Source: a virus (lineage: Duplodnaviria; Heunggongvirae; Uroviricota; Caudoviricetes). Taken from it: 22,496 bases of DNA. Both the position numbers and the translations under genes were made by a program. Positions 1-22,496 of the stretch are shown piece after piece. Positions within the stretch are counted from its first letter, which is position 1; every line of letters begins with the position of its first letter. The stretch lies in IMG/VR virus record IMGVR_UViG_3300000301_000103. The stretch is one strand, 5' to 3'. The notes beneath the pieces are model-generated. The model had not been told where the DNA came from. It saw only the letters and a program-made list of their open reading frames with translations, and made no database searches.

Positions 1-1
1 A

Positions 2-1514
2 CAGACGATGAACGCGACTCGATTGCTTGCCGGCTTCACAATGGCTGAAGCTGACGGTGTGCGTTCCGCAATCGGTAAGAAGAACATGGAAAAAATGAAG
101 AGCATGGGCGAGAAGTTCATCGTTCAGGCTCAAGCTGGCTGGATAGACGTTGAGCTGGAAGATGGCACTACACAGCGCATTCACCGTGCGGAACATTTTA
201 AATGCGAAGACGGAACTCTGAAAACTGTCGAAGAGGCACTTGAGCACGGCGCAAAACTACCTATAAACGCAGTACGCGTTACAGCGTCACATCCAGGGCT
301 ATCAGAGATGAAAGCGAAGGAGATCTGGACCGCATTCGAAAAAAATGGTGCCTACCAGTTCAATAAATCACACTCCGTTGCTTATTCTTTAATCAGTTAT
401 CAGTCTATGTGGCTAAAGACGCACTACCCTGCTGAGTTCTTCGCAGCTGCGCTCACCATTCTGGGCGAGGATAAGCATCAGGGGCTGGTGAAGGATGCGC
501 TGACCTATGGCATTCGCGTATTGCCACCAGACGTTAATGTGTCATCTAACCGAATTGAGATCCGCACACTCGAAGACGGCAGTCAGGCACTGTATGCGCC
601 ATTCTCTGCTGTGAAAGGCTGTTCTGAAAATGGTTGTCAGGCAATTATGCGTGCGCGTGAGAAAGTTGGTGGCAAATTCGAGTCAGTGGCACAATTCGAT
701 GAAGCGGTCGAGAAGCGTGCATGTAACAGTCGTGTACGCGAGTCGCTTCATAAAGTAGGGGCTTTTGCGTCAATTGAGCCAGGCAGTCTGCCAGCAACTG
801 ATCCTGAACGACTGCGCGACCAGGCTGAGCTGATGGGCAATCTCATCATTGACGCTGTTAAAGCATCACGTCCGTTCGAAATGAATCCTAAGCGTTCTGC
901 CGAAATCAACGTACTCATGACACGTATGGCGGCTGAAATGGGCTTGGGTGAGGAGTTGATACGCCCGACTATTGGTATTAAACCCAAAATCATGATCATT
1001 CTGGACAATGCGAACGGCAATGACGCTCGTACCGGCTACTTCATGGAGAACGGATACGACGACTTTAAGGCAAAACTACTGACAGTTGGAGATCTGCGCA
1101 TGGGCGATCTTTATGTCACGGGTGTTTGTAAGAAGGTTAAGGACAAAGAGAAAGACTATACCAAAGACGAGATAGGCCAGTTCACAGACTTTATGCGGGA
1201 AGAAATTAATCTTGTACGACCAACCTACATTTTGACGTGTGGTAGTCGTTCAANNNNNNNNNNNNNNNNNNNNNNNNNNNNNNNNNNNNNNNNNNNNNNN
1301 NNNNNNNNNNNNNNNNNNNNNNNNNNNNNNNNNNNNNGCACTATTTAACAATAAGAGTAAACCATCAGATCTGATTGGTCGTAAGGAGTACTTCCCAGAG
1401 CTTGATGCAACCGTCTTCTACGGATTTAACCCGAATATCCTGTACTTCCGACCGGAAGAAGGAGAGCGACTGGAGGCCATTCTGGCTGATATCGCGGAGA
1501 CAATAAATAAGTAA
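2..1514 (+). CDS. dnaE: DNA polymerase III alpha subunit (DnaE family), C-terminal part; 5' end lies outside the window; carries a C-terminal UDG-fold-like extension
   Basis: Open from window edge; translation has the DnaE motif region FNKSHSVAYSLISYQSMWLKTHYPAEFFAA. N-run 1254-1337 interrupts it; the reading continues in another frame to TAA at 1512-1514. Confidence 0.8.
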
Positions 1515-1520
1515 TAAAGA

Positions 1521-1548
1521 AAACCCGCCTGTTGGCGGGTTTATAAAG
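1521..1548 (+). terminator. Stem-loop after dnaE (AAACCCGCC-TGTT-GGCGGGTTT followed by TATAAAG)
   Basis: 9-bp GC-rich inverted repeat with 4-nt loop 7 nt after the stop; the T-tract is short, so weak as an intrinsic terminator. Confidence 0.45.
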
Positions 1549-1704
1549 AATTATGGCGCTTGTTGAGGAAGTCACTCCTCTTACGCACTTTGTTTTGCCA
1601 TGCCGGCAGTTAGCTTCTGCCTTTGACTATTCATGCGGCAACCCCGCATTTCGCCACAATGGGCAATTCACTTTTATGGAATAAACTGGCCGTTGTGTCG
1701 ATTT

Positions 1705-1731
1705 AATTAGCATGGCCTTACCATGCTAATT
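1705..1731. other. Perfect 11-bp inverted repeat hairpin (AATTAGCATGG-CCTTA-CCATGCTAATT) between convergent genes
   Basis: Exact inverted repeat read from sequence; no U-tract on either side, so possibly a protein site or RNA stability element rather than a terminator. Confidence 0.35.
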
Positions 1732-1817
1732 TATTCAACTTGTACAATCCTACAAATCTATCCACTCAGGCTTACACCGTCTTCGTTATTGTAGAAATGA
1801 GGATCATCAGCGTTGAA

Positions 1818-2033
1818 TCAGCTTAGAGCAACGACATTTGCTGCTGCTGGGCCTTTAGCCCCATTCTCGATAGAGAATTCGACCTGCTGGCCTTCTTCCA
1901 AAGTGCGGAAATTATTACTCTGAATTGCCGAAAAATGTACAAAAACATCTTTACTGCCATCAGCAGGAGAAATAAAGCCAAAGCCTTTATCAGAGTTAAA
2001 CCATTTTACTAAACCAGTCATTTTATTAGACAT
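1818..2033 (-). CDS. Cold shock protein, CspA family (71 aa)
   Basis: Translation [71 protein letters not shown] matches the CspA pattern including the RNP-like KGFGFI and VFVHF motifs. Start set at the internal ATG (2031-2033) preceded by TAAGAAGGTAATATCT, not the longer ORF-track start. Confidence 0.9.
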
Positions 2034-2250
2034 AGATATTACCTTCTTAATTTTGTGAGCCACATAGTGCGGCGAGAATTTGATCTGTATAGATTGGGAC
2101 TTACTTAGGCACTTAAGGAGGAGACTCACGAAGAAGGGAAATCAGAAGATAACACTGAACTGAGACTGCTTTACTAAAACTGCTTACATAAGGTCTGTCT
2201 TGCAAACCAACGATGCTATTAACGCATACCCCTTCTTTTCATGCAACCTT
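2034..2250 (-). promoter_or_regulatory. cspA-type promoter and long 5' leader with cold-box-like sequence
   Basis: On the minus strand: AT-rich upstream element, TTGCAT (-35, plus 2241-2246), 18-nt spacer, TTAATA (-10, plus 2217-2222), then a ~175-nt leader. Its start (UUGGUUUGCAAGACAGACC...) and end (AUUAAGAAGGUAAUAUCUAUG) resemble the E. coli cspA leader as I recall it. Confidence 0.5.
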
Positions 2251-2337
2251 TATTTTTCAAAGATAACTAATTTTTGTCACCATTGGTTTAGTAAACGTTA
2301 ACGAACCAGACGATGCCAGACACCTTTACAGAGAACA

Positions 2338-2359
2338 GATGCCCGCCAATTGGCGGGCA
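2338..2359 (-). terminator. 22-bp perfect palindrome ATGCCCGCCAATTGGCGGGCAT just downstream of the minus-strand HTH gene
   Basis: 9-bp GC-rich stems with AATT loop, 4 nt after the stop at 2363-2365; flanking T-run is modest. Confidence 0.5.
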
Positions 2360-2362
2360 TCA

Positions 2363-2926
2363 TTATGCGCATTTCGCAATATCTTTGCGGCGTTTAATCA
2401 GTTTCTCCGCAATTTGCTCTATTTCGTTGAAATCTTTCGAGACGCTGTTTCGAAGCGCCAGATTCCATTTACTCAAAGTTCGGGCATTTTGGACAATTTG
2501 ATCGCCCTCTTTAAGTCGTCCGTTATTCATGAGCCATTCAGCCACATCAGCCCAATCCCAGAGAGGAGACTGGCCTTTTATGCGTTGTACAGGGCAAGGG
2601 AAGTCGCCGCTTCCGCGCTTACCGTCTTTGAGCAACGCCACTGCCTGGCGAGACAGGTCTGTCAGTTCCGCGATATCGCTTAAGCCCACAAGAGCCGAGT
2701 CGACGGATTCAACAATTGCACCGATACCGGCTGATTCAATATTGTCGACCGCAGATGCGATAGCTGCATCAAGTGATTGTGCTTCGCGGTCAAATTCTAC
2801 ATAGACGGAGTTTCCATATGCGCAAATTAGCGCATCGTCACAGCCGTTTTGGTACAGCGCGTCTTCCAGTCCTTCCGTCTCATACGATACGCCTGAGAGC
2901 GTCAGAGTGAAGTTATAAAGCGCCAT
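2363..2926 (-). CDS. DNA-binding protein with XRE-type helix-turn-helix (possible antitoxin or repressor)
   Basis: Start ATG (plus 2924-2926) preceded by AAAGGAAAACT; HTH-like segment LVGLSDIAELTDLSRQAVALLKDGKR. The ORF-track start 12 codons upstream lacks an RBS. Confidence 0.6.
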   Translation of the reverse strand: MALYNFTLTLSGVSYETEGLEDALYQNGCDDALICAYGNSVYVEFDREAQSLDAAIASAVDNIESAGIGAIVESVDSALVGLSDIAELTDLSRQAVALLKDGKRGSGDFPCPVQRIKGQSPLWDWADVAEWLMNNGRLKEGDQIVQNARTLSKWNLALRNSVSKDFNEIEQIAEKLIKRRKDIAKCA

Positions 2927-2986
2927 AGTTTTCCTTTGAAGATAGTTGGACAGTTTCTGCAAAAGGCGGCTAATGCCGCCTTGAAA

Positions 2987-3295
2987 TCATTTACAACGAT
3001 CAACCATTCGTTTGATCTGTTTGGCATGGTTTTCGGGATTACCCGGAGTCGACCATACGCTCATTTGGNNNNNNNNNNNNNNNNNNNNNNNNNNNNNNNN
3101 NNNNNNNNNNNNNNNNNNNNNNNNNNNNNNNNNNNNNNNNNNNNNNNNNNNNNNAGTTTTGTGTTCACCTTCTGGATTACCGCATCGCAGTCTGCAAAAA
3201 CAATGTGCAGCACCACCAGCAGCTACCCAGATCCAGCCTTTACTTAATGCATAGTCAATGGCTGCTTGAATATGCTTATTCGGATGTTGCTTCAT
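2987..3295 (-). CDS. Small hypothetical protein, first gene of a two-gene module (interrupted by N-run 3069-3154)
   Basis: ATG at plus 3293-3295 preceded by GGAGG and a sigma70-like promoter; N-term MKQHPNKHIQAAIDYALSKGWIWVAAGGAAHCF. Middle of the protein is hidden by Ns. Confidence 0.5.
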   Translation of the reverse strand: MKQHPNKHIQAAIDYALSKGWIWVAAGGAAHCFCRLRCGNPEGEHKTXXXXXXXXXXXXXXXXXXXXXXXXXXXXXQMSVWSTPGNPENHAKQIKRMVDRCK

Positions 3296-3312
3296 TCGCC
3301 TCCGATAATAGT

Positions 3313-3342
3313 ATTCTATTCACAGTGTTGACATCTGTCAAC
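3313..3342 (-). promoter_or_regulatory. Sigma70-like promoter with overlapping palindromic operator GTTGACATCTGTCAAC
   Basis: Minus strand reads TTGACA - 17 nt - TAGAAT - 9 nt - GGAGG - CGA - ATG. The 16-bp palindrome at 3327-3342 overlaps the -35. Confidence 0.55.
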
Positions 3343-3529
3343 GGCGACTGAATTTCATCCGTTCATGCCACACCCCCATCCATCTCATGTATGTGACCTA
3401 AAGATGGTCAGCACAGCTTACCAAAATAAGACAACTAATTATCTTCGGTGATCTCAATATCTTCCCCTGAACAAAGTTGACATGACGCCATAAACCCGTT
3501 CTCTGTTTGATATAATTGATACAGATTTT

Positions 3530-3548
3530 ATAAGTAGGAACCTATTAG
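3530..3548 (+). promoter_or_regulatory. Recurrent imperfect palindrome site 1 (ATAAGTAGG-AA-CCTATTAG)
   Basis: Member of a six-copy intergenic motif family (half-site about ATAGGTA / TACCTAT); overlaps a possible TTGATA-16 nt-TATAAG promoter. Confidence 0.4.
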
Positions 3549-3549
3549 A

Positions 3550-3981
3550 GTGAACACTGATATTTTTTCTAAAATCATGGCCGATCTGGAGTTCGACCGC
3601 GACAACCTTGAGGAAGTATGGCGTAAACAGCCACGGCTTTTAATGGAGTATGGGTCAAAACTAGCGCAGGCAGATCGAGATGTCGCAGAGGCAAAACTTA
3701 ACCTTGAAGCTGTTGAAGCAAAGCTATACGACACAGAGCGTAAGAACTTGAGTATGAACGGCATTAAGTTCAACGAGTCTGTACTGGACGCTAAGGTTAA
3801 AACAAACCCACAGTATCTGTCTAAACGGCAGAAGTTGGATGAAGCACGGCACATCGCAGACATATACAAACATGCTGTCGCCGCCTTTTCGCATCGCAGA
3901 GACATGATCGTTCAGGCGTCAAAGATGGCCATCGTTGAATTAGAGCGATTAGGCTCTGAACGCTTTATTACTCCCCGTTGA
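3550..3981 (+). CDS. Hypothetical protein, possibly a UvsY-like recombination mediator (143 aa)
   Basis: GTG start 9 nt after AGGAA. Size and scattered residue pattern (e.g. SVLDAKVKTNPQY) resemble T4 UvsY as I recall it; this is a weak by-eye similarity. Confidence 0.5.
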   Translation: MNTDIFSKIMADLEFDRDNLEEVWRKQPRLLMEYGSKLAQADRDVAEAKLNLEAVEAKLYDTERKNLSMNGIKFNESVLDAKVKTNPQYLSKRQKLDEARHIADIYKHAVAAFSHRRDMIVQASKMAIVELERLGSERFITPR

Positions 3982-3994
3982 TTTTTGATAGATA

Positions 3995-4016
3995 ATAAGT
4001 AAGTACTGATCTATCA
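3995..4016 (+). promoter_or_regulatory. Recurrent imperfect palindrome site 2 (ATAAGTAAGTACTGATCTATCA)
   Basis: Same motif family, 83 nt upstream of the SSB start codon. Confidence 0.4.
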
Positions 4017-4098
4017 TTTAACAGCTCGAAAGAGCCACGAATGAACGAAAGCCCAACGCGCATAGCGCCATCGGCCAAATCACAACAAGGAGAAACAC

Positions 4099-5203
4099 AT
4101 GTCTAAGACATTACTTGATTTGCTTAACAAAACTCGTGAAGACATTGCCGCCAAACGTGGCAACAACGTTGATCTGACTCGCTTAAAAGACGGCGTCAAC
4201 TATATCCGCATCTTCCCGAATAAAGACGACCCAAACGGTAAGTTCTTCCAGACTTTCGGTATGCACTACGTTAAGTATCAGAACGAGGAAGGTAAAGAAG
4301 CAACCAACGCTTATATTTGTGAGCAACATACTCACGGTCGCGCTTGTCAGCTATGCGAAATGGTGATGGAAGGTCGCGCTCGTCACAAGGGTAACAAAGC
4401 AATGGAAGAACGCATCGGTCAAATGCGTGCCACTCCTCGCTACCTGGTCAACGGCATTCTTTCTGCTCGTGAGGATTTCGCAGATGCTGAGAAATGCCAG
4501 TTAATCGAGCTGCCGTCTACTGTATTCGATGATATCTGCAAAGCAATCACCGAAGACATCGCTGATGATATCGGCAATCCACTGAGCAAAGAGGAAGGCT
4601 ACGCATTCCTGATTAAACGTACTGGCTCTGGTCGCGATACCAAATATGACGTCTCGCCTAAGCGTAAAGTCTACAAAGGCGATATCGAAGATAAATTCTG
4701 GAACACCCAGCATGATCTGATCGCATACGCAAATCAGGCTGATGAAACTCGTCTTCTGTCGACAGTTCGCACTATGGGTCGTCTGATTGGCATCGCTGCA
4801 CCAACTGCCGCAGCATCTGCACCAGCAATTTCCTCAACCGCGAAAACATCGGCTGCGGCACTACCTGGATTTGGCTCTGTCACTGGTCATACAGAAGGAG
4901 CGACGGCTGTAGCAACCGCGCACACACCGGCTTCTGAACCAACCAGTCTGGTTGATGAAGAAATCCTCCGTGCCGTTGAAACTGAATTTAAACCAGAGGC
5001 AAGTTCCGCTGCCGTTGCCGTATCAGTCAAAGAGTCTGAAGCAGTCGCAGCGACATCTGTAGCAACCGCATCTGCGACGGAAGATNNNNNNNNNNNNNNN
5101 NNNNNNNNNNNNNNNNNNNNNNNNNNNNNNNNNNNNNNNNNNNNNNNNNNNNNNNNNNNNNNNNNNNCTGGATGACCTACTGAGAGAGCTGGACTCTCTG
5201 TAA
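4099..5203 (+). CDS. Single-stranded DNA-binding protein, T4 gp32-like (zinc-binding), with Ala/Ser/Thr-rich linker and acidic tail
   Basis: ATG preceded by AAGGAG; YIRIFPNKDDPNGKFF resembles the gp32 N-terminal region; Cys-x3-His-x5-Cys-x2-Cys (CEQHTHGRACQLC) fits the gp32 zinc site pattern. After N-run 5086-5167 the tail LDDLLRELDSL ends at TAA 5201-5203 in a different frame. Confidence 0.7.
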
Positions 5204-5219
5204 TCCCATTACGTGACCA

Positions 5220-5250
5220 GTAAGGCGTCTACGGACGCCTTACTTTTTGG
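5220..5250 (+). terminator. Rho-independent terminator (GTAAGGCGTC-TACG-GACGCCTTAC + TTTTT)
   Basis: Perfect 10-bp stem, 4-nt loop and T5 run 17 nt after the SSB stop. It lies inside the ORF-track ORF 5213.., which argues for the later FEN start. Confidence 0.7.
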
Positions 5251-5263
5251 AAGGAATGTACCG

Positions 5264-6363
5264 GTGAATTATCTCTTCGTAGATGGCAATAGCCTGGGCT
5301 ATTACCACCAACAATCTGACAAATTGCACAACGGCGAAATGGAAGTACAGGCTGCTTTCGGCTTTGTTANNNNNNNNNNNNNNNNNNNNNNNNNNNNNNN
5401 NNNNNNNNNNNNNNNNNNNNNNNNNNNNNNNNNNNNNNNNNNNNNNNNNNNNNNNNNNCGTTATGCCTCCATCCTCCATGCCCGGCCTATGATTCTTTGG
5501 GATGGATTTAGTGACAAGCGTCGCGACTTTTACCCGGACTACAAAGCAAATCGCGACGACGATCCTGATATGAAAAAGATGAAGGAAGGCTTTGCTATCC
5601 AGAAGCCATACATCCTCAAAATGATGACCGCGCTTGGAGTTACCCAACTCATTGCAAAAGATGCAGAAGCGGATGATCTGGCCGGGCTGCTGGTATCCCG
5701 CATGGCACCGCAGCCAACCGTTGAACACATCTATCTGTTAACAGGCGATAGCGACTGGCTTCAGTTAGTTCGTGAAAACGTAAGCTGGGTAAGCCTGCGT
5801 GAAGACGCCAAAAACAAGCAGGTTAATTTTGAGCAATTTGCGGAGCTGACAGGATTCGCCACGCCTCGCGCATTTTTGGAAGCAAAAGCATTACAAGGCG
5901 ATAAATCGGACAACATTAGCGGTGTTGGTGGCATTGGTGCTGGCGGTGCGAAAGAGCTGCTGCATGNNNNNNNNNNNNNNNNNNNNNNNNNNNNNNNNNN
6001 NNNNNNNNNNNNNNNNNNNNNNNNNNNNNNNNNNNNNNNNNNNNNNNNNNNNNNNNNNCAACGATGGTACGCGGCATCAACGACGGCTCAATCGTGGTTG
6101 ACAAAGGACGCCATAAGACCGCCTTCAACAAACTAGCGAAGAATGCCTTCAACGAGAAAACAGGCTGTCGAATGCTCGAAGCGTTCAAGAGAAACATCAC
6201 GCTAATGAACCTGATTGAGACGAAGTTTCCGCCTACCGAAATCGAAACAATCAAAGGCAATCGTGACGTGAAAGCATTCGAGCAACTGTGCTACGAGCTG
6301 AATTTCCGTTCGTTCCTTGAAGACCTTGAAGTGTTTGTTCTTCCATTCGAAAGGTATTGCTAA
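5264..6363 (+). CDS. 5'-3' exonuclease / flap endonuclease (T4 RNase H / T5 D15 family)
   Basis: GTG start 8 nt after AAGGA gives MNYLFVDGNSLGYY. Motifs YKANRDD, EADDLAGLL, TGDSDWLQLV and H3TH GDKSDNISGVGGIG are present. N-runs 5370-5458 and 5967-6058 interrupt it; the frame changes after the second; stop TAA 6361-6363. Confidence 0.8.
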
Positions 6364-6704
6364 TGCTTAAATCGATTATTAATGGCGCTACAACCACCCC
6401 CACCCAACTGGCAAAAGAGATTGTCTTTTATCACGGTGAGTACGCTGTCATCGCACTGCCGTCAATTCTAGGCGCTGCCGGAATGAAAGCGACAGATCGC
6501 GAGTTTGGATTAGTCAGCGAGCAGGTCGTAAAAATCCTCGCTCGTGTATCCAGACTCCTTAATCACGATGCGATTGTATTCGACGAATCCGCCGCTTTAA
6601 NNNNNNNNNNNNNNNNNNNNNNNNNNNNNNNNNNNNNNNNNNNNNNNNNNNNNNNNNNNNNNNNNNNNNNNNNNNNNNNNATCAACGAAACAAAAGGAGC
6701 CTGA
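6363..6704 (+). CDS. Hypothetical protein (about 110 aa, C-terminus uncertain because of N-run 6601-6680)
   Basis: ATG overlaps the FEN stop (TAATG), preceded by GAAAGG; no recognisable motifs. Confidence 0.45.
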   Translation: MLKSIINGATTTPTQLAKEIVFYHGEYAVIALPSILGAAGMKATDREFGLVSEQVVKILARVSRLLNHDAIVFDESAALXXXXXXXXXXXXXXXXXXXXXXXXXXXINETKGA

Positions 6705-6706
6705 TC

Positions 6707-9437
6707 ATGGCAAAAGGAAAATCCGCACTGGCACTTGCTCTGAAAAAGAAAATCGGTAGCAACGACGAAATTCAGAAAGTAACTCATTGGATTGACACAG
6801 GCTTTCCTCCGTTAAACAAAGCTATTTCCGGTCGTTACGATGGCGGTTTCCCATGTGGTCGTATCGTAGAAGTATTCGGGCCACCAAGCGCGGGGAAATG
6901 TGTTACCGCAGACACCATGCTGCTGACGGAGCGTGGAATGGTAACAGTGAAAGAGTTGTTTGAGATTGAAGGGTACAAAGCGACATGCACTACTCGCGAT
7001 GTAGAGCATAACGTTGGACTCATCAATGAAAATGGCGTGATAGAGAAGACCTCACACCTGACATGGAACAACCGTCGCAAATTCAAGCGTATTAAGCTGG
7101 CATCAGGCGGTTATATCGAGGCTACGTTCCGTCACCCAATCCGTGTGGTTGACGACTTAGGTAATGTCGTCTGGCGACATGCTGAAAAAATCAGTGTAGG
7201 CGACACGATTCCTTCAATGGTTGGCACACATCAATTCGGCGATCAGCACCTGGATGCCAATATCGCAAAACTGATGGGCTATTTAATTGCTGACGGATAC
7301 GTGGCCTCTGAAAATTCAGTGAATTTTTCTAACACAGATCCTTTCATCAAGGATGAGTACTACCGCCTCATTTCGCTGGTATCAGACAAGATGCCAGTTG
7401 CGAGAAAACATAACGGCTCGGAAGACCATGTGCTGTTTAGCAAAGAGGTGCGTTCGCTGCTTTTTAAAGAATATGGTCTGGAGTATGAGAAAGCTGCTGG
7501 CAAGCAGGTTCCGTTGAGTGTGCGTCGCGCCAATAGCGAGGCTCAAATTGCATTCCTTCGCGGCTACTTTGAGCTGGAATGCCACGTCAATGATGGTCGC
7601 TGCATTGAGGTTGTGAGCGCGAGTGGGCTGCTGCTACAGCAAATTCGCCTCATGCTCCTGAATCTGGGGATTACGTCAACTATCTCTGAAAAACACGTCG
7701 CGGGTTATGAAAATACATATTACCGGCTGTCATTCAGTGGCTCTAATTACGACCTTTTTCTGTCAACGATTGGTTTCGAATCTCCGGCACGTTTATCAGT
7801 GGCAACCAAACGGGACATTGGTTTTGACCGCACTTACTCAGGCTATGTTCCGCACATCAGCGGCTTAGTGAAATCACTCNNNNNNNNNNNNNNNNNNNNN
7901 NNNNNNNNNNNNNNNNNNNNNNNNNNNNNNNNNNNNNNNNNNNNNNNNNNNNNNNNNNNNNNNNNNNNNNNNNNCACCCGTGAAGACTACGCTCTGGTAG
8001 ACCACGTTATTGGCCGCGGCGATCGTGTCGGAATAGACAAACTGCGAGAAATCTATGTCTCCTTCATTGGCAGAAAGAATCGTTTTAACGAGCATCTGTT
8101 TGCACAACTGGCAGCGGTAATTGGCTCTAACTTGTTCTACGACGAAGTCGTGGCTATTGAGGAAGGTGAAGCACCAACGTTCGACGTAGCGATGCCGGAA
8201 ACACACTCNNNNNNNNNNNNNNNNNNNNNNNNNNNNNNNNNNNNNNNNNNNNNNNNNNNNNNNNNNNNNNNNNNNNNNNNNNNNNNNNNNNNNNNNNNNN
8301 NNNNNNNNGCCACAACACATTCCTTGCAACAGCAGCGATGATCTCCGCTCAAAAACAAGATGGTCTGGCGGTATTCCTCGATCATGAAAACAGTTTTGAC
8401 GTTGGCCTGGCTGCAGCCAATGGCCTGAACGCAGATGAGGATGACGGTCAGTGGGTATACAAGCANNNNNNNNNNNNNNNNNNNNNNNNNNNNNNNNNNN
8501 NNNNNNNNNNNNNNNNNNNNNNNNNNNNNNNNNNNNNNNNNNNNNNNNNNNNNNNNNNNNNNNNNNNNNNNNNNNNNNNNNNNNNNNNNNNNNNNNNNNN
8601 NNNNNNNNNNNNNNNNNNNNNNNNNNNNNNNNNNNNNNNNATCGTGGCTGACTCTCTTGCGTCTATGGTTCCGAACTCCAAAGCCGAGAAGTTCGAAAAG
8701 ATGGCTGAAGGCACAGCCAAAGACAAAGATCAGCTAAACATGAACGACAATACGGCACTGGCTCGTGCGACGAGNNNNNNNNNNNNNNNNNNNNNNNNNN
8801 NNNNNNNNNNNNNNNNNNNNNNNNNNNNNNNNNNNNNNNNNNNNNNNNNNNNNNNNNNNNNNNNNNNNNNNNNNNNNNNNNNNNNCACGCAAATACAACG
8901 CCTGCATCATCTTCTTGAATCAGGTTCGCACAAAAATCGGTGTAATGTTTGGCGACCCTACTACGTCGCCAGGTGGAGATTCACCGAAGTTCTACGCTTC
9001 TGTACGTATCCGTCTTGGTGCATCGGTGATGAAGGATGGTAAAGAGAAGATCGGCCAGGACGTAGGCGCAGAATGCATCAAAAACAAAGTTGCACCACCG
9101 TATGGCAAATGCACCTGGAAATTCTACTTCGATCCTACTCGTGGCCTCGACGTTATCGAGTCGCTCGTCGAGTACATGCTGGAAGAAGGATACCTGCCAA
9201 AGAACGCCAGCGGTCGAGTAGAAATTGGTGACAAGAAATACACCAAATCACAAATCGTCGAGATGTATCGGGAGAAGCCACNNNNNNNNNNNNNNNNNNN
9301 NNNNNNNNNNNNNNNNNNNNNNNNNNNNNNNNNNNNNNNNNNNNNNNNNNNNNNNNNNNNNNNNNNNNNNNGCGGCTTTACAGGCAATCGACGACCGGAG
9401 ATCAAAAGACAATCCCACCGAGTCAGTAGAAGAGTAA
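6707..9437 (+). CDS. recA: RecA-family recombinase interrupted by an intein
   Basis: ATG preceded by AAAGGAG. Walker A GPPSAGK is followed directly by an intein; C-extein has IIFLNQVRTKIGVMFGDPTTSPGGDSPKFYASVRIRL, the RecA core signature. Four N-runs lie inside the gene and frames shift across three; stop TAA 9435-9437. Confidence 0.8.
6899..8316 (+). other. Intein with LAGLIDADG homing-endonuclease domain, inserted in the RecA P-loop
   Basis: Starts with Cys right after GPPSAGK (CVTADTMLL, block A); TxxH block B (EATFRHP); LAGLIDADG-like LMGYLIADGY and IAFLRGYFELE; block F-like TFDVAMPETH; ends HN followed by Thr (cac aac aca at 8311-8319). N-runs 7880-7974 and 8209-8308 lie inside. Confidence 0.7.
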
Positions 9438-9441
9438 ACAC

Positions 9442-9468
9442 AAGGCGTCCACAGGACGCCTTTTTTAT
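9442..9468 (+). terminator. Rho-independent terminator (AAGGCGTCC-ACA-GGACGCCTT + TTTTAT)
   Basis: 9-bp perfect stem and T-run 5 nt after the recA stop. Confidence 0.7.
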
Positions 9469-9480
9469 CTCTTGAAAATA

Positions 9481-9500
9481 TATAAGTGCTTACTTATCAT
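9481..9500 (+). promoter_or_regulatory. Recurrent imperfect palindrome site 3 (ATAAGT-GCTT-ACTTAT); also fits TTGAAA-17 nt-TATCAT
   Basis: Inverted hexamers ATAAGT/ACTTAT; TTGAAA at 9472-9477 and TATCAT at 9495-9500 are spaced 17 nt. Confidence 0.45.
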
Positions 9501-9529
9501 TTTCACATAACAACCACATAGGAAAACAC

Positions 9530-9730
9530 ATGATCAAAATCTATCTATTGGCAGTAGCCACAGGCCTTTCAGTGGCTCTCATCTACGGATTACTGGTTCC
9601 GTCGCTGATTTCTGCAAAGAGTGATTTGGCCGTCATGCTTGGAGTTCTCGTTGGTTTTGGCGCTCCAGTAATCGGTCTTATTGGTGGTCGTAAGTTTATT
9701 AACTCATTAATCAAAGCAAAGGGGAAATAA
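9530..9730 (+). CDS. Small membrane protein (66 aa, two predicted transmembrane helices)
   Basis: ATG preceded by AGGAAAACAC; almost entirely hydrophobic with a short basic tail; stop is 3 nt before the SPFH gene start. Confidence 0.6.
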   Translation: MIKIYLLAVATGLSVALIYGLLVPSLISAKSDLAVMLGVLVGFGAPVIGLIGGRKFINSLIKAKGK

Positions 9731-9733
9731 GTA

Positions 9734-10643
9734 ATGAAGAAAGGTTTACTTGCAGTTGCTCTGGCGGCTATTTGCACAATGGGTCTTACTGGCTGTGATC
9801 GCGTGGAGCCTGGATACGTTGGCATCAAAGTAAACAAATTAGGTGAAGACAAAGGGATTGGTGAAGTGGTTGGCGTTGGTCGCCAATGGACAGGTCTTAA
9901 CACCGAACTTTACGTATTCCCGACCTTCAAACAAATGAAGACCTACGACGAGCCGTTCACATTCCAGATGAGTGACGGTACTGCTATTGGTCACAAAATT
10001 GGCGTTGCGTATCTGGTTAATCGTGACAAGGTAACTACGGTGTTCCAGACCTATCGCAAAGGCGTAGACGATATCACCGNNNNNNNNNNNNNNNNNNNNN
10101 NNNNNNNNNNNNNNNNNNNNNNNNNNNNNNNNNNNNNNNNNNNNNNNCGATATCACCGAATCAGATCTGCGTCAGAAAATTGCCGACTCTCTAAACCGTT
10201 TGGCCAGCCGTATGACCACTGACTCATTTATCGACGGTGGTAAGGCACAATTGCTGGACAACGCACTGAAAGATATTCAGAAAGAGATGTCTCCGGTTGG
10301 TATTGAGGTACTGAGCCTGTCATGGGTTGGAAAGCCTGATTACCCAAAAACTGTCATTGAATCTATTAACGCCAAAGTAACGGCTAACCAGCGTACTCTG
10401 CAACGTCAGCAGGAAGTTGAACAACGTAAAGCTGAGGCGAATATGCTACGTGAACAGGCTAATGGTGAAGCTGATGCTATCCGTGCTCGTGCGCAAGCAG
10501 AAGCAGACGCCATTCGTCTGCGCGGTGAAGCTCTGCGTCAAAACCCGAACGTTATGGAACTGGAAGCCATCAATAAATGGAATGGCCAGTTACCGCAGTA
10601 CATGACTCAAGGGGCTAACACTCCTTTCATTACAGTGAAATAA
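9734..10643 (+). CDS. SPFH/Band 7 (prohibitin/HflC-like) domain lipoprotein
   Basis: Signal peptide with lipobox LTGC; Band-7-like core and Ala/Glu/Arg-rich coiled-coil tail (AEANMLREQANGEADAIRARAQAEADAIRLRGEAL). N-run 10080-10147 interrupts it and is flanked by identical 10-mers GATATCACCG. Confidence 0.7.
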
Positions 10644-10659
10644 CTCCCCTAAAAAGTTC

Positions 10660-10688
10660 AGGCGTCCAGTTGGACGCCTTTTTTATCG
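10660..10688 (+). terminator. Rho-independent terminator (AGGCGTCC-AGTT-GGACGCCT + TTTTTTATC)
   Basis: 8-bp perfect stem and T6 run 17 nt after the SPFH stop; same stem sequence as the terminator at 9442. Confidence 0.7.
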
Positions 10689-10734
10689 CAATTATCTTAT
10701 TAAGAAAACAATTTGTTTAAAAGGATAAGAAAAC

Positions 10735-11238
10735 ATGACAGCTATTAAGAAACTCTACGATGCCGCAAACGTGGCTCTGGATGTTATTGATGATGAAGTA
10801 GCAAAAGGCTTTCCTGAACCTGATTGGGCGCATCAGCTACGAAACGCTATCGCAGAAATGACCCCACCAGATCCAACCCCCGACGAGACAGACTGGCAGC
10901 GATTCATCCGTATGTACGCTCAGGAAATAGGTCCAACGCCAACGGCAGAGCAGGCAATGCTGCTGAAATACTTCAAAGAGGCGGGAGAGGATTTACCAAT
11001 TGATGACTCAGCATATTGGTTCCACNNNNNNNNNNNNNNNNNNNNNNNNNNNNNNNNNNNNNNNNNNNNNNNNNNNNNNNNNNNNNNNNNNNNNNNNNNN
11101 NNNNNNNNNNNNNGTAAGTATGACGTGATATTCACACAAGGCATGGGAAGCAAAGATATGGTTGTGTGGCATCTACTCCATATAGACACAGCCGTTGACA
11201 GAGTTATTGAACAGTTTTTCCCTAAACAAGAAGATTGA
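10735..11238 (+). CDS. Hypothetical protein (about 167 aa; N-run 11026-11113 inside)
   Basis: ATG preceded by AAAGGATAAGAAAAC; protein-like composition on both sides of the gap in the same frame. Confidence 0.55.
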   Translation: MTAIKKLYDAANVALDVIDDEVAKGFPEPDWAHQLRNAIAEMTPPDPTPDETDWQRFIRMYAQEIGPTPTAEQAMLLKYFKEAGEDLPIDDSAYWFHXXXXXXXXXXXXXXXXXXXXXXXXXXXXXXKYDVIFTQGMGSKDMVVWHLLHIDTAVDRVIEQFFPKQED

Positions 11239-11293
11239 TCGCCTATTCATAACTAACAAAATAAGTAAACACTAACCACAAAAGGAAAAACAC

Positions 11294-11569
11294 ATGAGAG
11301 TTTTAGTTCGAATCGTTACCAGCACTGTCTATGACGTGTTTCCACTTTTTATGATCAAAGTCGATGGCCTTAACGACGAAGAAACTGACGCGCTGATCCA
11401 GCGTACTCTTGTTGAATATACAGGTCATGACGCTGATTCAGTGATGGTTGATGATGATGGTGTTTGTTGGCATAACGGCAACTGTTGGTACGTAGAAGAG
11501 ACTCAACAAATCAGTGATGAAGATGCCGCACATCTTGAGCGTATTTTAAGCATCAGCACTTTTGAGTGA
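11294..11569 (+). CDS. Hypothetical acidic protein (91 aa)
   Basis: ATG preceded by the conserved AAAAGGAAAAACAC leader; no recognisable motifs. Confidence 0.55.
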   Translation: MRVLVRIVTSTVYDVFPLFMIKVDGLNDEETDALIQRTLVEYTGHDADSVMVDDDGVCWHNGNCWYVEETQQISDEDAAHLERILSISTFE

Positions 11570-11587
11570 GTTTACAGTAAAATTTAT

Positions 11588-11609
11588 ATAAGTTAGTATC
11601 TACCTATCA
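11588..11609 (+). promoter_or_regulatory. Recurrent imperfect palindrome site 4 (ATAAGTTAGTATCTACCTATCA)
   Basis: Same motif family, in the intergenic region after the 11569 stop. Confidence 0.4.
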
Positions 11610-11788
11610 TGAAGATTTTTATTGAATACTTGTTACTCATCGTTTCAATAGCTTTTGTCATCGACTGCATTTTCACCGGTGTCATTCGTAAAGTCTTTTC
11701 CCCGGTGAACGACGTAGTCATAAACGCTTTGGCTATCGTGCTCGTATTTAATTCAGCATTTGATGTAATCAAAGAGGTGGCAGCATGA
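11609..11788 (+). CDS. Possible small hydrophobic membrane protein (59 aa)
   Basis: ORF MKIFIEYLLLIVSIAFVIDCIF..., stop overlaps the next ATG (ATGA); no Shine-Dalgarno and the start sits inside the palindrome motif, so it may not be translated. Confidence 0.25.
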   Translation: MKIFIEYLLLIVSIAFVIDCIFTGVIRKVFSPVNDVVINALAIVLVFNSAFDVIKEVAA

Positions 11789-12120
11789 AGGCCATCCCAT
11801 TCGCTCTGTTGTTCCTTTCCTCGATCGTTGTGGCCGACACCACTGTTTATCAGTGTGAAATGTCTGTAGCCGACGTTAAGAATGGCGCTCTTACCGACGT
11901 CATAAAAGCACCATATGGAGCGATGGTCGTAGACAGCGGCGACCAGTTCTATGTTGTGCGTGACGATCGAGTGTTGTCATCCCCATATCTCACAAATCGT
12001 AATGGCAAATTAACCGGCGTCGGAGAAGACCACTTCGTATACAACAAATACAAGGGCTTCTATGGCGTTCACGCTTCTCAGCAAAGCTACCTTTTCGATG
12101 ACTGCAAGGAGGTTGGATAA
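11785..12120 (+). CDS. Secreted or periplasmic hypothetical protein (111 aa) with N-terminal signal peptide
   Basis: ATG preceded by AGAGGTGG; signal-peptide-like N-terminus MKAIPFALLFLSSIVVA. Confidence 0.6.
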   Translation: MKAIPFALLFLSSIVVADTTVYQCEMSVADVKNGALTDVIKAPYGAMVVDSGDQFYVVRDDRVLSSPYLTNRNGKLTGVGEDHFVYNKYKGFYGVHASQQSYLFDDCKEVG

Positions 12121-12332
12121 TGGCATTAACACTGGCAGGTCTGGAAATCGAGAAAACAAGCGGCTACTGGCGTGCTAAGGGTTTCAAGCAGCCTGGCATT
12201 CTTGAGCGTCTGGAACGTGAAGATGGGTATATCGTCCACCAGCGGCGTGAATGGCGTATGTACGATCCAGAAACAGGAAAACTGACTACAAAAGCCGGAA
12301 CACTTTGGGGCCTGTTGAAGAAAATACACTAA
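12120..12332 (+). CDS. Hypothetical basic protein (70 aa)
   Basis: ATG overlaps the upstream stop (TAATG), preceded by AAGGAGG. Confidence 0.5.
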   Translation: MALTLAGLEIEKTSGYWRAKGFKQPGILERLEREDGYIVHQRREWRMYDPETGKLTTKAGTLWGLLKKIH

Positions 12333-12342
12333 TAGCACCAAC

Positions 12343-12820
12343 CACTGCGGTGAGTAGCCAGCTCACCGCATTCGTATCAGCTCATTATCCACTGTGGTCT
12401 GCAGTCCTCTCTTCCTACATATCTGCTAACCACTGTAGCGAGTAGACAGCCTTTCATTCGCATCAAACAACCACTATGGTGAGTATTGGAGTGAGATGTC
12501 CAGCGGGTATCCACTATGGTGAGTAAGCCTTTGCTGTTTTCAGTGGATATCCACTCGCCACAGTGGATACGCTCAAAGATGAGGGCGACAACAACCACTA
12601 TAGACAGTAAATTTTCCAAGATACCCAGTGACCACTAACCTCGCAGCCCTTGTTTCATCAGTGTTAGTGATCACTAACATTTGATTCAGTATTTGCATTC
12701 TACTGCCTACAGTGGTTATCAACAGATAACGATACTCACTATAGTGGATAGCGAATTACAGATATAAGTAAGGCTCACTACAGTGGATAGTGAGCCTTAC
12801 TACTAACTACAGTGGTTGGG
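12343..12820. repeat. Iteron-like array downstream of repA: about 12 sites with core CCACT(A/G)T(A/G)G / CTA(T/C)AGTGG in both orientations, plus perfect palindromes
   Basis: CCACTATGGTGAGTA at 12471 and 12511; variants at 12343, 12430, 12595; CACTATAGTGGATAG at 12736; CACTACAGTGGATAG at 12777; palindromes GTGGATATCCAC (12543-12554) and GTTAGTGATCACTAAC (12663-12678). Confidence 0.7.
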
Positions 12821-13876
12821 CTATTTGCGAGTCTTTGCCTTGCGCAACTCTTCGAGAAGCGCCAGTTCTTCTTTACTCAACATGACCATTTTGCCTTCTT
12901 TTTCGTCAGGCACAACGTCGATAATGTCATCTTGATTCTCATCTGGGAGGCTATATTCCGTCTCATCATTATCGATTTTTGTTGATATTTGTGCCTGGCG
13001 TAACTTTGGCCGCCTATAGTGGATGACGAAGTAGACCGAGTTTCCGCGCTTAACTTCCGTGTAATCGAGATATCCTATCTCTCGCAGCTGTTCCATAGCC
13101 TTTCTTACCGTCGCATTCTGAGTAATAGTGCGACTTGTCAGATTAAGTCTGGCGCGTAAACGGGCTAGTGATATTGGTGCCGGATCAGGCGGCAAACTTT
13201 CAATAAAAGTATAAAGCGCCTGAGCGGATTCTTTTCTTGAGAGTTCGTTTATAGCCCGGAGTTGCAGAAGAACCTTTTTGTCGAACTGGTAGAGTTCGAA
13301 AATCTTGGGATCTGCTTTCAGTTCGACCGTATCGTGCTTGACACTATATTTTGCCGTTTGCACAAGATGCGTTACGTAAAACTCATCAGAGCCTTTGCTA
13401 CGGAACGAGATGGTATTTGTGGCAATACGGCTTAGCGAACTGTCCAGGCGTTTGCGTAACTTCGCTGATGACCTGGCGGTCGGAATGCCACACAGCCTTA
13501 CAAACTCAACGAACGGCAACGTGACAGTATCGCCAACGACCTTGTGTTTGGCAAACGCGTGGATTATTCCCACCCACGTTTTAAAGTCGTTATCCATATC
13601 AAGCCGAAGGCCAGAGATCCTTATGTCTTCGTACCCTTCGGCTTTTGCCAGAGACAGCTGTTTGAGTTCAGCAGAGGCATCCATAGAGACCATTTGCCCC
13701 TTTCTTCCTCTGGATGTCGATTTCAGCGTCGGAACGAAGAGGCCCAGACGCATCAAAGCAACAGGCTGAACAGTGTTATTAGTGTTAGGAACCAACGTAA
13801 CAACTTCGCCTGTCTTTTTATCTGTTTCTGAAAATGCTTCAACGATCGCTATGTTTTTATTGCCGTTTTCGCTCAT
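12821..13876 (-). CDS. repA: Plasmid-type replication initiator RepA (iteron-binding, Rep_3 / RepFIB / P1 RepA-like)
   Basis: 351-aa minus-strand ORF flanked on both sides by iteron arrays; two winged-helix-like halves and general resemblance to RepE/RepA initiators as I recall them. The ATG at 13874-13876 has only a weak Shine-Dalgarno. Confidence 0.75.
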
Positions 13877-13921
13877 TCCAAATGTCTCTTGTTATTCGAC
13901 GGCTTTGGTGGCCTTTGCTGA

Positions 13922-14036
13922 TTACAGTGGATAGTAGCACTCATCACAGCGGTTATCCTACCGTCTATAGTGGTTTTTCTCCTCTCTATAGTGGTTGCTT
14001 TGCTCCCTATAGTGGATTATTCGCTCTCTATAGTGG
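13922..14036. repeat. Iteron cluster A: six direct repeats (core CTATAGTGG) at 21-22 bp spacing, immediately upstream of repA
   Basis: Core 9-mers start at 13922, 13944, 13965, 13986, 14007 and 14028; the last four are exact CTATAGTGG. Confidence 0.8.
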
Positions 14037-14040
14037 ATAT

Positions 14041-14320
14041 CGATCATGTCTGAAGGCAGATGGCGCAACGGTTTGAGGTGGGCGGGGATCTTATTGGGTC
14101 TTTATGGGTCTCTTTGGTTCTCTTTGTGATCTGAATTACTGGATCGGGCCTGTGGATAAAATCAGAGGATTTCAAGAACAGGTAACTCTACTCTTCTGTG
14201 GATATTTAAGGACATAAGAATCATGACTAAGAGTAGAGTTTAAAATATATCTATGTATATCAGTATGTTAATGAAGAATTAAGTCATTAAGTTATCCATA
14301 AAAGACAATGTGCTCTACTC
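14041..14320. other. Putative origin spacer: degenerate GATC/GGTC block (14081-14145) and AT-rich segment containing a 12-bp inverted repeat (14184-14195 / 14229-14240)
   Basis: The block resembles the GATC cluster at 14464-14517 but with GGGTC/GGTTC in place of several GATC; AACTCTACTCTT and AAGAGTAGAGTT are exact reverse complements; 14200-14300 is AT-rich. Confidence 0.4.
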
Positions 14321-14321
14321 T

Positions 14322-14416
14322 CTACAGTGGATATATACAGCTCTCCAGAGTGGTTGTTTTACTCTTCATAGCGGTTATTCAGCTCTCTACAGAGGTTTCT
14401 TTGCTCTCCATAGTGG
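14322..14416. repeat. Iteron cluster B: five degenerate direct repeats (CTACAGTGG, CCAGAGTGG, TCATAGCGG, CTACAGAGG, CCATAGTGG) at about 21 bp spacing
   Basis: Repeat starts at 14322, 14343, 14366, 14387, 14408, same orientation as cluster A. Confidence 0.7.
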
Positions 14417-14463
14417 ATGGCAACACCCTTTCAGACCAGTAACCGCAACGGCTAGAGGCGATC

Positions 14464-14517
14464 GGGGATCTCTTTGGATCTTCTATTTGATCTTACTTGG
14501 GATCTCTTATTTGGATC
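14464..14517. promoter_or_regulatory. Cluster of five GATC sites at roughly helical-turn spacing (possible Dam-methylation-sensitive origin element)
   Basis: GATC at 14467, 14477, 14489, 14501 and 14514 within TTGGATCT-like repeats. Confidence 0.5.
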
Positions 14518-14618
14518 TATCCAGTGGATAACTGGGATAAGTAAAACAGGCAAATGCAGATTAAGGTATGCCTAATGAGTTATCGTAGCATCGGCCAATA
14601 ACTACTGAAAAAACGATT

Positions 14619-15263
14619 ATGGATCTAAAACGCACGCGCTGGGTTCGTCGTCTTGAGGACGGCTCCTACACTATCGAATCAAATTCCAACCTGAATAAGC
14701 AGAAGTTGCTTTGTGACATCTGCGGTATAGCGGCGAAGTGCCCGATCTACGAAACCAGAATTAAACTTGATAAGGCTGGTGTGAATTTTCATTTAAACAG
14801 TTGCATCAGGTACGTTCCATTGCTCGCATTTCGTAAACCGATCATCGGATTGGATGCACCCTACTTCAACACACTCCGTTCAGGTGTGACGTGGCAAGAT
14901 CGTTTATCACCAGACAAGCTGATTTGCCTTGTATCCGCAGACACAGGGAAAATCATCCGTTTTGGGAAAGTAGACAAGGTTTACTCAGGCCCAGTAGACG
15001 AAATGTTGCGGAAACACAGCCGGTTTAATCATCTCTGTATGGGTGGTGAGAAAATCGAGAAGGTAGAAGAAGTGATCCGCAAATCCTACGGACACTTCCT
15101 GACCAAAGATAGCCTGCTCACCGCAATCTACATCAGACATGTAAAACGTGAGTTCGACCTCGAATACCACAGTGAAGAAGAGCTTAACCTTGTTGACCCA
15201 CGTCCAAAAGCTGGCGTCATAAGCATAAACGCAGCGCGTAAAAAGCCCACTGAGACGTTTTAA
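14619..15263 (+). CDS. Hypothetical protein (214 aa)
   Basis: Long ORF in an otherwise empty interval; weak RBS; no recognisable motifs. Confidence 0.5.
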   Translation: MDLKRTRWVRRLEDGSYTIESNSNLNKQKLLCDICGIAAKCPIYETRIKLDKAGVNFHLNSCIRYVPLLAFRKPIIGLDAPYFNTLRSGVTWQDRLSPDKLICLVSADTGKIIRFGKVDKVYSGPVDEMLRKHSRFNHLCMGGEKIEKVEEVIRKSYGHFLTKDSLLTAIYIRHVKREFDLEYHSEEELNLVDPRPKAGVISINAARKKPTETF

Positions 15264-15338
15264 ACGTAATCTCAGGGTTTAACCGAGGCATAAAATATGG
15301 TGCATTAGAAAGACACTGAGGGCTTTTAGGATTAATAC

Positions 15339-15851
15339 ATGAGTGAATTTTATTCAAGGGCAGCAACTGTGACAGACATGCCTTTTATCATGGCTGAGTT
15401 CGAGGACGGCGCACGCAAAGGTCACTTCTACGAAGAGATCCTCACATCAAAGGGGGGGTAAAACCTTTGAGCAGCAGACCAGACTGGCAATCAAGACGAA
15501 CGAGCGGGGCCAATACTCCGGGCATTTTATCTACATCCTGCTGCATCGTTCTGATGACAAAAAGTAGGACTAATCTGGTTCTGTGCCGCACTCGATCCGA
15601 CTGGCGCACCTTGACTTGAACTCCGTGCCGTCAGTATTGTCAAAGAGCTTCGCGGAAAAGGCTATGGGTCAATGCTGGTGTCCGACATGATCGCATCAAA
15701 CCCTAGTCAGCCGACGATGGCAAAGNNNNNNNNNNNNNNNNNNNNNNNNNNNNNNNNNNNNNNNNNNNNNNNNNNNNNNNNNNNNNNNNNNNNNNNNNNN
15801 NNNNNNNNNNNNNNNNNNNNNNNNNNNNNNTGCTGTTTCGCGACCCAAAAT
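15339..15851 (+). pseudogene. Disrupted GNAT-family N-acetyltransferase
   Basis: Frame 0 MSEFYSRAATVTDMPFIMAEFEDGARKGHFYEEILTSKGG stops after a G7 run (15452-15458). It continues in frame +1 (KTFEQQTRLAIKTNERGQYSGHFIYILLHRSDDKK, TAG 15565), then frame 0 (GLIWFCAALDPTGAP, TGA 15612), then LELRAVSIVKELRGKGYGSMLVSDMIA with a GNAT motif-A-like R-G-x-G-x-G. N-run 15726-15830 follows. Confidence 0.55.
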
Positions 15852-15875
15852 AAAAAGCACCCCATACGAGGTGCT
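15845..15875 (-). terminator. Minus-strand rho-independent terminator (AGCACC-loop-GGTGCT with T-run on the minus strand)
   Basis: Plus strand reads AAAATAAAAAGCACC CCATACGA GGTGCT; on the minus strand the stem is followed by TTTTTATTTTGG, 10 nt after the lipoprotein stop. Confidence 0.55.
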
Positions 15876-15884
15876 CCTGAAGAA

Positions 15885-16388
15885 TTAATCACAAGTCGTT
15901 TTGCCCGTGCCGTCTGGGTACACGATTGATTCGCACGACTTGCCATTCAAGAAGCTGTAGCTGCGAATAGTACCGTCCGGATCGCGTTCTGTGTAAGACT
16001 CCAGCTTCTTCGGATCAGCGTTCTTACGGCGCACTTCTTTCAGCTCATATTGGGCCTTGTACATCTCCTTGTAGGCTTCCTCTATGCGTTTCATTTTGAT
16101 CTCCTTTGCCTCTTTGCTGCCCAGATAAGCGGCCATTTCAAGATCACAGTTGAACCTGATTTTTGGGAATGAAGGCGCGTATCTACCCATGACTTTGGTT
16201 AAATCATTGTCGTTAGAGACATAATAGGCATGGCTTCCACACAATTTGTCGGCTCTGTCTTGGGCAATTGCTACGCTTGAAGTGGAGTAAATATCAACGT
16301 ACCCGCCAGCTGACTTTTCATCTTGAGGTGGTTTTGGTACGCATCCGATCAGAGCAATGGCCATCGTCCCTATAATTACGCGTTTCAC
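15885..16388 (-). CDS. Lipoprotein (167 aa), function unknown
   Basis: GTG start (plus 16386-16388) 7 nt after AAGGAG; N-terminus MKRVIIGTMAIALIGC carries lipobox LIGC. Confidence 0.65.
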   Translation of the reverse strand: MKRVIIGTMAIALIGCVPKPPQDEKSAGGYVDIYSTSSVAIAQDRADKLCGSHAYYVSNDNDLTKVMGRYAPSFPKIRFNCDLEMAAYLGSKEAKEIKMKRIEEAYKEMYKAQYELKEVRRKNADPKKLESYTERDPDGTIRSYSFLNGKSCESIVYPDGTGKTTCD

Positions 16389-16481
16389 CGTCAGTTCTCC
16401 TTTTTCGTTTGGTTGTCATCATTAAGTGACTGCGATTATAGAGTGGCTTGTAACATCTAGAAGTCTTTGCTGTCCATAAAA

Positions 16482-16501
16482 ATAGGTATTCACTTACCTA
16501 T
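16482..16501 (+). promoter_or_regulatory. Recurrent imperfect palindrome site 5 (ATAGGTA-TTCACT-TACCTAT, perfect 7-bp arms)
   Basis: Exact inverted 7-mers, about 110 nt upstream of sbcD in the divergent intergenic region. Confidence 0.45.
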
Positions 16502-16614
16502 GAATTTGCCATAATCATGTGTCTGTGAACATTCTTAATGGCCGTGTTATCTGGATTGTTCGCCTCTCAAACACACTTAATATCTGTATCAAAATAACCA
16601 CAAAGGAAAAACAC

Positions 16615-17886
16615 ATGACTTTGCCATACGGCGTCATTTCTGACTGCCACTACCACAAATGGGATGCGTTCTCCACGACGAACGCTGAGGGGCTTAACTC
16701 CAGACTTGAAATACAGTTGGAAGCAACGAAAGAAGCAGCCATCGCCATGAAGAAGGCCGGTTGTAAGTACATGTTGGTTGCCGGTGATACATTTCACGTC
16801 CGAGGAACTGTGTCCCCTTCTGTTTTGCATTACGTAACTGAAACGTACAAGTGGATTATCAACGAGCTTGATCTGACAGTAGTAATGCTGGCCGGTAATC
16901 ACGATCTTGAAACCAACGATTCAGTATATAGCGCCAACGCAGCAGCATCGCTGAGTTCTATCGGCGTGGTAATCGTATGTGGCAAACGCCCACACTCAAT
17001 AAAAATTGGTGATGTGACTGTCCACCTGATTAGCTGGCGTAACAATCATGCGGAGCTTATCAGCGATCTGAAAGCATTACGTAAGAGCGTAGAAGGTGAT
17101 AATCATGACGTTGTTATCCATACATCCATTAACAAAGCCATTCCAACAATGCCTGACGTCGGTATCGATGCGCAGGAGTTAAAGGATATCGGCTTTCGTC
17201 TCGTGCTTAGTGGGCATTACCACAACCACAAAGAGGTCATTCCTGGAGTTATCAGTGTCGGTGCGCTGACCCATCAAAATTGGGGAGATGTTGGATCTCT
17301 GGCTGGTTACATGATCGTAAACCCGGACGGCAGTTTCAGTCACTACGAAACCAGTGCGCCTAAATTCATTAACCTGGAAGATTATGTTGCCGATGACCAA
17401 ATTCGCGGCAACTACGTGCGTTTCCGCGCCGTAATTGAGAACGATGAAGAAGGCATTAAGTACCAGAACATCCTCAAAACAATGGGTGCAAAAGGTGTCG
17501 TGTGCAACTTCATCCGTAAGTCATCAATGATGGAAGGGACAGCAAGCACAACGGAAACCAGCAAAATCGATAGCCTGGGAGAGTCGGTATCTGCTTATTG
17601 CAAGATTGTCCACGATACTGACGGCGGATTTGATCTGAGCAAGTTGGATATTTTGTGTCAGGAAATCCTCACNNNNNNNNNNNNNNNNNNNNNNNNNNNN
17701 NNNNNNNNNNNNNNNNNNNNNNNNNNNNNNNNNNNNNNNNNNNNNNNNNNNNNNNNNNNNNNNNNNNNNNNNNNNNNNNNNNNNNNNNNNNNNNNNNNNN
17801 NNNNNNNNNNNNNNNNNNNNNNNNNNNNNNNNNNNNNNNNNNNNNNNNNNNNNNNNNNNNNNNNNNNNNNNAAGGAAATCCCGTAG
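16615..17886 (+). CDS. sbcD: SbcD/Mre11-family nuclease (calcineurin-like phosphoesterase)
   Basis: ATG preceded by AAAGGAAAAACAC; phosphoesterase motifs DCHYH, GDTFH, GNHD and GHYHNH. N-run 17673-17871 hides the C-terminal region; the end is either TAG 17884-17886 or, in another frame, TGA 18006-18008 overlapping the sbcC start. Confidence 0.8.
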   Translation: MTLPYGVISDCHYHKWDAFSTTNAEGLNSRLEIQLEATKEAAIAMKKAGCKYMLVAGDTFHVRGTVSPSVLHYVTETYKWIINELDLTVVMLAGNHDLETNDSVYSANAAASLSSIGVVIVCGKRPHSIKIGDVTVHLISWRNNHAELISDLKALRKSVEGDNHDVVIHTSINKAIPTMPDVGIDAQELKDIGFRLVLSGHYHNHKEVIPGVISVGALTHQNWGDVGSLAGYMIVNPDGSFSHYETSAPKFINLEDYVADDQIRGNYVRFRAVIENDEEGIKYQNILKTMGAKGVVCNFIRKSSMMEGTASTTETSKIDSLGESVSAYCKIVHDTDGGFDLSKLDILCQEILXXXXXXXXXXXXXXXXXXXXXXXXXXXXXXXXXXXXXXXXXXXXXXXXXXXXXXXXXXXXXXXXXXXKEIP

Positions 17887-18004
17887 CGTTTTATCTTGGA
17901 AGGTTAACCAGAAAAGGCGTATTGAGGCGCAGATCCTTCCCGGCGCATACGGAGTTCAGATTGAAAGAAGGTCAAAAGCTAACACACGGTATCAAAGGTG
18001 TTAT

Positions 18005-19921
18005 ATGAAGTTTTTAAAGCTCCAGGTTGAGAATTTTATGGCTATCGCCAGCGCGGAGGTCGAGTTAGATCAGCGTGGTTTAGTGCTCATTCAGGGTGTT
18101 AATAGTGATGATAGTTCCGCATCAAGTAATGGCTCTGGAAAGTCAACGCTAATGAATAGCCTGATGTGGTGTCTTTATGGCGAAACAGCTCATGGTGTGA
18201 AGGGTGACGATGTGTTGTCTACCGACCATGAAAAGAACTGTCGTGTTGCAGTAACCATCGAGGATGAAGGCAAGAGATATGCGATCATTCGTCACCGTAA
18301 ACACAAAGAGTTCAAAAATCGGCTTATCGTTCGTGGTGAAGACGGCGATATGACGAAAGGCAAAGATGCGCTGACGCAAGAGTTCGTCGAGCGTCTGATC
18401 GGTGCATCTAAAGAGGTTTTCATGGCTTCCATCTATGCGAGCCAAGAAGCTATGCCAGATTTACCTGGAATGTCCGACAAAAACCTCAAAACCATCGTAG
18501 AAGAAGCCGCTGGCGTTGACAGACTGACACGCGCCTACGCTATTGCTCGTGAGCGAGCTAATGCAGCTGCCGCACGTATGGATGTGGTTAAAACCAAATT
18601 GGAGTCGACAATCTCGACCATTGAGGCAACACAGTCAGAAATTGAGTCAGCGAAAGCCTCCTCTGAATCATGGGAGCAAGAGCGTTCTAAACGTTATGAC
18701 GATGCCCTGGCTGGGCTGGCCAGTGCCGAAGTTGAGTTAACGGAAGTTGAACTTGAGATCCGCACTCTTCCCGAACAGATCCGTGATACCGAGAAGGCAA
18801 TCGAAAGTGAGCGCAAAAAGTTAGCCTCAAAAGAAGAACATGACGCCAAGTTGCTCAAAGTTCGTGGTGCGATAACTGATATTCGGGCAAGCATCAAAGC
18901 TACAGAAAATAGTCAGGCTGATGCAATGAACCGCGCGCGTAATTTTAAGACCAAAGCAGAAGAGGTTGGTACTAAAGTGGGATCACCATGCCCTACTTGT
19001 GGCAAAGCCTACTGCGAAGAAGATCTATCAACGGTGAAGGAGAATTTCATTGAACAAGCACGTCAGGAAATTGGTCAGGCGAAGACACTTGCAGAGGCAA
19101 TGGCTAAACACAAAACGAATCTTGAGAAAGCGTTAAGCATTGAGTCTGCCCTTGTTAAAACGACACCTGATGTAACGGCTATCATTGCCCGGATTGAAGA
19201 GCTTACGAAACAACTCTCATCTTTGCGTCATCGTGAGAAGGAGGTTGTTGCTATTGAGTCTCTTGTGACTCGTGCTCGTACTGAGGTCGATCGTATATCA
19301 AAAGAGATTAATCCGTTTATTGCTCTTATCGCCAGACACGAAGATAACCTGGTATCCAGTAAGTCTACCTTCAAGTCCTTAAAAGATGAGTTGAAGGCTA
19401 TTCAGGAACAAACGTTGCTATTGGAAAAAGCTCGTCAGGTCTACTCTCCTGCCGGGGTGCGTTCTCATATTTTGACGTCTGTTACGCCTTTCCTGAATAC
19501 ACGCACTGCCGAGTATCTCAATACGTTGTCTGACGGGAATATTACTGCTGAGTGGTCGACGATGGATGTCACTAAAAAAGGTGAGTATCGCGACAAATTC
19601 AACATTAGTGTGCAGAAGAAAGGTTCAAGTAAGTCGTTCCAGACCCTCTCTGGTGGTGAGAAGCGGAAGGTTCGCATTGCGTGTTCTTTGGCATTGCAGG
19701 ATCTGGTTAGTAACCGGGCGAGTAAAAACATCGATTTGTTTATCGGCGACGAAATTGACGATGCACTCGATACAGCCGGTCTTGAACGCCTCATGGGTAT
19801 TCTGGAGTCCAAAGCTCGCGAGCGAGGTACTGTGCTGATTATCTCCCATAAAGAGATGAAGTCATGGTTCCGGGAAACTATTACGCTGGAAGTTAAAGAG
19901 GGGCGCAGCTATGTCGTTTAA
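18005..19921 (+). CDS. sbcC: SbcC/Rad50-family ATPase (638 aa)
   Basis: Walker A GSGKST, long coiled-coil, zinc-hook CPTCGKAYC, signature LSGGEKRKV, Walker B/D-loop LFIGDEIDDALD, H-loop ISHK. Confidence 0.85.
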   Translation: MKFLKLQVENFMAIASAEVELDQRGLVLIQGVNSDDSSASSNGSGKSTLMNSLMWCLYGETAHGVKGDDVLSTDHEKNCRVAVTIEDEGKRYAIIRHRKHKEFKNRLIVRGEDGDMTKGKDALTQEFVERLIGASKEVFMASIYASQEAMPDLPGMSDKNLKTIVEEAAGVDRLTRAYAIARERANAAAARMDVVKTKLESTISTIEATQSEIESAKASSESWEQERSKRYDDALAGLASAEVELTEVELEIRTLPEQIRDTEKAIESERKKLASKEEHDAKLLKVRGAITDIRASIKATENSQADAMNRARNFKTKAEEVGTKVGSPCPTCGKAYCEEDLSTVKENFIEQARQEIGQAKTLAEAMAKHKTNLEKALSIESALVKTTPDVTAIIARIEELTKQLSSLRHREKEVVAIESLVTRARTEVDRISKEINPFIALIARHEDNLVSSKSTFKSLKDELKAIQEQTLLLEKARQVYSPAGVRSHILTSVTPFLNTRTAEYLNTLSDGNITAEWSTMDVTKKGEYRDKFNISVQKKGSSKSFQTLSGGEKRKVRIACSLALQDLVSNRASKNIDLFIGDEIDDALDTAGLERLMGILESKARERGTVLIISHKEMKSWFRETITLEVKEGRSYVV

Positions 19922-20734
19922 ATTAAGCCGCTCGCAGTTTTTGCAGGTATTTGCAGTGATGCAGTCGATAAAACTGATCAATGGGCATACTTCCAATGGN
20001 NNNNNNNNNNNNNNNNNNNNNNNNNNNNNNNNNNNNNNNNNNNNNNNNNNNNNNNNNNNNNNNNNNNNNNNNNNNNNNNNNNNNNNNCACGTATTCTGTG
20101 GGGCAGCAACAATATTGACGGAGTACAATTCGCCGCGTTGCTTGGTCTAATATCCGAGACGCCATTGATGCAAAGTTTGAAATCACTACCACCTGGATGT
20201 ATTGCGCCGATCCTGATTAATCCTTTTGTTGAGGGGGGATATCTTCCCAACGTCGGGCCTGGGTTTATTGCATCCCATGAAACTGAAGATCTTAACATTA
20301 ATAGCGAAGGGTTCTTTGGGGGTATGGGTGCGCATCACTGTATGGCTTTCACGAACCTTATTCGACTTGCCAATAAGCGGGTGGATAGTTTGGCATCGCC
20401 AGGTGATGCTTTTACTGGTTTCCTTATCCAAAGGAGGGATAAAAAGTACAGTGCGGACAAACTACAGTTTGTTGGTAAGTATGGAGAAATGGTAGAAATC
20501 GAACTTCAGCTCCCGCATGTTTTAGCAAACGATAGTGCAGACAGTCGGAGGCTGTTGGGCATCATGCGTCATTTCATAGCAAGTGGCGTTAAACATGCCG
20601 TAGATAAACGTGTCACGCAGGAAAATGAGTATTCAGACTTTGCAAACTCTCCCCAACCAACGTTGCAAACGGCAATAGTAACCAATTCGTTGGAGGCGAG
20701 ATTATTGGAAAACCCTATATGGGGAACATGGTAA
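19911..20734 (+). CDS. Hypothetical protein overlapping the sbcC stop (about 270 aa; N-run 19990-20087 inside, frame differs across it)
   Basis: ATG 19911 preceded by AAGAGGGG; after the gap the frame reaching TAA 20732-20734 is open from the gap edge. Whether this is one gene is unproven. Confidence 0.45.
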
Positions 20735-20743
20735 GGAGACTAT

Positions 20744-21470
20744 ATGAGTAAAAAAATCAGCGTAGTTGGTGTTGATCCCTCAATGAGCAACTTTGGGCTT
20801 GCTGTGGGCACTTTAGACCTTGAGACGGACGAACTTGAGATTCACGGCCTTACTCTTGTTGAGACTAAAGCGGGGAGTAACAAAAAGACCGTTCGTGTGA
20901 ACAGTGACGATCTGCGCCGAGCCAGTGAANNNNNNNNNNNNNNNNNNNNNNNNNNNNNNNNNNNNNNNNNNNNNNNNNNNNNNNNNNNNNNNNNNNNNNN
21001 NNNNNNNNNNNNNNNNNNNNNNNNNNNNNNNNNNNNNNNNNNNNNNNNNNNNNTTGTGAGCTACCGGTTGGGAGCCAAAACTCTCGTTCGCAGACGTCTT
21101 ACGGTATTTGTATCGGTGTACTTGCGTGTGTGGATAAGCCATTGATCCAGGTTACTCCAAACGAAATCAAGCATTTTGTCGGCAATAAACTTACTACATC
21201 GAAAGAAGAGATTATCCAGTGGGCTACGAAAAAACACCCTAAAGCACNNNNNNNNNNNNNNNNNNNNNNNNNNNNNNNNNNNNNNNNNNNNNNNNNNNNN
21301 NNNNNNNNNNNNNNNNNNNNNNNNNNNNNNNNNNNNNNNNNNNNNNNNNNNNACAGGATGTTCTCGTGAACAAAAACGAACATTTGGCTGATGCGGTGGC
21401 TGCCATCCATACCGGTATGCAAACAGATCAGTTCCGCCAGGTGCGCGATGTTCTTAAGTCTCTCATTTGA
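20744..21470 (+). CDS. RuvC-like Holliday junction resolvase
   Basis: ATG 5 nt after AAGGAG; N-terminus KISVVGVDPSMSNFGLAV resembles the RuvC start; EIKHFVGNK and C-terminal ADAVAAIH fit RuvC motifs. N-runs 20930-21053 and 21248-21352 interrupt it with frame changes. Confidence 0.6.
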
Positions 21471-21477
21471 TTTCATT

Positions 21478-21500
21478 GATAGGTAAGTGCTTATCTATTA
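21478..21500 (+). promoter_or_regulatory. Recurrent imperfect palindrome site 6 (GATAGGTAAG-TG-CTTATCTATTA)
   Basis: Same motif family, between the ruvC-like stop and the nrdA start. Confidence 0.4.
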
Positions 21501-21504
21501 ACAT

Positions 21505-21537
21505 GGGCCACTATATTTAGTGGCCCTCTTTATTTGG
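21505..21537 (+). terminator. Hairpin GGGCCACTA-TATT-TAGTGGCCC followed by TCTTTATTTGG
   Basis: 9-bp perfect stem with T-rich tail, 7 nt before the nrdA ATG; the arms contain the iteron-like core CCACTATA. Confidence 0.5.
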
Positions 21538-21543
21538 TGATAC

Positions 21544-22496
21544 ATGATAAGCATCGTAAAACGTAACGGCCAAACAGAGCCGTTATCCGAAGAAAAATAC
21601 AACCGCGTCGTAATGTATGGCGTAGAAGGCATTCGTGGTGTAAGCGCATCCGCTGTAGCAATGGGAGCTGCGGCCAGCATTTTTGATGGGATGACCACCA
21701 GCCAGTTGCANNNNNNNNNNNNNNNNNNNNNNNNNNNNNNNNNNNNNNNNNNNNNNNNNNNNNNNNNNNNNNNNNNNNNNNNNNNNNNNNNNNNNNNNNN
21801 NNNNNNNNNNNGCTGATTTGATCTCACCAGAAGCACCAAATTACTCACAGGTGGCTGCCCGCCTGAACATTTTTAAAATCCGCAAAGATGCCTTCGGTCG
21901 TTACGACTATCCGAACTTCTACCAACACATTGTCAAGAACGTTAACAAGGGCGTTTATGACAAGGATTTGCTGACACATTATTCGTTTGAAGAGATCGAA
22001 GAACTCGGCAATTACATTAAGCCGAAACGTGACGATCTTTTTGGCTATGCAGCTACGGTGCAGTTGCAAAGCAAATACCTCGTTCAAAACCGTGTTACTG
22101 GTGAGATTCATGAGGGGCCGCAACATATCTATATGCTGGTAGGCATGTGTCTGTTCCAGAATTGGGAAGACGACTGCGCTGGCAAAACACGTATGGAGAT
22201 GGTCAAAGGTTTCTATGACGTTACAAGTACGTTCAAACTGTCTCTGCCCACACCAATCATGGCCGGCGTCCGTACTCCAACCCGTCAGTTCTCCAGTTGT
22301 GTGCTGATTGAGTCTGGCGATAGTCTGAAAGGGATTAGTGCAGCTTCAGCCGCAATTATCGACTACGTTTCACGTCGTGCTGGAATTGGTATTGGTTTTG
22401 GCCGTATCCGTGCGCTGGGCAGCGAGATCCGCAATGGTGAAGCCACCCATACCGGAGTTATTCCATTCCTGAAGCATTTCCAGACGGCTGTTAAAT
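21544..22496 (+). CDS. nrdA: Ribonucleoside-diphosphate reductase alpha subunit (class Ia NrdA), N-terminal part; continues past window end
   Basis: ATP-cone-like N-terminus MISIVKRNGQTEPLSEEKYNRVV; downstream LQSKYLVQNRVTGEIHEGPQ and STFKLSLPTPIMAGVRTPTRQFSSCVLIESGDSL closely follow E. coli NrdA as I recall it. N-run 21711-21811 is inside, with a frame change. Confidence 0.9.

What the first reader, a model, noticed from the sequence alone, without database searches (positions are those of the whole stretch)
1000..1514. DnaE-family polymerase with a C-terminal UDG-fold-like domain lacking the catalytic motif
After the DnaE motifs, the last ~120 residues (PKIMIILDNANGNDARTGYFMENGYDDFKAKLLTVGDLRMGDLYVTGVCKK...LVRPTYILTCGS) follow the spacing of family-4 uracil-DNA glycosylases (G-x-PF-x-G, hydrophobic-YxTN-x-KC, PxxIIxLG). 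The GE(A/G)PG catalytic motif is replaced by LDNANGND. A glycosylase-like module fused to a replicative polymerase could act as a uracil or damaged-base sensor, or be an inactivated remnant.
Basis: inference. Interest (0 to 1): 0.55.

Follow-up and report, generated by a model that had tools for sequence, protein, structure and literature searches.

The report
Phage DnaE polymerase with dead UDG-fold tail
The end of this phage-plasmid DNA polymerase gene really does encode a domain descended from uracil-DNA glycosylases that has lost the residues needed to recognise and cut out uracil. This architecture was already reported in 2014, and the domain's job is still untested; my inference is that it is a non-catalytic DNA-handling or tethering tail.

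Summary
Window 1-1514 (+) is the 3' part of the 1172-aa dnaE-like gene of an SSU5-like E. coli phage-plasmid (99.7% identical to pCTX and phage Cyrano). After the PHP, Pol3, fingers and (HhH)2 domains, residues 987-1172 (window 872-1511) form a family-4 UDG fold.

- **Homology:** a profile of the domain family matches solved family-4 UDGs at E = 3e-23. The AlphaFold model (pLDDT 95) superposes on them at TM 0.79.
- **N-run:** the 84 Ns at 1254-1337 stand for only 2 bases, so the ORF is continuous and the domain is about 185 aa, not about 120.
- **Lost function:** the uracil-recognition and catalytic residues are gone in the window protein and in all 88 aligned sequences (window protein plus 87 relatives). 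GEAPG becomes xDxP(N/S/T) (LDNAN here). Asn80 is never Asn, His155 is His in 1 of 88, and the Fe-S cysteines are absent here.
- **Selection:** the domain is under purifying selection as strong as the rest of the polymerase (pN/pS about 0.05), so it is not a decaying remnant.

Timinskas et al. 2014 already reported this variant in Y. pestis and S. enterica, with OB and CTD replaced by an archaeal-type UDG domain. The most likely role is a non-catalytic tail replacing the OB and tau-binding domains, parallel to the inactive UDG domains of N4-like PolA and to poxvirus UDG. That role is inferred, not shown.

The parts
1..1514 (+). 3' part (codons 697-1172 plus stop) of the phage-plasmid dnaE-like gene; the full protein is 1172 aa (WP_023145129.1 in pCTX)
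   Evidence: 99.7% identity to pCTX NZ_CP047004.1 and phage Cyrano OV696614. Pfam PHP, DNA_pol3_alpha, DNA_pol3_finger and HHH_6. NCBIfam TIGR00594 at 626.7 bits, above its cut-off of 434. Catalytic Asp triad kept, PDADLDF and KLDVLGL.
131..292 (+). about 55-aa insertion (aa 740-793) between the fingers and the HhH region, absent from most relatives; the same site is where relatives are split or carry large insertions
   Evidence: Local phmmer mapping of the pCTX DnaE onto 120 relatives leaves a gap at query positions about 740-793. In L083 an HNH/NUMOD homing endonuclease ORF sits directly upstream of the separate HhH+UDG-like ORF.
509..778 (+). (HhH)2 domain, aa 866-955
   Evidence: Pfam HHH_6 at E = 3e-16. 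Aligns to E. coli Pol III alpha up to residue 896.
809..844 (+). conserved linker motif RLRDQAELMGNL (family consensus R.KDQ.EL.PGL); candidate internal beta-clamp-binding motif (QAELM compared with E. coli QADMF)
   Evidence: Conserved in at least 50% of 75 aligned sequences whose domains share only about 25% identity. The position after the HhH domain is like that of E. coli 920-QADMF-924. Clamp binding is inferred, not tested.
872..1511 (+). UDG-fold C-terminal domain (aa 987-1172), interrupted in the window by the artefactual N-run
1001..1024 (+). motif-1 remnant LDNANGND in place of GE(A/G)PG...E. Leu, Asp, Asn, Ala and Asn replace G40, E41, G42, P43 and G44; Asp1037 sits at E47
   Evidence: Profile alignments to 4zbx and 1ui0; residue census.
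1034..1054 (+). GYFMENG in place of G-R-P-F-V-G-x; Met1044 sits at the position of the uracil-stacking Phe54
1112..1132 (+). YVTGVCK in place of Y-I-T-N-x-x-K-C. Gly1070 sits at the uracil-recognising Asn80 and Lys1074 at the Fe-S cysteine
   Evidence: the role of N80 is from PMC5387724.
1254..1337 (.). N-run of 84 bases that stands for 2 real bases (CC, completing codon Thr1114); assembly artefact
   Evidence: Alignment to pCTX. The same result holds for pCTX and Cyrano, and 15 N-runs that could be checked overstate the gap by about 75-84 nt.
1425..1436 (+). motif-2 remnant FNPN in place of (Y)HPS; Asn1145 sits at the catalytic His155
1521..1542 (.). G+C-rich hairpin between the convergent dnaE and csp genes; terminator-like
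   Evidence: scored on the minus strand; the sequence is palindromic and T/A-flanked on both sides.

Best explanation
The tail of this phage-plasmid DnaE (aa 987-1172) is a domain derived from a family-4 (archaeal/thermophile-type) uracil-DNA glycosylase. It keeps the UDG alpha/beta core but has lost uracil recognition, the catalytic histidine and, in this clade, the Fe-S cluster. It occupies the place of the OB-fold and tau-binding C-terminal domains of cellular DnaE. Most likely it no longer excises bases and serves as a non-catalytic module of the replicase. In that role it would be a DNA-handling or tethering tail that helps a clamp-loader-less phage replisome (DnaE, epsilon-like exonuclease, DnaB-like helicase, primase, gp32-like SSB) stay on the DNA or stay coupled to its partners. 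Shown here: homology, fold, loss of the active-site residues across the family, strong purifying selection, absence of OB and CTD, and absence of annotated clamp, clamp loader and stand-alone UDG genes in a complete relative. Inferred: that it binds DNA or partners and contributes to processivity or coupling.
For: Fold and homology: family profile against PDB family-4 UDGs at E = 3e-23 to 9e-18, and UdgX at about 1e-14. 50 of 52 members hit PF03167. AF2 pLDDT 95.3 with Foldseek TM 0.76-0.79 to 1vk2, 1ui0 and 4zbx. Loss of function, from a census of 88 aligned sequences: N80 position is 0/88 Asn, H155 position is 1/88 His, F54 position is aromatic in 8/88, E41 is Asp in 77/88, and the KC cysteine is kept in 6/88. 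In Tth UDGa, H155S costs more than three orders of magnitude in k2/Km, E41Q about 900-fold and N80A about 40-fold (PMC5387724). Not a relic: 117 cluster representatives carry the domain, about 45 of them full-length DnaE-like proteins of 1080-1140 aa co-linear to the C-terminus. pN/pS is about 0.05, equal to the HhH region. Replacement of OB and CTD: no Pfam domain other than UDG follows HHH_6, as stated in PMC3919608. Replisome context: no clamp, clamp loader, UDG or dUTPase is annotated in the complete Cyrano genome. Modularity: in about 30 relatives HhH plus UDG-like is a separate polypeptide. Precedents: inactive family-4 UDG domains in N4-like PolA proposed as processivity modules (PMC10201439); the same idea for SPO1 and T5 PolA and vaccinia D4 (PMC3201878). 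The DnaE-fused domain also matches the UDG domains of phage PolAs by tblastn, E = 1e-14 to 1e-4.
Against: No experiment or complex model bears on DNA binding, processivity or partner binding; these tools cannot test them. A conserved QxEL(M/L)PGL motif just upstream may recruit the host beta clamp. If so, the domain is not needed as a clamp substitute and its role would be narrower. Motif 1 is remodelled rather than randomised: D at position 41 in 77/88, P at 43 in 64/88, and E/D at 47 in 81/88. That hints the pocket still does something. The SSU5-like clade has Asn at position 42 and Asn in motif 2, a pattern reminiscent of MUG/TDG (my recollection of those motifs, not tested here).
Confidence: 0.55

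Rival explanations
1. Protein-protein adaptor only. The UDG-fold tail has been re-used as a docking surface in place of the tau-binding CTD, for the phage helicase or primase, the epsilon-like exonuclease or the host beta clamp. It would make no significant DNA contact.
For: It replaces the domains that in E. coli alpha bind tau and the clamp (established knowledge; architecture). The element encodes its own helicase, primase and epsilon-like exonuclease but no tau or clamp loader. HhH plus UDG-like exists as a separate subunit in split genes and so must dock onto the core.
Against: The most conserved positions are the structural core and the loops that contact DNA in UDGs, including the remodelled motifs 1 and 2. 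No partner interface was identified. In all known polymerase-associated UDG modules (SP15-like PolA, mpox E4) the domain lies on the DNA path (bioRxiv 10.1101/2025.03.26.645540).
Confidence: 0.2
2. Read-ahead template sensor. The domain still flips out and binds a base or lesion (uracil, an abasic site or another lesion) without cutting it. It would stall or signal to the polymerase, like the uracil pocket of archaeal family-B polymerases or the active UDG of SP15-like PolA.
For: Acidic residues at positions 41 and 47 and Pro43 of the pocket are conserved. An active UDG domain fused to a phage PolA reads dU on the template ahead of the fork. The phage-plasmid has no annotated UDG or dUTPase of its own.
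Against: The residues that give uracil specificity and stacking (N80, F54, H155) are replaced in essentially all members. No lesion preference can be deduced from the sequence.
Confidence: 0.12
3. Still an active glycosylase with altered chemistry or specificity. The SSU5-like clade has Asp-Asn at motif-1 positions 41-42 and Asn-Pro in motif 2, which recalls the Asn-based active site of MUG/TDG (family 2).
For: LDNAN and FNPN in the window protein. Foldseek also finds TDG at E about 1e-5.
Against: Asn at position 42 occurs in only 5 of 88 aligned sequences, while the domain is conserved in all, so the conserved function cannot depend on it. Pro43 and Gly44 of the motif, N80 and F54 are also replaced. 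The window protein scores far below the curated UDG cut-offs, 34 against 125 bits and 15.7 against 24.3 bits.
Confidence: 0.06
4. Functionless evolutionary remnant of a once active UDG fusion.
For: The catalytic residues are lost.
Against: pN/pS is about 0.05 with near-saturated synonymous divergence, equal to the HhH region. The domain is kept at the C-terminus in 117 cluster representatives from phages of Enterobacterales, Pseudomonas, Rhizobium and Stenotrophomonas. Y81 and E111 are invariant and seven further positions nearly invariant. AF2 confidence is very high.
Confidence: 0.02

Closest known systems
DnaE variant with the OB and CTD domains replaced by an archaeal-type UDG domain (Timinskas, Balvociute, Timinskas & Venclovas, NAR 2014; PMC3919608)
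   Same: The same protein family. The variant was described as an additional polymerase in some Yersinia pestis and Salmonella enterica strains. I infer these sit on pMT1/pHCM2-type SSU5-like phage-plasmids; the paper does not say so. The window matches Yersinia (63) and Salmonella (46) plasmids at the DNA level. The architecture is the same: PHP-Pol3-(HhH)2-UDG (PF03167).
   Different: Nothing essential. The paper gives one sentence and a figure panel. In what I read it does not discuss loss of catalytic residues, distribution in lytic phages, split genes or function.
Family-4 uracil-DNA glycosylases (UDGa; T. thermophilus 1ui0, T. maritima 1vk2/1l9g, S. tokodaii 4zbx)
   Same: Same fold and clear sequence homology over the whole domain. 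Shared core motifs include Y-x-T, x-x-K, L..(E/Q)I..l.P.vIv.lG and the P of HPS. About 40% of relatives keep CxxC plus a later Cys.
   Different: GE(A/G)PG, Phe54, Asn80 and His155 are replaced. Asn89 falls in a segment the DnaE-family profile lacks. All four Fe-S cysteines are missing in the window protein. It is fused to a polymerase and scores below the curated family cut-offs.
UDG-PolA fusions with an inactive UDG domain (N4-like cluster 17; also SPO1 and T5 PolA N-terminal UDG-like domains; PMC10201439, PMC3201878)
   Same: A family-4 UDG-derived domain with unconserved catalytic residues, covalently joined to a phage replicative polymerase in genomes that lack a clamp. A processivity role is proposed but untested. 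Sequence similarity between the DnaE-fused and PolA-fused domains is detectable.
   Different: The polymerase family differs (A, not C). The domain is N-terminal there and C-terminal here. In N4-like enzymes a helix and beta-hairpin are deleted.
SP15-like PolA with an active UDG domain (bioRxiv 10.1101/2025.03.26.645540) and poxvirus UDG (D4/E4) in the B-family holoenzyme
   Same: A UDG-fold module is an integral part of a viral replicase and sits on the template path.
   Different: Those UDGs are catalytically competent. SP15-like enzymes excise dU ahead of the fork. The poxvirus UDG is a separate subunit.

Membership tests
UDG superfamily fold (PF03167 clan) | alpha/beta UDG fold with a central parallel sheet | tested here: met
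   AF2 model at pLDDT 95.3; Foldseek top hits are all UDGs with TM 0.76-0.79 to family 4. The model is of an 82%-identical orthologue (P0001), not the exact window protein.
UDG superfamily fold (PF03167 clan) | significant sequence-profile match | tested here: met
   Family profile against 4zbx at E = 3.3e-23; 50/52 relatives hit PF03167 at E <= 0.01. The window protein alone scores 15.7 bits, below the gathering score of 24.3.
Family-4 UDG (UDGa) enzymes | motif 1 GE(A/G)PG (E41-G42 doublet) | tested here: not met
   LDNAN in the window protein; xDxP(N/S/T) in the family.
Family-4 UDG (UDGa) enzymes | motif 2 HPS with catalytic His (H155) | tested here: not met
   FNPN in the window protein; His in 1/88 aligned sequences, Asn in 53, Ser in 21, Thr in 10.
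Family-4 UDG (UDGa) enzymes | uracil-recognising Asn (N80) and stacking Phe (F54) | tested here: not met
   Gly1070 and Met1044; Asn in 0/88 and aromatic in 8/88.
Family-4 UDG (UDGa) enzymes | four Cys ligands of the 4Fe-4S cluster | tested here: not met
   None of the ligand positions is Cys in the window protein. 35/88 aligned sequences keep CxxC plus the later Cys, but only 6/88 keep the KC Cys.
Family-4 UDG (UDGa) enzymes | curated model cut-off (TIGR00758 at 125.3 bits; NF040953 at 250 bits) | tested here: not met
   34.0 and 27.4 bits.
Family-4 UDG (UDGa) enzymes | uracil excision activity | not testable with these tools
   Needs a glycosylase assay.
C-family (DnaE-type) DNA polymerases | PHP, Pol3 core with the Asp triad, fingers and (HhH)2 | tested here: met
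   Pfam domains. TIGR00594 at 626.7 bits against a cut-off of 434. PDADLDF and KLDVLGL align to the Taq alpha catalytic Asp residues.
Chromosomal replicative DnaE1 (E. coli alpha type) | OB fold and tau-binding C-terminal domain after (HhH)2 | tested here: not met
   No such domains found; the UDG-fold domain is there instead. NF004226 equivalog scores 675 bits against a cut-off of 1002.
Chromosomal replicative DnaE1 (E. coli alpha type) | internal beta-clamp-binding motif (QADMF-like) after (HhH)2 | tested here: inconclusive
   A conserved QAELM / Q.EL(M/L)PGL motif lies 11 residues after the end of the alignment to E. coli residue 896. Binding was not tested.
DnaE-UDG variant of Timinskas et al. 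2014 | DnaE core followed by a PF03167-type domain instead of OB and CTD, on Yersinia/Salmonella-type extrachromosomal elements | tested here: met
   Architecture. DNA matches to 63 Yersinia and 46 Salmonella plasmid records.

The most novel reading that the evidence does not exclude
The remodelled pocket is a working read-ahead site. Its features are Asp at position 41 in 77/88, Pro43 in 64/88 and E/D at position 47 in 81/88; the SSU5-like clade also has Asn42 and Asn in motif 2. On this reading it flips out a template base, abasic site or other lesion ahead of a C-family polymerase. That would give bacterial-type replicases a template-scanning mechanism so far known only for archaeal B-family polymerases and, with catalysis, for SP15-like PolA.
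Probability: 0.1. Interest if true: 0.65.

Novelty: already known. Interest (0 to 1): 0.3.

Why it matters
UDG-fold modules are now seen attached to viral replicases of all three major polymerase families: A (SPO1, N4, T5, SP15), B (poxvirus, in trans) and C (this one). The C-family case is the least studied. It sits in SSU5/pMT1/pHCM2-type phage-plasmids, which are widespread in Enterobacterales including clinical isolates. Knowing what the dead UDG tail does would explain how a DnaE works without its OB and tau-binding domains, and apparently without its own clamp loader. It would also show whether non-catalytic use of the UDG fold is a general answer to polymerase processivity. For this window, however, the finding repeats a published observation and adds no new kind of system.

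Tried and rejected
1. The search for homologous proteins with the 210-aa tail returned only 6 close fragments.
2. The search for related loci in viral contigs gave 80 loci, all 82-100% identical. These gave no diversity but were later used for pN/pS.
It was redone with orthologue P0001.
4. Literature searches combining SSU5, pMT1 or pHCM2 with polymerase III or uracil found nothing. Aravind & Koonin 2000 (PMC15025) is not held, so I could not check whether they had already noted the fusion.
5. The idea that the N-run hides missing motif residues was rejected; it covers 2 bases.
7. I considered a full-length or HhH+UDG structure prediction to place the domain relative to the DNA path. I did not run it, because the tool returns no coordinates or inter-domain error, so placement could not be read.
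8. No Rfam element overlaps the region apart from the neighbouring cspA thermoregulator.
Full report
**What the window is.** The first 2.4 kb match plasmid pCTX of E. coli J-8 (NZ_CP047004.1) and 63 other plasmids at 99% identity or more over at least 80% of the query. They match Escherichia phage Cyrano at 99.7% and Salmonella phage SSU5 at about 85%. The window therefore comes from an SSU5-like phage-plasmid. Window 1-1514 (+) is the 3' part of a gene annotated dnaE. In pCTX the complete protein is 1172 aa, WP_023145129.1.

**The N-run.** Aligning window 1150-1420 to pCTX shows that the 84 Ns at 1254-1337 correspond to just two bases, CC, which complete codon Thr1114. The 15 N-runs I could check overstate the real gap by about 75-84 nt, which points to a scaffolding artefact. 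The ORF is continuous...LTCGSRS-T-ALFNNKSKPSD...AETINK*. The apparent frame change in the ORF list is not real. The 58 residues after the Ns belong to the same domain.

**Domain architecture.** Pfam finds PHP (6-176), DNA_pol3_alpha (309-571), fingers (574-740) and HHH_6 (866-955). No OB or tau-binding domain follows. The polymerase Asp triad is intact: PDADLDF and KLDVLGL align to Taq alpha. TIGR00594 is passed at 626.7 bits against a cut-off of 434. The chromosomal DnaE equivalog model is not passed, at 675 against 1002 bits.

**Is the tail a UDG?** Yes, on four lines of evidence.
- The completed tail alone gives weak but specific matches: TIGR00758 UDG_fam4 at E = 2e-8 (34 bits, cut-off 125), Pfam UDG at E = 0.016, and S. 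tokodaii UDG 4zbx at E = 0.01.
- An exhaustive HMMER scan of 1.84 billion cluster representatives with the tail of orthologue P0001 found 117 proteins at E <= 1e-3. Mapping the pCTX DnaE onto them shows about 45 full-length DnaE-like proteins of 1080-1140 aa that are co-linear right to the C-terminus.
- A 52-sequence alignment of the tail (A2) used as a profile hits solved family-4 UDGs over their whole length: 4zbx at 3.3e-23, T. maritima 1vk2/1l9g at 2e-20 and T. thermophilus 1ui0 at 9e-18. UdgX follows at about 1e-14 and family 5 only at 0.013. Fifty of the 52 members hit PF03167 individually.
- AlphaFold2 on P0001 (82% identical to the window protein) with this alignment gives pLDDT 95.3 and pTM 0.91. 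Foldseek against the PDB returns family-4 UDGs first (TM 0.76-0.79), then UdgX, then TDG and family 5. Against viral models it returns phage UDGs and UDG-PolA polymerases such as SP-15.

**Is it catalytically competent?** Almost certainly not as a uracil glycosylase. I mapped the family onto T. thermophilus UDGa numbering using the profile alignments to 4zbx and 1ui0 and an 88-sequence alignment: the pCTX sequence of the window protein plus 87 relatives.

| Tth UDGa position | Role | Window protein | 88 aligned sequences |
|---|---|---|---|
| E41 | motif 1 | Asp | Asp in 77 |
| G42 | motif 1 | Asn | C/A/S/G mostly; Asn in only 5 (SSU5-like clade) |
| P43 | motif 1 | Ala | Pro in 64, Ala in 15 |
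| G44 | motif 1 | Asn | N/S/T mostly |
| E47 | pocket | Asp | E or D in 81 |
| F54 | stacks on uracil | Met | aromatic in 8 |
| N80 | H-bonds to uracil N3 and O4 | Gly | never Asn (A/S/G/T) |
| C84 | Fe-S ligand (KC) | Lys | Cys in 6 |
| H155 | catalytic His | Asn | His in 1; Asn 53, Ser 21, Thr 10 |

N89 falls in a segment that the DnaE-family profile lacks. In Tth UDGa, H155S lowers k2/Km by more than three orders of magnitude, E41Q by about 900-fold and N80A by about 40-fold (PMC5387724).

Thirty-five of the 88 aligned sequences keep an N-terminal CxxC together with a later Cys, and 34 have a nearby His. This is a further trace of family-4 ancestry. The SSU5-like clade, including this window, has none of these cysteines.

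**Is it a relic?** No. Y81 and E111 of the alignment are invariant, and T83, K87, P117, I120, G124, G142 and P160 are nearly so. I compared pCTX with 35 distinct SSU5-like viral contigs. pN/pS in the UDG-like domain is about 0.05 (pN about 0.04, pS 0.6-0.85). The HhH region gives 0.02-0.09 in most loci. The domain is under strong purifying selection.

**Distribution and relatives.** tblastn of a divergent member against 50,697 phage records finds the domain at the end of the DnaE of several phages. These are Pseudomonas phages ZY21, nickie and phiK7B1, Rhizobium RHph phages, Stenotrophomonas ANB28 and the SSU5-like group. More weakly (E = 1e-14 to 1e-4) it matches the UDG domains of A-family polymerases of SPO1-like Bacillus phages and of PMBT14, Lebethron and others.

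**Replisome context.** The complete annotated genome of phage Cyrano encodes the following:
- a DnaB-like helicase, a primase and a ligase;
- this DnaE and an epsilon-like exonuclease;
- RNase H and a gp32-like SSB;
- UvsX/Y/W-like proteins, SbcCD and RuvC;
- RNR, ThyX, DHFR and a MazG-like enzyme.

It has no annotated sliding clamp, clamp loader, stand-alone UDG or dUTPase. Between the HhH domain and the UDG-like domain lies a motif conserved across the family, R.KDQ.EL.PGL (RLRDQAELMGNL here, window 809-844). In sequence and position it resembles the internal beta-binding motif 920-QADMF-924 of E. coli alpha. That it binds the host clamp is my inference.

**Prior art.** Timinskas et al. (NAR 2014, PMC3919608) state the architecture directly. 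[quoted passage not shown] PF03167'. The window's DNA matches 63 Yersinia and 46 Salmonella plasmid records, so this is the same family and the architecture is already known.

Related ideas exist for other polymerase families.
- Kazlauskas & Venclovas 2011 noted that viral C-family polymerases have unexplained C-terminal regions. They proposed the UDG-like domains of SPO1 and T5 PolA as intrinsic processivity factors, by analogy with vaccinia D4.
- Czernecki et al. 2023 described N4-like PolAs with a family-4 UDG domain whose catalytic residues are unconserved, possibly a processivity module.
- Missoury et al. 2025 showed that SP15-like PolAs carry an active UDG that reads dU on the template ahead of the fork, at the same place as the UDG in the mpox holoenzyme.

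I found no experimental work on the DnaE-UDG tail.

**Mechanism.** What is shown: the domain is a family-4-UDG-derived fold, it lacks the uracil-recognition and catalytic residues, it replaces OB and CTD, and it is strongly conserved. What I infer as most likely (confidence 0.55): it is a non-catalytic DNA-handling or tethering tail of a replicase that has no clamp loader of its own.

The rivals, with my confidence in each:
- a pure protein-docking adaptor (0.2);
- a non-cutting read-ahead lesion sensor (0.12), weakened by the loss of N80, F54 and H155;
- a glycosylase with MUG-like Asn chemistry (0.06), weakened because Asn42 is confined to one clade;
- a functionless remnant (0.02), contradicted by pN/pS.

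One observation favours a modular DNA-binding unit. In about 30 relatives the HhH plus UDG-like part is a separate polypeptide. In L083 it follows directly on an HNH/NUMOD homing-endonuclease ORF.

**Verdict.** The 'uracil sensor' idea is unlikely, and the 'remnant' idea is wrong in the sense of functionless. The finding is already in the literature, so novelty is 'already known' and interest is modest (0.3). The open question, what a dead UDG tail does for a C-family polymerase, remains experimentally untouched.

Noticed in passing
window 1254-1337, 3069-3154, 5086-5167 and 16 further N-runs: 15 of the 19 N-runs could be compared with pCTX or Cyrano, and all overstate the real gap by about 75-84 nt (84 N = 2 nt, 175 N = 94 nt, 68 N = an 11-nt overlap). 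This looks like a scaffolder gap-size artefact, and reading frames appear to shift across each run.
   Followed up: yes
window 1793-2211 (-): A complete cspA thermoregulator 5' UTR (Rfam RF01766, 185.7 bits, gathering score 78) with a CspA-family cold-shock gene (annotated cspG in pCTX), convergent with dnaE. Phage Cyrano appears to lack an annotated csp gene at this place.
   Followed up: partly
window 1521-1542 and 2338-2361: Two G+C-rich terminator-like hairpins. The first lies between the convergent dnaE and csp genes and could act in both directions. The second follows the hicB-like gene.
   Followed up: no
window 131-292 (aa 740-793 of DnaE); L083:3-569; P0038, P0088, P0114: The junction between the fingers and the HhH region is a hotspot for insertions. 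The window protein has a 55-aa insert there. About 30 relatives are split into two ORFs at that point; in L083 an HNH/NUMOD homing endonuclease ORF sits directly upstream of the C-terminal half. Three relatives carry extra sequence of about 130-445 aa in the core (P0038 at this junction; P0088 and P0114 mainly near aa 485-525), possibly inteins.
   Followed up: partly
window 809-844 (+): A family-wide conserved linker motif, R.KDQ.EL.PGL (RLRDQAELMGNL here), resembling the E. coli alpha internal clamp-binding motif QADMF. Kazlauskas & Venclovas 2011 reported a clamp-binding-type motif for only one phage C-family polymerase (0305phi8-36).
   Followed up: partly
relatives P0087, P0067, P0059, P0026 and others (domain alignment A2): 35 of 88 aligned UDG-like tails keep CxxCxL plus a later Cys, and 34 have a conserved His after the CxxC, while the canonical KC cysteine is usually lost. 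This could be a 3-Cys/1-His metal or Fe-S site. It is absent from the SSU5-like clade.
   Followed up: partly
L010-L075 compared with pCTX, DnaE aa 795-960 and 987-1172: In many SSU5-like contigs, synonymous divergence from pCTX is higher in the UDG-like domain (pS 0.70-0.85) than in the adjacent HhH region (0.45-0.68). This suggests mosaic recombination inside the gene. Megablast matches to SSU5 and PhiR41_1 also stop at the N-run.
   Followed up: no
window 2363-3295 (-): A hicB-like antitoxin ORF and an adjacent small ORF annotated HicA toxin in phage Cyrano lie directly downstream of the csp gene, inside the replication and recombination gene block.
   Followed up: no

Follow-up and report, generated by a model that had tools for sequence, protein, structure and literature searches.

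A CspA-family cold-shock gene with a cspA-type control region on an SSU5-like phage-plasmid and a candidate structured RNA in its 3' untranslated region

Does a mobile element of enterobacteria carry a cold-shock gene together with the temperature-responsive control region known from its chromosomal relatives? The locus that raises this question lies in a 22,496-nt stretch of viral DNA (the window). A first-pass annotation of the sequence had proposed that a homolog of E. coli CspA is encoded here behind a cspA-like promoter and a long regulatory leader, with its thermal control intact. The window sequence shows similarity to SSU5, is 99.9% identical to the phage Cyrano/pLF82, and has 63 plasmids at ≥99% identity. 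Judged by this sequence, the csp gene is borne by a mobile element, namely an SSU5-like E. coli phage-plasmid. We consider it highly probable that the csp locus forms a self-contained moron cassette of this phage-plasmid, which encodes a class-I CspA/B/G/I-type chaperone and keeps the standard cspA-type control. The features on which this reading rests are collected in Table 1, together with those of an RNA element downstream of the gene.

Table 1. Features of the csp cassette and its flanks, in window coordinates and in the order of csp transcription
Feature	Position	Strand	Details
Intrinsic terminator of the upstream hicB-like gene	2338..2361	minus	10-bp stem, 8 GC pairs, T-rich tail
csp cassette, promoter to terminator	2259..1516	minus	~740 bp
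AT-rich UP-like tract GAAAAATAAAGG	2247..2258	minus	directly upstream of the -35 hexamer
-35 hexamer TTGCAT	2241..2246	minus	identical to the cspA -35 (K-12 alignment)
Extended -10 TGcGTTAAT	2218..2226	minus	17 nt past the -35; TG at 2226-2225, GTTAAT at 2223-2218
5' untranslated leader	2034..2211	minus	~178 nt (176-178); start site inferred at 2211-2209
Cold-box hairpin GGUUUGCAAGACAGACC	2192..2208	minus	6/6 consensus pairs
Hairpin at the upstream-box position	2059..2073	minus	GCCGCA-CUA-UGUGGC in place of GCC-GAAA-GGC of cspA/B/G/I
Shine-Dalgarno (SD) AAGG	2042..2045	minus	8 nt ahead of ATG; aligns with cspA AAGG
csp CDS	2033..1818	minus	ATG to TGA, 71 aa
Downstream-box region within the csp CDS	2027-2014	minus	
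Conserved block just past the stop codon, ACAATAACGAAGACGG..GCCTGAGTGGA	1761..1792	minus	
Four-helix structured RNA element	1545..1668	minus	3' UTR, ~115 nt, between stop codon and terminator
P1 closing stem of the 3' element	1661-1652 with 1558-1549	minus	encloses three hairpins
Three hairpins of the 3' element	1649-1633, 1622-1604, 1580-1565	minus	
Invariant single-stranded motif AAAGUGCGUAAG of the 3' element	1591-1580	minus	
Intrinsic terminator of the csp unit	1521..1542	minus	AAACCCGCC-AACA-GGCGGGUUU then UUUCUUUAUU; terminator scan

The predicted csp product is a CspA-family protein with a single cold-shock domain and intact RNA-binding motifs: RNP1 (KGFGFI, residues 16-21) and RNP2 (VFVHF, residues 30-34) are identical to those of CspA, CspB, CspG and CspI. 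The Pfam cold-shock domain model (PF00313, CSD) matched at 115 bits against a cut-off of 27, the NCBIfam CspA subfamily model (NF007679) at 140.2 bits against 130, and the CspG model (NF007378) at 146.6 bits against 144. The protein had been called close to E. coli CspA, which is right as to the family; among the K-12 paralogs, however, it is nearer to CspG (83% identity), CspB (82%) and CspI (81%) than to CspA itself (73%). Within the coding sequence, the downstream box AAAATGACTGGT.T.GTAAAATGGTT is invariant in the window, cspA, cspB, cspG and cspI.

A cold-shock-domain protein next to a hicA/hicB-like pair could also be read as the effector of a defense system, comparable to that of retron Se72, instead of a housekeeping-type Csp, and the NCBIfam model retron_eff_Se72 does give a weak match (53.6 bits). 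This score falls below the cut-off of 82, whereas those of CspG and CspA exceed their respective cut-offs; neither a reverse transcriptase nor a retron RNA lies nearby, and the leader described below is a cspA thermoregulator. We therefore rejected the retron candidate, and regard a defense role of this kind as extremely improbable.

Upstream of the leader, we found the three components of a class-I csp promoter: an UP-like tract, a TTGC-type -35 and a TGn-extended -10. Within the UP-like tract, cspA/B/G/I and every phage-plasmid copy have the same AAAATAA, and the extended -10 (ATGCGTTAAT) is identical in cspB, cspG, cspI and the phage-plasmid copies. The AT-rich element that had been placed upstream of the promoter is present as this AAAATAA-bearing tract. 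The promoter had been read as TTGCAT-18-TTAATA, and these letters are literally there (TTGCAT at 2246-2241, an 18-nt spacer, TTAATA at 2222-2217); the reading homologous to cspA/B/G/I is instead TTGCAT, 17 nt and GTTAAT with a preceding TG. The composite architecture common to the four K-12 genes, AAAATAA-N3-TTGC-N16-TG-N2-TTAAT, has a single match in the window, at 2256..2218 on the minus strand, and none in 100 shuffles. A generic sigma-70 scan did not call the csp promoter, because TTGCAT matches TTGACA at 3 of 6 positions.

The leader itself was delimited by alignment. Position 1 of the Rfam model RF01766 (cspA thermoregulator) and the 5' ends of cspA and cspB all align to position 2211, giving a leader of 176-178 nt, in agreement with the ~175 nt estimated in the first-pass annotation. 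The RF01766 match extends over the full length of the model (2211..1793, minus strand; model positions 1-428) with 185.7 bits and E = 8.5e-50, at a gathering threshold of 78 bits, while the leader alone gave a truncated match to positions 1-159 with 28.4 bits (E = 8e-6). K-12 cspB and cspG were matched by blastn from the -10 region through the CDS with E = 1e-47 to 1e-59. The pairwise leader alignment once suggested as a check is thus significant, both to csp leaders and to RF01766, at full length as well as for the leader alone. RF01766 also matched every phage csp tested, with scores of 79-211 bits.

Most of the consensus structure is retained in the window, where 86 of the 110 RF01766 consensus pairs are canonical and 24 are non-canonical. 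By region, the canonical pairs amount to 6/6 in the cold box, 19/23 between leader positions and 24/32 between leader and CDS. Consensus helices able to form comprise the cold-box hairpin, the long-range pairing of leader with CDS and, over the ribosome-binding site, the SD/AUG helix. The likeness of the 5' part of the leader to the cspA cold box, noticed by eye at first, is borne out by the complete pairing of this hairpin and by GGTTTG..ACAGAC, which is invariant across the paralogs. At the 3' end, the proposed similarity to the cspA translation-initiation region is equally evident (AAGAAGGTAATATCTATG in the window, TAAAGGTAATACACTATG in cspA). Class-I csp leaders are long (~160 nt) and have a cold box near the 5' end; the window leader, at ~178 nt, shows both traits.

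At the upstream box, the leader differs from its chromosomal paralogs. This 13-nt element, GCCGAAAGGCACA, was reportedly defined by Yamanaka et al. in 1999 as lying ahead of the SD. Shared by cspA/B/G/I, it is replaced in the phage-plasmid by the longer hairpin GCCGCACUAUGUGGC; the window reads GCCGCACTATGTGGCTCACA, in which the GCC/GGC stem is retained and the GAAA loop has given way to a longer stem-loop. The altered box is common to all phage-plasmid copies, and in the Klebsiella copy (GCCGCG..UGUGGC) the pairing of the hairpin is, by reading, retained. A second departure concerns the terminator hairpin that RF01766 places directly after the CDS (model positions 397-425). It is deleted in the window alignment, and the actual csp terminator lies ~275 nt downstream of the CDS.

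The csp unit is bounded by terminators on both sides. On the upstream side, the terminator of the hicB-like gene sits just ahead of the UP-like tract and insulates the csp unit from upstream transcription. On the downstream side, dnaE runs convergently and ends at 1514, opposite the csp terminator, which coincides with the end of the cassette common to other phage-plasmids. The first-pass annotation had confined the unit to 1818-2250, an interval that holds the leader and the CDS but clips the UP-like tract and omits the ~300-nt 3' UTR. The whole block 1516-2259 also occurs in three other loci (L114, L136 and L142) amid different surroundings. Related phage-plasmids with the cassette were found in E. 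coli, Klebsiella, Enterobacter and Citrobacter, and SSU5 lacks it. The unit has its own promoter, flanking terminators and a presence/absence pattern among otherwise collinear relatives, which are the marks of a moron.

A patchy distribution of this kind could also be that of a neutral passenger, namely prophage or chromosomal DNA gained by recombination and unused by the element. The absence of the cassette from SSU5, its variable neighbors among phage-plasmids and its resemblance to the cspB of the Qin prophage, 3' UTR included, are all in keeping with such an origin. Against it, the cassette has stayed intact in phage-plasmids of E. coli, Klebsiella, Enterobacter and Citrobacter despite a DNA divergence of ~18%. 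Moreover, the csp codons of the E. coli and Klebsiella copies are 100% identical at position 2 and 52% identical at position 3, and their leaders are 85% identical. Since the leader is so much better conserved than the third codon positions, we argue that it is under selection and functional; the comparison indicates that protein and leader alike are under purifying selection. This makes an unused passenger very unlikely, and the moron cassette with working control our preferred reading.

How would such a cassette behave? We computed ViennaRNA partition functions at 37 and 15 °C and found no switch in SD/AUG accessibility for the window leader, and likewise none for cspB, cspG or cspA, the last serving as positive control. 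For the cspA thermosensor, a change in mRNA half-life from 12 s to 20 min has been described (PMC9947658, PMC6386945), and Rho-dependent 3' ends have been reported in the cspB leader (PMC7815308). By analogy with these genes, we infer that the phage-plasmid csp is cold-induced. At 37 °C, the csp transcript would be made, be very short-lived and be partly terminated inside the leader. Upon a downshift in temperature, it would be stabilized, adopt a translation-competent fold and be preferentially translated, and the pool of Csp protein would feed back on the leader. The copy number of Cyrano in LF82 is 5.5 (PMC9928086); being multicopy (~5 per cell in LF82), the plasmid would raise the Csp dosage and bring additional cold-box leaders into the cold-shock circuit of the host. 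Extra Csp and cold boxes would plausibly help the lysogen, and hence the element, on leaving the warm gut.

The label "cold-specific" may nevertheless be too narrow, because at 37 °C cspA itself reaches high expression and abundance early in growth (PMC9947658). The same observation favors another reading, in which the phage-plasmid gene is used mainly at 37 °C, for growth resumption or as an RNA chaperone or transcription antiterminator of the plasmid or phage. It might, for example, aid neighboring replication/recombination or late phage gene expression, with the leader serving autoregulation and fast turnover and not temperature sensing. The gene does lie inside a replication/recombination module, with dnaE on one side, uvsY/ssb/exo/recA-like genes on the other and the hicA/hicB-like pair adjoining; the csp genes of lambdoid phages separate the antiterminator Q from the lysis genes, and antitermination also figures in the names of Csp family models. 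However, the csp unit is not part of any phage operon, because it is insulated by terminators and convergent with dnaE. A complete class-I cold-shock signal set has been retained under selection, and SSU5 replicates without a csp gene. A main role at 37 °C is thus unlikely, if less so than the defense and passenger readings, and cold-responsive control of the cspA type remains the preferred explanation.

A csp gene with such a control region on a mobile element is not new: K-12 carries the cold-inducible cspB and cspI in its Qin prophage, and cspB and cspI of the Tritos prophage are expressed as morons in LF82 lysogens (PMC9928086). Compared with K-12 cspB and its counterparts in Tritos, 2H10 and PhiR42_1, which likewise belong to temperate phages, the window gene shares the -10, cold box, leader architecture and RF01766 match. 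The order of elements in the 3' UTR is also the same: post-stop block, four-helix element (~79% identical) and terminator. In lambdoid phages, cspB is paired with a divergent cspF, whereas the window gene stands beside dnaE in a plasmid-like prophage and has no cspF. The cspB leader is shorter (~161 nt) and has the canonical upstream box GCCGAAAGGC in place of the expanded hairpin, and its -35 is TTGCTT, not TTGCAT.

With cspA, the window gene has in common the -35, the UP-like tract, the extended -10 and the SD context AAGGTAATA. It is unlike cspA in its protein sequence, its altered upstream box, and the loss of the terminator right after the CDS, in place of which a ~300-nt 3' UTR follows. 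E. coli cspG encodes the most similar protein, and the cut-off of the CspG equivalog model is narrowly passed, but by context the window gene is not a cspG ortholog: on the chromosome, cspG precedes ymcF-ymcE-gnsA and has cspH as its partner. The csp of Klebsiella SSU5-like phage-plasmids (e.g., pJN2-26) belongs to the same locus class adjoining dnaE; its conserved leader includes the expanded upstream-box hairpin and matches RF01766 with 188.6 bits. The neighbors differ there, with an SSU5_053 homolog present and the hicAB-like genes missing. The Klebsiella copy is also devoid of the four-helix element; its 3' UTR is short and has a terminator of its own.

The csp gene and its leader are thus an ordinary member of a well-known family; the less expected result is the four-helix element in the 3' UTR, outside the interval first annotated. 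The conserved block just past the stop codon is common to the Qin and Tritos cspB and to the Klebsiella phage-plasmid copy. Further downstream, the four-helix element includes one hairpin with an invariant 7-nt loop, AAGCUAA. A covariance model (R1) scored the element at 121 bits (E = 1.6e-27), its helices are backed by covariation counts, and its G-U pairs favor the csp strand. We found the element 130-220 nt past the csp gene in three or more divergent csp subtypes, and it travels with these genes in many Enterobacteriaceae prophages. Its hosts, as prophages or phage-plasmids, include Escherichia, Shigella, Enterobacter, Kluyvera, Kosakonia, Phytobacter, Leclercia, Raoultella and Atlantibacter. 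The chromosomal cspA and cspG loci do not have it.

A search of Rfam 15 over 1668..1545 with permissive filters gave no match at E ≤ 10, only terminator-type chance matches, and no gathering-level match was obtained at the 3' element in 11 related loci. Separately, a mir-2187 match on the hairpin at 1729-1707 was rejected as spurious. We also considered whether the element might be coding. On the sense strand, a 1-nt indel interrupts the small ORFs of the window copy, and on the opposite strand a 43-aa ORF (1553..1684, plus) is not frame-conserved across 43 variants; a coding role was therefore rejected. In the literature on cspB 3' UTR RNAs, we found no description of a four-helix element.

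We put even odds on the reading that this 3' UTR is the first representative to be noticed of a structured RNA class, as yet undescribed, that is tied to horizontally mobile csp genes. As to its role, our best guess is a guard of the 3' end against cold-shock exonucleases, or a source of a 3' UTR-derived small RNA. The element could set the lifetime of cold-shock mRNAs, either as an obstacle to PNPase, RNase II or RNase R or as a binding site for ProQ or Csp proteins; another possibility is that its processing releases a small RNA that acts in trans. Work on how csp mRNAs are regulated has dealt almost exclusively with the 5' end. If the reading is correct, such an element, conserved in the 3' UTR and specific to csp genes that are mobile, would open a direct way into the stabilization or recycling of these highly unstable mRNAs.

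The importance of the csp cassette itself is modest, and the four-helix element matters more if it is functional. Still, clinical E. coli and Klebsiella commonly harbor SSU5-like phage-plasmids, and the cold-shock gene of these elements forms a selected accessory cassette whose host-type control is complete. By analogy with the chromosomal genes, such elements may adjust the response of their host to leaving the warm gut, placing several extra cold-box leaders in an autoregulated circuit.

The locus also exposes a gap in annotation. Our search of the literature on SSU5, phage-plasmids and cold shock found only the LF82 prophage paper, where this csp gene goes unmentioned. The Cyrano reference record does not annotate the gene, which is why it is missing from the LF82 transcriptome table. 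In RefSeq, the gene already bears the name cspG, in more than 200 plasmids.

The entire window shares 98.8% identity with Escherichia phage Cyrano, known in its host E. coli LF82 as the phage-plasmid pLF82, and 82% with Salmonella phage SSU5 across replication and recombination genes. Over the 1.2 kb around the csp gene, identity is 99.9% to Cyrano and 100% to dozens of plasmids from E. coli, ~95–114 kb in size and typed as non-mobilizable. Cyrano has been published as an SSU5-like phage-plasmid maintained at ~5.5 copies per cell (PMC9928086). Given these identities and the published description, the "mobile element" of the first-pass annotation was correctly recognized and can be named more exactly as an SSU5-like phage-plasmid. 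Runs of masked bases (N; e.g., ~1254–1337, 3069–3154, 5086–5167 and 5370–5458) break several window ORFs, including dnaE, a hicA-like gene, an ssb-like gene and an exonuclease; no such run falls inside 1500–2360.

The csp protein is 73% identical to CspA of K-12, 82% to CspB, 81% to CspI and 83% to CspG, and just 46–50% identical to CspF and CspH, which are non-cold-inducible. It scored 115 bits against the Pfam CSD model and passed the NCBIfam cut-offs for both CspG (146.6 bits, cut-off 144) and the CspA subfamily (140.2 bits, cut-off 130). The TTGCAT-18-TTAATA promoter noticed at first pass is literally there. Aligned to the four K-12 cold-inducible genes (cspA/B/G/I), the homologous reading in the window is TTGCAT, 17 nt and GTTAAT; a TG sits two bases ahead of GTTAAT, and an invariant AAAATAA tract precedes the promoter. 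The extended −10 of the window, ATGCGTTAAT, is identical in cspB, cspG and cspI. The architecture shared with the four genes occurred once in the window and in 0 of 100 shuffles, and a generic sigma-70 scan of the window missed the csp promoter.

Features of the csp unit and copies of its 3′ element
Feature	Position	Strand	Remarks
HicB/HicA-like gene pair	2363-3295	minus	named per Cyrano annotation; upstream of csp
Upstream terminator	2361-2338	minus	strong; closes hicB-like gene just ahead of UP-like tract
Promoter, TTGCAT	2246-2241	minus	
Promoter, TTAATA	2222-2217	minus	
csp CDS	ATG 2033 to TGA 1818	minus	encodes 71 aa
Post-stop block	1761-1792	minus	conserved; right after csp stop
9-bp hairpin	1707-1729		perfect; in 3′ UTR
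3′ element	1668..1545	minus	covariance model; sole copy in window; 121 bits, E = 1.6e-27
csp-unit terminator	1542-1521	minus	faces stop of convergent dnaE at 1514
3′ element copy, K-12 Qin	L003:5554-5677		after cspB
3′ element copy, further locus	L008:3376-3499		
3′ element copy, phage locus	L012:1491-1613		

The Rfam cspA thermoregulator model, RF01766 (gathering threshold 78 bits), matched 2211..1793 on the minus strand over all 428 model positions with 185.7 bits (E = 8.5e-50). Since this model takes in the well-conserved CDS, the leader (2211..2034) was also searched alone and matched model positions 1–159 with 28.4 bits (E = 8e-6). When the consensus pairs were mapped onto the window, 86 of 110 were canonical: 6/6 in the cold-box hairpin (2208–2192), 19/23 of the leader-to-leader pairs and 24/32 in the long-range leader-to-CDS helix. 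The stretch running from the −10 to the end of the CDS was compared by blastn with 5,426 complete genomes of E. coli; it aligned to chromosomal cspB at 75% (E ~1e-56 to 1e-59) and to cspG at 73% (E ~1e-47). The proposed long cspA-like leader thus aligns significantly both to csp leaders and to RF01766, including when taken by itself. We infer that the csp mRNA begins at 2211–2209, which would give a leader of 176–178 nt, because model position 1 and the cspA and cspB 5′ ends align there; the primer with which Adams et al. cloned cspB begins at GTCGGTTTG. The window departs from the canonical pattern in two respects. The upstream box of cspA/B/G/I, GCCGAAAGGC, gives way in the window leader to a longer hairpin, GCCGCA-CUA-UGUGGC, common to all phage-plasmid copies. 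In the RF01766 alignment, the window is without the terminator that directly trails the cspA CDS.

The same csp gene is present in the Klebsiella SSU5-like phage-plasmid pJN2-26, where identity to the window at codon positions 1, 2 and 3 is 90%, 100% and 52%. The two leaders are 85% identical (87% in the cold-box part), far more conserved than silent sites despite being non-coding, which argues that the leader is under purifying selection. RF01766 matched each phage or phage-plasmid csp tested, with 79–211 bits.

The mRNAs of cspA and cspB fold differently at 37 °C than below 20 °C, and the structure formed in the cold exposes the SD sequence and binds the 30S subunit better; their half-life rises from ~12 s to ~20 min upon cold shock, and the CspA protein acts on the message that encodes it (PMC9947658, PMC6386945). 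By analogy, the window csp mRNA would refold between these temperatures, expose its SD and bind 30S subunits better in the cold, and be stabilized upon cold shock, with Csp acting on its own message. The cspB and cspG leaders have Rho-dependent 3′ ends (PMC7815308), and such ends may arise in the window leader as well. Partition-function folding at 37 versus 15 °C displayed no switch for the window csp mRNA, nor did it for cspA as control, and therefore does not bear on the predicted temperature behaviour. The first-pass observation is confirmed and, as far as sequence analysis reaches, the proposal that the element carries an intact cspA-like control region is supported.

SSU5 has no csp at the corresponding locus, where SSU5_053 occupies the spot; in pJN2-26, csp adjoins an SSU5_053 homolog and hicAB-like genes are absent. 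Block 1516–2259 is exactly common to three other SSU5-like contigs (L114, L136 and L142) with different neighbours. This presence/absence pattern, the exact shared block and the flanking terminators identify the csp unit as a separate "moron", extending from its promoter to its terminator and located where the backbone is variable. The unit was found in 238 plasmid records, comprising E. coli, Klebsiella, Enterobacter and Citrobacter phage-plasmids and large Pantoea plasmids, and the window version of csp in ~91 of the 5,426 E. coli genomes. Some SSU5-like phage-plasmids have the HicB/HicA-like pair and others (L007, L114) do not; neither of the two proteins, one partly N-masked, matched Pfam at E ≤ 0.001. 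The ENA record of Cyrano (OV696614.1) has no CDS at the csp equivalent, 6668–6883, between CYRAN_49 and CYRAN_50, so the published table of moron expression in LF82 does not list the gene, although it does include cspB and cspI of phage Tritos (PMC9928086).

A csp gene with a cspA-type control region on a mobile element is not new. The Qin prophage of K-12 carries cspB, cspF and cspI between a Q-like antiterminator and lysis genes, an arrangement shared by Tritos and 2H10, which are active lambdoid phages. The window csp is a plain member of this mobile class with small lineage-specific differences. Novelty is low, as the kind is known and RefSeq already names the gene cspG, the annotation carried by the phage-plasmid copies among the matches listed; literature searches found no paper discussing the phage-plasmid copy. 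The part of the result deserving experimental follow-up is an element in the 3′ UTR.

In a megablast search against phages, the CDS and ~300 nt downstream matched the DNA that follows cspB in Tritos and HannyBb, and an alignment of the region downstream of csp showed conservation of a block, with changes that appear compensatory. For 24 distinct variants, RNAalifold predicted four helices, a closing stem enclosing three hairpins. In this structure 97.7% of cells were paired (23–64% with partners slid), eight pairs were changed on both sides (1–3 with partners slid) and the covariation score was 0.279 (≤0.097 with partners slid). None of 500 shuffles reached the observed value for paired cells, for cells with changes on both sides or for the covariation score, and 14 attained eight pairs changed on both sides. 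In 17 of the 24 sequences one of the pairs is G-U, which is compatible with the csp strand alone. Two motifs are invariant partly by construction, since they were fixed in the patterns with which the variants were gathered. A coding role was rejected, as ORFs across the element are not kept in frame on either strand.

Pattern scans detected the element in more than 150 viral contigs and in 29 contigs of a one-genome-per-species collection, in Escherichia, Shigella, Enterobacter, Kluyvera, Kosakonia, Phytobacter, Leclercia, Raoultella, Atlantibacter, Superficieibacter and Pseudescherichia. At loci with enough upstream DNA, a csp ORF nearly always ends 130–220 nt upstream on the same strand, a linkage spanning at least three divergent Csp subtypes. 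The covariance model, built from the alignment of these variants and with an effective number of independent sequences of just 1.34, found no copy at K-12 cspA, K-12 cspG, SSU5 or pJN2-26; Rfam gave no match over the element at E ≤ 10, and literature searches found no paper on it. Covariation in the predicted fold supports a four-helix RNA element that, across Enterobacteriaceae, lies in the 3′ UTR of csp genes on mobile elements. This element sits between the csp CDS and the terminator, and in some lineages a U-run directly follows the closing stem. The element may protect the 3′ end against cold-shock exonucleases, serve as a protein-binding platform or yield a 3′ UTR-derived small RNA.

The post-stop block, ACAATAACGAAGACGG..GCCTGAGTGGA, is common to Qin/Tritos cspB and the Klebsiella phage-plasmid copy, the latter without the four-helix element. 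The 9-bp hairpin, TTAGCATGG-TAAG-CCATGCTAA, has no T-run behind it and is limited to the E. coli phage-plasmid lineage; its Rfam match to mir-2187, at 27 bits against a threshold of 67, was dismissed as due to chance. In Raoultella lignicola (L179:4460-4629), tandem GCCTGAAA repeats replace the 5′ half of the 3′ element (P1 5′ arm and P2); this copy seems to have decayed or been remodelled, yet it still scores 87 bits. On a contig labelled as a Veillonella parvula MAG (L195) there is a csp 3′ element of the E. coli type (138 bits), and this assignment is probably a binning error. The STnc100 sRNA model of Rfam matched three phage loci (L012:2773-2974, L102:1093-1286 and L150:11234-11363), ~0.4–1.2 kb downstream of csp and the 3′ element, and at a further locus (L173) csp adjoins SraC/RyeA-SdsR/RyeB.

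What the first reader, a model, noticed from the sequence alone, without database searches (positions are those of the whole stretch)
2363..3342. Two-gene minus-strand module (small protein plus HTH regulator) behind a promoter with a palindromic operator: toxin-antitoxin-like or repressor cassette
A near-consensus promoter (TTGACA-17-TAGAAT) overlaps a 16-bp palindrome GTTGACATCTGTCAAC. It drives a ~100-aa protein followed 58 nt later by a 187-aa protein with a central XRE-type HTH, ending at a GC-rich palindromic terminator. Small protein first and HTH protein second behind an autoregulatory operator is the layout of higBA/hicAB-type toxin-antitoxin pairs, but the small protein is partly masked and I cannot assign a toxin family.
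Basis: inference. Interest (0 to 1): 0.5.

Follow-up and report, generated by a model that had tools for sequence, protein, structure and literature searches.

The report
HicA-like toxin–antitoxin cassette of a phage-plasmid
This is a self-regulated two-gene cassette on an SSU5-type E. coli phage-plasmid, most likely a distant, untested relative of HicA-type toxin–antitoxin pairs; it has already been predicted as such and is listed as a candidate anti-phage system.

Summary

- **Source.** The window is about 99.9% identical to Escherichia phage Cyrano, the pLF82 phage-plasmid of E. coli LF82.
- **Small protein length.** It is 74 aa, not about 100. The 86-N run replaces only 2 nt, and every anchorable N-run in the window is 75-84 nt too long.
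- **Gene spacing.** The two genes are 60 nt apart, not 58.
- **HTH type.** The helix-turn-helix is an AlpA/excisionase-like winged type, not XRE.

**Regulation.** The operator GTTGAC-N4-GTCAAC overlaps the -35 hexamer. It is exact at this promoter in 46 of 53 bacterial and 46 of 58 viral related loci, absent from the rest of those 867 kb, and unique in the 108-kb Cyrano genome.

**Large protein.** It is not HicB. It has a ferredoxin-like N-domain, then the AlpA-like HTH, then two long helices.

**Toxin-antitoxin signs.**
- The small gene always had the large gene beside it, in 58 of 58 viral loci.
- Seven bacterial loci keep only the large gene, some with clean deletions of the small one.
- The pair sits in cargo spots of mobile elements.

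**Prior annotation.** Cyrano's annotators already named the pair HicA/HicB and found it expressed in lysogens. PADLOC lists it as the untested candidate PDC-M06.

**Verdict.** A divergent HicA-like toxin-antitoxin cassette. Toxicity, neutralisation and repression are inferred, not shown.

The parts
3327..3342 (.). Operator: perfect palindrome GTTGAC-ATCT-GTCAAC (6-bp half-sites, 10 bp centre to centre) overlapping the -35 hexamer
   Evidence: It is the only exact match in the window and in the whole 108,379-bp Cyrano genome. In 53 related bacterial loci (866,571 bp) the exact motif occurs 46 times, always at this promoter and never elsewhere. It is exact in 46 of 58 viral loci. Flanks and the central 4 nt vary.
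3313..3341 (-). Sigma-70 promoter TTGACA (3341-3336) - 17 nt - TAGAAT (3318-3313)
   Evidence: It matches 11 of 12 consensus positions. Among 70 distinct operator contexts, a -10 element of form TAnnnT sits at 17-nt spacing in 61, and 58 match at least 4 of 6 positions. Both genes are transcribed in LF82 lysogens at 30x and 14x the local background (PMC9928086).
3299..3303 (-). Shine-Dalgarno GGAGG of the small gene, 3 nt before the ATG at 3295
   Evidence: Read directly from the sequence. CGGAGG is conserved in most related loci.
2987..3295 (-). Small gene: a HicA-fold protein, putative toxin, truly 74 aa (225 nt). It looks like 102 codons here only because of the padded N-run
3069..3154 (.). 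Padded gap: 86 N standing for 2 nt (CA on the coding strand)
   Evidence: The flanks anchor 2 nt apart in Cyrano. All 15 anchorable N-runs are 75-84 nt too long.
2963..2982 (-). Intercistronic hairpin AAGGCGGC-AUUA-GCCGCCUU followed by UU. It could be a partial terminator or an mRNA 3'-end stabiliser between the two genes
   Evidence: The 66-nt intergenic stretch (2927-2992) that contains it folds at -16.1 kcal/mol, z = -2.2. By my reading of the fold listing, roughly 30 of 46 bacterial loci have a GC-rich hairpin of unrelated sequence at this position, some with a U-tract. Loci with short or overlapping spacers lack it.
2363..2926 (-). Large gene, 187 aa: putative antitoxin and autorepressor
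   Evidence: It is identical to CYRAN_50. Profile matches are phrog_2620 at 2e-105 and PADLOC PDC-M06B at 1.3e-32. The AF2 model has pLDDT 90.8. It lies directly downstream of the small gene in 46 of 53 bacterial and 58 of 58 viral loci.
2702..2926 (-). N-terminal ferredoxin-like domain (residues 1-75, b-a-b-b-a-b), inferred to bind the toxin
2522..2701 (-). AlpA/excisionase-like winged helix-turn-helix (residues 76-135; helices 82-89 and 93-100, wing, helix 125-134)
   Evidence: hhalign against a PF05930-positive AlpA protein gives P = 3.8e-4 over 55 columns at 31% identity. The control against an HTH_3 protein gives P = 0.38. Nine of 32 homologues give weak Phage_AlpA hits. PHROG excisionase families score 2e-4 and 1e-3. 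PGAP names some copies 'AlpA family transcriptional regulator'.
2369..2500 (-). Two long C-terminal helices (residues 143-186), inferred dimerisation element
   Evidence: The model shows helices 143-162 and 166-186. Dimerisation is inferred from the twofold-symmetric operator.
2338..2361 (-). Intrinsic terminator GAUGCCCGCC-AAUU-GGCGGGCAUC plus a U-rich tail, 1 nt after the stop codon
   Evidence: Found by the terminator scan. It folds at -21.8 kcal/mol, z = -4.9, and 0 of 200 shuffles fold as well.

Best explanation
The region is a self-contained, autoregulated two-gene cassette carried as a lysogeny-expressed 'moron' by an SSU5-type phage-plasmid. It most likely works as a type II toxin-antitoxin pair.

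**Proposed mechanism**
1. A strong sigma-70 promoter transcribes the 74-aa gene first. Its product has a HicA-like (dsRBD-like) fold, an invariant His just before strand β2, and an added probable Cys/His metal clip. It is inferred to be an RNA-cleaving or RNA-binding toxin.
2. The 187-aa gene follows after a hairpin that may attenuate read-through.
3. The 187-aa protein is inferred to neutralise the small protein through its ferredoxin-like N-domain.
4. It is also inferred to bind, as a dimer through its AlpA-like winged HTH, the palindrome GTTGAC-N4-GTCAAC that covers the -35 hexamer, and so repress the operon.
5. Loss of the plasmid, or a shut-off of host gene expression by another phage, would then free the toxin. 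The outcome would be plasmid addiction and/or abortive-infection defence.

**Shown here:** the anatomy, the fold similarity, operator and promoter conservation, gene-pair conservation, the distribution, and (from the literature) transcription in lysogens.

**Inferred:** toxicity, RNase activity, neutralisation, repression and the biological role.
For: **Identity**
- The window is about 99.9% identical to phage Cyrano.

**Small protein**
- The model has pLDDT 88.9 and topology a1-b1-b2-b3-a2.
- hhalign against five PDB HicA sequences aligns GW...G-S-x-H-x-F with HicA GW...GSHHHF. P is 0.0015, or 0.00094 with a 150-sequence profile.
- H31 is conserved in 144 of 150 distant homologues.

**Operator and promoter**
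- The operator is exact in 46 of 53 bacterial loci and occurs nowhere else in 867 kb.
- It is exact in 46 of 58 viral loci and unique in the Cyrano genome.
- A -10 element sits at a fixed 17-nt spacing in 61 of 70 distinct contexts.

**Gene-pair asymmetry**
- All 58 small genes in viral loci have the large gene downstream.
- Seven of 53 bacterial loci have the large gene only. L012 and L038 retain the first codons of a deleted small gene. L012, L016 and L037 retain the operator.

**Context**
- A conserved site in SSU5-like phage-plasmids.
- A lone insert among housekeeping genes in Providencia.
- A P4-like island beside a RelE-HTH pair in Prodigiosinella.
- A P2-like prophage cargo spot beside Phd/YoeB in Histophilus.

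**Prior predictions and expression**
- Both PADLOC PDC-M06 models match.
- Both genes are expressed in lysogens and were annotated HicA/HicB by the Cyrano authors (PMC9928086).
Against: - No HicA, HicB or other toxin/antitoxin sequence profile matches either protein or any of 178 small-protein and 32 large-protein homologues.
- The hhalign probabilities are only 17-22%. In that alignment the catalytic HicA His24 pairs with Ala30, and His31 pairs with the next residue.
- The conserved Cys/His set has no counterpart in HicA and could indicate a different, metal-dependent activity.
- The large protein shares neither fold nor HTH type with HicB.
- The intercistronic hairpin and the 30x versus 14x transcript levels would give more 'toxin' than 'antitoxin' message. 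That is the opposite of the usual expectation, although hicAB, higBA and mqsRA also place the toxin first.
- No experiment on toxicity, binding or defence exists for this family. The PDC systems are explicitly untested.
Confidence: 0.6

Rival explanations
1. The cassette is primarily an anti-phage (abortive infection or superinfection exclusion) system. The phage-plasmid would carry it to protect its lysogen. The HTH protein would act as the sensor or regulator, and the small protein as the effector released on infection. This overlaps with the toxin-antitoxin mechanism but makes defence, not plasmid addiction, the selected function.
For: - Both genes match PADLOC PDC-M06A and B, at 1.2e-19 and 1.3e-32.
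- That candidate was defined because the cassette occurs embedded in BREX, DISARM or type I RM loci, with 497 instances recorded.
- The pair sits in P2-like and P4-like cargo positions and next to a variable RM/retron region in Providencia.
- It is expressed during lysogeny.
Against: - PDC systems are explicitly untested.
- In the loci inspected here the pair is not embedded in a defence system.
- In 110 of 110 E. coli genomes it sits at one fixed site of a phage-plasmid. That fits a stably inherited maintenance module as well as it fits defence.
- Cyrano already carries two other toxin-antitoxin-like pairs.
Confidence: 0.25
2. There is no toxin. The large protein is an AlpA-type transcription factor of the phage-plasmid, and the small Cys/His protein is a metal-binding co-regulator or nucleic-acid-binding accessory, for example an anti-repressor or small regulator. 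On this view the resemblance to HicA is convergence on a common small fold.
For: - No toxin profile matches.
- C38, C/H48 and C73 are conserved, with a Cys-His swap typical of metal ligands.
- PHROG labels the large protein 'excisionase and transcriptional regulator'.
- The hairpin favours higher expression of the small gene.
Against: - The operator exists only at the cassette's own promoter in the whole Cyrano genome, so there is no regulon.
- The pair moves as a unit between unrelated contexts: chromosome, P2-like prophage, P4-like island and phage-plasmid. That is atypical for a regulator integrated into one element's circuitry.
- The small gene is deleted while the large gene, promoter and operator are kept (L012, L016, L037, L038). 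The converse was not seen in 58 viral loci.
Confidence: 0.12
3. The AlpA/MerR-like protein activates rather than represses the promoter, by MerR-style binding between -35 and -10.
For: The HTH belongs to the MerR/excisionase-like winged class. The operator spans positions from the -35 hexamer into the spacer.
Against: - MerR-type activation (established knowledge) requires an over-long 19-20-bp spacer. Here the spacer is the optimal 17 bp in 61 of 70 contexts, and the hexamers are near consensus.
- The promoter should therefore be strong on its own, and occupancy of the -35 hexamer should block RNA polymerase.
Confidence: 0.05

Closest known systems
HicAB type II toxin-antitoxin systems (E. 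coli HicAB, B. pseudomallei HicAB, Y. pestis HicA3B3, S. pneumoniae HicAB)
   Same: - The toxin-like gene is first and the DNA-binding partner second, in one operon.
- A conserved Gly/Ser-x-His lies at the entry to b2.
- The partner has two parts, a non-DNA-binding N-domain plus an HTH.
- A palindromic operator sits at the promoter.
   Different: - No match to the HicA_toxin Pfam profile in 178 homologues.
- It has an extra b2-b3 loop and C-terminal Cys/His positions, a probable metal site that HicA lacks.
- The partner's N-domain is ferredoxin-like rather than the HicB partial RNase-H-like fold.
- Its DNA-binding domain is an AlpA-like winged HTH placed mid-protein, not a C-terminal RHH or XRE HTH.
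- Two extra C-terminal helices are present.
PADLOC phage defence candidate PDC-M06 (Payne et al., bioRxiv 10.1101/2024.01.29.577857)
   Same: Both proteins match the PDC-M06A and PDC-M06B models, in the same order and adjacent. This is the same family.
   Different: PDC-M06 is only a 'guilt-by-embedding' candidate (cassette CAS_00046, 497 instances), with no functional test or mechanism. Here the cassette is not embedded in a defence system but sits in a phage-plasmid.
CYRAN_51 / CYRAN_50 of Escherichia phage Cyrano (pLF82), annotated 'HicA toxin protein' / 'putative antitoxin HicB' (Misson et al. 2023, PMC9928086)
   Same: It is the same locus. The large protein is identical, and the small protein is identical outside the padded gap. 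The genes were reported as morons expressed in the lysogen.
   Different: That annotation is a prediction with no experiment behind it. The 'HicB' label is not supported by fold or profile. RefSeq copies are named only 'hypothetical protein' and 'HTH/AlpA family transcriptional regulator'.
AlpA / excisionase-type (MerR-like winged HTH) regulators, Pfam PF05930 / HTH_17
   Same: The pattern LSxIAxLTGLSRQA...G.FP.P...G.SP.W.W..V..W aligns over the whole AlpA domain, with P = 3.8e-4 and 31% identity. Nine of 32 homologues give weak PF05930 hits.
   Different: - All hits are below the Pfam threshold.
- A roughly 20-residue insertion (residues 101-121) lies between helix 2 and the wing.
- The domain is embedded between a ferredoxin-like domain and a helical tail.
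- Nothing suggests a role in excision.

Membership tests
HicA toxin family (Pfam PF07927 HicA_toxin) | Significant match to the HicA_toxin sequence profile | tested here: not met
   No hit even at E <= 10 for the 74-aa protein. There were 0 hits among 28 close homologues and 0 among 150 distant ones at E <= 1. NCBIfam gave none. A profile search of PDB sequences found no HicA.
HicA toxin family (Pfam PF07927 HicA_toxin) | dsRBD-like a1-b1-b2-b3-a2 fold | tested here: met
HicA toxin family (Pfam PF07927 HicA_toxin) | Catalytic His at the start of b2, preceded by Gly-Ser (H24 in B. pseudomallei HicA; the PDB chains 4c26 and 6g26 carry Ala there) | tested here: inconclusive
   H31 is conserved in 144 of 150 homologues and lies directly before b2. 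hhalign pairs G28-S29 with G22-S23, but pairs H31 with H25 and A30 with H24, at P 0.0015 and 0.00094 and probability 17-22%. No structural superposition was available at residue level.
HicA toxin family (Pfam PF07927 HicA_toxin) | Ribosome-independent mRNA cleavage; growth arrest when expressed alone | not testable with these tools
   This needs expression and RNA-cleavage assays.
HicB antitoxin family | N-terminal HicB-type (partial RNase-H-like) toxin-binding domain | tested here: not met
HicB antitoxin family | C-terminal RHH or XRE-type DNA-binding domain | tested here: not met
   HTH_3 hit in 1 of 32 homologues at E = 0.19, and no RHH hit. hhalign against an HTH_3 protein gives P = 0.38, whereas an AlpA protein gives P = 3.8e-4.
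Type II toxin-antitoxin module (generic) | Two adjacent, co-oriented small genes forming one transcription unit with a promoter and a terminator | tested here: met
   The pairing is conserved in 46 of 53 bacterial and 58 of 58 viral loci.
Type II toxin-antitoxin module (generic) | Palindromic operator overlapping the promoter, for autoregulation by the antitoxin | tested here: met
   The sequence feature and its conservation are met. Actual binding and repression are not testable here.
Type II toxin-antitoxin module (generic) | Asymmetric decay: the antitoxin can persist alone, the toxin cannot | tested here: met
   Seven of 53 loci have the large gene only, with remnants of a deleted small gene in L012 and L038. 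None of 58 viral loci, and none of the 5 contexts looked up by the small protein, has the small gene alone. Caveat: the viral loci are redundant, and no bacterial scan was seeded with the small protein.
Type II toxin-antitoxin module (generic) | Toxicity of one product and neutralisation by direct binding of the other | not testable with these tools
   No complex prediction was possible because the structure jobs were exhausted. It needs co-expression and pull-down experiments.
PADLOC PDC-M06 candidate system | Adjacent genes matching the PDC-M06A and PDC-M06B HMMs | tested here: met
   PDC-M06A scores 1.2e-19 over residues 2-74. PDC-M06B scores 1.3e-32 over residues 3-161.
PADLOC PDC-M06 candidate system | Demonstrated protection against phage | not testable with these tools
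   The authors state that the 145 PDCs are untested. A full-text search for 'PDC-M06' found no paper.
   The model shows two helices, then a wing, then a third helix.
AlpA / excisionase-like winged HTH (PF05930, HTH_17) | Profile match above threshold; helix-turn-helix, then beta wing, then helix, with the G-x-FP-x-P ... W-x-x-x-E/D-(V/I)-x-x-W pattern | tested here: inconclusive
   The match is below the Pfam threshold: 9 of 32 members, best E = 0.025. Support comes from hhalign at P = 3.8e-4 over 55 columns, PHROG excisionase families at 2e-4 and 1e-3, the model topology and PGAP naming.

The most novel reading that the evidence does not exclude
The 74-aa protein would found a distinct, metal-clipped branch of the HicA fold. 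The family has 683 representatives at 50% identity, spanning gamma-proteobacteria to high-GC bacteria. Its partner would be a previously undescribed antitoxin architecture: ferredoxin-like domain, AlpA-type winged HTH and a helical tail. Together they would form a new toxin-antitoxin/abortive-infection family. SSU5-type phage-plasmids, including Y. pestis pMT1-type plasmids, would use it both to stay in the cell and to exclude competing phages.
Probability: 0.3. Interest if true: 0.55.

Novelty: new variant of a known kind. Interest (0 to 1): 0.35.

Why it matters
If the prediction holds, the hicAB-like design extends to a toxin invisible to current HicA profiles and to an antitoxin built from different domains.

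It would also give a function to a gene pair present in:
- about 2% of complete E. coli genomes (110 of 5,426, always on phage-plasmids of about 100-120 kb);
- 286 PLSDB plasmids, including 63 from Yersinia;
- phage SSU5.

Almost all of these copies are annotated 'hypothetical protein' plus 'HTH regulator'. The prediction would also convert the PADLOC candidate PDC-M06 into a mechanistically defined system. The operator GTTGAC-N4-GTCAAC is a clean, directly testable regulatory site.

Beyond that, the finding is ordinary. Phage-plasmids are known to carry several toxin-antitoxin modules, and this one was already predicted as HicAB-like.

Tried and rejected
1. **Sequence-profile assignment of the small protein.**
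   - Pfam, NCBIfam and a profile search of PDB sequences found no toxin family.
2. **HicB or XRE identity for the large protein.** Rejected.
3. **A 28-codon insertion hidden under the N-run.** Rejected, because every N-run is padded by about 79 nt and 13 viral contigs encode the 74-aa protein exactly.
4. **The large protein as a global phage regulator.** Rejected, because the operator is unique in the 108-kb genome.
5. **PD-(D/E)xK or HNH nuclease readings of the small protein.**
   - I set this aside because no conserved acidic or Lys motif lies in b2 or b3, and the positions of the conserved His do not fit a bba-Me finger.
6. **N-terminally extended homologues as informative domain fusions.** They look like mis-called starts in high-GC genomes.
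7. **Literature searches.** Searches for PDC-M06 and for characterised HicA-like defence systems of this type found nothing relevant.
Full report
**What the window is**

- Positions 2100-3700 match Escherichia phage Cyrano (OV696614.1, 108,379 bp) at 99.9% identity.
- Cyrano is the SSU5-like phage-plasmid pLF82 of the adherent-invasive E. coli strain LF82 (PMC9928086).
- In that record the two minus-strand genes are CYRAN_51 'HicA toxin protein' (74 aa) and CYRAN_50 'putative antitoxin HicB' (187 aa).
- They lie between the DNA polymerase III alpha gene and a divergently transcribed block encoding a UvsY-like protein, gp32-like SSB, an exonuclease and RecA.

**Checking the observation**

Confirmed features:
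- The promoter is TTGACA (3341-3336), 17 nt, TAGAAT (3318-3313). It matches 11 of 12 consensus positions.
- The perfect palindrome GTTGACATCTGTCAAC lies at 3327-3342.
- GGAGG lies 3 nt before the ATG at 3295.
- The second gene encodes 187 aa, starting at the ATG at 2926.
- The terminator hairpin at 2361-2338 folds at -21.8 kcal/mol with z = -4.9.

Corrections:
- **Small protein length.** It is 74 aa. The 86-N run corresponds to only 2 nt in Cyrano.
  - All 15 N-runs of the window that can be anchored in Cyrano are 75-84 nt longer than the sequence they replace, so they are padded gaps.
  - All homologues are 70-75 aa and read ...EHxxHQMSVWSTP... straight across the gap.
  - Thirteen IMG/VR contigs encode exactly the 74-aa protein.
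- **Gene spacing.** The spacer between the genes is 60 nt, not 58.
- **HTH type.** It is not XRE (see the large protein below).

**The operator and promoter are under selection**

A 7-bp-arm palindrome or an 11-of-12 promoter could each arise by chance once in a window of this size (my arithmetic). The comparative data are what decide.

- A scan of 185,579 bacterial and archaeal species' genomes with the large-protein alignment returned 53 loci.
- In their 866,571 bp, the exact motif GTTGAC-N4-GTCAAC occurs 46 times. Every occurrence is at the promoter position upstream of the module. The chance expectation is about 0.05, by my arithmetic.
- Among the 46 loci that have both genes, 43 carry the exact motif. 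The other three carry 1-2 mismatches, confined to the half that does not overlap the -35 hexamer.
- In 58 viral contigs, 46 have the exact motif.
- Across 70 distinct sequence contexts the flanks and the central four bases are only 30-55% conserved. A TAnnnT -10 element still sits at a 17-nt spacing in 61 of the 70.
- In the complete Cyrano genome the motif is unique, so the protein that reads it regulates only this cassette.
- Transcriptomes of the LF82 lysogen show both genes well above the prophage background, at 30x and 14x. The promoter is therefore active in the plasmid state.

**The small protein**

- *Profiles.*
  - No Pfam or NCBIfam family matches it.
  - PHROGs places it in phrog_5923, of unknown function.
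  - PADLOC places it in PDC-M06A.
- *Fold.*
  - An AlphaFold2 model built from 28 homologues is confident (pLDDT 88.9). Its topology is a1-b1-b2-(short helix)-b3-a2.
- *Profile-profile comparison.*
  - I compared it with five HicA sequences taken from PDB alignments. The result is weak but correctly placed: GW...G-S-x-H-x-F against GW...GSHHHF.
  - P is 0.0015, or 0.00094 with a 150-sequence profile.
- *Exhaustive search.*
  - A profile search of 1.84 billion representative proteins finds 683 relatives.
  - None of the best 150 hits HicA_toxin in Pfam.
- *Conservation in that wider set.*
  - H4 is conserved in 143 of 149, W21 in 146 of 150, H31 in 144 of 150 and C38 in 147 of 150.
  - T55-P56 are also conserved, H62 in 118 of 145 and C73 in 130 of 142.
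  - Position 48 is Cys in 109 sequences and His in 29. That interchange is typical of a metal ligand.
- *Reading.* The protein is a HicA-fold domain that carries an extra Cys/His clip, probably C38, C/H48, C73 and one His. It forms a family separate from Pfam HicA.

**The large protein**

- *Profiles and fold.*
  - Profiles give phrog_2620 'excisionase and transcriptional regulator' (2e-105) and PADLOC PDC-M06B (1.3e-32).
  - The model has pLDDT 90.8.
- *Three parts.*
  2. Residues 76-135 form a helix-turn-helix followed by a wing and a third helix.
  3. Residues 143-186 form two long helices.
- *HTH type.*
  - hhalign against a PF05930-positive AlpA protein from one of the fetched loci gives P = 3.8e-4 over 55 columns at 31% identity. 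An HTH_3 protein used as a control gives P = 0.38.
  - Nine of 32 homologues give weak Phage_AlpA hits, and one gives HTH_3.
  - RefSeq names some copies 'AlpA family transcriptional regulator'.
- *Fit with the operator.* A twofold-symmetric operator with half-sites 10 bp apart suits a dimer of such a domain. This is inference.

**Evidence for toxin-antitoxin logic**

- In 46 of 53 bacterial loci the small gene lies directly upstream of the large one, on the same strand.
- The seven exceptions have only the large gene.
  - L012 keeps the operator, promoter and first codons (ATGAAGAAA...) fused to the large gene's ribosome-binding site.
  - L038 keeps MKKHPNKEIQ fused to the intercistronic hairpin.
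  - L016 and L037 keep the operator.
- Conversely, all 58 viral loci found with the small protein have the large gene downstream. So do the five contexts looked up by exact small-protein sequence.
- The cassette moves as a unit between unrelated settings:
  - one fixed site of SSU5-like phage-plasmids;
  - a lone two-gene insert among housekeeping genes in Providencia;
  - an integrase/primase island beside a RelE-HTH pair and IS elements in Prodigiosinella;
  - a P2-like prophage cargo spot beside Phd/YoeB in Histophilus, where the two genes overlap;
  - next to an integrase and an IS110 element in Pseudoalteromonas.
- PADLOC's PDC-M06 was defined because the cassette also occurs embedded in BREX, DISARM or type I RM loci. 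It has 497 instances and is explicitly untested.

**The intercistronic hairpin**

A hairpin lies between the genes at 2982-2963. The 66-nt intergenic stretch containing it folds at -16.1 kcal/mol, z = -2.2.
- By my reading of the fold listing, roughly 30 of the 46 paired bacterial loci have a GC-rich hairpin at this position. The sequences are unrelated, and a few are followed by a U-tract.
- It may attenuate read-through or stabilise the upstream message. The 30x versus 14x transcript levels are compatible with either, but do not prove it.
- This would favour the small product over the large one, which is a mild argument against a simple toxin-antitoxin stoichiometry. I list it as such.

**Most likely mechanism (confidence about 0.6)**

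1. The large protein dimer binds the operator over the -35 hexamer and represses the operon.
2. Its N-domain sequesters the HicA-like small protein.
3. When synthesis stops, through plasmid loss or host shut-off by an invading phage, the small protein is freed and arrests growth, probably by acting on RNA.

Every functional step is inferred. The anatomy, fold similarity, conservation and distribution are shown.

Rivals:
- a primarily anti-phage role (0.25; this overlaps with the main model);
- a non-toxic regulator pair (0.12);
- MerR-style activation (0.05). The optimal 17-bp spacer argues against this one.

**Comparison with the known, and novelty**

- The cassette works like hicAB, but it fails the sequence-membership tests for both HicA and HicB, and its partner protein has a different architecture.
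- It is the same family as PADLOC PDC-M06 and the same locus as CYRAN_50/51. The idea is therefore not new. Only the annotation 'HicB', the 'XRE' call and the apparent 100-aa length needed correcting.
- I rate it a new variant of a known kind, of moderate-to-low interest.
- It is widespread. It occurs in 110 of 5,426 complete E. coli genomes, always on plasmids of about 100-120 kb, and in 286 PLSDB plasmids, 63 of them from Yersinia. SSU5 itself also carries it.
- It offers a very clean operator for experiments.

Noticed in passing
window N-runs, e.g. 1254-1337, 3069-3154, 5086-5167 (19 runs in all): Every N-run that can be anchored in phage Cyrano (15 of 19) is 75-84 nt longer than the sequence it replaces. 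For example, 86 N stand for 2 nt. ORFs that cross N-runs are therefore inflated by about 26-28 codons, and frames across them are unreliable.
   Followed up: yes
window 1818-2030 (-): A 70-aa CspA-type cold-shock protein gene (Pfam CSD, 1.3e-33) lies about 330 nt downstream of the module's terminator on the same strand. It falls in an 850-nt stretch with no annotated feature in the Cyrano record, between CYRAN_49 and CYRAN_50.
   Followed up: partly
window 6707-8341 and beyond (+): The RecA gene is interrupted by an intein right after the P-loop (…GPPSAGK|CVTADTMLL…). The homologue in Enterobacter phage-plasmids hits Intein_splicing, LAGLIDADG_3 and RecA_N.
   Followed up: no
L056 10053-14305: In Enterobacter SSU5-like phage-plasmids the DNA polymerase III alpha gene is split into a PHP/DNA_pol3_alpha/finger part and an HHH_6 part. 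A NUMOD4/HNH_3 homing-endonuclease gene lies between them.
   Followed up: no
small-protein homologues P0001-P0055, e.g. P0039: Many family members give sub-threshold Pfam RuBisCO_small hits: 22 of 28 close members (best E 1.2e-4) and 15 of 150 distant ones. One Shewanella member is named 'ribulose bisphosphate carboxylase small subunit' at NCBI, which is probably a misannotation.
   Followed up: partly
L006 (Yersinia pestis NCTC5923, 108-kb contig); L101-L106 and L108: In the Yersinia pestis plasmid contig L006, and in related viral contigs, the right half of the operator has decayed (GTTGACACGCGCTCAC). The -35 half is kept, which suggests relaxed autoregulation there. Sixty-three Yersinia plasmid records carry the small gene.
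   Followed up: partly
P0033 (Providencia, 44 contigs): This is a 95-aa variant of the small protein. Its C-terminal helix is replaced by unrelated sequence after ...VHAK. It may be a naturally inactivated copy.
   Followed up: no
wider small-protein family, P0176-P0324: The family has 683 representatives at E <= 1e-3 and reaches high-GC (actinobacteria-like) genomes. There the b2-b3 loop reads C-x(5-8)-C instead of C-x(9)-H. Apparent N-terminal extensions look like mis-called starts.
   Followed up: partly
L069 5631-9529 (Pseudoalteromonas sp. FUC4): Here the pair sits just downstream of a tyrosine recombinase gene (Phage_int_SAM_4 and Phage_integrase domains), among short unannotated ORFs and an IS110 transposase.
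   Followed up: no

Follow-up and report, generated by a model that had tools for sequence, protein, structure and literature searches.

What is the imperfect palindrome that recurs ahead of plus-strand genes in this 22,496-nt stretch of viral DNA (hereafter, the window), and what does it do? An earlier note made from the sequence alone had placed it at six intergenic sites and proposed either a binding site for a dimeric regulator or a non-sigma70 promoter element, controlling a replication and recombination regulon. The window belongs to an SSU5-like phage-plasmid and is 98% identical to Escherichia phage Cyrano. Analysis of both, together with related elements, indicates that the palindrome probably serves a global lysogeny repressor as its operator in the SSU5/pHCM2/pMT1 phage-plasmid family.

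Frequency, distribution and conservation of the palindrome

The recurring palindrome is real and far exceeds chance expectation. Its unit spans 20 bp (ATAGGTAAGT followed across the center by ACTTACCTAT), or 24 bp with the TG..CA flanks. A relaxed search of the window (ATARGT-N10-YTAT, at most one mismatch) returned 13 matches against 3.7 expected, a count reached in none of 100 dinucleotide shuffles, and a symmetrized weight matrix derived from the Cyrano sites identified five sites of at least 12 bits (3995-4014, 9478-9497, 11588-11607, 16482-16501 and 21479-21498) where 0.05 were expected. All five are intergenic and lie upstream of plus-strand genes, as the earlier note had described; its sixth site, at 3530, is degenerate and scores below 8 bits. 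The 4-bp internal periodicity of the palindrome (TAGG TAAG T) accounts for the shorter, 16-bp register that had been assigned to the first and third sites, the third being best placed at 9478-9497. A further match at 2089-2108 sits within a cspA-like 5' UTR and is probably due to chance. On either strand, two reading frames of the palindrome contain stop codons.

The complete Cyrano genome contains approximately 25–30 copies, ~97% of them intergenic. Searching with the 20-mer consensus (up to three mismatches) yielded 7 matches against 0.00 expected, while 31 segments match at 15 or more of the 20 positions, compared with 1–4 in shuffles. All but one of these 31 are intergenic in a genome that is 87% coding. 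Cyrano counts obtained with the weight matrix are partly circular, the matrix having been derived from Cyrano sites, whereas those for SSU5 and other genomes are not, and SSU5 has 22 sites of at least 12 bits versus 0–1 in shuffles. Cyrano sites precede the portal, scaffold/capsid, tail, tail-fiber, holin, dam, thyX, cobS and helicase-operon genes. A replication and recombination regulon is thus too narrow a description: structural, lysis and other genes are included, and the palindrome regulon comprises essentially the whole lytic program.

Sites at orthologous positions are present in SSU5, Y. pestis, Kluyvera, Klebsiella, Xenorhabdus, Morganella and Providencia elements, and Acinetobacter has a variant. 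Comparison of Cyrano with the SSU5 group gives 90–98% identity for the motif within flanks of 35–66% identity, and orthologous sites persist in elements in which SbcD is only 57% identical.

Individual sites in the window

Palindrome copies are reported here without strand. The putative operator copy at 3995-4014 (ATAAGTAAGTACTGATCTAT; 25.3 bits) lies 84 bp 5' of the gp32-like SSB gene (start 4099), is kept in SSU5, Klebsiella and Xenorhabdus, and is overlapped by TAGATA (3989-3994), a 17-bp spacer and TATCAT (4012-4017). At 9478-9497 (ATATATAAGTGCTTACTTAT; 23.0 bits), 5' of a membrane-protein/SPFH gene pair (start 9530), the palindrome takes up the spacer and extends halfway into the -10 of the pair's sigma-70-type promoter, TTGAAA (9472-9477)-17-TATCAT (9495-9500), which matches consensus at 10/12 positions. 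An intrinsic terminator hairpin on the plus strand (9442-9462), also kept in relatives, closes the recA-like unit directly 5' of the 9472 promoter, and the order terminator, -35, palindrome is preserved in six relatives.

The copy at 11588-11607 (ATAAGTTAGTATCTACCTAT; 23.3 bits) ends 1 nt before the ATG at 11609 and covers the -10 and start site of the promoter TTTACA (11571-11576)-17-TAGTAT (11594-11599), whose -35 is kept in relatives and whose position implies a nearly leaderless mRNA. A weak copy at 11261-11280 (ATAAGTAAACACTAACCACA; 8.6 bits) precedes the gene starting at 11294, with a Shine-Dalgarno sequence directly after it; the orthologous site reaches 20–22 bits in SSU5, Kluyvera, Buttiauxella and Yersinia. 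The copy at 16482-16501 (ATAGGTATTCACTTACCTAT; 25.0 bits), with perfect 7-bp arms, is located in the divergent region 5' of sbcD and is kept in SSU5, Yersinia, Kluyvera and Buttiauxella, and Xenorhabdus has a related site ~50 bp 5' of the sbcD start. A promoter search at 16482-16501 gave no convincing assignment.

Upstream of nrdA, the copy at 21479-21498 (ATAGGTAAGTGCTTATCTAT; 27.5 bits) is overlapped by TTGATA (21476-21481)-17-TAACAT (21499-21504), while the nrdA site of Morganella and Xenorhabdus adopts another register, in which the first 17 bp of the palindrome form the spacer between TTGATA and TATCAT. A GC-rich hairpin followed by a T-run (21505-21526, plus strand), kept in SSU5, Kluyvera and Yersinia, lies directly 3' of the nrdA site and promoter and may either terminate the upstream unit or act as an attenuator in the leader. 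The 16-bp variant at 3530-3545 (ATAAGTAGGAACCTAT), 5' of the uvsY-like gene, misses the four central base pairs, and in SSU5 only its left half is kept, not as a palindrome. The more distant relatives Xenorhabdus and Providencia have a full site 5' of this gene. The variant in the window is a doubtful member of the motif.

Promoter overlap and expression of the genes behind the sites

The -10 element starts at motif position 18 (TTGAAA-17-TATCAT/TATGAT), 21 (nrdA), 12 (Cyrano 9018) or 7 (11588 in the window), and at nrdA the register changes between lineages. The inconsistent spacing to -35/-10 hexamers remarked on in the earlier note is therefore borne out, while its non-sigma70 promoter element is not: the recognizable promoters are ordinary sigma-70-type -35/-10 pairs that overlap the palindrome at varied registers. 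Overlap at variable register speaks for a repressor, for which any register works, over an activator, which needs fixed geometry. At 16 of 24 sites the gene strand has the better promoter score (p=0.025), and this strand comparison serves as an internal control because the palindrome contributes equally to both strands. A convincing sigma-70 promoter is found at only about one third of the sites; those at Cyrano 2020, 31296, 35607 and 72595 have none and lie directly before the start codon.

Published RNA-seq data (S1 Table of PMC9928086; data set GSE154648), which are gene-level values near the detection floor, show that the lytic genes behind the sites are close to silent in the lysogen in LB (mean 3.3 log2 versus a floor of 2.32). 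In macrophages at 6 h, an SOS-inducing setting, there is partial induction, Cyrano virions not being above background in that condition: step-ups start exactly at CYRAN_4/5, 12/13, 34, 56/57 and 60-62, all of them behind sites that match sigma-70 promoters well. CYRAN_56/57, orthologues of the membrane-protein/SPFH pair, rise from ~2.3–3.7 to ~7.5 log2 while the upstream recA-like gene stays at ~4, and CYRAN_60-62, orthologues of the genes behind the 11588 site, rise from 2.3–3.7 to 8.4–9.0 log2 while their upstream neighbor stays at ~5. Overall, site-bearing gene junctions display larger expression steps than others (median 1.45 versus 0.80 log2, p=0.013). The nrdA and ssb genes do not rise under SOS stress despite well-matched promoters.

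In the mechanism we propose, a symmetric (dimeric) protein would occupy the ~25–30 copies of TGATAGGTAAGT-ACTTACCTATCA distributed over the ~105-kb element, many of which overlap host sigma-70 promoters at the spacer, -10 or start site. The protein bound at promoter copies would exclude RNA polymerase, keeping DNA-metabolism, structural and lysis genes silent during plasmid life, and SOS stress would relieve this repression. Other copies, in promoter-less gaps 1–15 bp from the next ribosome-binding site, might at most act as roadblocks to elongation, in the manner of stoperators. Among the observations that run against a repressor, the 20-bp operator is unchanged while the repressors would be only 56–66% identical between lineages, which is unusual for immunity repressors, although C1 of P1 and P7 shows this pattern: repressor and operator specificity are both conserved between these relatives.

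An unlikely alternative is that the palindrome is the box of a phage-encoded activator serving middle or late promoters without a good -35, comparable to the P1 -22 box (acting via Lpa) or the T4 MotA box. The sites do lie ahead of both DNA-metabolism and structural/lysis genes, like dispersed activator boxes, many lack a -35, a -10 can arise from the palindrome's own TAT (positions 18-20), and the holin site is centered at approximately -42.5 relative to a conserved extended -10 (TGaTATAAA), where activators classically bind. Promoter elements, more often than immunity operators, likewise show such deep conservation. The motif center, AAGT/ACTT, resembles the P1 -22 box AAGT-T-ACTT as read from the P1 record, and P1 late promoters (AAGTTACTT, 4 bp, -10) similarly place a palindromic AAGT/ACTT box by the -10 before many late genes. 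However, the P1 box is a 9-bp element with a central base, it accompanies promoters that have no -35 and require Lpa, and it stands 4 bp from the -10 in four of the five late promoters read, whereas the distance varies here and the stress-firing -10s start at positions 18, 12 and 7. Those firing promoters have good -35s (TTGAAA, TTGAAT, TTTACA) and should fire unaided, but remain silent in the lysogen. No Lpa homologue was found, P1 Lpa giving a best E of 0.02 against all of Cyrano (BLASTP, phmmer and TBLASTN), and the regulator candidates scanned match neither the Pfam (BPP1_LPA) nor the PHROG Lpa models, both of which are hit by P1 Lpa itself. Moreover, a core copy of the motif sits at approximately +1 of the promoter of CYRAN_45, the candidate binder discussed below, which is a repressing position.

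Candidate binding proteins

The most likely binder of the putative operator is CYRAN_45, a 128-aa XRE-type helix-turn-helix protein encoded next to the integrase gene, ~10 kb upstream of the window and outside it. CYRAN_45 is expressed in the lysogen at 10x background; the other conserved candidates C113, C116, C119, C120 and C123 are silent. The protein occurs in 995 plasmids and SbcD in 1019, and the two have matching genus profiles. Among related phage records carrying most of the window region it is absent only from SSU5, the one relative known from a free phage isolate, and an 84-kb partial relative also lacks it. In E. coli, S. Typhi pHCM2 and Klebsiella elements, the core copy GGTAAG(Y)(R)CTTACC lies directly after the CYRAN_45 promoter (TTTACA-17-TAATAT), where such a weakened operator could mediate negative autoregulation, and the control region of the Acinetobacter counterpart has two motif-like sites. 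The recognition helix, GYKNANNLSLIKSGKIPLP, is identical in the Cyrano and pHCM2 proteins (66% overall identity), which have the operator in common, and has diverged in Providencia, where the operator center differs. The Pfam helix-turn-helix match of CYRAN_45 falls below the curated cut-off (19.7 versus 30.2 bits). CYRAN_117 is also conserved and expressed in the lysogen, with a site in the control region of its operon, which counts against CYRAN_45 as the binder.

It is very unlikely that the palindromes are instead loading or binding sites for the ParB-like proteins CYRAN_119/120, acting as a KorB-type global regulator or as a partition or DNA-organizing system. These two proteins have ParB N-terminal domains with GxxRxxA boxes kept across the family (44–69% identity in Providencia), one site lies 17 bp 5' of the first of their genes, and KorB of plasmid RK2, which binds 12 dispersed palindromic operators, provides a precedent. 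Yet CYRAN_119/120 are at lysogen background (5.0 and 9.5 normalized counts against a median of 9.8), precisely where silencing is needed, and no helix-turn-helix is evident after the N-terminal domain, as far as the sequence can be read. In addition, SSU5 and Providencia have at best a weak site 5' of the ParB-like gene, and centromere sites usually form clusters instead of lying at promoters.

Symmetry of the site

The palindrome is symmetric through its center (G9 T10 A11 C12) and into the TG/CA flanks, and its mismatched pairs (24 G:T, 19 A:C, 25 other) show no wobble bias on the coding strand. Symmetry of this extent without G-U bias indicates recognition of double-stranded DNA by a symmetric protein and not an RNA hairpin. 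Together with the sharp island of conservation and no sign of selection for RNA structure, the sequence thus supports the dimeric-regulator binding site put forward in the earlier note. An RNA hairpin in intercistronic mRNA, functioning as a processing site, stability element or translational operator, is accordingly highly improbable. Many copies do lie 1–20 nt 5' of start codons on the coding strand, some form 7–10-bp hairpins (z-scores down to -4.4), and a possible partner exists in the FljA-like RNA-binding protein CYRAN_114 (Pfam Flag1_repress, E=1e-80). Nevertheless, the half-sites fit one sequence consensus without co-variation, the four central bases are symmetric although unable to pair in a hairpin, G:T and A:C mismatches are equally common, and the strong 11588 site does not fold stably (-0.9 kcal/mol, z=+0.96). 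Several sites precede the predicted start of transcription, so that the mRNA of the gene would not contain them, Rfam gives no match at any of the sites, and the Providencia element retains the motif despite having no FljA-like gene. A selfish or compositional repeat (REP- or MITE-like) or an AT-rich intergenic chance product with no regulatory role has a negligible probability: a small palindrome with stop codons would be kept out of genes and so restricted to intergenic DNA, but dinucleotide-preserving shuffles predict ~0 copies, flanking repeats and target duplications are lacking, copies coincide with promoters and transcription-unit boundaries, and the retention of orthologous positions across genera, at 90–98% identity in 35–66% flanks, argues strongly against it.

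Comparison with known control systems

The kind of control proposed here, a dispersed operator bound by a global lysogeny repressor, is familiar; what would be new is its occurrence in SSU5/pHCM2-type phage-plasmids, a very common plasmid family for which we did not find it described. The P1 C1 system also pairs a phage-plasmid with one repressor and many scattered operators (operator features of the P1 record), controlling sigma-70 promoters of ssb, of DNA-metabolism and regulatory genes and of the repressor's own gene. C1, however, has 283 aa and is unrelated to the 128-aa XRE-type candidate, and P1 late genes are under Lpa-dependent promoters rather than C1 operators, whereas here structural and lysis genes share the site of the early genes. 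P1 operators are 17-bp asymmetric sites of the ATTGCTCTAATAAATTT type, in contrast to the 20–24-bp palindrome.

In mycobacteriophages L5 and L1, gp71 binds ~30 copies of a short site in short intergenic gaps of early and late regions; some of these stoperators lack a promoter, and bound repressor blocks elongation there. Copy number, location and the presence of promoter-less copies are all similar here. Binding of multiple operators by mycobacteriophage repressors is documented (PMC1934351). Stoperators differ in being 13-bp, asymmetric and orientation-dependent, while the present sites are symmetric and at least one third overlap recognizable promoters; hosts and proteins are unrelated.

The CIRs of Streptomyces phage phiC31, conserved inverted repeats in many intergenic copies genome-wide, are reportedly bound by the c repressor, with one at the repressor gene mediating autoregulation. 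The arrangement is alike, including a copy at the candidate repressor gene, but the phiC31 repeat is 17 bp, its repressor is large and multi-isoform, its early promoters are not sigma-70-type, and there is no sequence relationship. Finally, KorA and KorB of RK2 (IncP) silence genes across the whole plasmid from palindromic operators whose placement with respect to the promoter varies, as in the proposed system. The two regulators are distinct, KorA being a small helix-turn-helix protein and KorB a CTP-dependent clamp of the ParB family, whereas the ParB-like genes here are silent in the lysogen, and RK2 has 12 and 7 sites compared with ~25–30 in these elements.

Distribution and conservation of the palindrome

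The genomes compared comprised the complete, annotated genome of Escherichia phage Cyrano (OV696614), an SSU5-like phage-plasmid of E. coli LF82 that is 98% identical to the window, most of Salmonella phage SSU5 (~80% identical to it) and a distant Providencia plasmid, together with loci of 13-21 kb from Yersinia, Kluyvera, Buttiauxella, Morganella and Xenorhabdus and of ~40 kb from Klebsiella and Acinetobacter. The 22.5-kb window, which holds 19 masked runs of N, carries the end of PolIII-alpha, a hicAB pair and UvsY-like, gp32-like SSB, exonuclease and RecA-like genes, followed by a membrane/SPFH pair, several small genes, repA with iterons, sbcDC, ruvC and the start of nrdA.

All six palindromic sequences listed in the earlier note are present at their positions. 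The palindromic unit itself stands, with a revised register: once the sites are placed in a common register the unit is a 20-bp repeat with the halves ATAGGTAAGT and ACTTACCTAT, and the shorter register described at two sites is accounted for by an internal 4-bp periodicity. The first of the six, at window 3530, is a doubtful member of the set: four bases are missing from its centre, its score is low and SSU5 does not conserve it. An extra site at window 11261 is weak in the window and strong in relatives.

The window contains 13 matches to a degenerate pattern (3.7 expected), and the weight matrix gives five sites of at least 12 bits (0.05 expected). Cyrano has seven near-consensus 20-mers against an expectation of 0.00, and 31 of its 20-bp segments match at 15 or more positions against 1-4 in shuffled sequences; the motif matrix was trained on Cyrano sites, so that only counts in other genomes are independent, and in SSU5 we found 22 sites, at orthologous positions, against 0-1 in shuffles. 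The earlier note had proposed a genome-wide comparison of coding and intergenic occurrence, and this places 30 of the 31 Cyrano matches between genes, although the genome is 87% coding. Comparison of Cyrano with the SSU5 group gives 90-98% identity over the 20-bp motif and 35-66% over the 20 bp on each side. The full consensus is retained in Klebsiella elements, and a variant, ATTAGTAAGYRCTTAYTWAT, occurs in those of Acinetobacter. In Morganella, Xenorhabdus and Providencia elements, with an SbcD that is only 57% identical, the arms TAGGTA..TACCTA persist at these junctions.

Sites in Cyrano precede ssb, the SPFH pair, sbcD and nrdA, but the set is much broader than the replication/recombination regulon that had been suggested, since the genes for portal, scaffold/capsid, Ig-like head, major tail and tail gene L also lie behind sites (the scaffold/capsid copy falls within the 3' end of the portal gene), as do those for tail fibre, holin, the helicase operon, cobS, thyX, dam and others. 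No sites were found in the 85-100-kb accessory region of Cyrano or at maintenance genes expressed in the lysogen, except for one copy before a ParB-like gene (Cyrano 105107).

The palindrome as a DNA site

The information profile of the motif is symmetric from its four central bases out to the flanks, where a TG before the site is mirrored by a CA after it to give a 24-bp palindrome. Judged from this profile, the motif looks like a double-stranded DNA site recognized by a symmetric protein. An inverted repeat could also be read as an RNA hairpin, processing site or translational operator, a reading rejected on the central symmetry, the lack of wobble bias (24 G:T against 19 A:C at mismatched positions on the coding strand) and the strong copy at window 11588, which has no stable RNA fold; Rfam searches matched no family at any motif site.

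Promoters at the sites

Predicted sigma-70-type promoters overlap the palindrome at differing registers, and no single register common to all sites was found. At window 9478 the promoter TTGAAA-17-TATCAT (window 9472-9500) has its -35 abutting the palindrome, whose first 17 bp form the spacer, so that the -10 starts at motif position 18; the same position is occupied at Cyrano 3527 (TTGAAA-17-TATGAT). The -10 starts at motif position 21 at nrdA (TTGATA-17-TAACAT, window 21476-21504, site 21479), at position 12 at Cyrano 9018 (TTGAAT-18-TATACT) and at position 7 at window 11588 (TTTACA-17-TAGTAT, window 11571-11599). Overlap with a predicted core promoter is clear at these five sites and weak at window 3995. 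The nrdA register in Morganella and Xenorhabdus (TTGATA, 17-bp spacer, TATCAT) differs from that of the window lineage.

Because a palindrome contributes equally to both strands, comparing promoter scores between strands provides an internal control, and the best score lies on the gene strand at 16 of 24 sites (p=0.025). The sigma-70 matrix used approximate textbook frequencies, and across the whole window it returned 24 promoter-like matches against 25.7 expected by chance; only the strand asymmetry and the individual conserved cases carry weight as promoter evidence. About half of the sites gave no promoter match in this scoring. Some sites lie 1-15 bp from a start codon, directly 5' of the ribosome-binding site.

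Two arrangements downstream of the putative operators were also seen. A 59-aa ORF (window 11609-11788) begins 1 nt after the operator at 11588 and has no Shine-Dalgarno sequence, and from the predicted start site its mRNA would be almost leaderless; its Cyrano orthologue and the next two genes, one of them Cra-like, are among the lytic-strand genes most strongly induced in macrophages. Directly after the nrdA promoter and operator lies a conserved GC-rich hairpin followed by a T-run (window 21505-21526), and in Cyrano comparable hairpins come after the motif copies that lie behind the genes for capsid, tail M, tail J and Tc1. Since nrdA stays low under SOS stress despite its good promoter, this hairpin may be a leader attenuator that needs antitermination.

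Expression of genes behind the sites

Per-gene expression values for Cyrano in LF82 were taken from S1 Table of PMC9928086 (RNA-seq data set GSE154648). In LB the lytic plus-strand genes are near the detection floor, and the expressed genes are those for toxin-antitoxin systems, repA, parA, CYRAN_43, CYRAN_45 and CYRAN_117 (PMC9928086). After 6 h in macrophages, an SOS-inducing condition, increases in expression begin exactly behind the sites at Cyrano 3527, 9018, 34730, 57446 and 59399 (values from PMC9928086). On a log2 scale, expression rises from 4.8 in the gene upstream of site 3527 to 6.0 in CYRAN_4 and 7.6 in CYRAN_5, from 5.9 upstream of 9018 to 8.4 in CYRAN_12 and 7.6 in CYRAN_13, from 4.1 upstream of 57446 (window 9478) to 7.7 in CYRAN_56 and 7.3 in CYRAN_57, and from 5.0 upstream of 59399 (window 11588) to 8.4-8.9 in CYRAN_60-62. 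The median step at gene junctions is 1.45 log2 with a site and 0.80 without (p=0.013), in values that are low, at gene level only and derived from partial induction.

Silence in the lysogen, combined with steps behind sites that have good -35 and -10 elements, indicates that several of the sites are regulated promoters. Repressor operators would be expected to control genes that stay off in the lysogen and come on when it is induced, which is the pattern in these gene-level data from partial induction.

Mode of regulation

We infer the direction of regulation as repression: a repressor that excludes RNA polymerase fits these observations and an activator fits them poorly. Repression is favoured because good core promoters are silent in the lysogen, because the register between site and promoter varies, and because a core copy lies at about +1 of the candidate regulator's own promoter. 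A symmetric protein bound at the promoter-overlapping copies would exclude RNA polymerase, and promoter-less copies may block elongation in the manner of stoperators. The Cyrano copies at 2020, 31296, 35607 and 72595 lack a promoter match and lie 2-15 bp from start codons. Downward steps in expression at several promoter-less site junctions are compatible with such a block, but ordinary terminators explain them equally well. Mycobacteriophage stoperators are asymmetric and oriented with transcription, whereas the site described here is palindromic through its centre and flanks. With the operators of P1 C1, the conserved inverted repeats of phiC31 and those of RK2 Kor, the motif shares the presence of many copies of one conserved site, far above chance.

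An alternative is an activator box of the P1 late-promoter type. The AAGT/ACTT half-sites of the five late promoters annotated in the P1 record bear a real resemblance to the motif. In P1, however, the -22 box (AAGTTACTT) lies mostly 4 bp from the -10, works without a -35 and depends on Lpa, whereas here the -10 starts at motif positions 7, 12, 18 and 21 and several sites have a good -35. A search for Lpa (PF25716) homologues in the Cyrano proteome and six-frame translation returned none (best E=0.02-0.17), and Lpa models that match P1 Lpa match none of the scanned Cyrano regulator candidates. With both the fixed geometry and the activator missing, a P1-type late promoter was rejected.

Taken to its furthest extent, repression would amount to a one-tier circuit for the whole ~105-kb element, a reading that we put forward tentatively and consider rather doubtful. 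A single 128-aa XRE-type repressor would silence replication, recombination, nucleotide-metabolism, virion and lysis genes through ~25-30 copies of one palindrome, and no separate late activator would be needed. Copies that lack a promoter would serve as symmetric, elongation-blocking stoperators. The operator-repressor pair would be shared by elements as far apart as those of Acinetobacter, Y. pestis pMT1 and S. Typhi pHCM2, and such sharing, if true, would mean that cross-immunity spans a very wide range of hosts.

Candidate binding protein

The protein that binds the motif would be encoded outside the window, with CYRAN_45 as candidate and CYRAN_117 as second choice. Regulators were filtered by conservation in the Providencia element and then by expression in the lysogen, which left these two. 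CYRAN_37, CYRAN_43, the Cra-like protein (window 12120-12332) and the FljA-like CYRAN_114 were discarded as absent from the Providencia element, which keeps the motif. CYRAN_113, CYRAN_116, CYRAN_119, CYRAN_120 and CYRAN_123 were discarded as lysogeny repressors, since genes that are silent in the lysogen cannot maintain repression; they are possible lytic-phase factors.

CYRAN_45 is a 128-aa, probably XRE-like helix-turn-helix protein whose gene overlaps the end of the integrase gene. It matches Pfam HTH_19 with E=7.8e-4 (19.7 bits, below the 30.2-bit cut-off) and PHROG 8, 'transcriptional regulator', with E=1.3e-11, and its RefSeq homologues are named XRE-family or helix-turn-helix regulators. 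Sequence searches of CYRAN_45, CYRAN_117 and CYRAN_123 against solved structures gave nothing informative, and no relative of CYRAN_45 with a solved structure turned up by sequence. In PLSDB the protein is found in 995 plasmids, and its profile across genera matches that of SbcD. Of the related phage records covering most of the window region, SSU5, known as a free phage, is the only one without it; it is also lacking from a shorter partial relative (84 kb). A core copy of the motif, GGTAAGYRCTTACC, directly follows the promoter TTTACA-17-TAATAT of the CYRAN_45 homologue in Cyrano, S. Typhi pHCM2 and Klebsiella elements, and the corresponding control region in Acinetobacter has two motif-like sites. 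If CYRAN_45 is the binder, the repressor would have a copy at its own promoter, as autoregulation would require. Cyrano and pHCM2 share the operator, and their proteins (66% identical overall) have the same predicted recognition helix; the helix has diverged in Providencia, where the operator centre differs.

Expression in the lysogen, a core distribution in the family, absence from SSU5 (and from the shorter partial relative) and conservation of the helix give indirect support to CYRAN_45 as the candidate binder. CYRAN_117 is a possible binder; its N-terminal part differs between Cyrano and SSU5, whose operators are identical.

Several features of the surrounding genes are recorded here in their own right. 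SSU5 (42.5-42.8 kb, compared with Cyrano 39.5-43.1 kb) lacks the whole block that carries the genes for the integrase and the candidate repressor and a small divergent gene, and this block is kept in the plasmid-resident relatives that cover the region. Transcription of the integrase gene is convergent into the 3' end of CYRAN_45, and ~30 bp upstream of the integrase gene is a LexA-box-like sequence, TACTGTTTACTTATACAGT. It is one of two such sequences outside the window (Cyrano 41046-41061 and 89277-89292), the second lying upstream of a UmuD-like gene, and the integrase and UmuD-like genes rise 25-30-fold in macrophages. A possible route of induction is SOS-driven antisense transcription across CYRAN_45. 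CYRAN_43 (Cyrano 40268-40822, minus strand; 184 aa), absent from SSU5 and the Providencia element, is by far the top prophage gene in LB, at ~7000 normalised counts or 723x background.

Extent of the system

Dispersed-operator systems are already familiar from P1 C1, the L5 stoperators, the conserved inverted repeats of phiC31 and the RK2 Kor regulon. The kind of circuit is thus ordinary, and what is new is its probable occurrence in a very widespread plasmid family. The window's sbcD has relatives in 1019 plasmids of PLSDB, which come from Klebsiella, E. coli, Enterobacter, Salmonella (pHCM2), Y. pestis (pMT1) and Acinetobacter, and SSU5-related elements form the largest phage-plasmid supercommunity (PMC7969092). 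Full-text searches of the literature for the motif sequence, repeats and regulation of SSU5, pHCM2 and pMT1 returned no description of the motif or of control over lysis versus plasmid maintenance. The value of the system lies in its breadth and testability and not in surprise: an operator with a named candidate repressor provides a regulon map with which promoters and transcription units can be annotated throughout the family, and a direct means to induce, cure or silence these plasmids, resistance genes being present on some of them. Since the operator and the recognition helix are shared, elements of different genera are predicted to be cross-immune.

Other features of the element

Iteron arrays of ~20 bp and of the CTCTCTATAGTGGATA type flank repA (window 12821-13876, minus strand) at window 12337-12819 and 13914-14530, partly at 21-bp spacing and in opposite orientation on the two sides; they are the plasmid replication origin and control region and are unrelated to the palindrome. 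The RecA-like region (window 6357-9475) is split into several ORFs, its reading hampered by masked N runs, and the annotated RecA is 779 aa in Cyrano as against a 358-aa recombinase plus a small ORF in SSU5. The differing annotation and the broken ORFs suggest an intein or homing-endonuclease insertion.

On the minus strand at window 1793-2211 the Rfam cspA thermoregulator model is matched over its full length (positions 1-428 of 428, 185.7 bits), and the match encloses a 70-aa CspA-family ORF, in a stretch whose Cyrano counterpart (50264-51111) has no annotated gene; the match and the ORF together indicate that the phage-plasmid carries a cold-shock gene with a regulatory 5' UTR. CYRAN_114 (Cyrano 100780-101301) is a full-length member of the FljA family (Pfam Flag1_repress, 'repressor of phase-1 flagellin', E=1e-80) with a weak Hfq-like match, and may act on flagellin mRNA of the host as a factor of lysogenic conversion. 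Finally, Cyrano contains, outside the region of the window, two copies of CCTGCTTCTGTATATA (31160-31215 and 78085-78140), the first of which belongs to a large inverted repeat, CCTGCTTCTGTATATA ... TATATACAGAAGCAGG, with an AT-rich, motif-like core between its arms.

Follow-up and report, generated by a model that had tools for sequence, protein, structure and literature searches.

A conserved A/C-rich ribosome-binding leader of early DNA-metabolism genes in SSU5/pHCM2-type phage-plasmids, with a probable role in coordinated translation

A short A/C-rich leader carrying the ribosome-binding site is a conserved trait of the early DNA-metabolism genes of SSU5-type elements and probably serves their coordinated translation. 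The window (the whole 22.5-kb stretch of DNA analysed here) belongs to an SSU5/pHCM2-type phage-plasmid of E. coli, a clinically widespread family that includes pMT1 (Yersinia pestis), pHCM2 (S. Typhi) and plasmids of Klebsiella and E. coli. An earlier note had reported four near-identical leaders in this window, and all of them are present where it placed them (Table 1). The motif is non-random, locked to one strand and to the start codon, restricted to a class of genes, and more strongly conserved than its flanks, even between deeply diverged elements.

The four leaders of the window and their genes

The 8-mer common to the four leaders, AACACATG, occurs exactly four times in the window against 0.94 expected, a number reached in none of 100 dinucleotide shuffles of the window, and each copy lies on the + strand and ends in the start codon of a real gene. 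None of the four sites overlaps a masked run of N. A relaxed scan of the window (purine-G-purine, 2 to 9 nt, CAC, start codon) returned no further leader-bearing start with a real ORF.

The gene identities proposed earlier (SSB, small membrane protein, 91-aa protein and sbcD) hold. The unmasked ortholog of the SSB contains a full-length PF08804 domain (Pfam, E=1.7e-66) and the ortholog in phage Cyrano is annotated 'SSB T4 gp32-like', pairwise similarity to T4 gp32 itself being marginal (E=0.064, in the Zn-finger region). SbcD is a metallophosphoesterase (Pfam Metallophos, E=8.5e-10), in agreement with the annotation of its relatives, and the gene for the 66-aa membrane protein is the first cistron of a membrane/SPFH pair.

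Table 1. Leader copies, the genes that follow them and upstream elements in the window
Feature	Position	Strand	Sequence	Remarks
Promoter-like site upstream of SSB	3989..4017	+	TAGATA-17-TATCAT	implied 5' UTR ~85 nt
Two small predicted hairpins, SSB 5' UTR	4024..4075	+	GCUCGAAAGAGC (4024-4035)	second hairpin 4051-4075
Leader copy 1	4081..4101	+	CACAACAAGGAGAAACACATG (tCACAACAAGGAGAAACAC-ATG)	before gp32-type SSB gene; ortholog-conserved
gp32-family single-strand DNA-binding protein gene	4099..5175	+		C-terminal part masked
Intrinsic-terminator-like hairpin and T run after recA	9442..9462	+		just upstream of membrane-gene promoter
Promoter-like site before membrane gene	9472..9500	+	TTGAAA-17-TATCAT	overlaps palindrome ATAAGTGCTTACTTAT (9482-9497)
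Leader copy 2	9515..9532	+	CACATAGGAAAACACATG (CCACATAGGAAAACAC-ATG)	before 66-aa membrane protein gene; ortholog-conserved
66-aa membrane protein gene	9530..9730	+		phrog_1130 'membrane protein'
Degenerate copy of the same palindrome	11261..11276	+	ATAAGTAAACACTAAC	abuts leader copy 3; ortholog position in NZ_CP017847.1
Leader copy 3	11277..11296	+	CACAAAAGGAAAAACACATG (CCACAAAAGGAAAAACAC-ATG)	before 91-aa ORF; ortholog-conserved
91-aa acidic protein gene	11294..11569	+		phrog_2209, unknown function
Palindrome	16482..16501	+	ATAGGTATTCACTTACCTAT	~115 nt upstream of sbcD start
Leader copy 4	16599..16617	+	CACAAAGGAAAAACACATG (CCACAAAGGAAAAACAC-ATG)	before sbcD; ortholog-conserved
sbcD-like nuclease subunit gene	16615..17886	+		masked run inside; true 3' end uncertain

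Distribution among starts and gene classes

Genome-wide counts were obtained on NZ_CP017847.1, a complete close relative (99.5% identical). There the leader, (C)CACAAAGGAAAA(A)CAC-AUG, precedes 11 of the 113 starts, belonging to DnaB, primase, CobS, DnaE, the gp32-type SSB, the membrane protein, orf91, SbcD, NrdB, a TerB-like protein and one hypothetical protein. Seven of these lie beyond the window, so the initial framing in terms of four genes was too narrow. The leader is therefore neither a four-gene curiosity nor a generic ribosome-binding site; the earlier note had named occurrence at most genes as a ground for refutation, and the leader is found at 10-20% of starts (21 of 105 in a divergent Klebsiella element) and, in NZ_CP017847.1, at 0/29 genes of the late block. 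In NZ_CP017847.1 the 8-mer AACACATG is present ten times on the gene strand and once on the opposite strand, eight copies being at annotated starts and one at an upstream start of the primase gene.

An unbiased census of start contexts gave the same picture. CAC is the commonest triplet at -3..-1 in three genomes (10/112, 13/107 and 21/105, against 3.0-5.3 expected) and AAACAC the commonest hexamer at -6..-1 (8, 9 and 11 occurrences); AAGCAC ranks second in the divergent element with seven, all other hexamers there occurring at most twice. When sorted by class, the leader is carried by 11 of 47 non-late genes with an upstream gap of at least 50 nt and by 0/15 close-packed non-late genes. The late-block genes are largely structural, and no leader was found on structural or on close-packed, translationally coupled genes; all 11 leader genes are non-structural and start after an intergenic gap, so that each is probably the first cistron of its transcription unit. 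The divergent Klebsiella element shows a similar bias, with the leader on 1/29 late genes versus 20/76 others (p=0.007). We found the leader at none of 72 starts in lambda, at 1 of 57 in T7, and not in the syntenic Acinetobacter and Pseudomonas relatives. In an LF82 lysogen, the seven leader genes that were looked up have background expression (PMC9928086, S1 table).

Conservation

SSU5 retains the leader, and so does the divergent Klebsiella element, at about 21 genes, with an SSB only 42% identical. In comparisons of the E. coli element, SSU5 and the typical Klebsiella element, leader genes are 0.85-0.95 identical at -8..-1 and other genes 0.66-0.70, whereas in the flanks the identity of leader genes is only 0.42-0.67. 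On the basis of these alignments, the leaders are under purifying selection. The CAC adjoining the AUG is conserved above the Shine-Dalgarno (SD) sequence, its spacing and the flanks: over 40 sites have it at exactly -3..-1, while the SD drifts in type and its spacing ranges over 5-8 nt, suggesting an extra constraint. The position weight matrix reads A at -7..-5, purine at -4, CAC at -3..-1 and AUG, followed by a +4 nucleotide that is never G or C. At the primase gene, all three lineages have a copy without the GG but with the rest of the leader retained. The set of genes concerned is lineage-dependent, CobT having the leader only in the typical Klebsiella element, and RecA, UDG and a ruvC-like gene only in the divergent one.

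Physical properties and upstream elements

Leader starts are predicted to be less folded than other starts, with a minimum free energy (MFE) over -30..+20 of -3.06 vs -6.18 kcal/mol (p=9e-4) and a predicted probability of being unpaired of 0.64 vs 0.47 (p=1.5e-4). The leader regions are poor in U and G, with an A+C content of 73% vs 50% and 1.7-2.1 vs 5.2-5.8 U residues in -22..-1. They hold one to three ACA triplets in -20..-1, with CCACA 5' and AACAC 3' of the SD.

The promoter-like site upstream of SSB overlaps a palindrome, ATAAGTAAGTACTGAT (3995-4010), and this architecture is kept in the alignment of relatives, the divergent Klebsiella element included. The 5' UTR of SSB has a predicted MFE of -18.1, in which two small hairpins within -75..-25 (z=-2.26, from a folding tool that cannot predict pseudoknots) are followed by an unpaired A/C-rich run over the ribosome-binding site. 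The region is almost invariant among close relatives, and the hairpins are absent from the divergent Klebsiella element. The implied 5' UTR of the membrane gene is about 23 nt long and nearly all leader. The palindrome upstream of sbcD is a probable operator/promoter element of that gene.

Proposed function and alternative explanations

We consider it moderately probable that the leader is a family-specific, selected initiation cassette for the first cistrons of early units, built on a C/A-rich enhancer-like sequence. The four sites are copies of one leader of consensus 5'-(C)CACAAAGGAAAA(A)CAC-AUG-(A/U) found in SSU5/pHCM2-type phage-plasmids of Enterobacteriaceae, where it precedes a subset of early DNA-metabolism genes: helicase, primase, DnaE, gp32-type SSB, CobS-like ATPase, SbcD, NrdB and a few small genes. 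It combines a modest AAGGA Shine-Dalgarno, 7-8 nt from the AUG, with a remainder made almost only of A and C, and since the leader is nearly all A/C apart from the GG of the SD, it should not fold on itself. We infer that it acts as a translational enhancer, which would give promoter-proximal cistrons strong, structure-independent de novo loading of 30S subunits, so that replication, recombination and nucleotide-supply proteins may be produced jointly as soon as the early promoters are released from repression. This agrees with published work: ACA motifs near the SD enhance translation in Salmonella, where on their removal yifK loses up to 90% of its expression and dppA drops more than 100-fold, and ACAA repeats are able to drive SD-independent initiation (PMC3879156). 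The earlier suggestion of coordinated high-level translation or shared RNA-level control thus survives in part: the leader is non-generic, class-restricted, selected and predicted to be unstructured, which fits efficient coordinated translation and leaves room for shared RNA control. Moreover, because all copies have the same sequence across the AUG, the genes form a potential post-transcriptional regulon.

Three observations sit uneasily with an enhancer cassette. The strongest initiation region would be expected on highly expressed late genes, in lambda and in T7, where it is essentially missing despite the same ribosomes; efficiency alone does not explain a CAC locked at -3..-1 behind an invariable purine; and only a minority of the gap-preceded early genes have the leader.

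The first and second of these speak for a common operator of the type bound by T4 RegA, a protein that represses translation of about 30 early mRNAs late in infection. An RNA-binding protein of the phage-plasmid or the host would then act at AARCAC-AUG to switch translation of early DNA-metabolism genes off (or on) jointly during the lytic cycle. The AUG-locked invariance of the leader allows such an operator: the invariant part abuts and includes the AUG as RegA operators do, the target set consists of early replication genes, and at the primase gene the motif is kept even though the SD is missing. RegA sites are unstructured, with a 5' poly(A) tract, and lie at or just 5' of the AUG (PMC3014915), and the leader likewise adjoins the AUG, is predicted to be unstructured and has A at -7..-5. 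On the other hand, RegA operators are A+U-rich (AAAAUUAUG-like), whereas the leaders are A+C-rich. No homolog of RegA, CsrA, Hfq or ProQ was detected by phmmer among the six-frame ORFs (E of at least 0.05; for T4 RegA the best E was 0.084 among 1629 ORFs of at least 35 aa, a search that an unrelated analogue would escape), the one protein annotated as 'RNA-binding', an ASCH-like candidate, has a Pfam match of only E=0.15, and in the literature searched nothing experimental points to translation being controlled over time in SSU5-type elements. We regard it as unlikely, though worth keeping in view, that a sequence-specific factor reads AARCAC-AUG on 10-20 early mRNAs and times or throttles their translation at the plasmid-to-lytic switch; this factor could be element-encoded without similarity to RegA, or the gp32-type SSB itself. 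If true, such a regulon would be the first outside T4-like virulent phages.

The SSB has also been considered as a regulator in its own right, the earlier note having evoked autoregulation as in T4 gene 32. Widened to a regulon, this would mean that surplus SSB, beyond what ssDNA takes up, covers the unstructured leaders on its own and other mRNAs and represses them, which we judge improbable. Part of the analogy stands, as the protein is a genuine gp32-family SSB with a Zn-finger region, its AAAGGAAA SD and 7-nt spacing recur at T4 gene 32 in an unstructured tract, and structured elements precede the predicted unpaired run in the SSB 5' UTR. The rest finds no support. The binding of gp32 is not sequence-specific, and therefore leaves the invariant CAC unexplained. 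In T4 the operator tract, with uuaauuaaauuaaauuaaaaaggaaauaaaaAUG, is A+U-rich over 30-40 nt and contains UUAAA repeats, whereas no long UUAA(A)-repeat tract was found at the SSB ribosome-binding site, which lies in about 25 unpaired A/C-rich nucleotides with almost no U. The hairpins are missing from the divergent Klebsiella element although its SSB has the leader, a comparison with Rfam yielded nothing up to E<=1, the mRNA of the membrane gene would carry only its ~23 nt of leader, and the leader is not exclusive to the SSB mRNA (11 to ~21 genes). In T4 itself the operator includes a 5' RNA pseudoknot ~67 nt upstream of the AUG. Not all T4-like phages have this operator, RB49 being an exception (PMC3014915).

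It is very doubtful that host regulators read the leader, be it the GcvB sRNA, CsrA (A(N)GGA after ACA) or the distal face of Hfq (A-R-N, AGG-AAA-AAC), and thereby tie early translation to host physiology. The ACA-purine-GGA arrangement of the leader is one that we take to resemble the CsrA SELEX consensus, but each leader has a single GGA and CsrA usually requires two. GcvB targets are C/A-rich, ACA-containing enhancers beside the SD (PMC3879156), and predicted duplexes of leaders with GcvB R1 are slightly stronger than those of other starts (-15.3 vs -12.3 kcal/mol, p=0.017), but any RNA rich in C and A would be expected to show this small effect, several starts without the leader score higher, and the AUG-locked CAC is explained by none of the three regulators. 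Finally, that the leaders reflect history and not function, as ordinary ribosome-binding sites inherited by common descent or spread as module-boundary sequences by recombination or gene conversion, has the least to recommend it: the repeats are indeed short (~20 nt), the element has recombination genes of its own and the early region is mosaic (over the first 50 residues, CobS is 62% and DnaE 98% identical between the E. coli element and SSU5), but no mosaic junction was found to coincide with a leader, neutral sequences of 16-20 nt would not last at 10-20 sites across lineages with unalignable intergenic DNA and such a diverged SSB, and -8..-1 is better conserved than the flanks and than the corresponding positions in other genes.

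Comparison with known systems

T4 gene 32 is likewise a gp32-family SSB gene placed after AAAGGAAA, a 7-nt spacer and AUG in an unpaired tract 3' of structured RNA; its pseudoknot and long A+U tract act on its own mRNA only, whereas the leader described here is shared by many genes and comes with no conserved pseudoknot that we could find. T4 RegA operators are also short, unstructured, A-rich sequences common to early and replication mRNAs, located between SD and AUG or over the AUG (PMC3014915). They are poorly conserved, whereas the leaders are much more uniform and any repression through them is putative. The ACA-motif enhancers of the GcvB targets yifK, dppA and gltI share with the leader an ACA/CA-rich unstructured sequence flanking the SD and hosts among the Enterobacteriaceae. 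Those enhancers are gene-specific and work without strict positioning (PMC3879156); the leader, whose enhancing effect is putative, is a near-fixed sequence of 16-20 nt reused at 11 to ~21 genes, with CAC always in the same place. T7 likewise equips many genes with initiation regions of one type, such as the AAGGAG leaders of its late genes. What these have in common is the SD, found at most genes, and every one of the top upstream 6-mers is a variant of it, whereas in the SSU5-type elements the spacer and the 5' flank are shared, on a subset of one gene class, and the SD is conserved less well.

Occurrence of the leader at start codons

The leader, a short A/C-rich ribosome-binding sequence with CAC at positions -3 to -1, lies directly 5' of the start codons of four genes of the window, and all four sequences were found exactly where the earlier note had reported them. 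These genes encode a gp32-family SSB (PF08804, E=1.7e-66), a 66-aa product with a PHROG match to 'membrane protein', a 91-aa product (orf91) for which the gene-assignment check gave no known function, and SbcD, a metallophosphoesterase. None of the several N-masked stretches of the window overlaps the four sites. The window contains four copies of the 8-mer AACACATG against 0.94 expected, a number reached in none of 100 shuffles, and every copy is on the plus strand and ends in a start codon. A relaxed-pattern scan of the window returned no additional genuine start of this type.

The complete 113-kb E. coli relative, plasmid pEcoFMU073332c (NZ_CP017847.1), was assembled and the contexts of all its 112 annotated starts were listed. 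The pattern AAGGAAAA(A)CACATG, with up to two mismatches, has 12 matches there, all on the same strand. Eleven lie at annotated starts, including those of the four genes; further carriers are the genes for a DnaB-like helicase, a hypothetical protein, a TerB-like protein, NrdB, DnaE and a CobS-like ATPase, the last with ACGC instead of ACAC before its ATG. The twelfth is an in-frame ATG located 66 nt upstream of the annotated primase start. The set of four thus held for each of its members but proved to be part of a larger one. The 8-mer AACACATG is found 10 times on the gene strand of this relative versus once on the opposite strand.

The -3 to -1 triplets and -6 to -1 hexamers were also tabulated over all starts, so that sites were not defined by the consensus. 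CAC is the top triplet in the E. coli element (10/112 versus 3.0 expected), in Salmonella phage SSU5 (13/107 versus 4.2) and in the divergent Klebsiella element pC714_2 (CP067502.1; 21/105 versus 5.3), and AAACAC is the top hexamer in all three (8, 9 and 11 occurrences, respectively). AAGCAC ranks second in the divergent Klebsiella element, with seven, and all other hexamers occur at most twice. Since these tabulations confine the leader to a subset of starts, it is not the generic ribosome-binding site of most genes, the outcome that the earlier note had set against its own proposal.

Outside the family, CAC precedes 0/72 starts in lambda and 1/57 in T7; neither genome has a recurrent hexamer, AACACATG occurs 0-1 times per genome, and the most enriched upstream 6-mers of T7 are all Shine-Dalgarno (SD) variants. 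The motif is also missing from an Acinetobacter phage-plasmid and from Pseudomonas phage nickie, both syntenic relatives in different hosts, a comparison that confounds host with lineage and for which 10 Aeromonas records were counted but not listed. In nickie, a C/A-rich element of its own, TCAAACAG, immediately precedes the SD at 7/49 genes versus 0.39 expected; its carriers include cobT, cobS and sbcD, each after an intergenic gap. On this account, C/A-rich leaders on gap-preceded early genes may be a deeper trait, of which the AUG-locked AAACAC is the enterobacterial form. An exact 14-mer scan of viral contigs gave, among the matches listed, mostly single scattered matches, apart from a 111-kb contig with two loci and a locus where the sequence is present twice; it was set aside as uninformative, the number of matches being close to chance for a collection of that size.

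The phage-plasmid and its gene content

The window is the early DNA-metabolism arm of an SSU5/pHCM2-type phage-plasmid. On the plus strand it carries, in order, the dnaE 3' end, a UvsY-like gene, the gp32-type SSB, FEN, a recA-like gene, the small membrane protein, SPFH, small ORFs, an ASCH-like gene, SbcD, SbcC, a RuvC-like gene and the start of nrdA; cspG-like, hicAB and repA genes are on the minus strand. Identity with NZ_CP017847.1 is 99.5% over 3900-12500. The window shares 98% identity with Escherichia phage Cyrano, which is the SSU5-like phage-plasmid carried by strain LF82, and about 80% with SSU5. More than 800 PLSDB records match the region, and phage-plasmids of the SSU5/pHCM2/pMT1 type occur commonly in E. 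coli, Klebsiella, Salmonella, Enterobacter and Yersinia pestis. A search of genome contigs with the SSB returned only close relatives (82-83% identical), and deeper ones were obtained by tblastn on plasmids and phages.

Several local features were recorded along the way (see the table of coordinates). The recA-like gene spans about 2.3-2.8 kb versus 1.08 kb in SSU5, and it appears to encode an intein-containing RecA because close relatives are annotated there with a hint-domain or LAGLIDADG homing endonuclease protein. The sole Rfam match in the window is a full-length cspA thermoregulator 5' UTR (RF01766, 185.7 bits) ahead of the CspG-like cold-shock gene, a locus absent from SSU5 at the corresponding position. 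A HicB/HicA toxin-antitoxin pair lies just upstream of the UvsY-SSB unit. The stretch from the ASCH-like gene to sbcD contains extra DNA, with a 167-aa lipoprotein-like ORF in it, that is missing in NZ_CP017847.1 and Cyrano and has an equivalent in SSU5 (SSU5_072) and the Enterobacter element; this local mosaic difference does not affect the leader of sbcD.

Coordinates of features in the window and in related elements
Feature	Record	Position	Strand
Leader-preceded start, gp32-type SSB	window	4099	+
Leader-preceded start, 66-aa membrane protein	window	9530	+
Leader-preceded start, orf91	window	11294	+
Leader-preceded start, sbcD	window	16615	+
cspA thermoregulator 5' UTR	window	1793-2211	-
HicB/HicA pair	window	2363-3295	-
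recA-like gene	window	6707-9475	+
ASCH-like gene	window	14619	+
Extra DNA	window	15300-16400	
167-aa lipoprotein-like ORF	window	15885-16388	-
AAACAAnTTGTTT palindrome	window	10706-10718	
TAAGTAnnTACTTA-type palindromes	window	3995-4010, 9482-9497, 16482-16501, 11261-11276	
Palindrome-abutted start (59-aa ORF, start 11609)	window	11585-11611	
Palindrome-abutted starts: Dam, thyA, portal, ParB	NZ_CP017847.1		
Primase upstream ORF	NZ_CP017847.1	3567-3633	
Primase upstream ORF	SSU5	35837-35905	
Primase upstream ORF	CP067502.1	~30199-30250	
CobS-like AAA ATPase	CP067502.1	~13825	
Shared leader (a)aTCAAACAG(c)GAG, early genes	nickie	e.g. 10530, 12705, 23978, 18010	

Conservation across lineages

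An ortholog table was built from the E. coli element, SSU5, two Kluyvera elements, a Buttiauxella element, Y. pestis pMT1, an Enterobacter element and the typical and divergent Klebsiella elements. The (A)ACAC adjoining the AUG is kept at CobS, dnaE, SSB, the membrane gene, orf91, sbcD and nrdB, with AAUAC instead at the SSB start of the SSU5 group, while the SD type (AAGGA, GAGGG, AGGAG, AGGT), the SD-AUG spacing (5-8 nt) and the 5' flank drift. Among the E. coli, SSU5 and typical Klebsiella elements, identity over -8 to -1 is 0.85-0.95 for leader genes versus 0.66-0.70 for other genes, and it is just 0.42-0.67 in the -45 to -21 flank of the leader genes. The strongest evidence of conservation comes from pC714_2, whose SSB is 42% identical and whose intergenic DNA is not alignable: about 21 of its genes are headed by AAAGGAAA[A/G]CACATG, all 15 copies of AACACATG are on the gene strand, and only 1 of the 21 CAC-preceded starts falls in the late block of largely structural genes, this being a GTG start without the leader. 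The set of carriers depends on the lineage: CobT has the leader in the typical Klebsiella element alone, and RecA, UDG and a ruvC-like gene have it solely in the divergent one.

In E. coli, SSU5 and pC714_2 alike, the GG of the SD is missing from the primase copy (CCACAAAAGAAAA(A)CACATG), which keeps everything else; the conserved element is thus not simply a Shine-Dalgarno sequence. This copy heads a short upstream ORF or N-terminal extension, fused in frame in E. coli (22 codons) and in frame in pC714_2 (16 codons); in SSU5 the uORF, of 23 codons, stands apart and terminates close to the ATG of the primase. The arrangement reflects either a coupling uORF or an error in the annotated start. 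The CobS-like AAA ATPase of CP067502.1 has an in-frame ATG after aaaaggaaaacac just upstream of its annotated start, which is probably placed 12 nt too far downstream.

Genomic context and expression

Intergenic gaps of 55-464 nt precede all leader copies, several of which come immediately after terminator hairpins. Among non-late genes, the leader is present on 11/47 of those whose gap measures 50 nt or more and on 0/15 of the close-packed ones, and among late-block genes on 0/29; for the divergent Klebsiella element the tally is 1/29 late versus 20/76 other genes (p=0.007). Seven leader genes were looked up in the LF82 transcriptome; all are at lysogen background (normalised 5-13), and they are thus repressed early or lytic genes (PMC9928086). 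HicB and HicA, at 141 and 294 versus a background of about 7, are among the few Cyrano genes clearly expressed in this lysogen (PMC9928086). The ASCH-like gene, which has no recognisable SD in any lineage (ctgaaaaaacgattATG), is about 4-fold over lysogen background in Cyrano.

Upstream of the SSB and membrane genes of the window, promoter-like -10 sites (TATCAT) overlap the palindrome ATAAGTnnnnACTTAT, and a related palindrome precedes sbcD. The leader also occurs downstream of a different palindrome, AAACAAnTTGTTT, or of neither, and its distance to the -10 varies; it thus behaves as an independent, translation-level module, and the same observations rule it out as one half of a promoter-operator-leader cassette.

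The palindromes themselves are dispersed. AAACAAnTTGTTT, mostly as aGAAAACAAnTTGTTTaa, has 17 strictly intergenic sites in NZ_CP017847.1, mostly 18-150 nt upstream of gene starts and on one strand; it is also present in SSU5 and the divergent Klebsiella element and looks like an operator or promoter element for some DNA-binding protein. A second one, TAAGTAnnTACTTA or TAGGTA..TACCTA, is intergenic in both early and late arms, with at least 20 sites genome-wide, and overlaps the -10 TATCAT at the SSB and membrane-gene promoters. These may be the operator set of the prophage repressor, comparable to the scattered C1 operators of P1. In several genes a TAAGT/TACCTA palindrome adjoins an ATG without SD (tataagttagtatctacctatcATG), which suggests very short-leader or leaderless mRNAs.

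Physical properties and possible mechanism

Leader regions are 73% A+C versus 50% for other starts, and are predicted to be less structured, with a minimum free energy over -30 to +20 of -3.06 versus -6.18 kcal/mol (p=9e-4) and a mean unpaired probability over -18 to +6 of 0.64 versus 0.47 (p=1.5e-4). The position matrix reads CAC over -3 to -1, preceded by a purine (-4) and by A over -5 to -7, with hardly any U over -16 to -1 and G only in the SD; G or C is never found at +4 (0/10, p=0.06; 0/20, p=0.006).

The best-supported reading is that of a standardised, structure-free initiation cassette for the first cistrons of early transcription units. Its SD is modest and lies at near-optimal spacing, and its ACA/CA-rich flanks match the translation-enhancing ACA motifs of Salmonella, whose replacement lowered yifK by as much as 90% and dppA by a factor of more than 100 (PMC3879156). 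ACAA repeats can replace the SD (PMC3879156); this would account for the SD-less primase copy as well. The scarcity of U may additionally limit RNase E attack, given the known preference of this enzyme.

That the leader serves as a RegA-like translational operator is a minority possibility. The position, unstructured state, 5' A-tract and gene class fit such an operator (as defined in PMC3014915); however, RegA sites are A+U-rich, homolog searches for RegA, CsrA, Hfq and ProQ gave no significant match, and the ASCH-like protein, considered as an RNA binder, was rejected because its Pfam match is below threshold (E=0.15). Compared by eye, the leaders do not match GGAGRAYARAA, the consensus for RegB-type cleavage.

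Control of these mRNAs by the gp32-type SSB, as proposed in the earlier note by analogy with T4 gene 32, is improbable. The protein family is the right one and T4 gene 32 has AAAGGAAA with 7-nt spacing, but the long A+U tract and the restriction to the SSB mRNA that characterise the T4 operator are missing here, no conserved pseudoknot was recognised, and non-specific ssRNA binding would not select an invariant CAC. The SSB 5' UTR has only modest predicted stability and is itself not conserved in the divergent relative. Pairing with the host sRNA GcvB is marginally enriched at leader starts over other starts (p=0.017), but non-leader starts score equally well or better. An antisense or sRNA partner within the element was dismissed: no extended leader complement occurs elsewhere, GTGTTTTCC being found once, inside dnaE, and the 5' UTR of the late operon has an 8-nt complement that lacks conservation. 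Neutral history or a role as recombination linker is hard to reconcile with the conservation pattern and highly improbable.

Comparison with known systems

The gene regulation of SSU5/pHCM2/pMT1-type phage-plasmids is essentially unstudied. Full-text literature searches returned no description of the leader or of any translational control in these elements, and no Rfam family matches the leader, with nothing at E<=1 between 3300 and 17000. The leader offers a handle to define an early DNA-metabolism expression class, corrects the annotated starts of primase and CobS in some records, and allows a test of whether temperate phage-plasmids use T4-like translational regulons. It is also a natural, compact, structure-free cassette whose invariant CAC is unexplained by current bacterial initiation rules, and its importance would rise if the AUG-locked CAC were read by a dedicated factor.

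Returning to the initiation cassette, we argue that efficiency is not the whole story, because late genes, lambda and T7 do without the leader, because it is carried by a mere subset of early unit heads, and because ACA enhancers are flexible in position (PMC3879156) whereas CAC is here fixed against the AUG. The leader is real, selected and family-specific, and it represents a variation on known translational enhancers and operators rather than a new class of system.

What the first reader, a model, noticed from the sequence alone, without database searches (positions are those of the whole stretch)
6899..8316. LAGLIDADG intein inserted in the P-loop of RecA
The RecA ORF reads GPPSAGK then CVTADTMLL (intein block A). 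It continues with a TxxH block B, two LAGLIDADG-like motifs (LMGYLIADGY; IAFLRGYFELE) and a block-F-like TFDVAMPETH. It ends with HN followed by Thr just before the RecA core resumes (TFLATAAM...). Insertion exactly after the Walker A lysine makes recombinase activity depend on splicing. The endonuclease domain suggests an active or recently active homing element.
Basis: partly seen in the sequence, partly recalled or inferred. Interest (0 to 1): 0.65.

Follow-up and report, generated by a model that had tools for sequence, protein, structure and literature searches.

The report
Homing intein in phage-plasmid RecA P-loop
The recombinase gene of this E. coli phage-plasmid is interrupted, exactly inside its ATP-binding loop, by a self-splicing protein element (intein) carrying its own DNA-cutting enzyme; it is a textbook kind of selfish element, but it is clearly still spreading among plasmid-like phages of E. 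coli, Klebsiella and Enterobacter.

Summary

- **Gene and host.** Window 6707-9437 (+) is the RecA/UvsX-like recombinase gene of an SSU5-like phage-plasmid, 99% identical to Escherichia phage Cyrano (= pLF82).
- **Reading frame.** The N-runs in the window are padded, so the frame breaks are artefacts. In Cyrano, PhiR41_1 and Klebsiella phage p4727 the gene is one ORF of 779-780 codons.
- **Exact insertion.** An intein-less allele (phage CMS-2020a, 357 aa) reads GPPSAGK|TFLATAAM. The insert is therefore exactly 422 codons, Cys1 to Asn422, with Thr at +1. This is the "classic" Lys|Thr P-loop site.
- **Profile and fold support.** Pfam Intein_splicing, TIGR01445 and LAGLIDADG_3 all pass their cut-offs. 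Both catalytic acidic residues are kept. A model of a 43%-identical relative matches endonuclease-containing inteins (TliVMA, PI-PfuI).
- **Evidence of mobility.**
  - Three extein lineages are only 80-84% identical to one another, and each holds alleles with and without the intein.
  - The inteins are 97-99.5% identical across those lineages.
  - All 29 unique intein+ alleles carry GCGGGGAAA|intein|ACATTCCT. None of 45 intein-less alleles carries both halves.
  - Intein dN/dS is 0.1-0.25.
- **Novelty.** This is a new, uncharacterised member of a well-known kind. RefSeq already labels some copies "intein-containing recombinase RecA".

Interest is modest.

The parts
6694..6699 (+). Shine-Dalgarno-like AAGGAG, 7 nt upstream of the ATG at 6707
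   Evidence: Read directly from the sequence.
6707..6898 (+). N-extein of the RecA/UvsX-like recombinase (64 codons). It ends with the first part of Walker A, GPPSAGK (6878-6898).
   Evidence: ORF listing. Identical N-terminus in the intein-less allele L003. The Pfam RecA match covers residues 27-68.
6899..8316 (+). Intein, 422 codons in reality (Cys1...His421-Asn422). The window span is inflated by two padded N-runs.
   Evidence: Precise presence/absence against L003. Pfam Intein_splicing and LAGLIDADG_3. TIGR01445. Segment mapping.
6899..6925 (+). Intein block A (CVTADTMLL); Cys1 is the N-terminal nucleophile
   Evidence: C1 and T6 are invariant in the alignment of relatives.
7106..7147 (+). 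Intein block B (GGYIEATFRHPIRV); T76-x-x-H79
   Evidence: T76, H79 and P80 are invariant in the alignment of relatives.
7271..7300 (+). First LAGLIDADG motif (LMGYLIADGY); catalytic Asp132 at 7292-7294
   Evidence: It aligns to the LAGLIDADG helix of the TliVMA intein and PI-PkoII.
7547..7582 (+). Second LAGLIDADG motif (IAFLRGYFELEC); catalytic Glu227 at 7577-7579
   Evidence: The Pfam LAGLIDADG_3 match covers precursor residues 279-356. PDB alignments.
7880..7974 (.). Padded mask (95 N). It stands for 20 nt, intein residues 328-334 (YESLTKT in relatives).
   Evidence: Gap-free blastn of the flanking segments to L001, L002 and L004. Translation.
8174..8208 (+). Visible part of intein block F (PTFDVAMPETHS)
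   Evidence: T402, D404, P408, S412 and F413 are invariant among relatives.
8209..8308 (.). Padded mask (100 N). It stands for 23 nt, intein residues 413-420 (FWSNGIIS in relatives), which is most of block G.
8311..8316 (+). End of block G: penultimate His421 and C-terminal Asn422
   Evidence: Read directly. HN is conserved in all relatives.
8317..9437 (+). C-extein (293 codons in relatives). It starts with Thr+1 (8317-8319), which is the Walker A Thr. It contains three further padded N-runs (8466-8640, 8775-8885, 9282-9371). Stop TAA at 9435-9437.
   Evidence: The Pfam RecA match covers residues 484-703 of the precursor.
8890..8898 (+). Placeholder row kept only for the junction signature (see evidence). 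The intein-linked flanking tract is GCGGGGAAA at 6890-6898 and ACATTCCT at 8317-8324.
   Evidence: All 29 unique intein+ alleles carry this tract. None of the 45 intein-less alleles carries both halves. The window carries both halves. The coordinates that matter are 6890-6898 and 8317-8324.
9442..9468 (+). Intrinsic-terminator-like hairpin (AAGGCGTCC ACA GGACGCCTT) followed by TTTTAT, 5 nt after the stop codon

Best explanation
Window 6899-8316 encodes a canonical (class 1) intein of 422 residues with an embedded two-motif LAGLIDADG homing endonuclease. It is inserted in frame between the Walker A lysine and threonine (GPPSAGK|T) of the RecA/UvsX-like recombinase of an SSU5-like phage-plasmid of E. 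coli.

**Protein level (inferred from the conserved chemistry of inteins).**
- The gene is translated as an 86.6-kDa precursor whose P-loop is split, so it should not bind or hydrolyse ATP.
- Cys1 makes the N-S acyl shift, assisted by block B T76/H79.
- Thr+1, which is itself the Mg-coordinating Walker A threonine, attacks the thioester.
- Asn422 cyclises with help from His421.
- The result is a 39.1-kDa recombinase with an intact GPPSAGKT loop and a free 47.5-kDa intein.

**DNA level.**
- The free intein acts as a site-specific endonuclease on intein-less alleles of the same gene. Its target spans ...GCN GGN AAA|ACN TTY... .
- This can happen when two related phage-plasmids meet in one cell.
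- The break is repaired from the intein-bearing copy, which copies the intein plus a few flanking bases.

**Shown and inferred.** Shown here: the exact insertion, the motifs, family membership by profiles, the presence/absence polymorphism, recent horizontal spread, and purifying selection. Inferred: actual splicing, actual cleavage, and the inactivity of the precursor.
For: 1. **Uninterrupted ORF in relatives.** Relatives 94-99% identical have one ORF of 779-780 codons. The window's segments align to them without gaps.
2. **Intein-less alleles.** Alleles of 357-358 codons read GPPSAGK|TFLATAAM, so the insert is exactly C1...N422 with T+1.
3. **Profiles.**
   - Intein_splicing: 44.2 bits against 35.8.
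   - LAGLIDADG_3: 63-66 bits against 22.5.
   - RecA: 126-146 bits against 27.
   - TIGR01445: 36.6 bits against 24.5.
   - PHROG 97 'UvsX-like recombinase' for the spliced product.
4. **Solved structures.** PDB sequence matches are all inteins: TliVMA 7qss, PI-PkoII 2cw7, PI-PfuI 1dq3, and DnaB and Pho RadA mini-inteins. An AF2 model of a 43%-identical relative (pLDDT 79.5, pTM 0.85) matches 7qss (TM 0.69-0.70), 1dq3, 2cw7 and PI-SceI.
5. **Same site in distant relatives.** Relatives 27-48% identical occupy the same GK|C...HN|T site in other phage recombinases, bacterial RecA and RuvB. C1, T76, H79, D404 and the terminal HN are conserved.
6. **Mobility.**
   - The intein is in 248 of about 700-744 PLSDB plasmids that carry the gene, and in 114 of 250 complete E. 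coli genomes that carry it. It is never chromosomal.
   - Three extein lineages 80-84% identical each contain + and - alleles, while inteins across lineages are 97-99.5% identical.
   - 29 of 29 unique intein+ alleles share GCGGGGAAA|...|ACATTCCT, against 0 of 45 intein-less alleles with both halves. Lineage-specific synonymous sites resume at -10 and +9.
7. **Selection.** Intein dN/dS is 0.09-0.22 pairwise. Pooled, it is 0.10 for the N-splicing region and 0.24 for the endonuclease region. Extein pN/pS is 0.01-0.03 in both intein+ and intein- alleles of lineages 1 and 2.
Against: - No experiment shows splicing or DNA cleavage.
- Fifteen intein residues of this window, including most of block G, are masked and are known only from relatives.
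- The structure model is of a 43%-identical relative, not of this intein.
- The endonuclease region is under more relaxed constraint than the splicing region (0.24 against 0.10).
- The intein-linked flanking tract has a second possible reading. Surviving intein-less alleles may carry cleavage-resistant synonymous variants, rather than the tract having been co-converted. That reading also needs an active enzyme.
- The alleles analysed are not phylogenetically independent. The safe count is three independent lineages, not 29 against 45.
- The pN/pS of 0.20 in lineage 4 is inflated by one allele with an 18-nt internal deletion that I did not realign.
Confidence: 0.86

Rival explanations
1. The intein splices, but its endonuclease is dead. 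The element persists by vertical descent, because only a precise deletion can remove it from a P-loop. It moves only occasionally, by ordinary homologous recombination between co-resident phage-plasmids.
For: The endonuclease region is less constrained than the N-splicing region (pN/pS 0.24 against 0.10). Several distant relatives have degenerate or deleted endonuclease domains (P0007, P0012, P0013, P0014), so decay is the usual fate. These plasmids are mosaic: there is a breakpoint inside the 3' end of recA.
Against: Both catalytic acidic residues (D132, E227) and both motifs are intact. A ratio of 0.24 still indicates purifying selection. The intein is 97-99.5% identical in three extein backgrounds that are 80-84% identical. 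The shared flank is limited to about 9 nt on each side. Without a break at the site, that would need two crossovers within about 9 nt of the junction, three separate times.
Confidence: 0.1
2. The insertion is a domesticated conditional switch. Splicing is held back in the plasmid (lysogenic) state and released by a signal (redox, temperature, ssDNA or DNA damage). The phage recombinase would then mature only when needed, as shown for the P-loop intein of Pyrococcus horikoshii RadA.
For: The insertion site and host protein family are the same as the Pho/Tsi RadA inteins, for which conditional splicing is published (PMC5790916; PMC4760082). The catalytic Cys1 and three further cysteines in the intein could allow redox control. 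Exteins of intein+ alleles stay under strong selection.
Against: About half to two thirds of otherwise near-identical elements do without the intein. That argues against a needed regulatory role. The population pattern is that of a selfish homing element. Nothing in the sequence tests conditionality.
Confidence: 0.08
3. The insert does not splice. The recombinase gene is simply inactivated (a pseudogene carrying an inserted endonuclease gene), or the segments are separate genes as the frame breaks in the window suggest.
For: In the window as given, the reading frame changes after 8209-8308 and again later, and the ORF list splits the gene. RefSeq names most copies only 'LAGLIDADG family homing endonuclease'. 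The gene is dispensable for plasmid maintenance, since copies disrupted by insertion sequences exist.
Against: The frame breaks are artefacts of padded N-runs. In 28 of 29 unique intein+ alleles the whole 774-781-codon frame is open, and the one exception is cut by an IS element. All splicing residues are conserved. Exteins of intein+ alleles have pN/pS of 0.01-0.03, the same as intein-less alleles.
Confidence: 0.03

Closest known systems
Pyrococcus horikoshii / Thermococcus sibericus RadA inteins (PDB 4e2t, 2lqm)
   Same: They are inteins in the P-loop of the ATPase domain of a RecA/RadA-family recombinase (PMC5790916). The precursor cannot have an intact Walker A until it splices. There is a weak direct sequence match to this intein.
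   Different: They are mini-inteins without an endonuclease, from hyperthermophilic archaea and vertically inherited. Their conditional, temperature-dependent splicing has been shown experimentally. Here the intein is 422 residues with an intact LAGLIDADG domain, sits in a mesophilic phage-plasmid, and is spreading horizontally. Nothing is known about its splicing conditions.
'Classic' Lys|Thr P-loop inteins of other ATPases (mycobacteriophage terminase TerL1-a, DnaB-b, MCM-a, RFC-a)
   Same: The insertion point is identical within Walker A, between the invariant Lys and the nucleophilic Thr (PMC5050341; PMC4760082). The best NCBIfam hits of this intein are to intein-containing RFC small subunit models, and the alignment starts in the P-loop.
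   Different: The host proteins differ. Sequence identity is low, since only profile-level matches are found.
Mycobacterium tuberculosis and M. leprae RecA inteins (PI-MtuI and relatives)
   Same: They are inteins with LAGLIDADG-type endonuclease domains in RecA, and the recombinase must splice to work (PMC5050341; PMC11377839 listed).
   Different: From my own knowledge, not tested here: their insertion sites lie later in RecA, not in the P-loop, and Mtu RecA has Cys at +1. The NCBIfam model built on that type (NF007072) matches this protein only through the extein (100 bits against a cut-off of 1024). They are therefore not allelic with this intein.
Endonuclease-containing inteins with solved structures: TliVMA/PhoVMA (7qss, 7qst), PI-PfuI (1dq3), PI-PkoII/PI-TkoII (2cw7), PI-SceI (1vde)
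   Same: The two-part architecture is the same: a Hint splicing domain interrupted by a two-motif LAGLIDADG domain. Sequence matches reach E=7e-8. Fold matches of the family model give TM 0.6-0.7.
   Different: These are archaeal or yeast inteins in V-ATPase, ribonucleotide reductase or DNA polymerase. Identity is 10-21%.
RefSeq proteins named 'intein-containing recombinase RecA' on Enterobacter and Kluyvera IncFIB phage-plasmids (e.g. WP_022649903.1), and PHROG family 9666
   Same: This is the same intein (97% nt identity) in the same gene. PHROG 9666 is a 779-column profile of exactly this precursor.
   Different: These are database labels only. Most copies are labelled just 'LAGLIDADG family homing endonuclease', 'recombinase RecA' or 'hypothetical protein', and PHROG 9666 is 'unknown function'. 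I found no paper that mentions an intein in SSU5-like phage-plasmids.
Uncharacterised P-loop inteins of bacterial RecA and other phage recombinases in metagenomes (P0007, P0012, L014 Anaerolineae MAG, IMG/VR L043, L045, L046)
   Same: They are homologous inteins (32-48% identity) at the identical GK|C...HN|T site, and so form an allelic intein family.
   Different: The exteins differ (bona fide RecA with a RecA C-terminal domain, or other phage recombinases). Several have lost the endonuclease.

Membership tests
Canonical (class 1) intein | In-frame insertion in a conserved host protein that is absent, to the codon, from orthologous alleles | tested here: met
   The 779-codon allele differs from the 357-codon allele by exactly C65...N486. 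The flanks read GPPSAGK|TFLATAAM. This held in 45 unique intein-less and 29 unique intein+ alleles.
Canonical (class 1) intein | N-terminal Cys/Ser (block A) and block B TxxH | tested here: met
   Cys1 at 6899-6901. T76-F-R-H79 at 7124-7135. These residues are invariant in relatives.
Canonical (class 1) intein | Blocks F and G ending in His-Asn, followed by a Cys/Ser/Thr nucleophile at +1 | tested here: met
   PTFDVAMPETHS is visible at 8174-8208, HN at 8311-8316 and Thr+1 at 8317-8319. The masked middle (FWSNGIIS) is read from relatives 97-99% identical.
Canonical (class 1) intein | Match to curated intein profiles above their thresholds | tested here: met
   Pfam PF14890 scores 44.2 bits against 35.8 on the unmasked relative (only 23.7 on the window fragment that lacks the C-terminal part). 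TIGR01445 scores 36.6 against 24.5.
Canonical (class 1) intein | Hint fold | tested here: inconclusive
   This was modelled only for a 43%-identical family member (P0005; pLDDT 79.5, pTM 0.85). That model matches the TliVMA intein, PI-PfuI and PI-SceI. The window's own unmasked sequence could not be submitted.
Canonical (class 1) intein | Autocatalytic protein splicing that yields ligated exteins and free intein | not testable with these tools
   There is only indirect support: exteins of intein+ alleles are under the same strong purifying selection as intein-less ones.
LAGLIDADG homing endonuclease (single-chain, two-motif) | Two LAGLIDADG motifs, each keeping the acidic catalytic residue | tested here: met
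   LMGYLIADG has D132 and LRGYFELEC has E227. They align to the motifs of the TliVMA intein and PI-PkoII.
LAGLIDADG homing endonuclease (single-chain, two-motif) | Match to a curated LAGLIDADG profile above threshold | tested here: met
   PF14528 scores 65.8 bits on the window's own translation, against a cut-off of 22.5.
LAGLIDADG homing endonuclease (single-chain, two-motif) | Site-specific cleavage of the empty allele and super-Mendelian inheritance (homing) | not testable with these tools
   The population signature is consistent with homing. The intein is 97-99.5% identical in exteins that are 80-84% identical, and the -9..+8 flank is linked to the intein.
RecA/UvsX-family recombinase (the extein) | RecA-fold ATPase core with Walker A GxxxxGK[T/S], restored by removal of the insert | tested here: met
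   The spliced sequence scores 145.8 bits with Pfam RecA (cut-off 27) and 309.6 bits with PHROG 97 'UvsX-like recombinase'. Walker A is GPPSAGKT.
Bacterial RecA proper (TIGR02012 equivalog) | Score above the equivalog cut-off | tested here: not met
   It scores 153.7 bits against a cut-off of 325.3. It is a phage-type RecA homologue and should not be filed as the bacterial RecA orthologue.
SSU5-like phage-plasmid (genomic host of the gene) | Collinearity with a described member | tested here: met
   The window is collinear with, and 97-100% identical to, Cyrano/pLF82 over about 20 kb. Cyrano is described as SSU5-like (PMC9928086).

The most novel reading that the evidence does not exclude
This would be a naturally occurring, currently active homing intein in E. 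coli, Klebsiella and Enterobacter phage-plasmids, sitting in the element's own recombinase. It would give a genetically tractable system in which both questions could be tested directly in E. coli: (a) intein homing between co-resident replicons, with unusually short co-conversion tracts, and (b) possible conditional splicing that gates a phage UvsX-like recombinase between the plasmid and lytic states. The boldest version is that splicing is regulated and matters for the phage-plasmid life cycle.
Probability: 0.1. Interest if true: 0.6.

Novelty: new member of a known kind. Interest (0 to 1): 0.3.

Why it matters
Inteins in P-loops of recombinases and other ATPases are well known, so the finding does not change any concept. 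Its value is practical and descriptive.

- **How common it is.** About 2% of complete E. coli genomes (114 of 5426), and a third of SSU5-like plasmids in PLSDB, carry a full-size intein that looks mobile. Annotation pipelines mostly mislabel the gene as a 'homing endonuclease' or 'hypothetical protein'.
- **Why the mislabel matters.** These phage-plasmids are clinically relevant carriers of resistance genes. The mislabel hides the fact that they encode a complete T4-like recombination module: UvsY-like, gp32-like SSB, exonuclease and a UvsX-like recombinase.
- **A ready data set.** The presence/absence polymorphism in three diverged gene lineages documents homing in nature.
- **A usable experimental system.** The element could be studied for homing and conditional splicing in E. 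coli itself.

Tried and rejected
- **Frame breaks.** I first asked whether the frame breaks in the window were real, meaning separate genes or a pseudogene. They are not: all N-runs are padded.
- **Structure prediction.** I modelled a 43%-identical relative with an 11-row alignment instead.
- **Species-representative genomes.** The first scan with a 7-sequence alignment failed for lack of a conserved stretch. With 4 sequences it found only two loci, a Kluyvera plasmid and an Anaerolineae MAG. The family is therefore rare among representative genomes.
- **Literature.** These searches found nothing on this element: intein + phage-plasmid, SSU5 + intein, UvsX + intein, 'RecA intein' + Walker A, and LAGLIDADG with SSU5, pHCM2 or pLF82. 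The supplement of Novikova et al. that lists RecA insertion sites is not held.
- **Free-standing endonuclease or BIL domain.** Both were considered and rejected. The insert is in frame, has Hint blocks A, B, F and G, ends in HN, and is followed by a nucleophile.
- **Risk to the host gene.** The endonuclease does not appear to threaten the host chromosomal recA. No chromosomal copy of the intein exists in 5426 E. coli genomes.
- **Lineage 4 pN/pS.** The value of 0.20 is an artefact of an unaligned 18-nt deletion allele, so I do not use it.
- **Organism of P0007.** The look-up gave only an assembly accession.
Full report
**What is in the window**

The region 6707-9437 on the + strand is one gene. 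It is preceded by AAGGAG (6694-6699) and followed by a terminator-like hairpin at 9442-9462.

As given, the gene looks broken. The ORF that starts at 6707 stops at 8341 in the wrong frame, and later pieces sit in other frames. This is an artefact. The window contains 19 runs of N, and they are padded.

When the unmasked segments are aligned to the closest public relatives, every segment aligns without gaps. The N-runs correspond to much shorter stretches:

| Window N-run | Length in window | Length in relatives |
|---|---|---|
| 7880-7974 | 95 N | 20 nt |
| 8209-8308 | 100 N | 23 nt |
| 8466-8640 | 175 N | 94 nt |
| 8775-8885 | 111 N | 29 nt |
| 9282-9371 | 90 N | 15 nt |

In Escherichia phage Cyrano (99% identical), PhiR41_1 (98%) and Klebsiella phage vB_KpnS_p4727 (94% over the part megablast aligned, which is the N-extein and intein), the gene is a single ORF of 779-780 codons.

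**The insertion is exact**

Escherichia phage CMS-2020a carries the same gene without the insert. It has 357 codons and reads ...VFGPPSAGK|TFLATAAMISAQ.... The long alleles read ...GPPSAGK|CVTADTML...SFWSNGIISHN|TFLATAAM....

The insert is therefore exactly 422 codons, from Cys to Asn, with Thr following. The real length is 981+20+234+23+8 = 1266 nt.

The window's intein differs from Cyrano's at two residues (H26Y, T168A). Fifteen residues are hidden by the masks.

**It is an intein with a LAGLIDADG endonuclease, in a RecA-family recombinase**

Profile scores:

| Profile | Score (bits) | Cut-off | Sequence tested |
|---|---|---|---|
| Pfam RecA (split in two) | 125.6 | 27 | unmasked precursor |
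| Pfam LAGLIDADG_3 | 63.3 | 22.5 | unmasked precursor |
| Pfam Intein_splicing | 44.2 | 35.8 | unmasked precursor |
| Pfam LAGLIDADG_3 | 65.8 | 22.5 | window's first 391 codons |
| NCBIfam TIGR01445 (intein N-terminal region) | 36.6 | 24.5 | unmasked precursor |
| Pfam RecA | 145.8 | 27 | spliced product |
| PHROG 97 'UvsX-like recombinase' | 309.6 | - | spliced product |
| TIGR02012 (bacterial RecA equivalog) | 153.7 | 325.3 | spliced product |

The intein also matches the intein parts of RFC small subunit, IF-2, GyrA, RNR, DnaB and V-ATPase models.

The last row shows that the extein is a phage-type RecA homologue, not bacterial RecA proper. Its neighbours are a gp32-like SSB (PHROG 1192), a 5'-3' exonuclease (PHROG 107), and a gene the Cyrano depositors call UvsY.

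All catalytic positions expected of a class 1 intein are present: Cys1, T76-x-x-H79, block F with D404 and H411, His421-Asn422, and Thr+1. The same holds for the two-motif endonuclease, with D132 in LMGYLIADG and E227 in LRGYFELEC.

Sequence searches of the PDB find only inteins: TliVMA 7qss/7qsu, PI-PkoII 2cw7, PI-PfuI 1dq3, and the DnaB, CDC21 and Pho RadA mini-inteins.

I could not submit the unmasked intein for structure prediction. A model of a 43%-identical relative (P0005; pLDDT 79.5, pTM 0.85) matches the full-size inteins TliVMA (TM 0.69-0.70), PI-PfuI, PI-TkoII and PI-SceI.

**Where it sits and what that implies**

The junction lies between the invariant Lys and the Thr of Walker A (GPPSAGK|T). 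[quoted passage not shown] The same kind of site is used by the RadA mini-inteins of Pyrococcus horikoshii and Thermococcus sibericus (PMC5790916), and by inteins of DnaB, MCM and RFC (PMC4760082).

Established chemistry of P-loop ATPases and inteins supports the following inference. The 86.6-kDa precursor cannot form the ATP site. Splicing uses the Walker A threonine itself as the +1 nucleophile. It releases a 39.1-kDa recombinase and a 47.5-kDa intein (masses). None of this is shown experimentally.

**The genomic host**

The window is collinear with about 20 kb of Cyrano, which is plasmid pLF82 of E. coli LF82. The order is:
- the 3' end of dnaE
- hicBA
- the recombination module (UvsY-like, gp32-like SSB, exonuclease, recombinase)
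- an SPFH protein
- repA
- sbcCD
- ruvC
- the start of nrdA

Cyrano is an SSU5-like phage-plasmid that produces virions and is kept at about 5.5 copies per cell (PMC9928086). That paper does not mention the intein.

**Distribution**

- In PLSDB the gene is found in about 700-744 plasmids and the intein DNA in 248.
  - By genus, the intein is in Escherichia 123, Klebsiella 71, Enterobacter 41 and Citrobacter 6.
  - It is also in Shigella 2, Cronobacter 2, Kluyvera 1 and Salmonella 1.
  - It is absent from the 63 Yersinia pMT1-type plasmids.
- In 5426 complete E. coli genomes, 250 have the gene and 114 have the long form. All copies are on plasmids.
- RefSeq names the long form mostly 'LAGLIDADG family homing endonuclease'. 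For some Enterobacter and Kluyvera plasmids it is named 'intein-containing recombinase RecA'.
- PHROG family 9666 is a profile of the precursor and is labelled 'unknown function'.

**Evidence that the element is, or very recently was, mobile**

I collected 74 unique alleles, 29 with and 45 without the intein. They come from phage, plasmid and IMG/VR loci.

- **Lineages.** The exteins fall into lineages that are only 80-84% identical in nucleotides. Three of them contain both allele types: 9+/12-, 8+/14- and 11+/9-.
- **Near-identical exteins within a lineage.** Intein+ and intein- exteins are nearly identical within a lineage. For example, K. pneumoniae pSZP4 against pIncFIB_DHQP1400954 gives 98.4% and 99.0% for the N- and C-exteins. 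PhiR41_1 against CMS-2020a gives 96.9% and 99.9%.
- **Near-identical inteins across lineages.** The inteins are 97-99.5% identical between lineages.
- **A short intein-linked flank.**
  - All 29 intein+ alleles carry GCGGGGAAA immediately before the intein and ACATTCCT immediately after it.
  - Of the 45 intein-less alleles, 4 have the 5' half, none has the 3' half and none has both.
  - Lineage-specific synonymous differences resume at -10 and +9.

The simplest reading is at least three independent invasions by double-strand-break repair, each copying the intein plus about 9 nt or less on each side. An alternative is that the remaining empty alleles carry synonymous variants that resist cleavage. 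Both readings need an active enzyme.

**Selection**

- Pairwise intein dN/dS is 0.09-0.22.
- Pooled pN/pS is 0.10 for the N-terminal splicing region and 0.24 for the endonuclease region.
- Exteins of intein+ alleles have pN/pS of 0.01-0.03, the same as intein-less alleles in lineages 1 and 2. The recombinase is therefore still functional, which implies splicing.
- The 0.20 seen in lineage 4 is an artefact of one allele with an 18-nt deletion that I did not realign.
- Two copies are disrupted by insertion sequences, so the gene is not essential for plasmid maintenance.

**Older relatives**

Inteins 27-48% identical to this one sit at the very same site in several other proteins:
- other ~100-kb phage contigs with UvsX-like recombinases (L043, L045, L046)
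- bona fide bacterial RecA (P0007, P0012, P0013) and a RuvB (P0014)
- the RecA of an Anaerolineae MAG, which also has a second intein

Some of these have lost the endonuclease. This is the usual picture of an allelic intein family passing through the homing cycle, with phages as carriers.

**Comparison with what is known, and verdict**

This is a canonical intein with a LAGLIDADG homing endonuclease at the classic P-loop site of a RecA-family recombinase. Every sequence-level defining feature was met. Splicing and cleavage cannot be tested here.

The closest characterised analogue by site and host protein is the Pho RadA mini-intein. The closest by architecture are the TliVMA, PI-PfuI and PI-SceI type inteins. 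It is not allelic with the mycobacterial RecA inteins.

I found no paper describing an intein in SSU5-like phage-plasmids. RefSeq already labels some copies as intein-containing RecA.

I therefore rate it a new, uncharacterised member of a known kind. Interest is modest and rests mainly on the clear population signature of ongoing homing in E. coli, Klebsiella and Enterobacter, and on its experimental tractability.

Noticed in passing
window, all 19 N-runs (e.g. 7880-7974, 8209-8308, 8466-8640): The N-runs are padded and do not preserve length or reading frame. For example, 95 N stand for 20 nt, 100 N for 23 nt and 175 N for 94 nt in relatives 99% identical. Any ORF call across them is unreliable.
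   Followed up: yes
window 9372-10079: The 3' end of the recombinase gene and the next genes are only 88% identical to Cyrano, but 96.8% identical to CMS-2020a and 91.8% to PhiR41_1. There is a recombination breakpoint inside the C-extein, which shows that these phage-plasmids are mosaic.
   Followed up: partly
window 15831-16575, ORF 15885-16388 (- strand): This stretch has no counterpart at this position in Cyrano. It encodes a 167-aa protein with a lipoprotein-like N-terminus (MKRVIIGTMAIALIGC...), between the ASCH gene and sbcD. It is probably an accessory 'moron' gene.
   Followed up: no
window about 2363-3295 (- strand): A HicB/HicA toxin-antitoxin pair, as annotated in Cyrano, lies between dnaE and the recombination module. 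Its position was mapped by collinearity only.
   Followed up: no
window 1-358: The first ~360 nt, inside the C-terminal part of the DNA polymerase III alpha gene (ORF 8..1348), do not match Cyrano at high identity. There is only an 80-nt stretch at 84%, whereas the rest of the gene is 99.6% identical.
   Followed up: no
window about 4000-9437: The intein sits in a T4-like recombination module: a gene annotated UvsY in Cyrano, a gp32-like SSB (PHROG 1192), a 5'-3' exonuclease (PHROG 107), a small ORF at 6357-6704, then the UvsX-like recombinase. SbcCD and RuvC lie further downstream.
   Followed up: partly
L014 2222-5209 (Anaerolineae MAG DAOTTO010000406.1): A bacterial RecA of 995 aa carries two inteins. 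One is a P-loop intein 45% identical to this one. The other is a mini-intein inserted at GVMFG|C...VVHN|SPETT.
   Followed up: partly
L047 2021-4654 and L053 2045-4621 (IMG/VR contigs of about 100 kb): Terminase large subunits carry an intein 22-24% identical to this one, with the same C-terminal block (TYDFTIPDTHSFWSNGFISHN). The insertion site is ...LFIG|C...SHN|TPK. L047 lies on the same contig as the recombinase intein L043, so that phage has two related inteins.
   Followed up: no
L011 1306-3150 (E. albertii p3RM15115) and L012 2533-3966 (E. coli pCPWW7-IncF): Two copies of the intein-bearing gene are disrupted by insertion sequences. One is cut in the C-extein. The other has lost the N-extein and half of the intein, and sits on a conjugative IncF plasmid.
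   Followed up: partly

Follow-up and report, generated by a model that had tools for sequence, protein, structure and literature searches.

What do a small membrane protein and an SPFH lipoprotein do for a mobile element that encodes them side by side? SPFH scaffolds such as prohibitin, stomatin, flotillin and HflK/C form closed cages, and the content that these cages enclose, as well as their purpose, is debated. The question arises again at a locus in a stretch of viral DNA of 22,496 nucleotides (IMG/VR record IMGVR_UViG_3300000301_000103, hereafter the window), where a 66-aa protein gene directly precedes an SPFH protein gene and terminators stand on both sides of the two. The answer we propose, and in which we place confidence and doubt in equal parts, is that this cassette encodes a periplasmic SPFH ring and a two-helix partner that fence the inner membrane during phage development.

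Results

Identity of the element and repair of the SPFH gene

The DNA of the region was 97% identical to Escherichia phage CMS-2020a and 88–98% identical to phage Cyrano, an SSU5-like phage-plasmid of E. coli LF82, and the closest complete record was a 100-kb E. coli plasmid (99.7%). The gene order is that of Cyrano and SSU5, namely HicAB, UvsY, a gp32-like SSB, an exonuclease, a long RecA-like gene, the pair, hypotheticals, Cra and RepA. Identity and gene order identify the window as an SSU5-like E. coli phage-plasmid, so a sequence-only reading of the same DNA had rightly assigned the pair to a mobile element.

The SPFH gene (9734–10643, plus strand) contains an assembly gap and is split in the window into two parts, 9734–10079 and 10159–10643, which lie in different frames. 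The interruption at 10080–10158 consists of 68 N (10080–10147) and a second copy of the 11-nt CGATATCACCG. There are 19 N-runs in the window, and the six that were comparable with close relatives were all 75–82 nt longer than the real sequence (N-run/real length: 100/23, 175/94, 111/29, 90/15, 68/−11 and 88/10). A flanking duplicate occurs only at the run in the SPFH gene, and its 11 nt indicated that two contig ends overlap. Deletion of the 68 N and 11 nt restored the frame, and the relatives are contiguous at this position. The mended protein of 276 aa was 100% identical to CYRAN_57 of Cyrano, which is annotated with 276 aa, and to the CMS-2020a protein. From these comparisons, the N-runs are scaffold gaps of over-estimated size, no real sequence is missing, and the SPFH gene is intact. 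Hidden sequence or a frameshift at the N-run was ruled out by the 11-nt overlap and the gap-size artefact. Resequencing of 10080–10147, which had been advised, is unnecessary, since the run is a gap-size artefact.

The SPFH protein and its probable membrane anchor

The mended protein is a clear member of PHROG 200 ('lipoprotein'; E = 3e-108). The SPFH core that had been read from the letters alone was recovered by a profile search, in which Pfam Band_7 (PF01145) matched residues 23–209 with E = 2.6e-30 and 106.2 bits against a cutoff of 23.6. The N-terminus consists of MKK, a hydrophobic stretch and the lipobox LTGC with Cys21. This cysteine was invariant in all eight diverse homologues, and a lipobox, scored as the pattern [LVI][ASTVI][GAS]C, was present in 114 of 142 full-length representatives; the protein had thus been correctly described as a lipoprotein. 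Members of this SPFH family are often mislabelled 'serine protease' or 'transposase' in databases.

Asp at position +2 is the inner-membrane retention signal for lipoproteins in E. coli. It is found in the window protein (C21-D22-R23) and in the enterobacterial clade, and for this clade only it suggests that the lipoprotein is kept in the inner membrane. Across the family, the +2 residue was S (26), T (26), D (13), G (13) or E (8), and members with S, T, G or E would reach the outer membrane by the E. coli rules. Cys21 is followed after only 3–4 residues by the first SPFH strand, and the SPFH domain must therefore sit on the membrane.

The Ala/Glu/Arg-rich tail, earlier described as a coiled coil, was predicted to form a 65-residue helix (residues 179–243). 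In the AlphaFold monomer model of P0034, which is 99% identical, mean pLDDT was 77 with 80–95 in the core; the model comprises the SPFH core, the 65-residue helix and a poorly defined, low-confidence segment of the last 30 residues. Low confidence in this segment would be expected if its folding needs an oligomer. With the full-length model, Foldseek matched chains of prohibitin, HflK/C, erlin, stomatin, flotillin and QmcA from cage structures at E values from 1e-14 to 1e-7. As modelled, the lipoprotein has all the architectural elements of SPFH proteins that form cages. Furthermore, the C-terminal segment NP..ELEAINKWNG.LP aligned with the C-terminal motif of prohibitin-2, and its K, W, G and P were invariant in the eight diverse homologues. 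A profile search to widen the structure alignment mostly repeated the same matches, with identity of 67% or more.

The best solved relative by sequence was HflK (E = 0.007), and HflK and HflC were also the best matches among the NCBIfam models. These matches raise the possibility that the phage protein is a mimic that takes the place of the host HflK/C cage, or joins it, and thereby alters proteolysis by FtsH, for example so as to stabilise phage regulators or change the turnover of LpxC or SecY. Several genome papers have speculated in a similar direction. The top fold matches, prohibitin and HflK/C, are extracytoplasmic and associated with AAA proteases, and the predicted topology is the same, with an N-terminal anchor and an SPFH domain outside the cytoplasm. 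However, identity to HflK/C was only 16–17%, and the scores fell far below the equivalog cutoffs for both HflC (TIGR01932, 30.2 against 134.4 bits) and HflK (TIGR01933, 18.7 against 159.4 bits). In addition, the system has a single SPFH gene and no K/C pair, its conserved partner is a private two-transmembrane protein unrelated to FtsH, and strictly virulent phages, in which no lysogeny decision is made, commonly carry the module. We thus consider a mimic of this kind unlikely.

The small two-helix protein

The ORF at 9530–9730 (plus strand) encodes MIKIYLLAVATGLSVALIYGLLVPSLISAKSDLAVMLGVLVGFGAPVIGLIGGRKFINSLIKAKGK, a predicted inner-membrane protein of 66 aa and a clear member of PHROG 1130 (E = 5e-25). 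It contains two hydrophobic helices, in agreement with the earlier description of a two-helix membrane protein, and a basic tail. Three nucleotides separate the end of its stop codon (9730) from the next ATG (9734), and AAGGGG within the 3′ end of the small ORF serves as the putative ribosome-binding site for the SPFH gene. The coupling of the two genes that this spacing had suggested was also borne out by the conserved pairing and the fusions described below.

No Pfam, NCBIfam or PADLOC match was obtained for the small protein, the sole Pfam hit at E ≤ 1 being DUF1427 (E = 0.76). An NfeD-like partner had been anticipated, as is usual for SPFH proteins, but the profile check for NfeD/OB-fold (PF01957) was negative, and 66 aa leave no space for an NfeD domain. 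A word-indexed protein search with the small protein retrieved only close E. coli and Shigella relatives, and distant homologues were found by a custom HMM on the fetched loci. Among these homologues, the motif LLVPSLISAKSD was conserved at the end of helix 1 that is periplasmic in the predicted topology. Both Pro and Ser of P-x-L-I-S at this helix end were 100% conserved, G38 at the start of helix 2 was 98% conserved, and a Pro inside helix 2 was 81% conserved. The K+R counts were 1.8 in the N-terminus, 0.8 in the loop and 4.4 in the tail; by the positive-inside rule, these counts predict that both termini are cytoplasmic (N-in/C-in) and that the motif lies at the periplasmic leaflet.

The small ORF was under purifying selection (omega 0.13–0.3), which indicated that it is a real gene; positive selection on its product was not seen. 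Its constraint was 5–10 times weaker than that on the adjoining SPFH gene (omega 0.01–0.04). Between the window and Cyrano, dS was 0.72 in the small ORF and 0.03 or less in the SPFH gene. The sharp divergence of the small protein between these two elements is, on these values, an allele swap limited to the small ORF.

A protein of this size could also belong to a lysis-timing device, that is, a holin- or antiholin-like protein restrained or timed by the periplasmic SPFH lipoprotein. It has the format of class II holins (about 65 aa, two helices, predicted N-in/C-in topology and a basic tail), and the coiled coil weakly matched an Rz-like spanin (E = 0.11). Nevertheless, the conserved residues are the helix-end prolines and the loop serine and not a pore-lining pattern. 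No endolysin, holin or spanin gene adjoined the pair in any of the 43 clusters of loci analysed below, and Cyrano has a separate block of holin, endolysin and Rz/Rz1 genes (CYRAN_22–25). A function in lysis timing is hence very unlikely.

Pairing, fusion and distribution of the module

We retrieved 210 loci surrounding SPFH homologues, which fell into 43 clusters when an identity threshold of 85% was applied. In 33 of the 43 clusters, the HMM detected a homologue of the small protein upstream of the SPFH gene on the same strand; the count rose to 36 when hydrophobic, motif-bearing ORFs were added and to 37 with one ORF read by eye. The small gene mostly overlaps the SPFH start by 1–20 nt or lies 3 nt from it, and the pair was conserved down to about 40% SPFH identity. 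The small protein was the only recurrent neighbour family among the 1125 neighbouring ORFs of the 43 clusters, and no third conserved gene was found among them.

About 18 of the best 150 distant representatives were single fused polypeptides, in which a two-helix domain is followed by a linker, an internal signal peptide with a lipobox and the SPFH domain; in one, the order is reversed. Cleavage and onward sorting could be possible for such fusion proteins. Taken with the synteny, these 'Rosetta stone' fusions argue strongly for joint action of the two proteins, inserted side by side. As judged from gene spacing and synteny, the two genes are translationally coupled and co-inherited over a very wide phage range.

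The SPFH protein was found by tblastn in 413 phage records, both temperate and virulent. The temperate carriers were SSU5-like and some P1-like phage-plasmids, the P2-like P88, phiP27 and Stx-converting lambdoid phages, and the virulent ones were N4-like phages, Vequintavirinae, Ounavirinae, Bruynoghevirus, phiCbK, jumbo, Lak and crAss-like phages. Exhaustive searching of 1.84 billion representatives gave 192 clusters with E ≤ 1e-30 and 896 with E ≤ 1e-10, and the module was present in about 5% of complete E. coli genomes (290/5426). In virulent phages, the pair adjoins early or DNA-metabolism genes, and in P88 it is located in the early operon, which is repressed. In the Vi01-like phage PhiSH19, an SPFH gene stands beside a gene annotated as 'superinfection exclusion protein'. 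This neighbourhood gave no functional lead: the PhiSH19 lipoprotein is without the PHROG 200-type C-terminal motif, and the product of the neighbouring gene, soluble and acidic, was not matched by the small-partner HMM.

Abortive infection had been among the functions suggested earlier, and a plasmid-borne anti-phage defence or abortive-infection system would be compatible with membrane proteins encoded on a mobile element. However, neither protein matched PADLOC-DB 2.0 (0 families at E ≤ 1), the module is widespread in phages that are strictly virulent, and it is silent in the LB-grown Cyrano lysogen. A defence function is accordingly highly improbable.

Organization of the cassette and its empty site

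The unit of the recA-like gene ends with an intrinsic terminator (9442–9469, plus strand; hairpin 9442–9462) composed of the stem AAGGCGTCC/GGACGCCTT, the loop ACA and a T-run. Downstream of it lies a sigma-70-type promoter-like site (9472–9500, plus strand) with TTGAAA (9472–9477), a 17-nt spacer and TATCAT (9495–9500), giving 10 of 12 matches. A perfect palindrome, ATAAGTGCTTACTTAT (9482–9497), with the arms ATAAGT and ACTTAT around GCTT, overlaps the spacer and the −10 hexamer and is a candidate operator. Downstream of the pair, a second intrinsic terminator (10660–10688, plus strand; hairpin 10660–10679) consists of the stem AGGCGTCCA/TGGACGCCT followed by TTTTTTATC. The two bracketing terminators had been said to share one stem sequence, and both indeed contain GGCGTCC/GGACGCC with a T-run after it; their copies are the left and right direct repeats (~27 nt) that flank the cassette.

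Terminator-like sites numbered seven in the region, against 1.1 expected, and the stem of the upstream terminator showed compensatory and wobble changes among relatives. The promoter/palindrome block was near-invariant in 27 distinct upstream variants with divergent flanks. The window contains six palindrome-like sites with at most 2 mismatches, against 0.69 expected, and each of the five besides that of the cassette lies just upstream of another gene.

An empty site was identified in plasmid pCUPF07B, where the recA terminator is joined straight to the sequence 3′ of the downstream terminator. The only terminator at this site is the upstream (recA) copy. Because the junction keeps one terminator, the cassette is composed of the promoter, the two genes and the second terminator copy. 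Among 203 complete E. coli genomes (related plasmids) with the junction, 8 were empty and ~195 filled. By these counts, the replicon can do without the pair, although retention is strong. Comparison of the occupied and empty sites shows the cassette as a self-contained and removable accessory unit of an SSU5-like E. coli phage-plasmid; like a moron, it has its own promoter-like site and terminator and is present or absent among collinear genomes.

Expression of the orthologues in phage Cyrano

Expression was taken as log2(fpkm+5) from supplementary S1 Table of PMC9928086; the values refer to Cyrano, a relative, and not to the element of the window. CYRAN_56, the small protein, gave 2.32 and 2.32 (no reads) in stationary LB culture, about 3–5 in DMEM, and 7.6 and 7.7 in macrophages at 6 h. 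The corresponding values for CYRAN_57, the SPFH lipoprotein, were 4.3 and 3.0, about 3–5, and 7.25 and 7.4, and the flanking recA and CYRAN_58 reached 4.0–4.2 in macrophages at 6 h. Thus, the pair was induced about 12–40-fold in macrophages relative to LB, and its neighbours were not. The 13 Cyrano morons, which were defined by LB transcription, do not include the pair, and the capsid and tail genes of Cyrano also rise in macrophages (PMC9928086). Being induced independently of its neighbours, silent in LB and unlisted as a moron, the pair would constitute an autonomous unit under regulation rather than a lysogenic-conversion gene with constitutive expression. The silence of the Cyrano orthologues in LB also argues against a constitutively expressed prophage exclusion gene.

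These data bear on the alternative that the cassette is a moron of benefit to the host, which the resident phage-plasmid would express during envelope or intracellular stress and which would raise membrane-stress tolerance or virulence. The selective rise in macrophages would suit such a role, as would the promoter-like site, the terminators and the presence/absence polymorphism of the cassette. An HflK/C-like protein of a Pasteurella prophage (PM0222), which resembles the present one by its description, was reported as a virulence factor that is released in vesicles (PMC9872710), and host SPFH proteins are reported to aid stress tolerance (PMC10434171). On the other hand, the pair is at background level in LB and absent from the list of Cyrano morons, other Cyrano genes including those for capsid and tail rise in macrophages too, and the pair stands among early or DNA-metabolism genes in virulent phages and within the repressed early operon of P88. 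The macrophage induction fits a host-benefit role and partial derepression of the prophage equally, and overall we regard the moron interpretation as improbable.

Discussion

Proposed function of the pair

Here, we proposed that the cassette encodes a periplasmic SPFH ring with a two-helix partner. The lipoprotein would be exported by Sec, lipidated at Cys21 and retained in the inner membrane through Asp +2. On the periplasmic side of this membrane, it would then multimerise into a ring or cage like those of HflK/C or prohibitin. The small protein would act as the integral-membrane partner, providing the transmembrane helices that a lipid-anchored scaffold does not have, and would contact the scaffold via P-x-L-I-S, the invariant motif at which helix 1 reaches the periplasmic side. 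Oligomerisation, membrane location and the contact between the two proteins are features that we infer from the family relationships and the predicted topology. The complex may fence off a patch of inner membrane in the course of phage development; a role at this stage is suggested by the virulent carriers, by the early or DNA-metabolism neighbours together with the P88 early operon, and by the silence in the lysogen.

The most speculative step of this model is the insulation or stabilisation of the membrane. In one variant, the complex would block genome entry of superinfecting phages, as T4 Imm and Sp do early in infection; in the other, the membrane would stay energised up to the moment of programmed lysis. 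Our leading guess is that the complex insulates the membrane or excludes superinfecting phages while the phage develops, and the evidence fits exclusion and membrane stabilisation alike. Membrane remodelling, also among the functions suggested earlier, is another possibility. A broader reading is that the pair is a widespread phage device, in which an SPFH cage around the two-helix partner, on the periplasmic face, encloses or blocks the site or the host channel used for entry of phage DNA, as an early-acting form of superinfection exclusion, or shields the membrane against depolarising attacks, and in which the fast-evolving, recombining small protein sets the specificity. We put this reading forward tentatively, as a possibility that is more probably wrong than right.

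No functional study of the PHROG 200/1130 pair was found in the literature searched, and papers up to June 2026 call the role of the family unclear (PMC8540360, PMC13239085). Both sequence families already have database entries, variously named 'lipoprotein' or, wrongly, 'serine protease' and 'transposase'. In the literature searched, we found no description of the obligate pairing with a two-helix partner other than NfeD, nor of the fusions, the probable periplasmic lipid-anchored topology or the cassette structure.

Phages of many families thus carry a minimal version of an SPFH system, with one lipid-anchored subunit and one partner of 60–70 aa, which are sometimes fused. Compact, non-essential and readily expressed, the pair offers a model in which to study the recognition of a membrane client by an SPFH cage. 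It may also represent a step of phage takeover, or of host-envelope protection, that has gone unrecognised. Furthermore, correct annotation has practical value, since the module also occurs in phages considered for therapy and has been repeatedly mislabelled.

Comparison with known systems

Both proteins are clear members of PHROG 200 ('lipoprotein') and PHROG 1130 ('membrane protein'), respectively. These entries are sequence clusters without an assigned function, and they contain no record of the obligate pairing, the fusions or the cassette structure. The closest parallel in gene organization is found in the NfeD–SPFH operons, such as YbbJ–QmcA and YqiJ–YqiK of E. coli and the archaeal STOPP–stomatin, in which a membrane-protein gene likewise lies directly upstream of the SPFH gene in one operon. 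QmcA has the cage-type SPFH architecture, and its structure (8z5g) was among the full-length fold matches of the phage protein. QmcA is a cytoplasmic SPFH protein with a transmembrane anchor, whereas the phage SPFH protein is lipid-anchored and probably periplasmic; moreover, the partner in the phage-borne pair has only 66 aa and no NfeD/OB-fold domain.

HflK/HflC–FtsH and the mitochondrial prohibitins PHB1/2 gave the best sequence and fold matches and share the N-terminal anchor and the non-cytoplasmic SPFH domain with the phage protein. The likeness to prohibitin-2 extends to the C-terminus, where the NP..L..I motif aligns. In contrast to HflK/C and prohibitin, the phage system has one gene and a lipid anchor in place of a transmembrane helix, and identity to these proteins is only 14–17%, with the equivalog cutoffs missed. 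We know of no protease link for the phage SPFH protein, unlike HflK/C with FtsH.

T4 Imm and Sp and the lipoprotein exclusion factors T5 Llp, phi80 Cor and TP-J34 Ltp are small, early phage envelope proteins that stop the entry of a second phage. The group includes a small inner-membrane protein and a membrane-anchored periplasmic or lipoprotein component. To our knowledge, none of these factors is an SPFH protein or related to the pair by sequence or fold, and the likeness is functional and hypothetical only.

Small membrane proteins are also involved in the YdjGH–YdjI operon of B. subtilis. This system differs from the phage pair in its Gram-positive host and its cytoplasmic face. The SPFH protein YdjI, with YdjGH, is reported to work with the phage-shock protein PspA at the membrane in envelope-stress surveillance (PMC8581546). 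Against this background, the pair of the window is a variant of the theme of an SPFH protein plus a membrane partner.

Presence, allelic variation and labels of the SPFH cassette

The cassette, comprising the gene for a 66-aa two-helix membrane protein (9530-9730) and the SPFH lipoprotein gene (9734-10643), was absent from 8 of the 203 such E. coli plasmids. A natural empty site was located in pCUPF07B (NZ_CP182176; 3000-3130 in the extracted locus), where the DUF7238 gene, a homologue of window 10735-11238, directly follows the intrinsic terminator of the RecA-like gene unit. Compared with Cyrano, the SSU5-like phage-plasmid of E. coli LF82, the small ORF (6105-6305 in the Cyrano locus) showed 73% amino acid identity with a dS of 0.72; the protein of the adjacent SPFH gene was identical, with a dS of 0.03 or less. 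The sharp divergence of the small ORF from Cyrano is an exchange of alleles by recombination that is restricted to this gene of 200 nt. The public labels of the SPFH lipoprotein homologues varied ("serine protease", "transposase (fusion protein)", "HflK", and "lipoprotein"), and profile searches of the window's SPFH protein gave no support for the protease or transposase labels.

Assembly gaps and the RecA-like gene

The window contains 19 N-runs representing scaffold gaps, including 8209-8308, 8466-8640, 8775-8885, 9282-9371, 10080-10147, and 11026-11113. In the six runs that were comparable with relatives, the N-run exceeded the true missing sequence, as measured against Cyrano, by a near-constant 75-82 nt; at 10080, the contig ends in reality overlap by 11 nt. 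Gap lengths are thus overestimated, and reading frames spanning N-runs are therefore meaningless. The RecA-like gene on the plus strand (6707-9437) is very long, and its Cyrano orthologue encodes 779 aa. RefSeq annotates the corresponding gene of relatives as a LAGLIDADG homing endonuclease, which suggests that an intein or homing endonuclease is inserted within the RecA-like recombinase.

Candidate operators and a second condition-induced unit

Six ATAAGT-N4-ACTTAT-type palindromes were found in the window against 0.69 expected by chance, all of them just 5' of genes or units: the UvsY-like gene (3530), the gp32-like SSB gene (3995), the SPFH pair (9482), the ORF at 11294 (11261), the SbcD-like gene (16482), and a site near 21498 (21479). 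They are possibly the operator set of a single phage regulator.

A second condition-induced unit lies next to the SPFH pair, consisting of 11609-12120 on the plus strand and the downstream Cra-like gene. Of its Cyrano orthologues, CYRAN_60-62, the first encodes a small membrane protein and the second a protein whose N-terminus resembles a signal peptide; the third encodes Cra. In the LF82 expression table (log2(fpkm+5); PMC9928086), these genes rose from no reads in LB to 8.3-9.0 in macrophages.

Follow-up and report, generated by a model that had tools for sequence, protein, structure and literature searches.

A P1 oriR/RepFIB-Type Iteron Replicon with an Apparently Duplicated Origin in an SSU5-Type Phage-Plasmid

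Introduction

Can the virus (Caudoviricetes) recorded in IMG/VR as IMGVR_UViG_3300000301_000103 also be maintained as a plasmid, and which replicon would maintain it? The question is raised by a repA gene that lies between arrays of repeats. The whole stretch of DNA analyzed, 22,496 nucleotides in length, is here called the window. The genes flanking the repeats encode DnaE, UvsY, a gp32-like SSB, an exonuclease, an intein-bearing RecA, SbcCD, RuvC, and NrdA. The window contains 19 masked runs of N, none of which falls in the replicon region. A preliminary description, made from the sequence alone, proposed an iteron-controlled origin similar to P1 oriR/incA and RepFIB, and a phage-plasmid as its carrier. 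The analysis supports this reading of the raw sequence as correct; the catalogued status of the replicon was not visible to it.

Identity and Distribution of the Element

The window is matched at 98.8–100% identity by Escherichia phage Cyrano (pLF82), and likewise by some 60 plasmids of E. coli. These plasmids belong to the SSU5/pHCM2/pMT1 phage-plasmid family, and they are typed IncFIB. Cyrano is 98.8% identical to the window with 84% coverage of the 22.5 kb, and 99.3% identical across the replicon region. Plasmid CP146383 is 100% identical to the region. Over repA and both repeat regions, Cyrano/pLF82 and plasmids of E. coli, E. albertii, E. marmotae, and Shigella show 99.3–100% nucleotide identity. 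The flanking genes are the same in the Cyrano/pLF82 lineage, there is essentially no difference within the replicon, and Cyrano differs only outside it.

In total, 339 plasmid records gave a match, and those retrieved are IncFIB. MOB-suite also types the replicon as IncFIB. Among 5426 complete E. coli genomes, the replicon is present in 129 (2.4% of the collection searched) at 172 places, all of which are plasmid-borne and none chromosomal.

The copy number of Cyrano has been measured as 5.5; ciprofloxacin induces the phage, which produces virions (PMC9928086). The proposed phage-plasmid nature is thus established for a relative with 99.3% identity. The SSU5 supercommunity has been typed as IncFIB (PMC7969092), and the replicon label "pLF82-PhagePlasmid" is in use in published papers. 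Synteny and near-identity with Cyrano, which is both a plasmid and a virion-forming phage, place the element among the SSU5/pHCM2-type phage-plasmids. The replicon is therefore an already catalogued one: it belongs to a phage-plasmid that is common in E. coli, and it is of the IncFIB type.

The RepA Initiator

The repA gene (12821–13876, minus strand) encodes a 351-aa initiator of the Rep_3 family, of the RepFIB/P1 RepA lineage, and predicted to bind iterons. The HMM search suggested in the preliminary description gave scores above the curated cutoffs for both winged-helix domains of Rep_3 initiators (Pfam PF01051 and PF21205): 42.2 bits for Rep3_N (WH1 domain; cutoff 22.4, E = 1.3e-10) and 22.6 bits for Rep3_C (WH2 domain; cutoff 21.1). 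RepA is 100% identical to that of Cyrano. It is homologous to the initiators of both reference systems, with 60% identity to the RepFIB initiator of the F plasmid (E = 5e-143) and 49% to P1 RepA (E = 5e-93). RepFIB of F/P307 (REPI of pColV-K30) is the closest classical initiator, and its 60% identity covers almost the whole protein and takes in the C-terminal extension. RepA here is about 58 residues longer at the C-terminus than P1 RepA.

No NCBIfam model matched RepA, and a PDB sequence search with RepA gave no solved structure at E ≤ 1. Rfam had no match at E ≤ 1 to positions 12100–14800, and thus gives no hint of a known antisense-RNA control.

The Iterons

Iterons were searched for with a 22-nt matrix derived from the 11 upstream repeats, at a threshold of at least 15 bits. 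The scan found 24 sites, every one within 12337–14421, and 13 of the 24 are outside the training set of the matrix. Dinucleotide shuffles of the window contained 0.11 sites on average and two at maximum. Six plus five of the sites are upstream of repA, 12 are downstream, and one is inside repA. The preliminary description had reported arrays on both sides of repA, with six upstream repeats at 21–22-bp spacing, a second cluster of five, and about twelve downstream sites in both orientations. All of these were recovered by the scan, with 11 sites upstream and 12 downstream. What did not hold is the repeat unit, which had been taken as the self-complementary core CCACTATAGTGG. The exact 12-mer is absent from the window because the iterons are directional, and it is seen once when one mismatch is allowed. 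The unit is roughly TnnGCTCTCTAYAGTGGWT, and its dyad is only partial.

The repA-proximal array (13914–14041, plus strand) consists of six iterons starting at 13914, 13936, 13957, 13978, 13999, and 14020, with spacings of 22, 21, 21, 21, and 21 bp. Six iterons are seen in all five relatives examined, and 82% of the columns are invariant. This array could be the RepA operator over the repA promoter. Consensus scanning of the window and its relatives found no conserved sigma-70 promoter for repA, and therefore the operator role is proposed from the analogy with P1 only. Sigma-70 candidates, such as 14043–14016, were rejected because the relatives do not keep them.

The distal array (14314–14421, plus strand) consists of five iterons starting at 14314, 14337, 14358, 14379, and 14400, with spacings of 23, 21, 21, and 21 bp. 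Every relative has five iterons here, and even the individual core variants AGCGG and AGAGG are kept. Iterons phased at about 21 bp upstream of the initiator gene are a feature of P1 oriR/RepFIB-type origins; P1 has five at 21–22 bp, and here there are six plus five.

Downstream of repA, 12 iterons found by the matrix scan are spaced mostly by 29–47 bp at 12337–12820, and six are on each strand. Those on the minus strand start at 12337, 12384, 12425, 12466, 12506, and 12590, and those on the plus strand at 12530, 12550, 12699, 12731, 12770, and 12799. The array occupies the entire convergent intergenic region and touches the stop codon of repA. Its repA-adjacent iterons are oriented like the origin iterons. 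A mixed-orientation array at the 3' side of repA corresponds to incA of P1, in which three direct iterons and then six inverted ones are spaced by 30–41 bp, a similar design. The number of downstream iterons varies among relatives: 8 in pMT1, 12 in pHCM2, and 15 in SSU5. Inside the array is an iteron-free island (12612–12698), which contains two ACCACTAAC-type motifs and the 14-bp palindrome TTAGTGATCACTAA, centered on the GATC at 12669. The island and its motifs are kept in SSU5, pMT1, pHCM2, and E. coli AH04.

The intragenic iteron (13006–13027, plus strand; matrix scan) overlaps repA codons 284–290 (VIHYRRP). Arg288 is encoded by the rare codon AGG, which preserves the CCACTATAG core of this iteron. 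The iteron is seen at the equivalent place in SSU5, pMT1, pHCM2, C. freundii, and E. coli AH04, and the motif, found in 33 relatives, is encoded with an AGR codon in 19 of them.

Three small ORFs (13834–14076, 14310–14531, and 12377–12619) were treated as spurious because they are made of iterons. No gene is annotated at the two upstream ones in the Cyrano and RefSeq records examined. A 46-aa ORF within the downstream array is listed in the pHCM2 and C. freundii records.

The Two Origin Cores

The distal oriR core (14460–14517) contains six GATC (Dam) sites in 58 bp, at 14460, 14467, 14477, 14489, 14501, and 14514, and five of them are within AGATCCA-type heptamers. The five sites at 14467–14517 recognized at first are included in these six. 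None of 2000 shuffles contained six GATC in 55 bp, and all six sites are invariant across six aligned relatives. The core is followed by tandem DnaA boxes (TTATCCCAG and TTATCCACT; 14523–14540, minus strand), which constitute an 18-nt site. They are at the position equivalent to the annotated 18-nt DnaA site of P1 oriR, and the P1 string TTATCCACTGGATAGATCCAA is identical. The distal DnaA-box/GATC block, with its linker, is identical to the P1 oriR core at 104 of 144 positions (72%), and the alignment scores 103, where shuffles reach 22 ± 4.5. The distal copy therefore has a P1 oriR/RepFIB-type organization, a GATC-heptamer cluster beside iterons and next to DnaA boxes. By analogy, the distal core may be the methylation-dependent unwinding element and a target of SeqA.

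The degenerate GATC block noted in the preliminary description is real (14084–14145, minus strand), and it is a copy of the oriR core, which had not been recognized. It consists of six heptamers. Three of the six retain GATC, at 14087, 14128, and 14142, and the other three are GAACC or GACCC, so it corresponds in part to the GATC-heptamer cluster of the P1 type. Its alignment score against the P1 oriR core is 64 (shuffles 23 ± 4.8), and it is homologous to the distal copy as well. The pattern of GAACC and GACCC is near-identical in six aligned relatives, and E. coli AH04 has GAACC in place of the middle GACCC. Random decay of this block was rejected, since the pattern is kept in six relatives that are 77–83% identical overall, and the block is the best-conserved segment of the region. 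At its outer edge is the DnaA box TTATCCACA (14151–14159, minus strand), where the relatives have TTATACACA.

The spacer between the two copies (14160–14313) is AT-rich here, with a GC content of 29%. The AT-rich segment of the preliminary description is found at 14200–14299 (GC 25%), and its 12-bp inverted repeat is a perfect one, at 14184–14195 and 14229–14240. DnaA-like boxes are present in the spacer at 14197–14205 (minus strand) and 14292–14300 (plus strand). The spacer shows the lowest conservation in the region (63% identity). Relatives lack the repeat, and their spacers have a GC content of 39–43%; the spacer with its inverted repeat was therefore rejected as a family-wide unwinding element. 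The least stable DNA in the window is the spacer, not either GATC block. In five of six relatives, the distal block has the lowest or second-lowest stability of all 40-mers.

These sequences indicate that the entire origin is a tandem duplication of about 380 bp, and the degenerate GATC block is its second, conserved core copy. The duplication is common to SSU5, pMT1, and pHCM2. Two core blocks are present in 40 of 78 related replicons surveyed. Among these 40, the distal block has 5–6 GATC sites in 39, the proximal block has 2–5, and the distal block exceeds the proximal one in 38. Many Rahnella, Erwinia, Pantoea, Kluyvera, and Xenorhabdus replicons also have the duplicated core. Only one origin copy is seen in P1, F, and the Klebsiella and PhiR41_1 replicons. 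No description of a two-copy origin core was found in the literature searched, a scope outside which the primary pMT1, pHCM2, and plasmid-prophage papers lie.

Comparison with Known Replicons

The RepA proteins of Salmonella phage SSU5, S. Typhi pHCM2, and Y. pestis pMT1 are 91–92% identical to RepA here. The three replicons share the six plus five upstream iterons, the pattern of GATC and degenerate GATC, and the intragenic iteron. The nucleotide comparison that had been suggested as a check gave 83% identity for SSU5 over the 2.3-kb region and 80–81% for pMT1 and pHCM2 over the 742-bp upstream part, besides the identities with the P1 oriR core given above. They differ in the spacer between the copies, which is not AT-rich and is without the 12-bp inverted repeat.

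P1 has the same order of elements: tandem DnaA boxes, five GATC heptamers (AGATCCA), five 21-bp-phased iterons, repA, and a downstream control array. The layout of the region agrees with the annotated P1 map, oriR/incC–repA–incA. The resemblance to P1 oriR/incA and RepFIB that had been seen in the raw sequence thus holds for the initiator, the core, and the layout. The differences are that P1 has a single origin copy where there are two in tandem here, that the P1 iteron is unrelated (GATGTGTGCTGGAGGGAAA against TCTCTATAGTGGAT), and that P1 alone has parAB immediately following incA and additional DnaA boxes in the interval from the iterons to repA. In RepFIB of F, similarly, the repeats nearest to repA have five GATC sites and a DnaA box upstream of them, and further repeats lie at the 3' side of repA. 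It differs in having one origin copy and another iteron sequence, and F is a conjugative plasmid, not a phage-plasmid.

Some SSU5-like phage-plasmids, namely PhiR41_1 and CMS-2020a of E. coli and the Klebsiella pKpn group, carry an alternative cassette. The conserved DnaA/GATC block and the genome position are the same. The flanks, which in PhiR41_1 are phage genes, are 96% identical in PhiR41_1 and CMS-2020a, and the repA and iteron set of these two phages are different. The RepA of PhiR41_1 is 46–49% identical and that of Klebsiella about 51%. The iterons of this group are GTATGCTGTCAGCGGT, and their one origin copy lies between DnaA boxes, exactly the P1 layout. The homology to PhiR41_1 and CMS-2020a ends at 12332 and restarts near 14430, inside the DnaA/GATC block. 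The repA gene and the iteron set are swapped jointly between shared flanks, and therefore RepA and its iterons travel as one specificity cassette.

Proposed Mechanism and Alternatives

Sequence homology, repeat anatomy, conservation, and an exclusively plasmid location are all observed for this region. Positions 12337–14540 are very probably the maintenance replicon of a plasmid prophage of the SSU5 type (Cyrano/pLF82, IncFIB), which would replicate by iteron-controlled theta replication of the P1 oriR/RepFIB type. We infer each biochemical step, and the division of labor between the copies, by analogy with the known systems. From the homology with P1 and RepFIB, RepA monomers would bind the 21-bp-phased iterons, and DnaA would bind the tandem boxes at 14523–14540. 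RepA and DnaA would together open the adjoining Dam-methylated GATC-heptamer block at 14460–14517. Once the origin has fired, SeqA would sequester the hemimethylated GATC sites. RepA on the proximal array (13914–14041) would repress its own promoter. The 12 downstream iterons (12337–12820) would titrate RepA and handcuff the origin iterons, which would keep the element at few copies per chromosome. Firing would occur at the distal copy, which keeps all its GATC sites and the strongest similarity to P1. For the proximal copy, whose iterons are intact but whose GATC sites are partly lost, the main role would be that of repA operator, together with an additional control function. The sequences suggest such a split between origin and repA operator. 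The invariant distal GATC sites, their excess over the proximal ones in the replicons with two blocks, and the low stability of the distal block in relatives speak for the distal copy as origin, and the spacer as the least stable DNA of the window speaks against it. It can also be speculated that the duplication is old and selectively maintained rather than decaying, and that either the two jobs of P1 incC have been divided or the copies are differently regulated origins; this is possible, and we hold it only tentatively.

The roles could be reversed. The proximal copy (13914–14159) could be the functional origin and the positional orthologue of P1 oriR, and the distal copy an auxiliary element, acting as enhancer, as reserve origin, or as partner in incompatibility or handcuffing. 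The proximal block is at −283 to −174 from repA, which is where P1, F, and 25 Pantoea replicons with one copy have their only block. It shows 93% identity between the window and the others, with 85% of its columns invariant, its heptamers retain a 10–14-bp phasing, and the box at 14151–14159 is perfect, unlike every other DnaA box in the region. Its conservation, P1-like position, and perfect DnaA box mean that the proximal copy could be the real origin or a second one. However, half of its heptamers are without GATC, in nearly the same way in six aligned relatives, and P1 oriR reportedly requires methylated heptamers. The proximal copy is also less similar to the P1 core than the distal one (64 versus 103), and by low stability it falls within the first four segments in pHCM2 alone, where it ranks third. 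We consider this reversal rather unlikely.

Another explanation is that both copies fire, as alternative RepA-dependent origins coupled strongly and weakly to Dam/SeqA, for example for steady-state maintenance and for establishment after infection or induction. From Enterobacteriaceae to Erwiniaceae, the complete set of iterons is retained in both copies, together with a DnaA box and the phasing of the heptamers, and some Pantoea replicons have 4–6 GATC sites in each copy. However, an origin plus an operator explains the conservation of both copies equally well, and two firing origins appear less likely still.

Plasmid centromeres too have direct-repeat arrays, but it is extremely improbable that the repeats are a partition centromere, a transcriptional operator array, or a product of chance instead of a replication origin, since they flank a Rep_3 initiator 49–60% identical to proven initiators, are phased at 21–23 bp beside DnaA boxes and GATC heptamers homologous to P1 oriR, number 24 where 0.11 are expected, and switch in sequence along with repA in the cassette swaps.

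Implications

As a find, this is an ordinary, known replicon, and the duplicated origin core is the sole part perhaps worth experiments. SSU5-type phage-plasmids carry resistance genes, and the copy number, which is set by the replicon, influences gene dosage. If the origin and the repA operator are indeed split between the two copies, the family would be a natural test case of how initiation in iteron replicons is kept apart from autoregulation and from Dam/SeqA coupling.

Iteron Arrays and RepA

A 22-nt weight matrix was built from 11 upstream repeats, and both strands of the window were scanned with a cut-off of at least 15 bits. The scan recovers 24 iterons (RepA-type repeat units), all within 12337–14421, and 13 of them are outside the training set of the matrix. 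Dinucleotide shuffles of the window contain 0.11 sites on average and two at most. The repA-proximal array has six units (starts 13914, 13936, 13957, 13978, 13999, and 14020), and the distal array, farther upstream of repA, has five (starts 14314, 14337, 14358, 14379, and 14400). Twelve sites, six per strand, are downstream at 12337–12820, and one is inside repA (13006–13027). The upstream arrays of six and five units and the roughly twelve downstream sites in both orientations had been noticed in a preliminary description. Its GATC cluster is also real: six GATC are seen in 14460–14517, and none of 2000 shuffles reaches six within 55 bp. The 12-bp inverted repeat reported there is perfect, and the GC content of the AT-rich stretch falls to 25%. 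The iteron core, on the other hand, was described as self-complementary, and this does not hold. The exact 12-mer CCACTATAGTGG is absent from the window, and the unit is directional, approximately TnnGCTCTCTAYAGTGGWT, and its dyad symmetry is only partial.

The gene repA (12821–13876, minus strand) encodes a protein of 351 aa, which matches Pfam Rep3_N and Rep3_C, both over curated cutoffs. Over nearly its full length, RepA shares 60% identity with the plasmid F RepFIB initiator (E 5e-143); its identity to P1 RepA is 49% (E 5e-93). The NCBIfam search gave no model for RepA, and a sequence search of solved structures gave no match. The intragenic iteron is conserved and spans repA codons 284–290 (VIHYRRP). 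For Arg288 the gene has the rare codon AGG, which preserves the CCACTATAG core; one relative has AGA. The motif could be located in 33 relatives, 19 of which have AGR at this position; F RepFIB has CGG. This suggests a dual constraint on the intragenic iteron, as coding sequence and as binding site.

Relation to P1, RepFIB, and Known Phage-Plasmids

The likeness to P1 oriR and RepFIB, proposed from the layout, is borne out by the core sequence. The repA-strand sequence of 14540–14440, CTTATCCCAGTTATCCACTGGATAGATCCAAATAAGAGATCCCAAGTAAGATCAAATAGAAGATCCAAAGAGATCCCCGATCG, and the P1 oriR core, CTTATCCACATTATCCACTGGATAGATCCAATAATCAGGTCCATACAGATCCCAATTAGATCCATATAGATCCCTGATCG, share 104 identities in 144 positions. 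Their alignment scores 103, whereas shuffles score 22 ± 4.5. The curated P1 record contains an 18-nt DnaA site, five Dam sites, five RepA iterons (incC) with the repA promoter inside them, repA, and nine incA iterons. The window has the identical set of parts in the identical order. As in P1 incA, the downstream array is in origin orientation near repA and inverted farther out, with a spacing of ~30–47 bp, not 21 bp. F RepFIB also has a core of a DnaA box and five GATC upstream of its own repeats.

The 2.3-kb replicon region shares 99.3% identity with Escherichia phage Cyrano (OV696614) and 83% with Salmonella phage SSU5. Dozens of plasmids of 100–166 kb from E. coli, E. albertii, E. marmotae, and Shigella are 99–100% identical to it. 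In total, 339 plasmid records match, Yersinia, Salmonella, Enterobacter, and Citrobacter among them, and the matching records that were fetched are typed by MOB-suite as IncFIB and non-mobilizable. Among 5426 complete E. coli genomes, 129 contain the replicon; its 172 occurrences there are all plasmid-borne, none chromosomal. The whole window is 98.8% identical to Cyrano over 84% of its length. E. coli LF82 harbours Cyrano as plasmid pLF82, a demonstrated phage-plasmid with 5.5 copies per chromosome, which produces virions and is inducible by ciprofloxacin (PMC9928086). According to Pfeifer et al., most IncFIB-typed phage-plasmids belong to the SSU5 supercommunity (PMC7969092), and the replicon label 'pLF82-PhagePlasmid' is routine in typing papers. 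The element is thus almost certainly an SSU5-type phage-plasmid with an iteron replicon of the P1 oriR/RepFIB type. The proposal of an iteron origin on a phage-plasmid is correct and already known, since the replicon is catalogued, the lineage is experimentally characterised, and nearly identical records are in the databases.

In the Cyrano annotation, RepA is preceded by DnaE, HicAB, UvsY, a gp32-like SSB, an exonuclease, RecA, an SPFH protein, and a Cra-like protein, and followed by an ASCH protein, SbcD, SbcC, RuvC, and NrdA. Pfam scanning of the ORFs in the window agrees with this. The replicon is adjoined by the 70-aa 'P1 Cra protein' (12120–12332) and the 214-aa ASCH-domain protein (14619–15263), both so named in Cyrano; neither has a Pfam or NCBIfam match at the thresholds applied. 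In P1, par genes adjoin the replicon, whereas none do here. An intein carrying a LAGLIDADG homing endonuclease splits the RecA-like recombinase gene (6707–9475). Matches to Pfam LAGLIDADG_3 and Intein_splicing fall in 6707–8341, the RecA C-terminal part is in 8765–9475, and RefSeq labels the entire gene 'LAGLIDADG family homing endonuclease'. In the window, 1962 bases are N-masked in 19 runs of 68–199 nt (e.g., 1254–1337, 8466–8640, and 17673–17871). These break the ORF calls of DnaE, RecA, SbcD/SbcC, and NrdA. All are outside 11114–15725, and the replicon is untouched.

Tandem Duplication of the Origin Core

Four repeat families (D1, D7, D8, and D13) all have an offset of 372–380 bp. This indicates that a unit of five iterons, the linker CGCAACGG, a block of heptamers, and a DnaA box is present twice in tandem, the proximal copy having one more iteron. 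A degenerate GATC block at 14084–14145 had been correctly noticed, but it was not recognised as the heptamer block of a second origin copy. It is homologous to the distal block and to the P1 core, and three of its six heptamers have GAACC or GACCC in place of GATCC.

The window was aligned with SSU5, pMT1, pHCM2, a C. freundii plasmid, and a divergent E. coli plasmid (77–83% identical overall). Across the six sequences, the degenerate heptamers hardly differ, one sequence having GAACC for the middle GACCC; random decay of the block is thereby ruled out. All six distal GATC sites are likewise kept in each of them. The two-copy layout and the same iteron family are also seen in a 184-kb plasmid of Pantoea agglomerans, whose RepA is 68% identical. 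No description of a tandem oriR core duplication was found in the papers that were accessible.

The distribution was surveyed in 80 species-representative loci with RepA relatives (62–91% identity). The 1 kb upstream of each repA was searched with the DnaA/GATC block of P1 itself, a probe not derived from the window. Upstream sequence was sufficient in 78 loci. Two blocks are present in 40 of them, the distal block ~480–690 bp upstream of repA with 5–6 GATC and the proximal block ~170–300 bp upstream with 2–5 GATC. GATC are more numerous in the distal block at 38 of these 40 loci. A single block is seen in 25 loci at −260 to −173 from repA, where P1 has its single block; 24 of the 25 are Pantoea contigs (RepA 65–68% identical). 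The other 13 loci do not fall clearly into either class. One origin copy is likewise seen in P1, F, the Klebsiella pKpn group, and E. coli PhiR41_1. These single copies and the surveyed positions indicate that the proximal copy is at the ancestral position but is the one that loses Dam sites. Judged by sequence, the added distal copy keeps its Dam sites and is nearer to P1.

Close RepA relatives (62–72% identity) are also seen beyond Enterobacteriaceae/Erwiniaceae, in a Tolumonas MAG (L057, an Aeromonadales contig) and in Photorhabdus and Xenorhabdus (L064–L069). In these, the distance between GATC block and repA is unusual, −320 to −870.

Possible Roles of the Two Copies

Replication of P1 and RepFIB is known to involve RepA, DnaA, Dam/SeqA, autorepression, and iteron pairing. 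By homology, RepA monomers would bind the phased iterons and DnaA the tandem boxes, and the Dam-methylated heptamer block between them would open. SeqA would then sequester the hemimethylated GATC sites. RepA on the proximal iterons would repress repA, and the downstream array would limit copy number by titrating RepA and pairing with the origin iterons.

We tentatively favour a reading in which the two copies divide these tasks, the distal copy firing as the origin and the proximal copy serving as the operator of repA and an extra pairing site, and consider it possible rather than probable. The pattern of GATC retention speaks for it, as does the fact that the distal copy resembles P1 more closely; moreover, duplex stability at the distal block is low in five of six relatives. 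Two alternatives are live: the proximal copy is the origin, or both copies fire. Several facts count against a division of labour. The proximal block is the best-conserved segment of the control region, with 93% identity between the window and the others; in the same alignment the distal GATC block reaches 81% and the spacer 63%. It occupies the ancestral position, and the proximal copy has the one perfect DnaA box in the region. The least stable DNA in the window is the lineage-specific AT-rich spacer, and no conserved sigma-70 promoter for repA was found.

Downstream Array and Exchange of the Replicon Cassette

The upstream arrays of six and five iterons are invariant among the window and its five relatives (L004–L008), while downstream, incA-like iterons differ in number: 8 in pMT1, 12 in the window and pHCM2, and 13–15 in the C. 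freundii plasmid, E. coli AH04, and SSU5. The downstream number could tune the copy number. In the middle of this array is an iteron-free island of 87 bp (12612–12698), and P1 incA has no comparable gap. The island contains two ACCACTAAC-type motifs. These are conserved in SSU5, pMT1, pHCM2, and E. coli AH04, and the alternative cassette of PhiR41_1 and Klebsiella has partly recognisable versions of them. The island in the window also contains a 14-bp palindrome, TTAGTGATCACTAA, centred on GATC.

PhiR41_1 and CMS-2020a are ~96% identical to the left 12.3 kb of the window. The homology ends at 12332, five bases short of the first downstream iteron, and restarts near 14430, within the DnaA/GATC block. 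Between these shared phage flanks, they have another RepA (only ~49% identical), different iterons (GTATGCTGTCAGCGGT), and a single P1-like origin. The two breaks indicate that RepA and its iterons have been swapped as one specificity unit. The part interacting with host factors is shared between the cassettes, a pattern as expected of a plasmid replicon.
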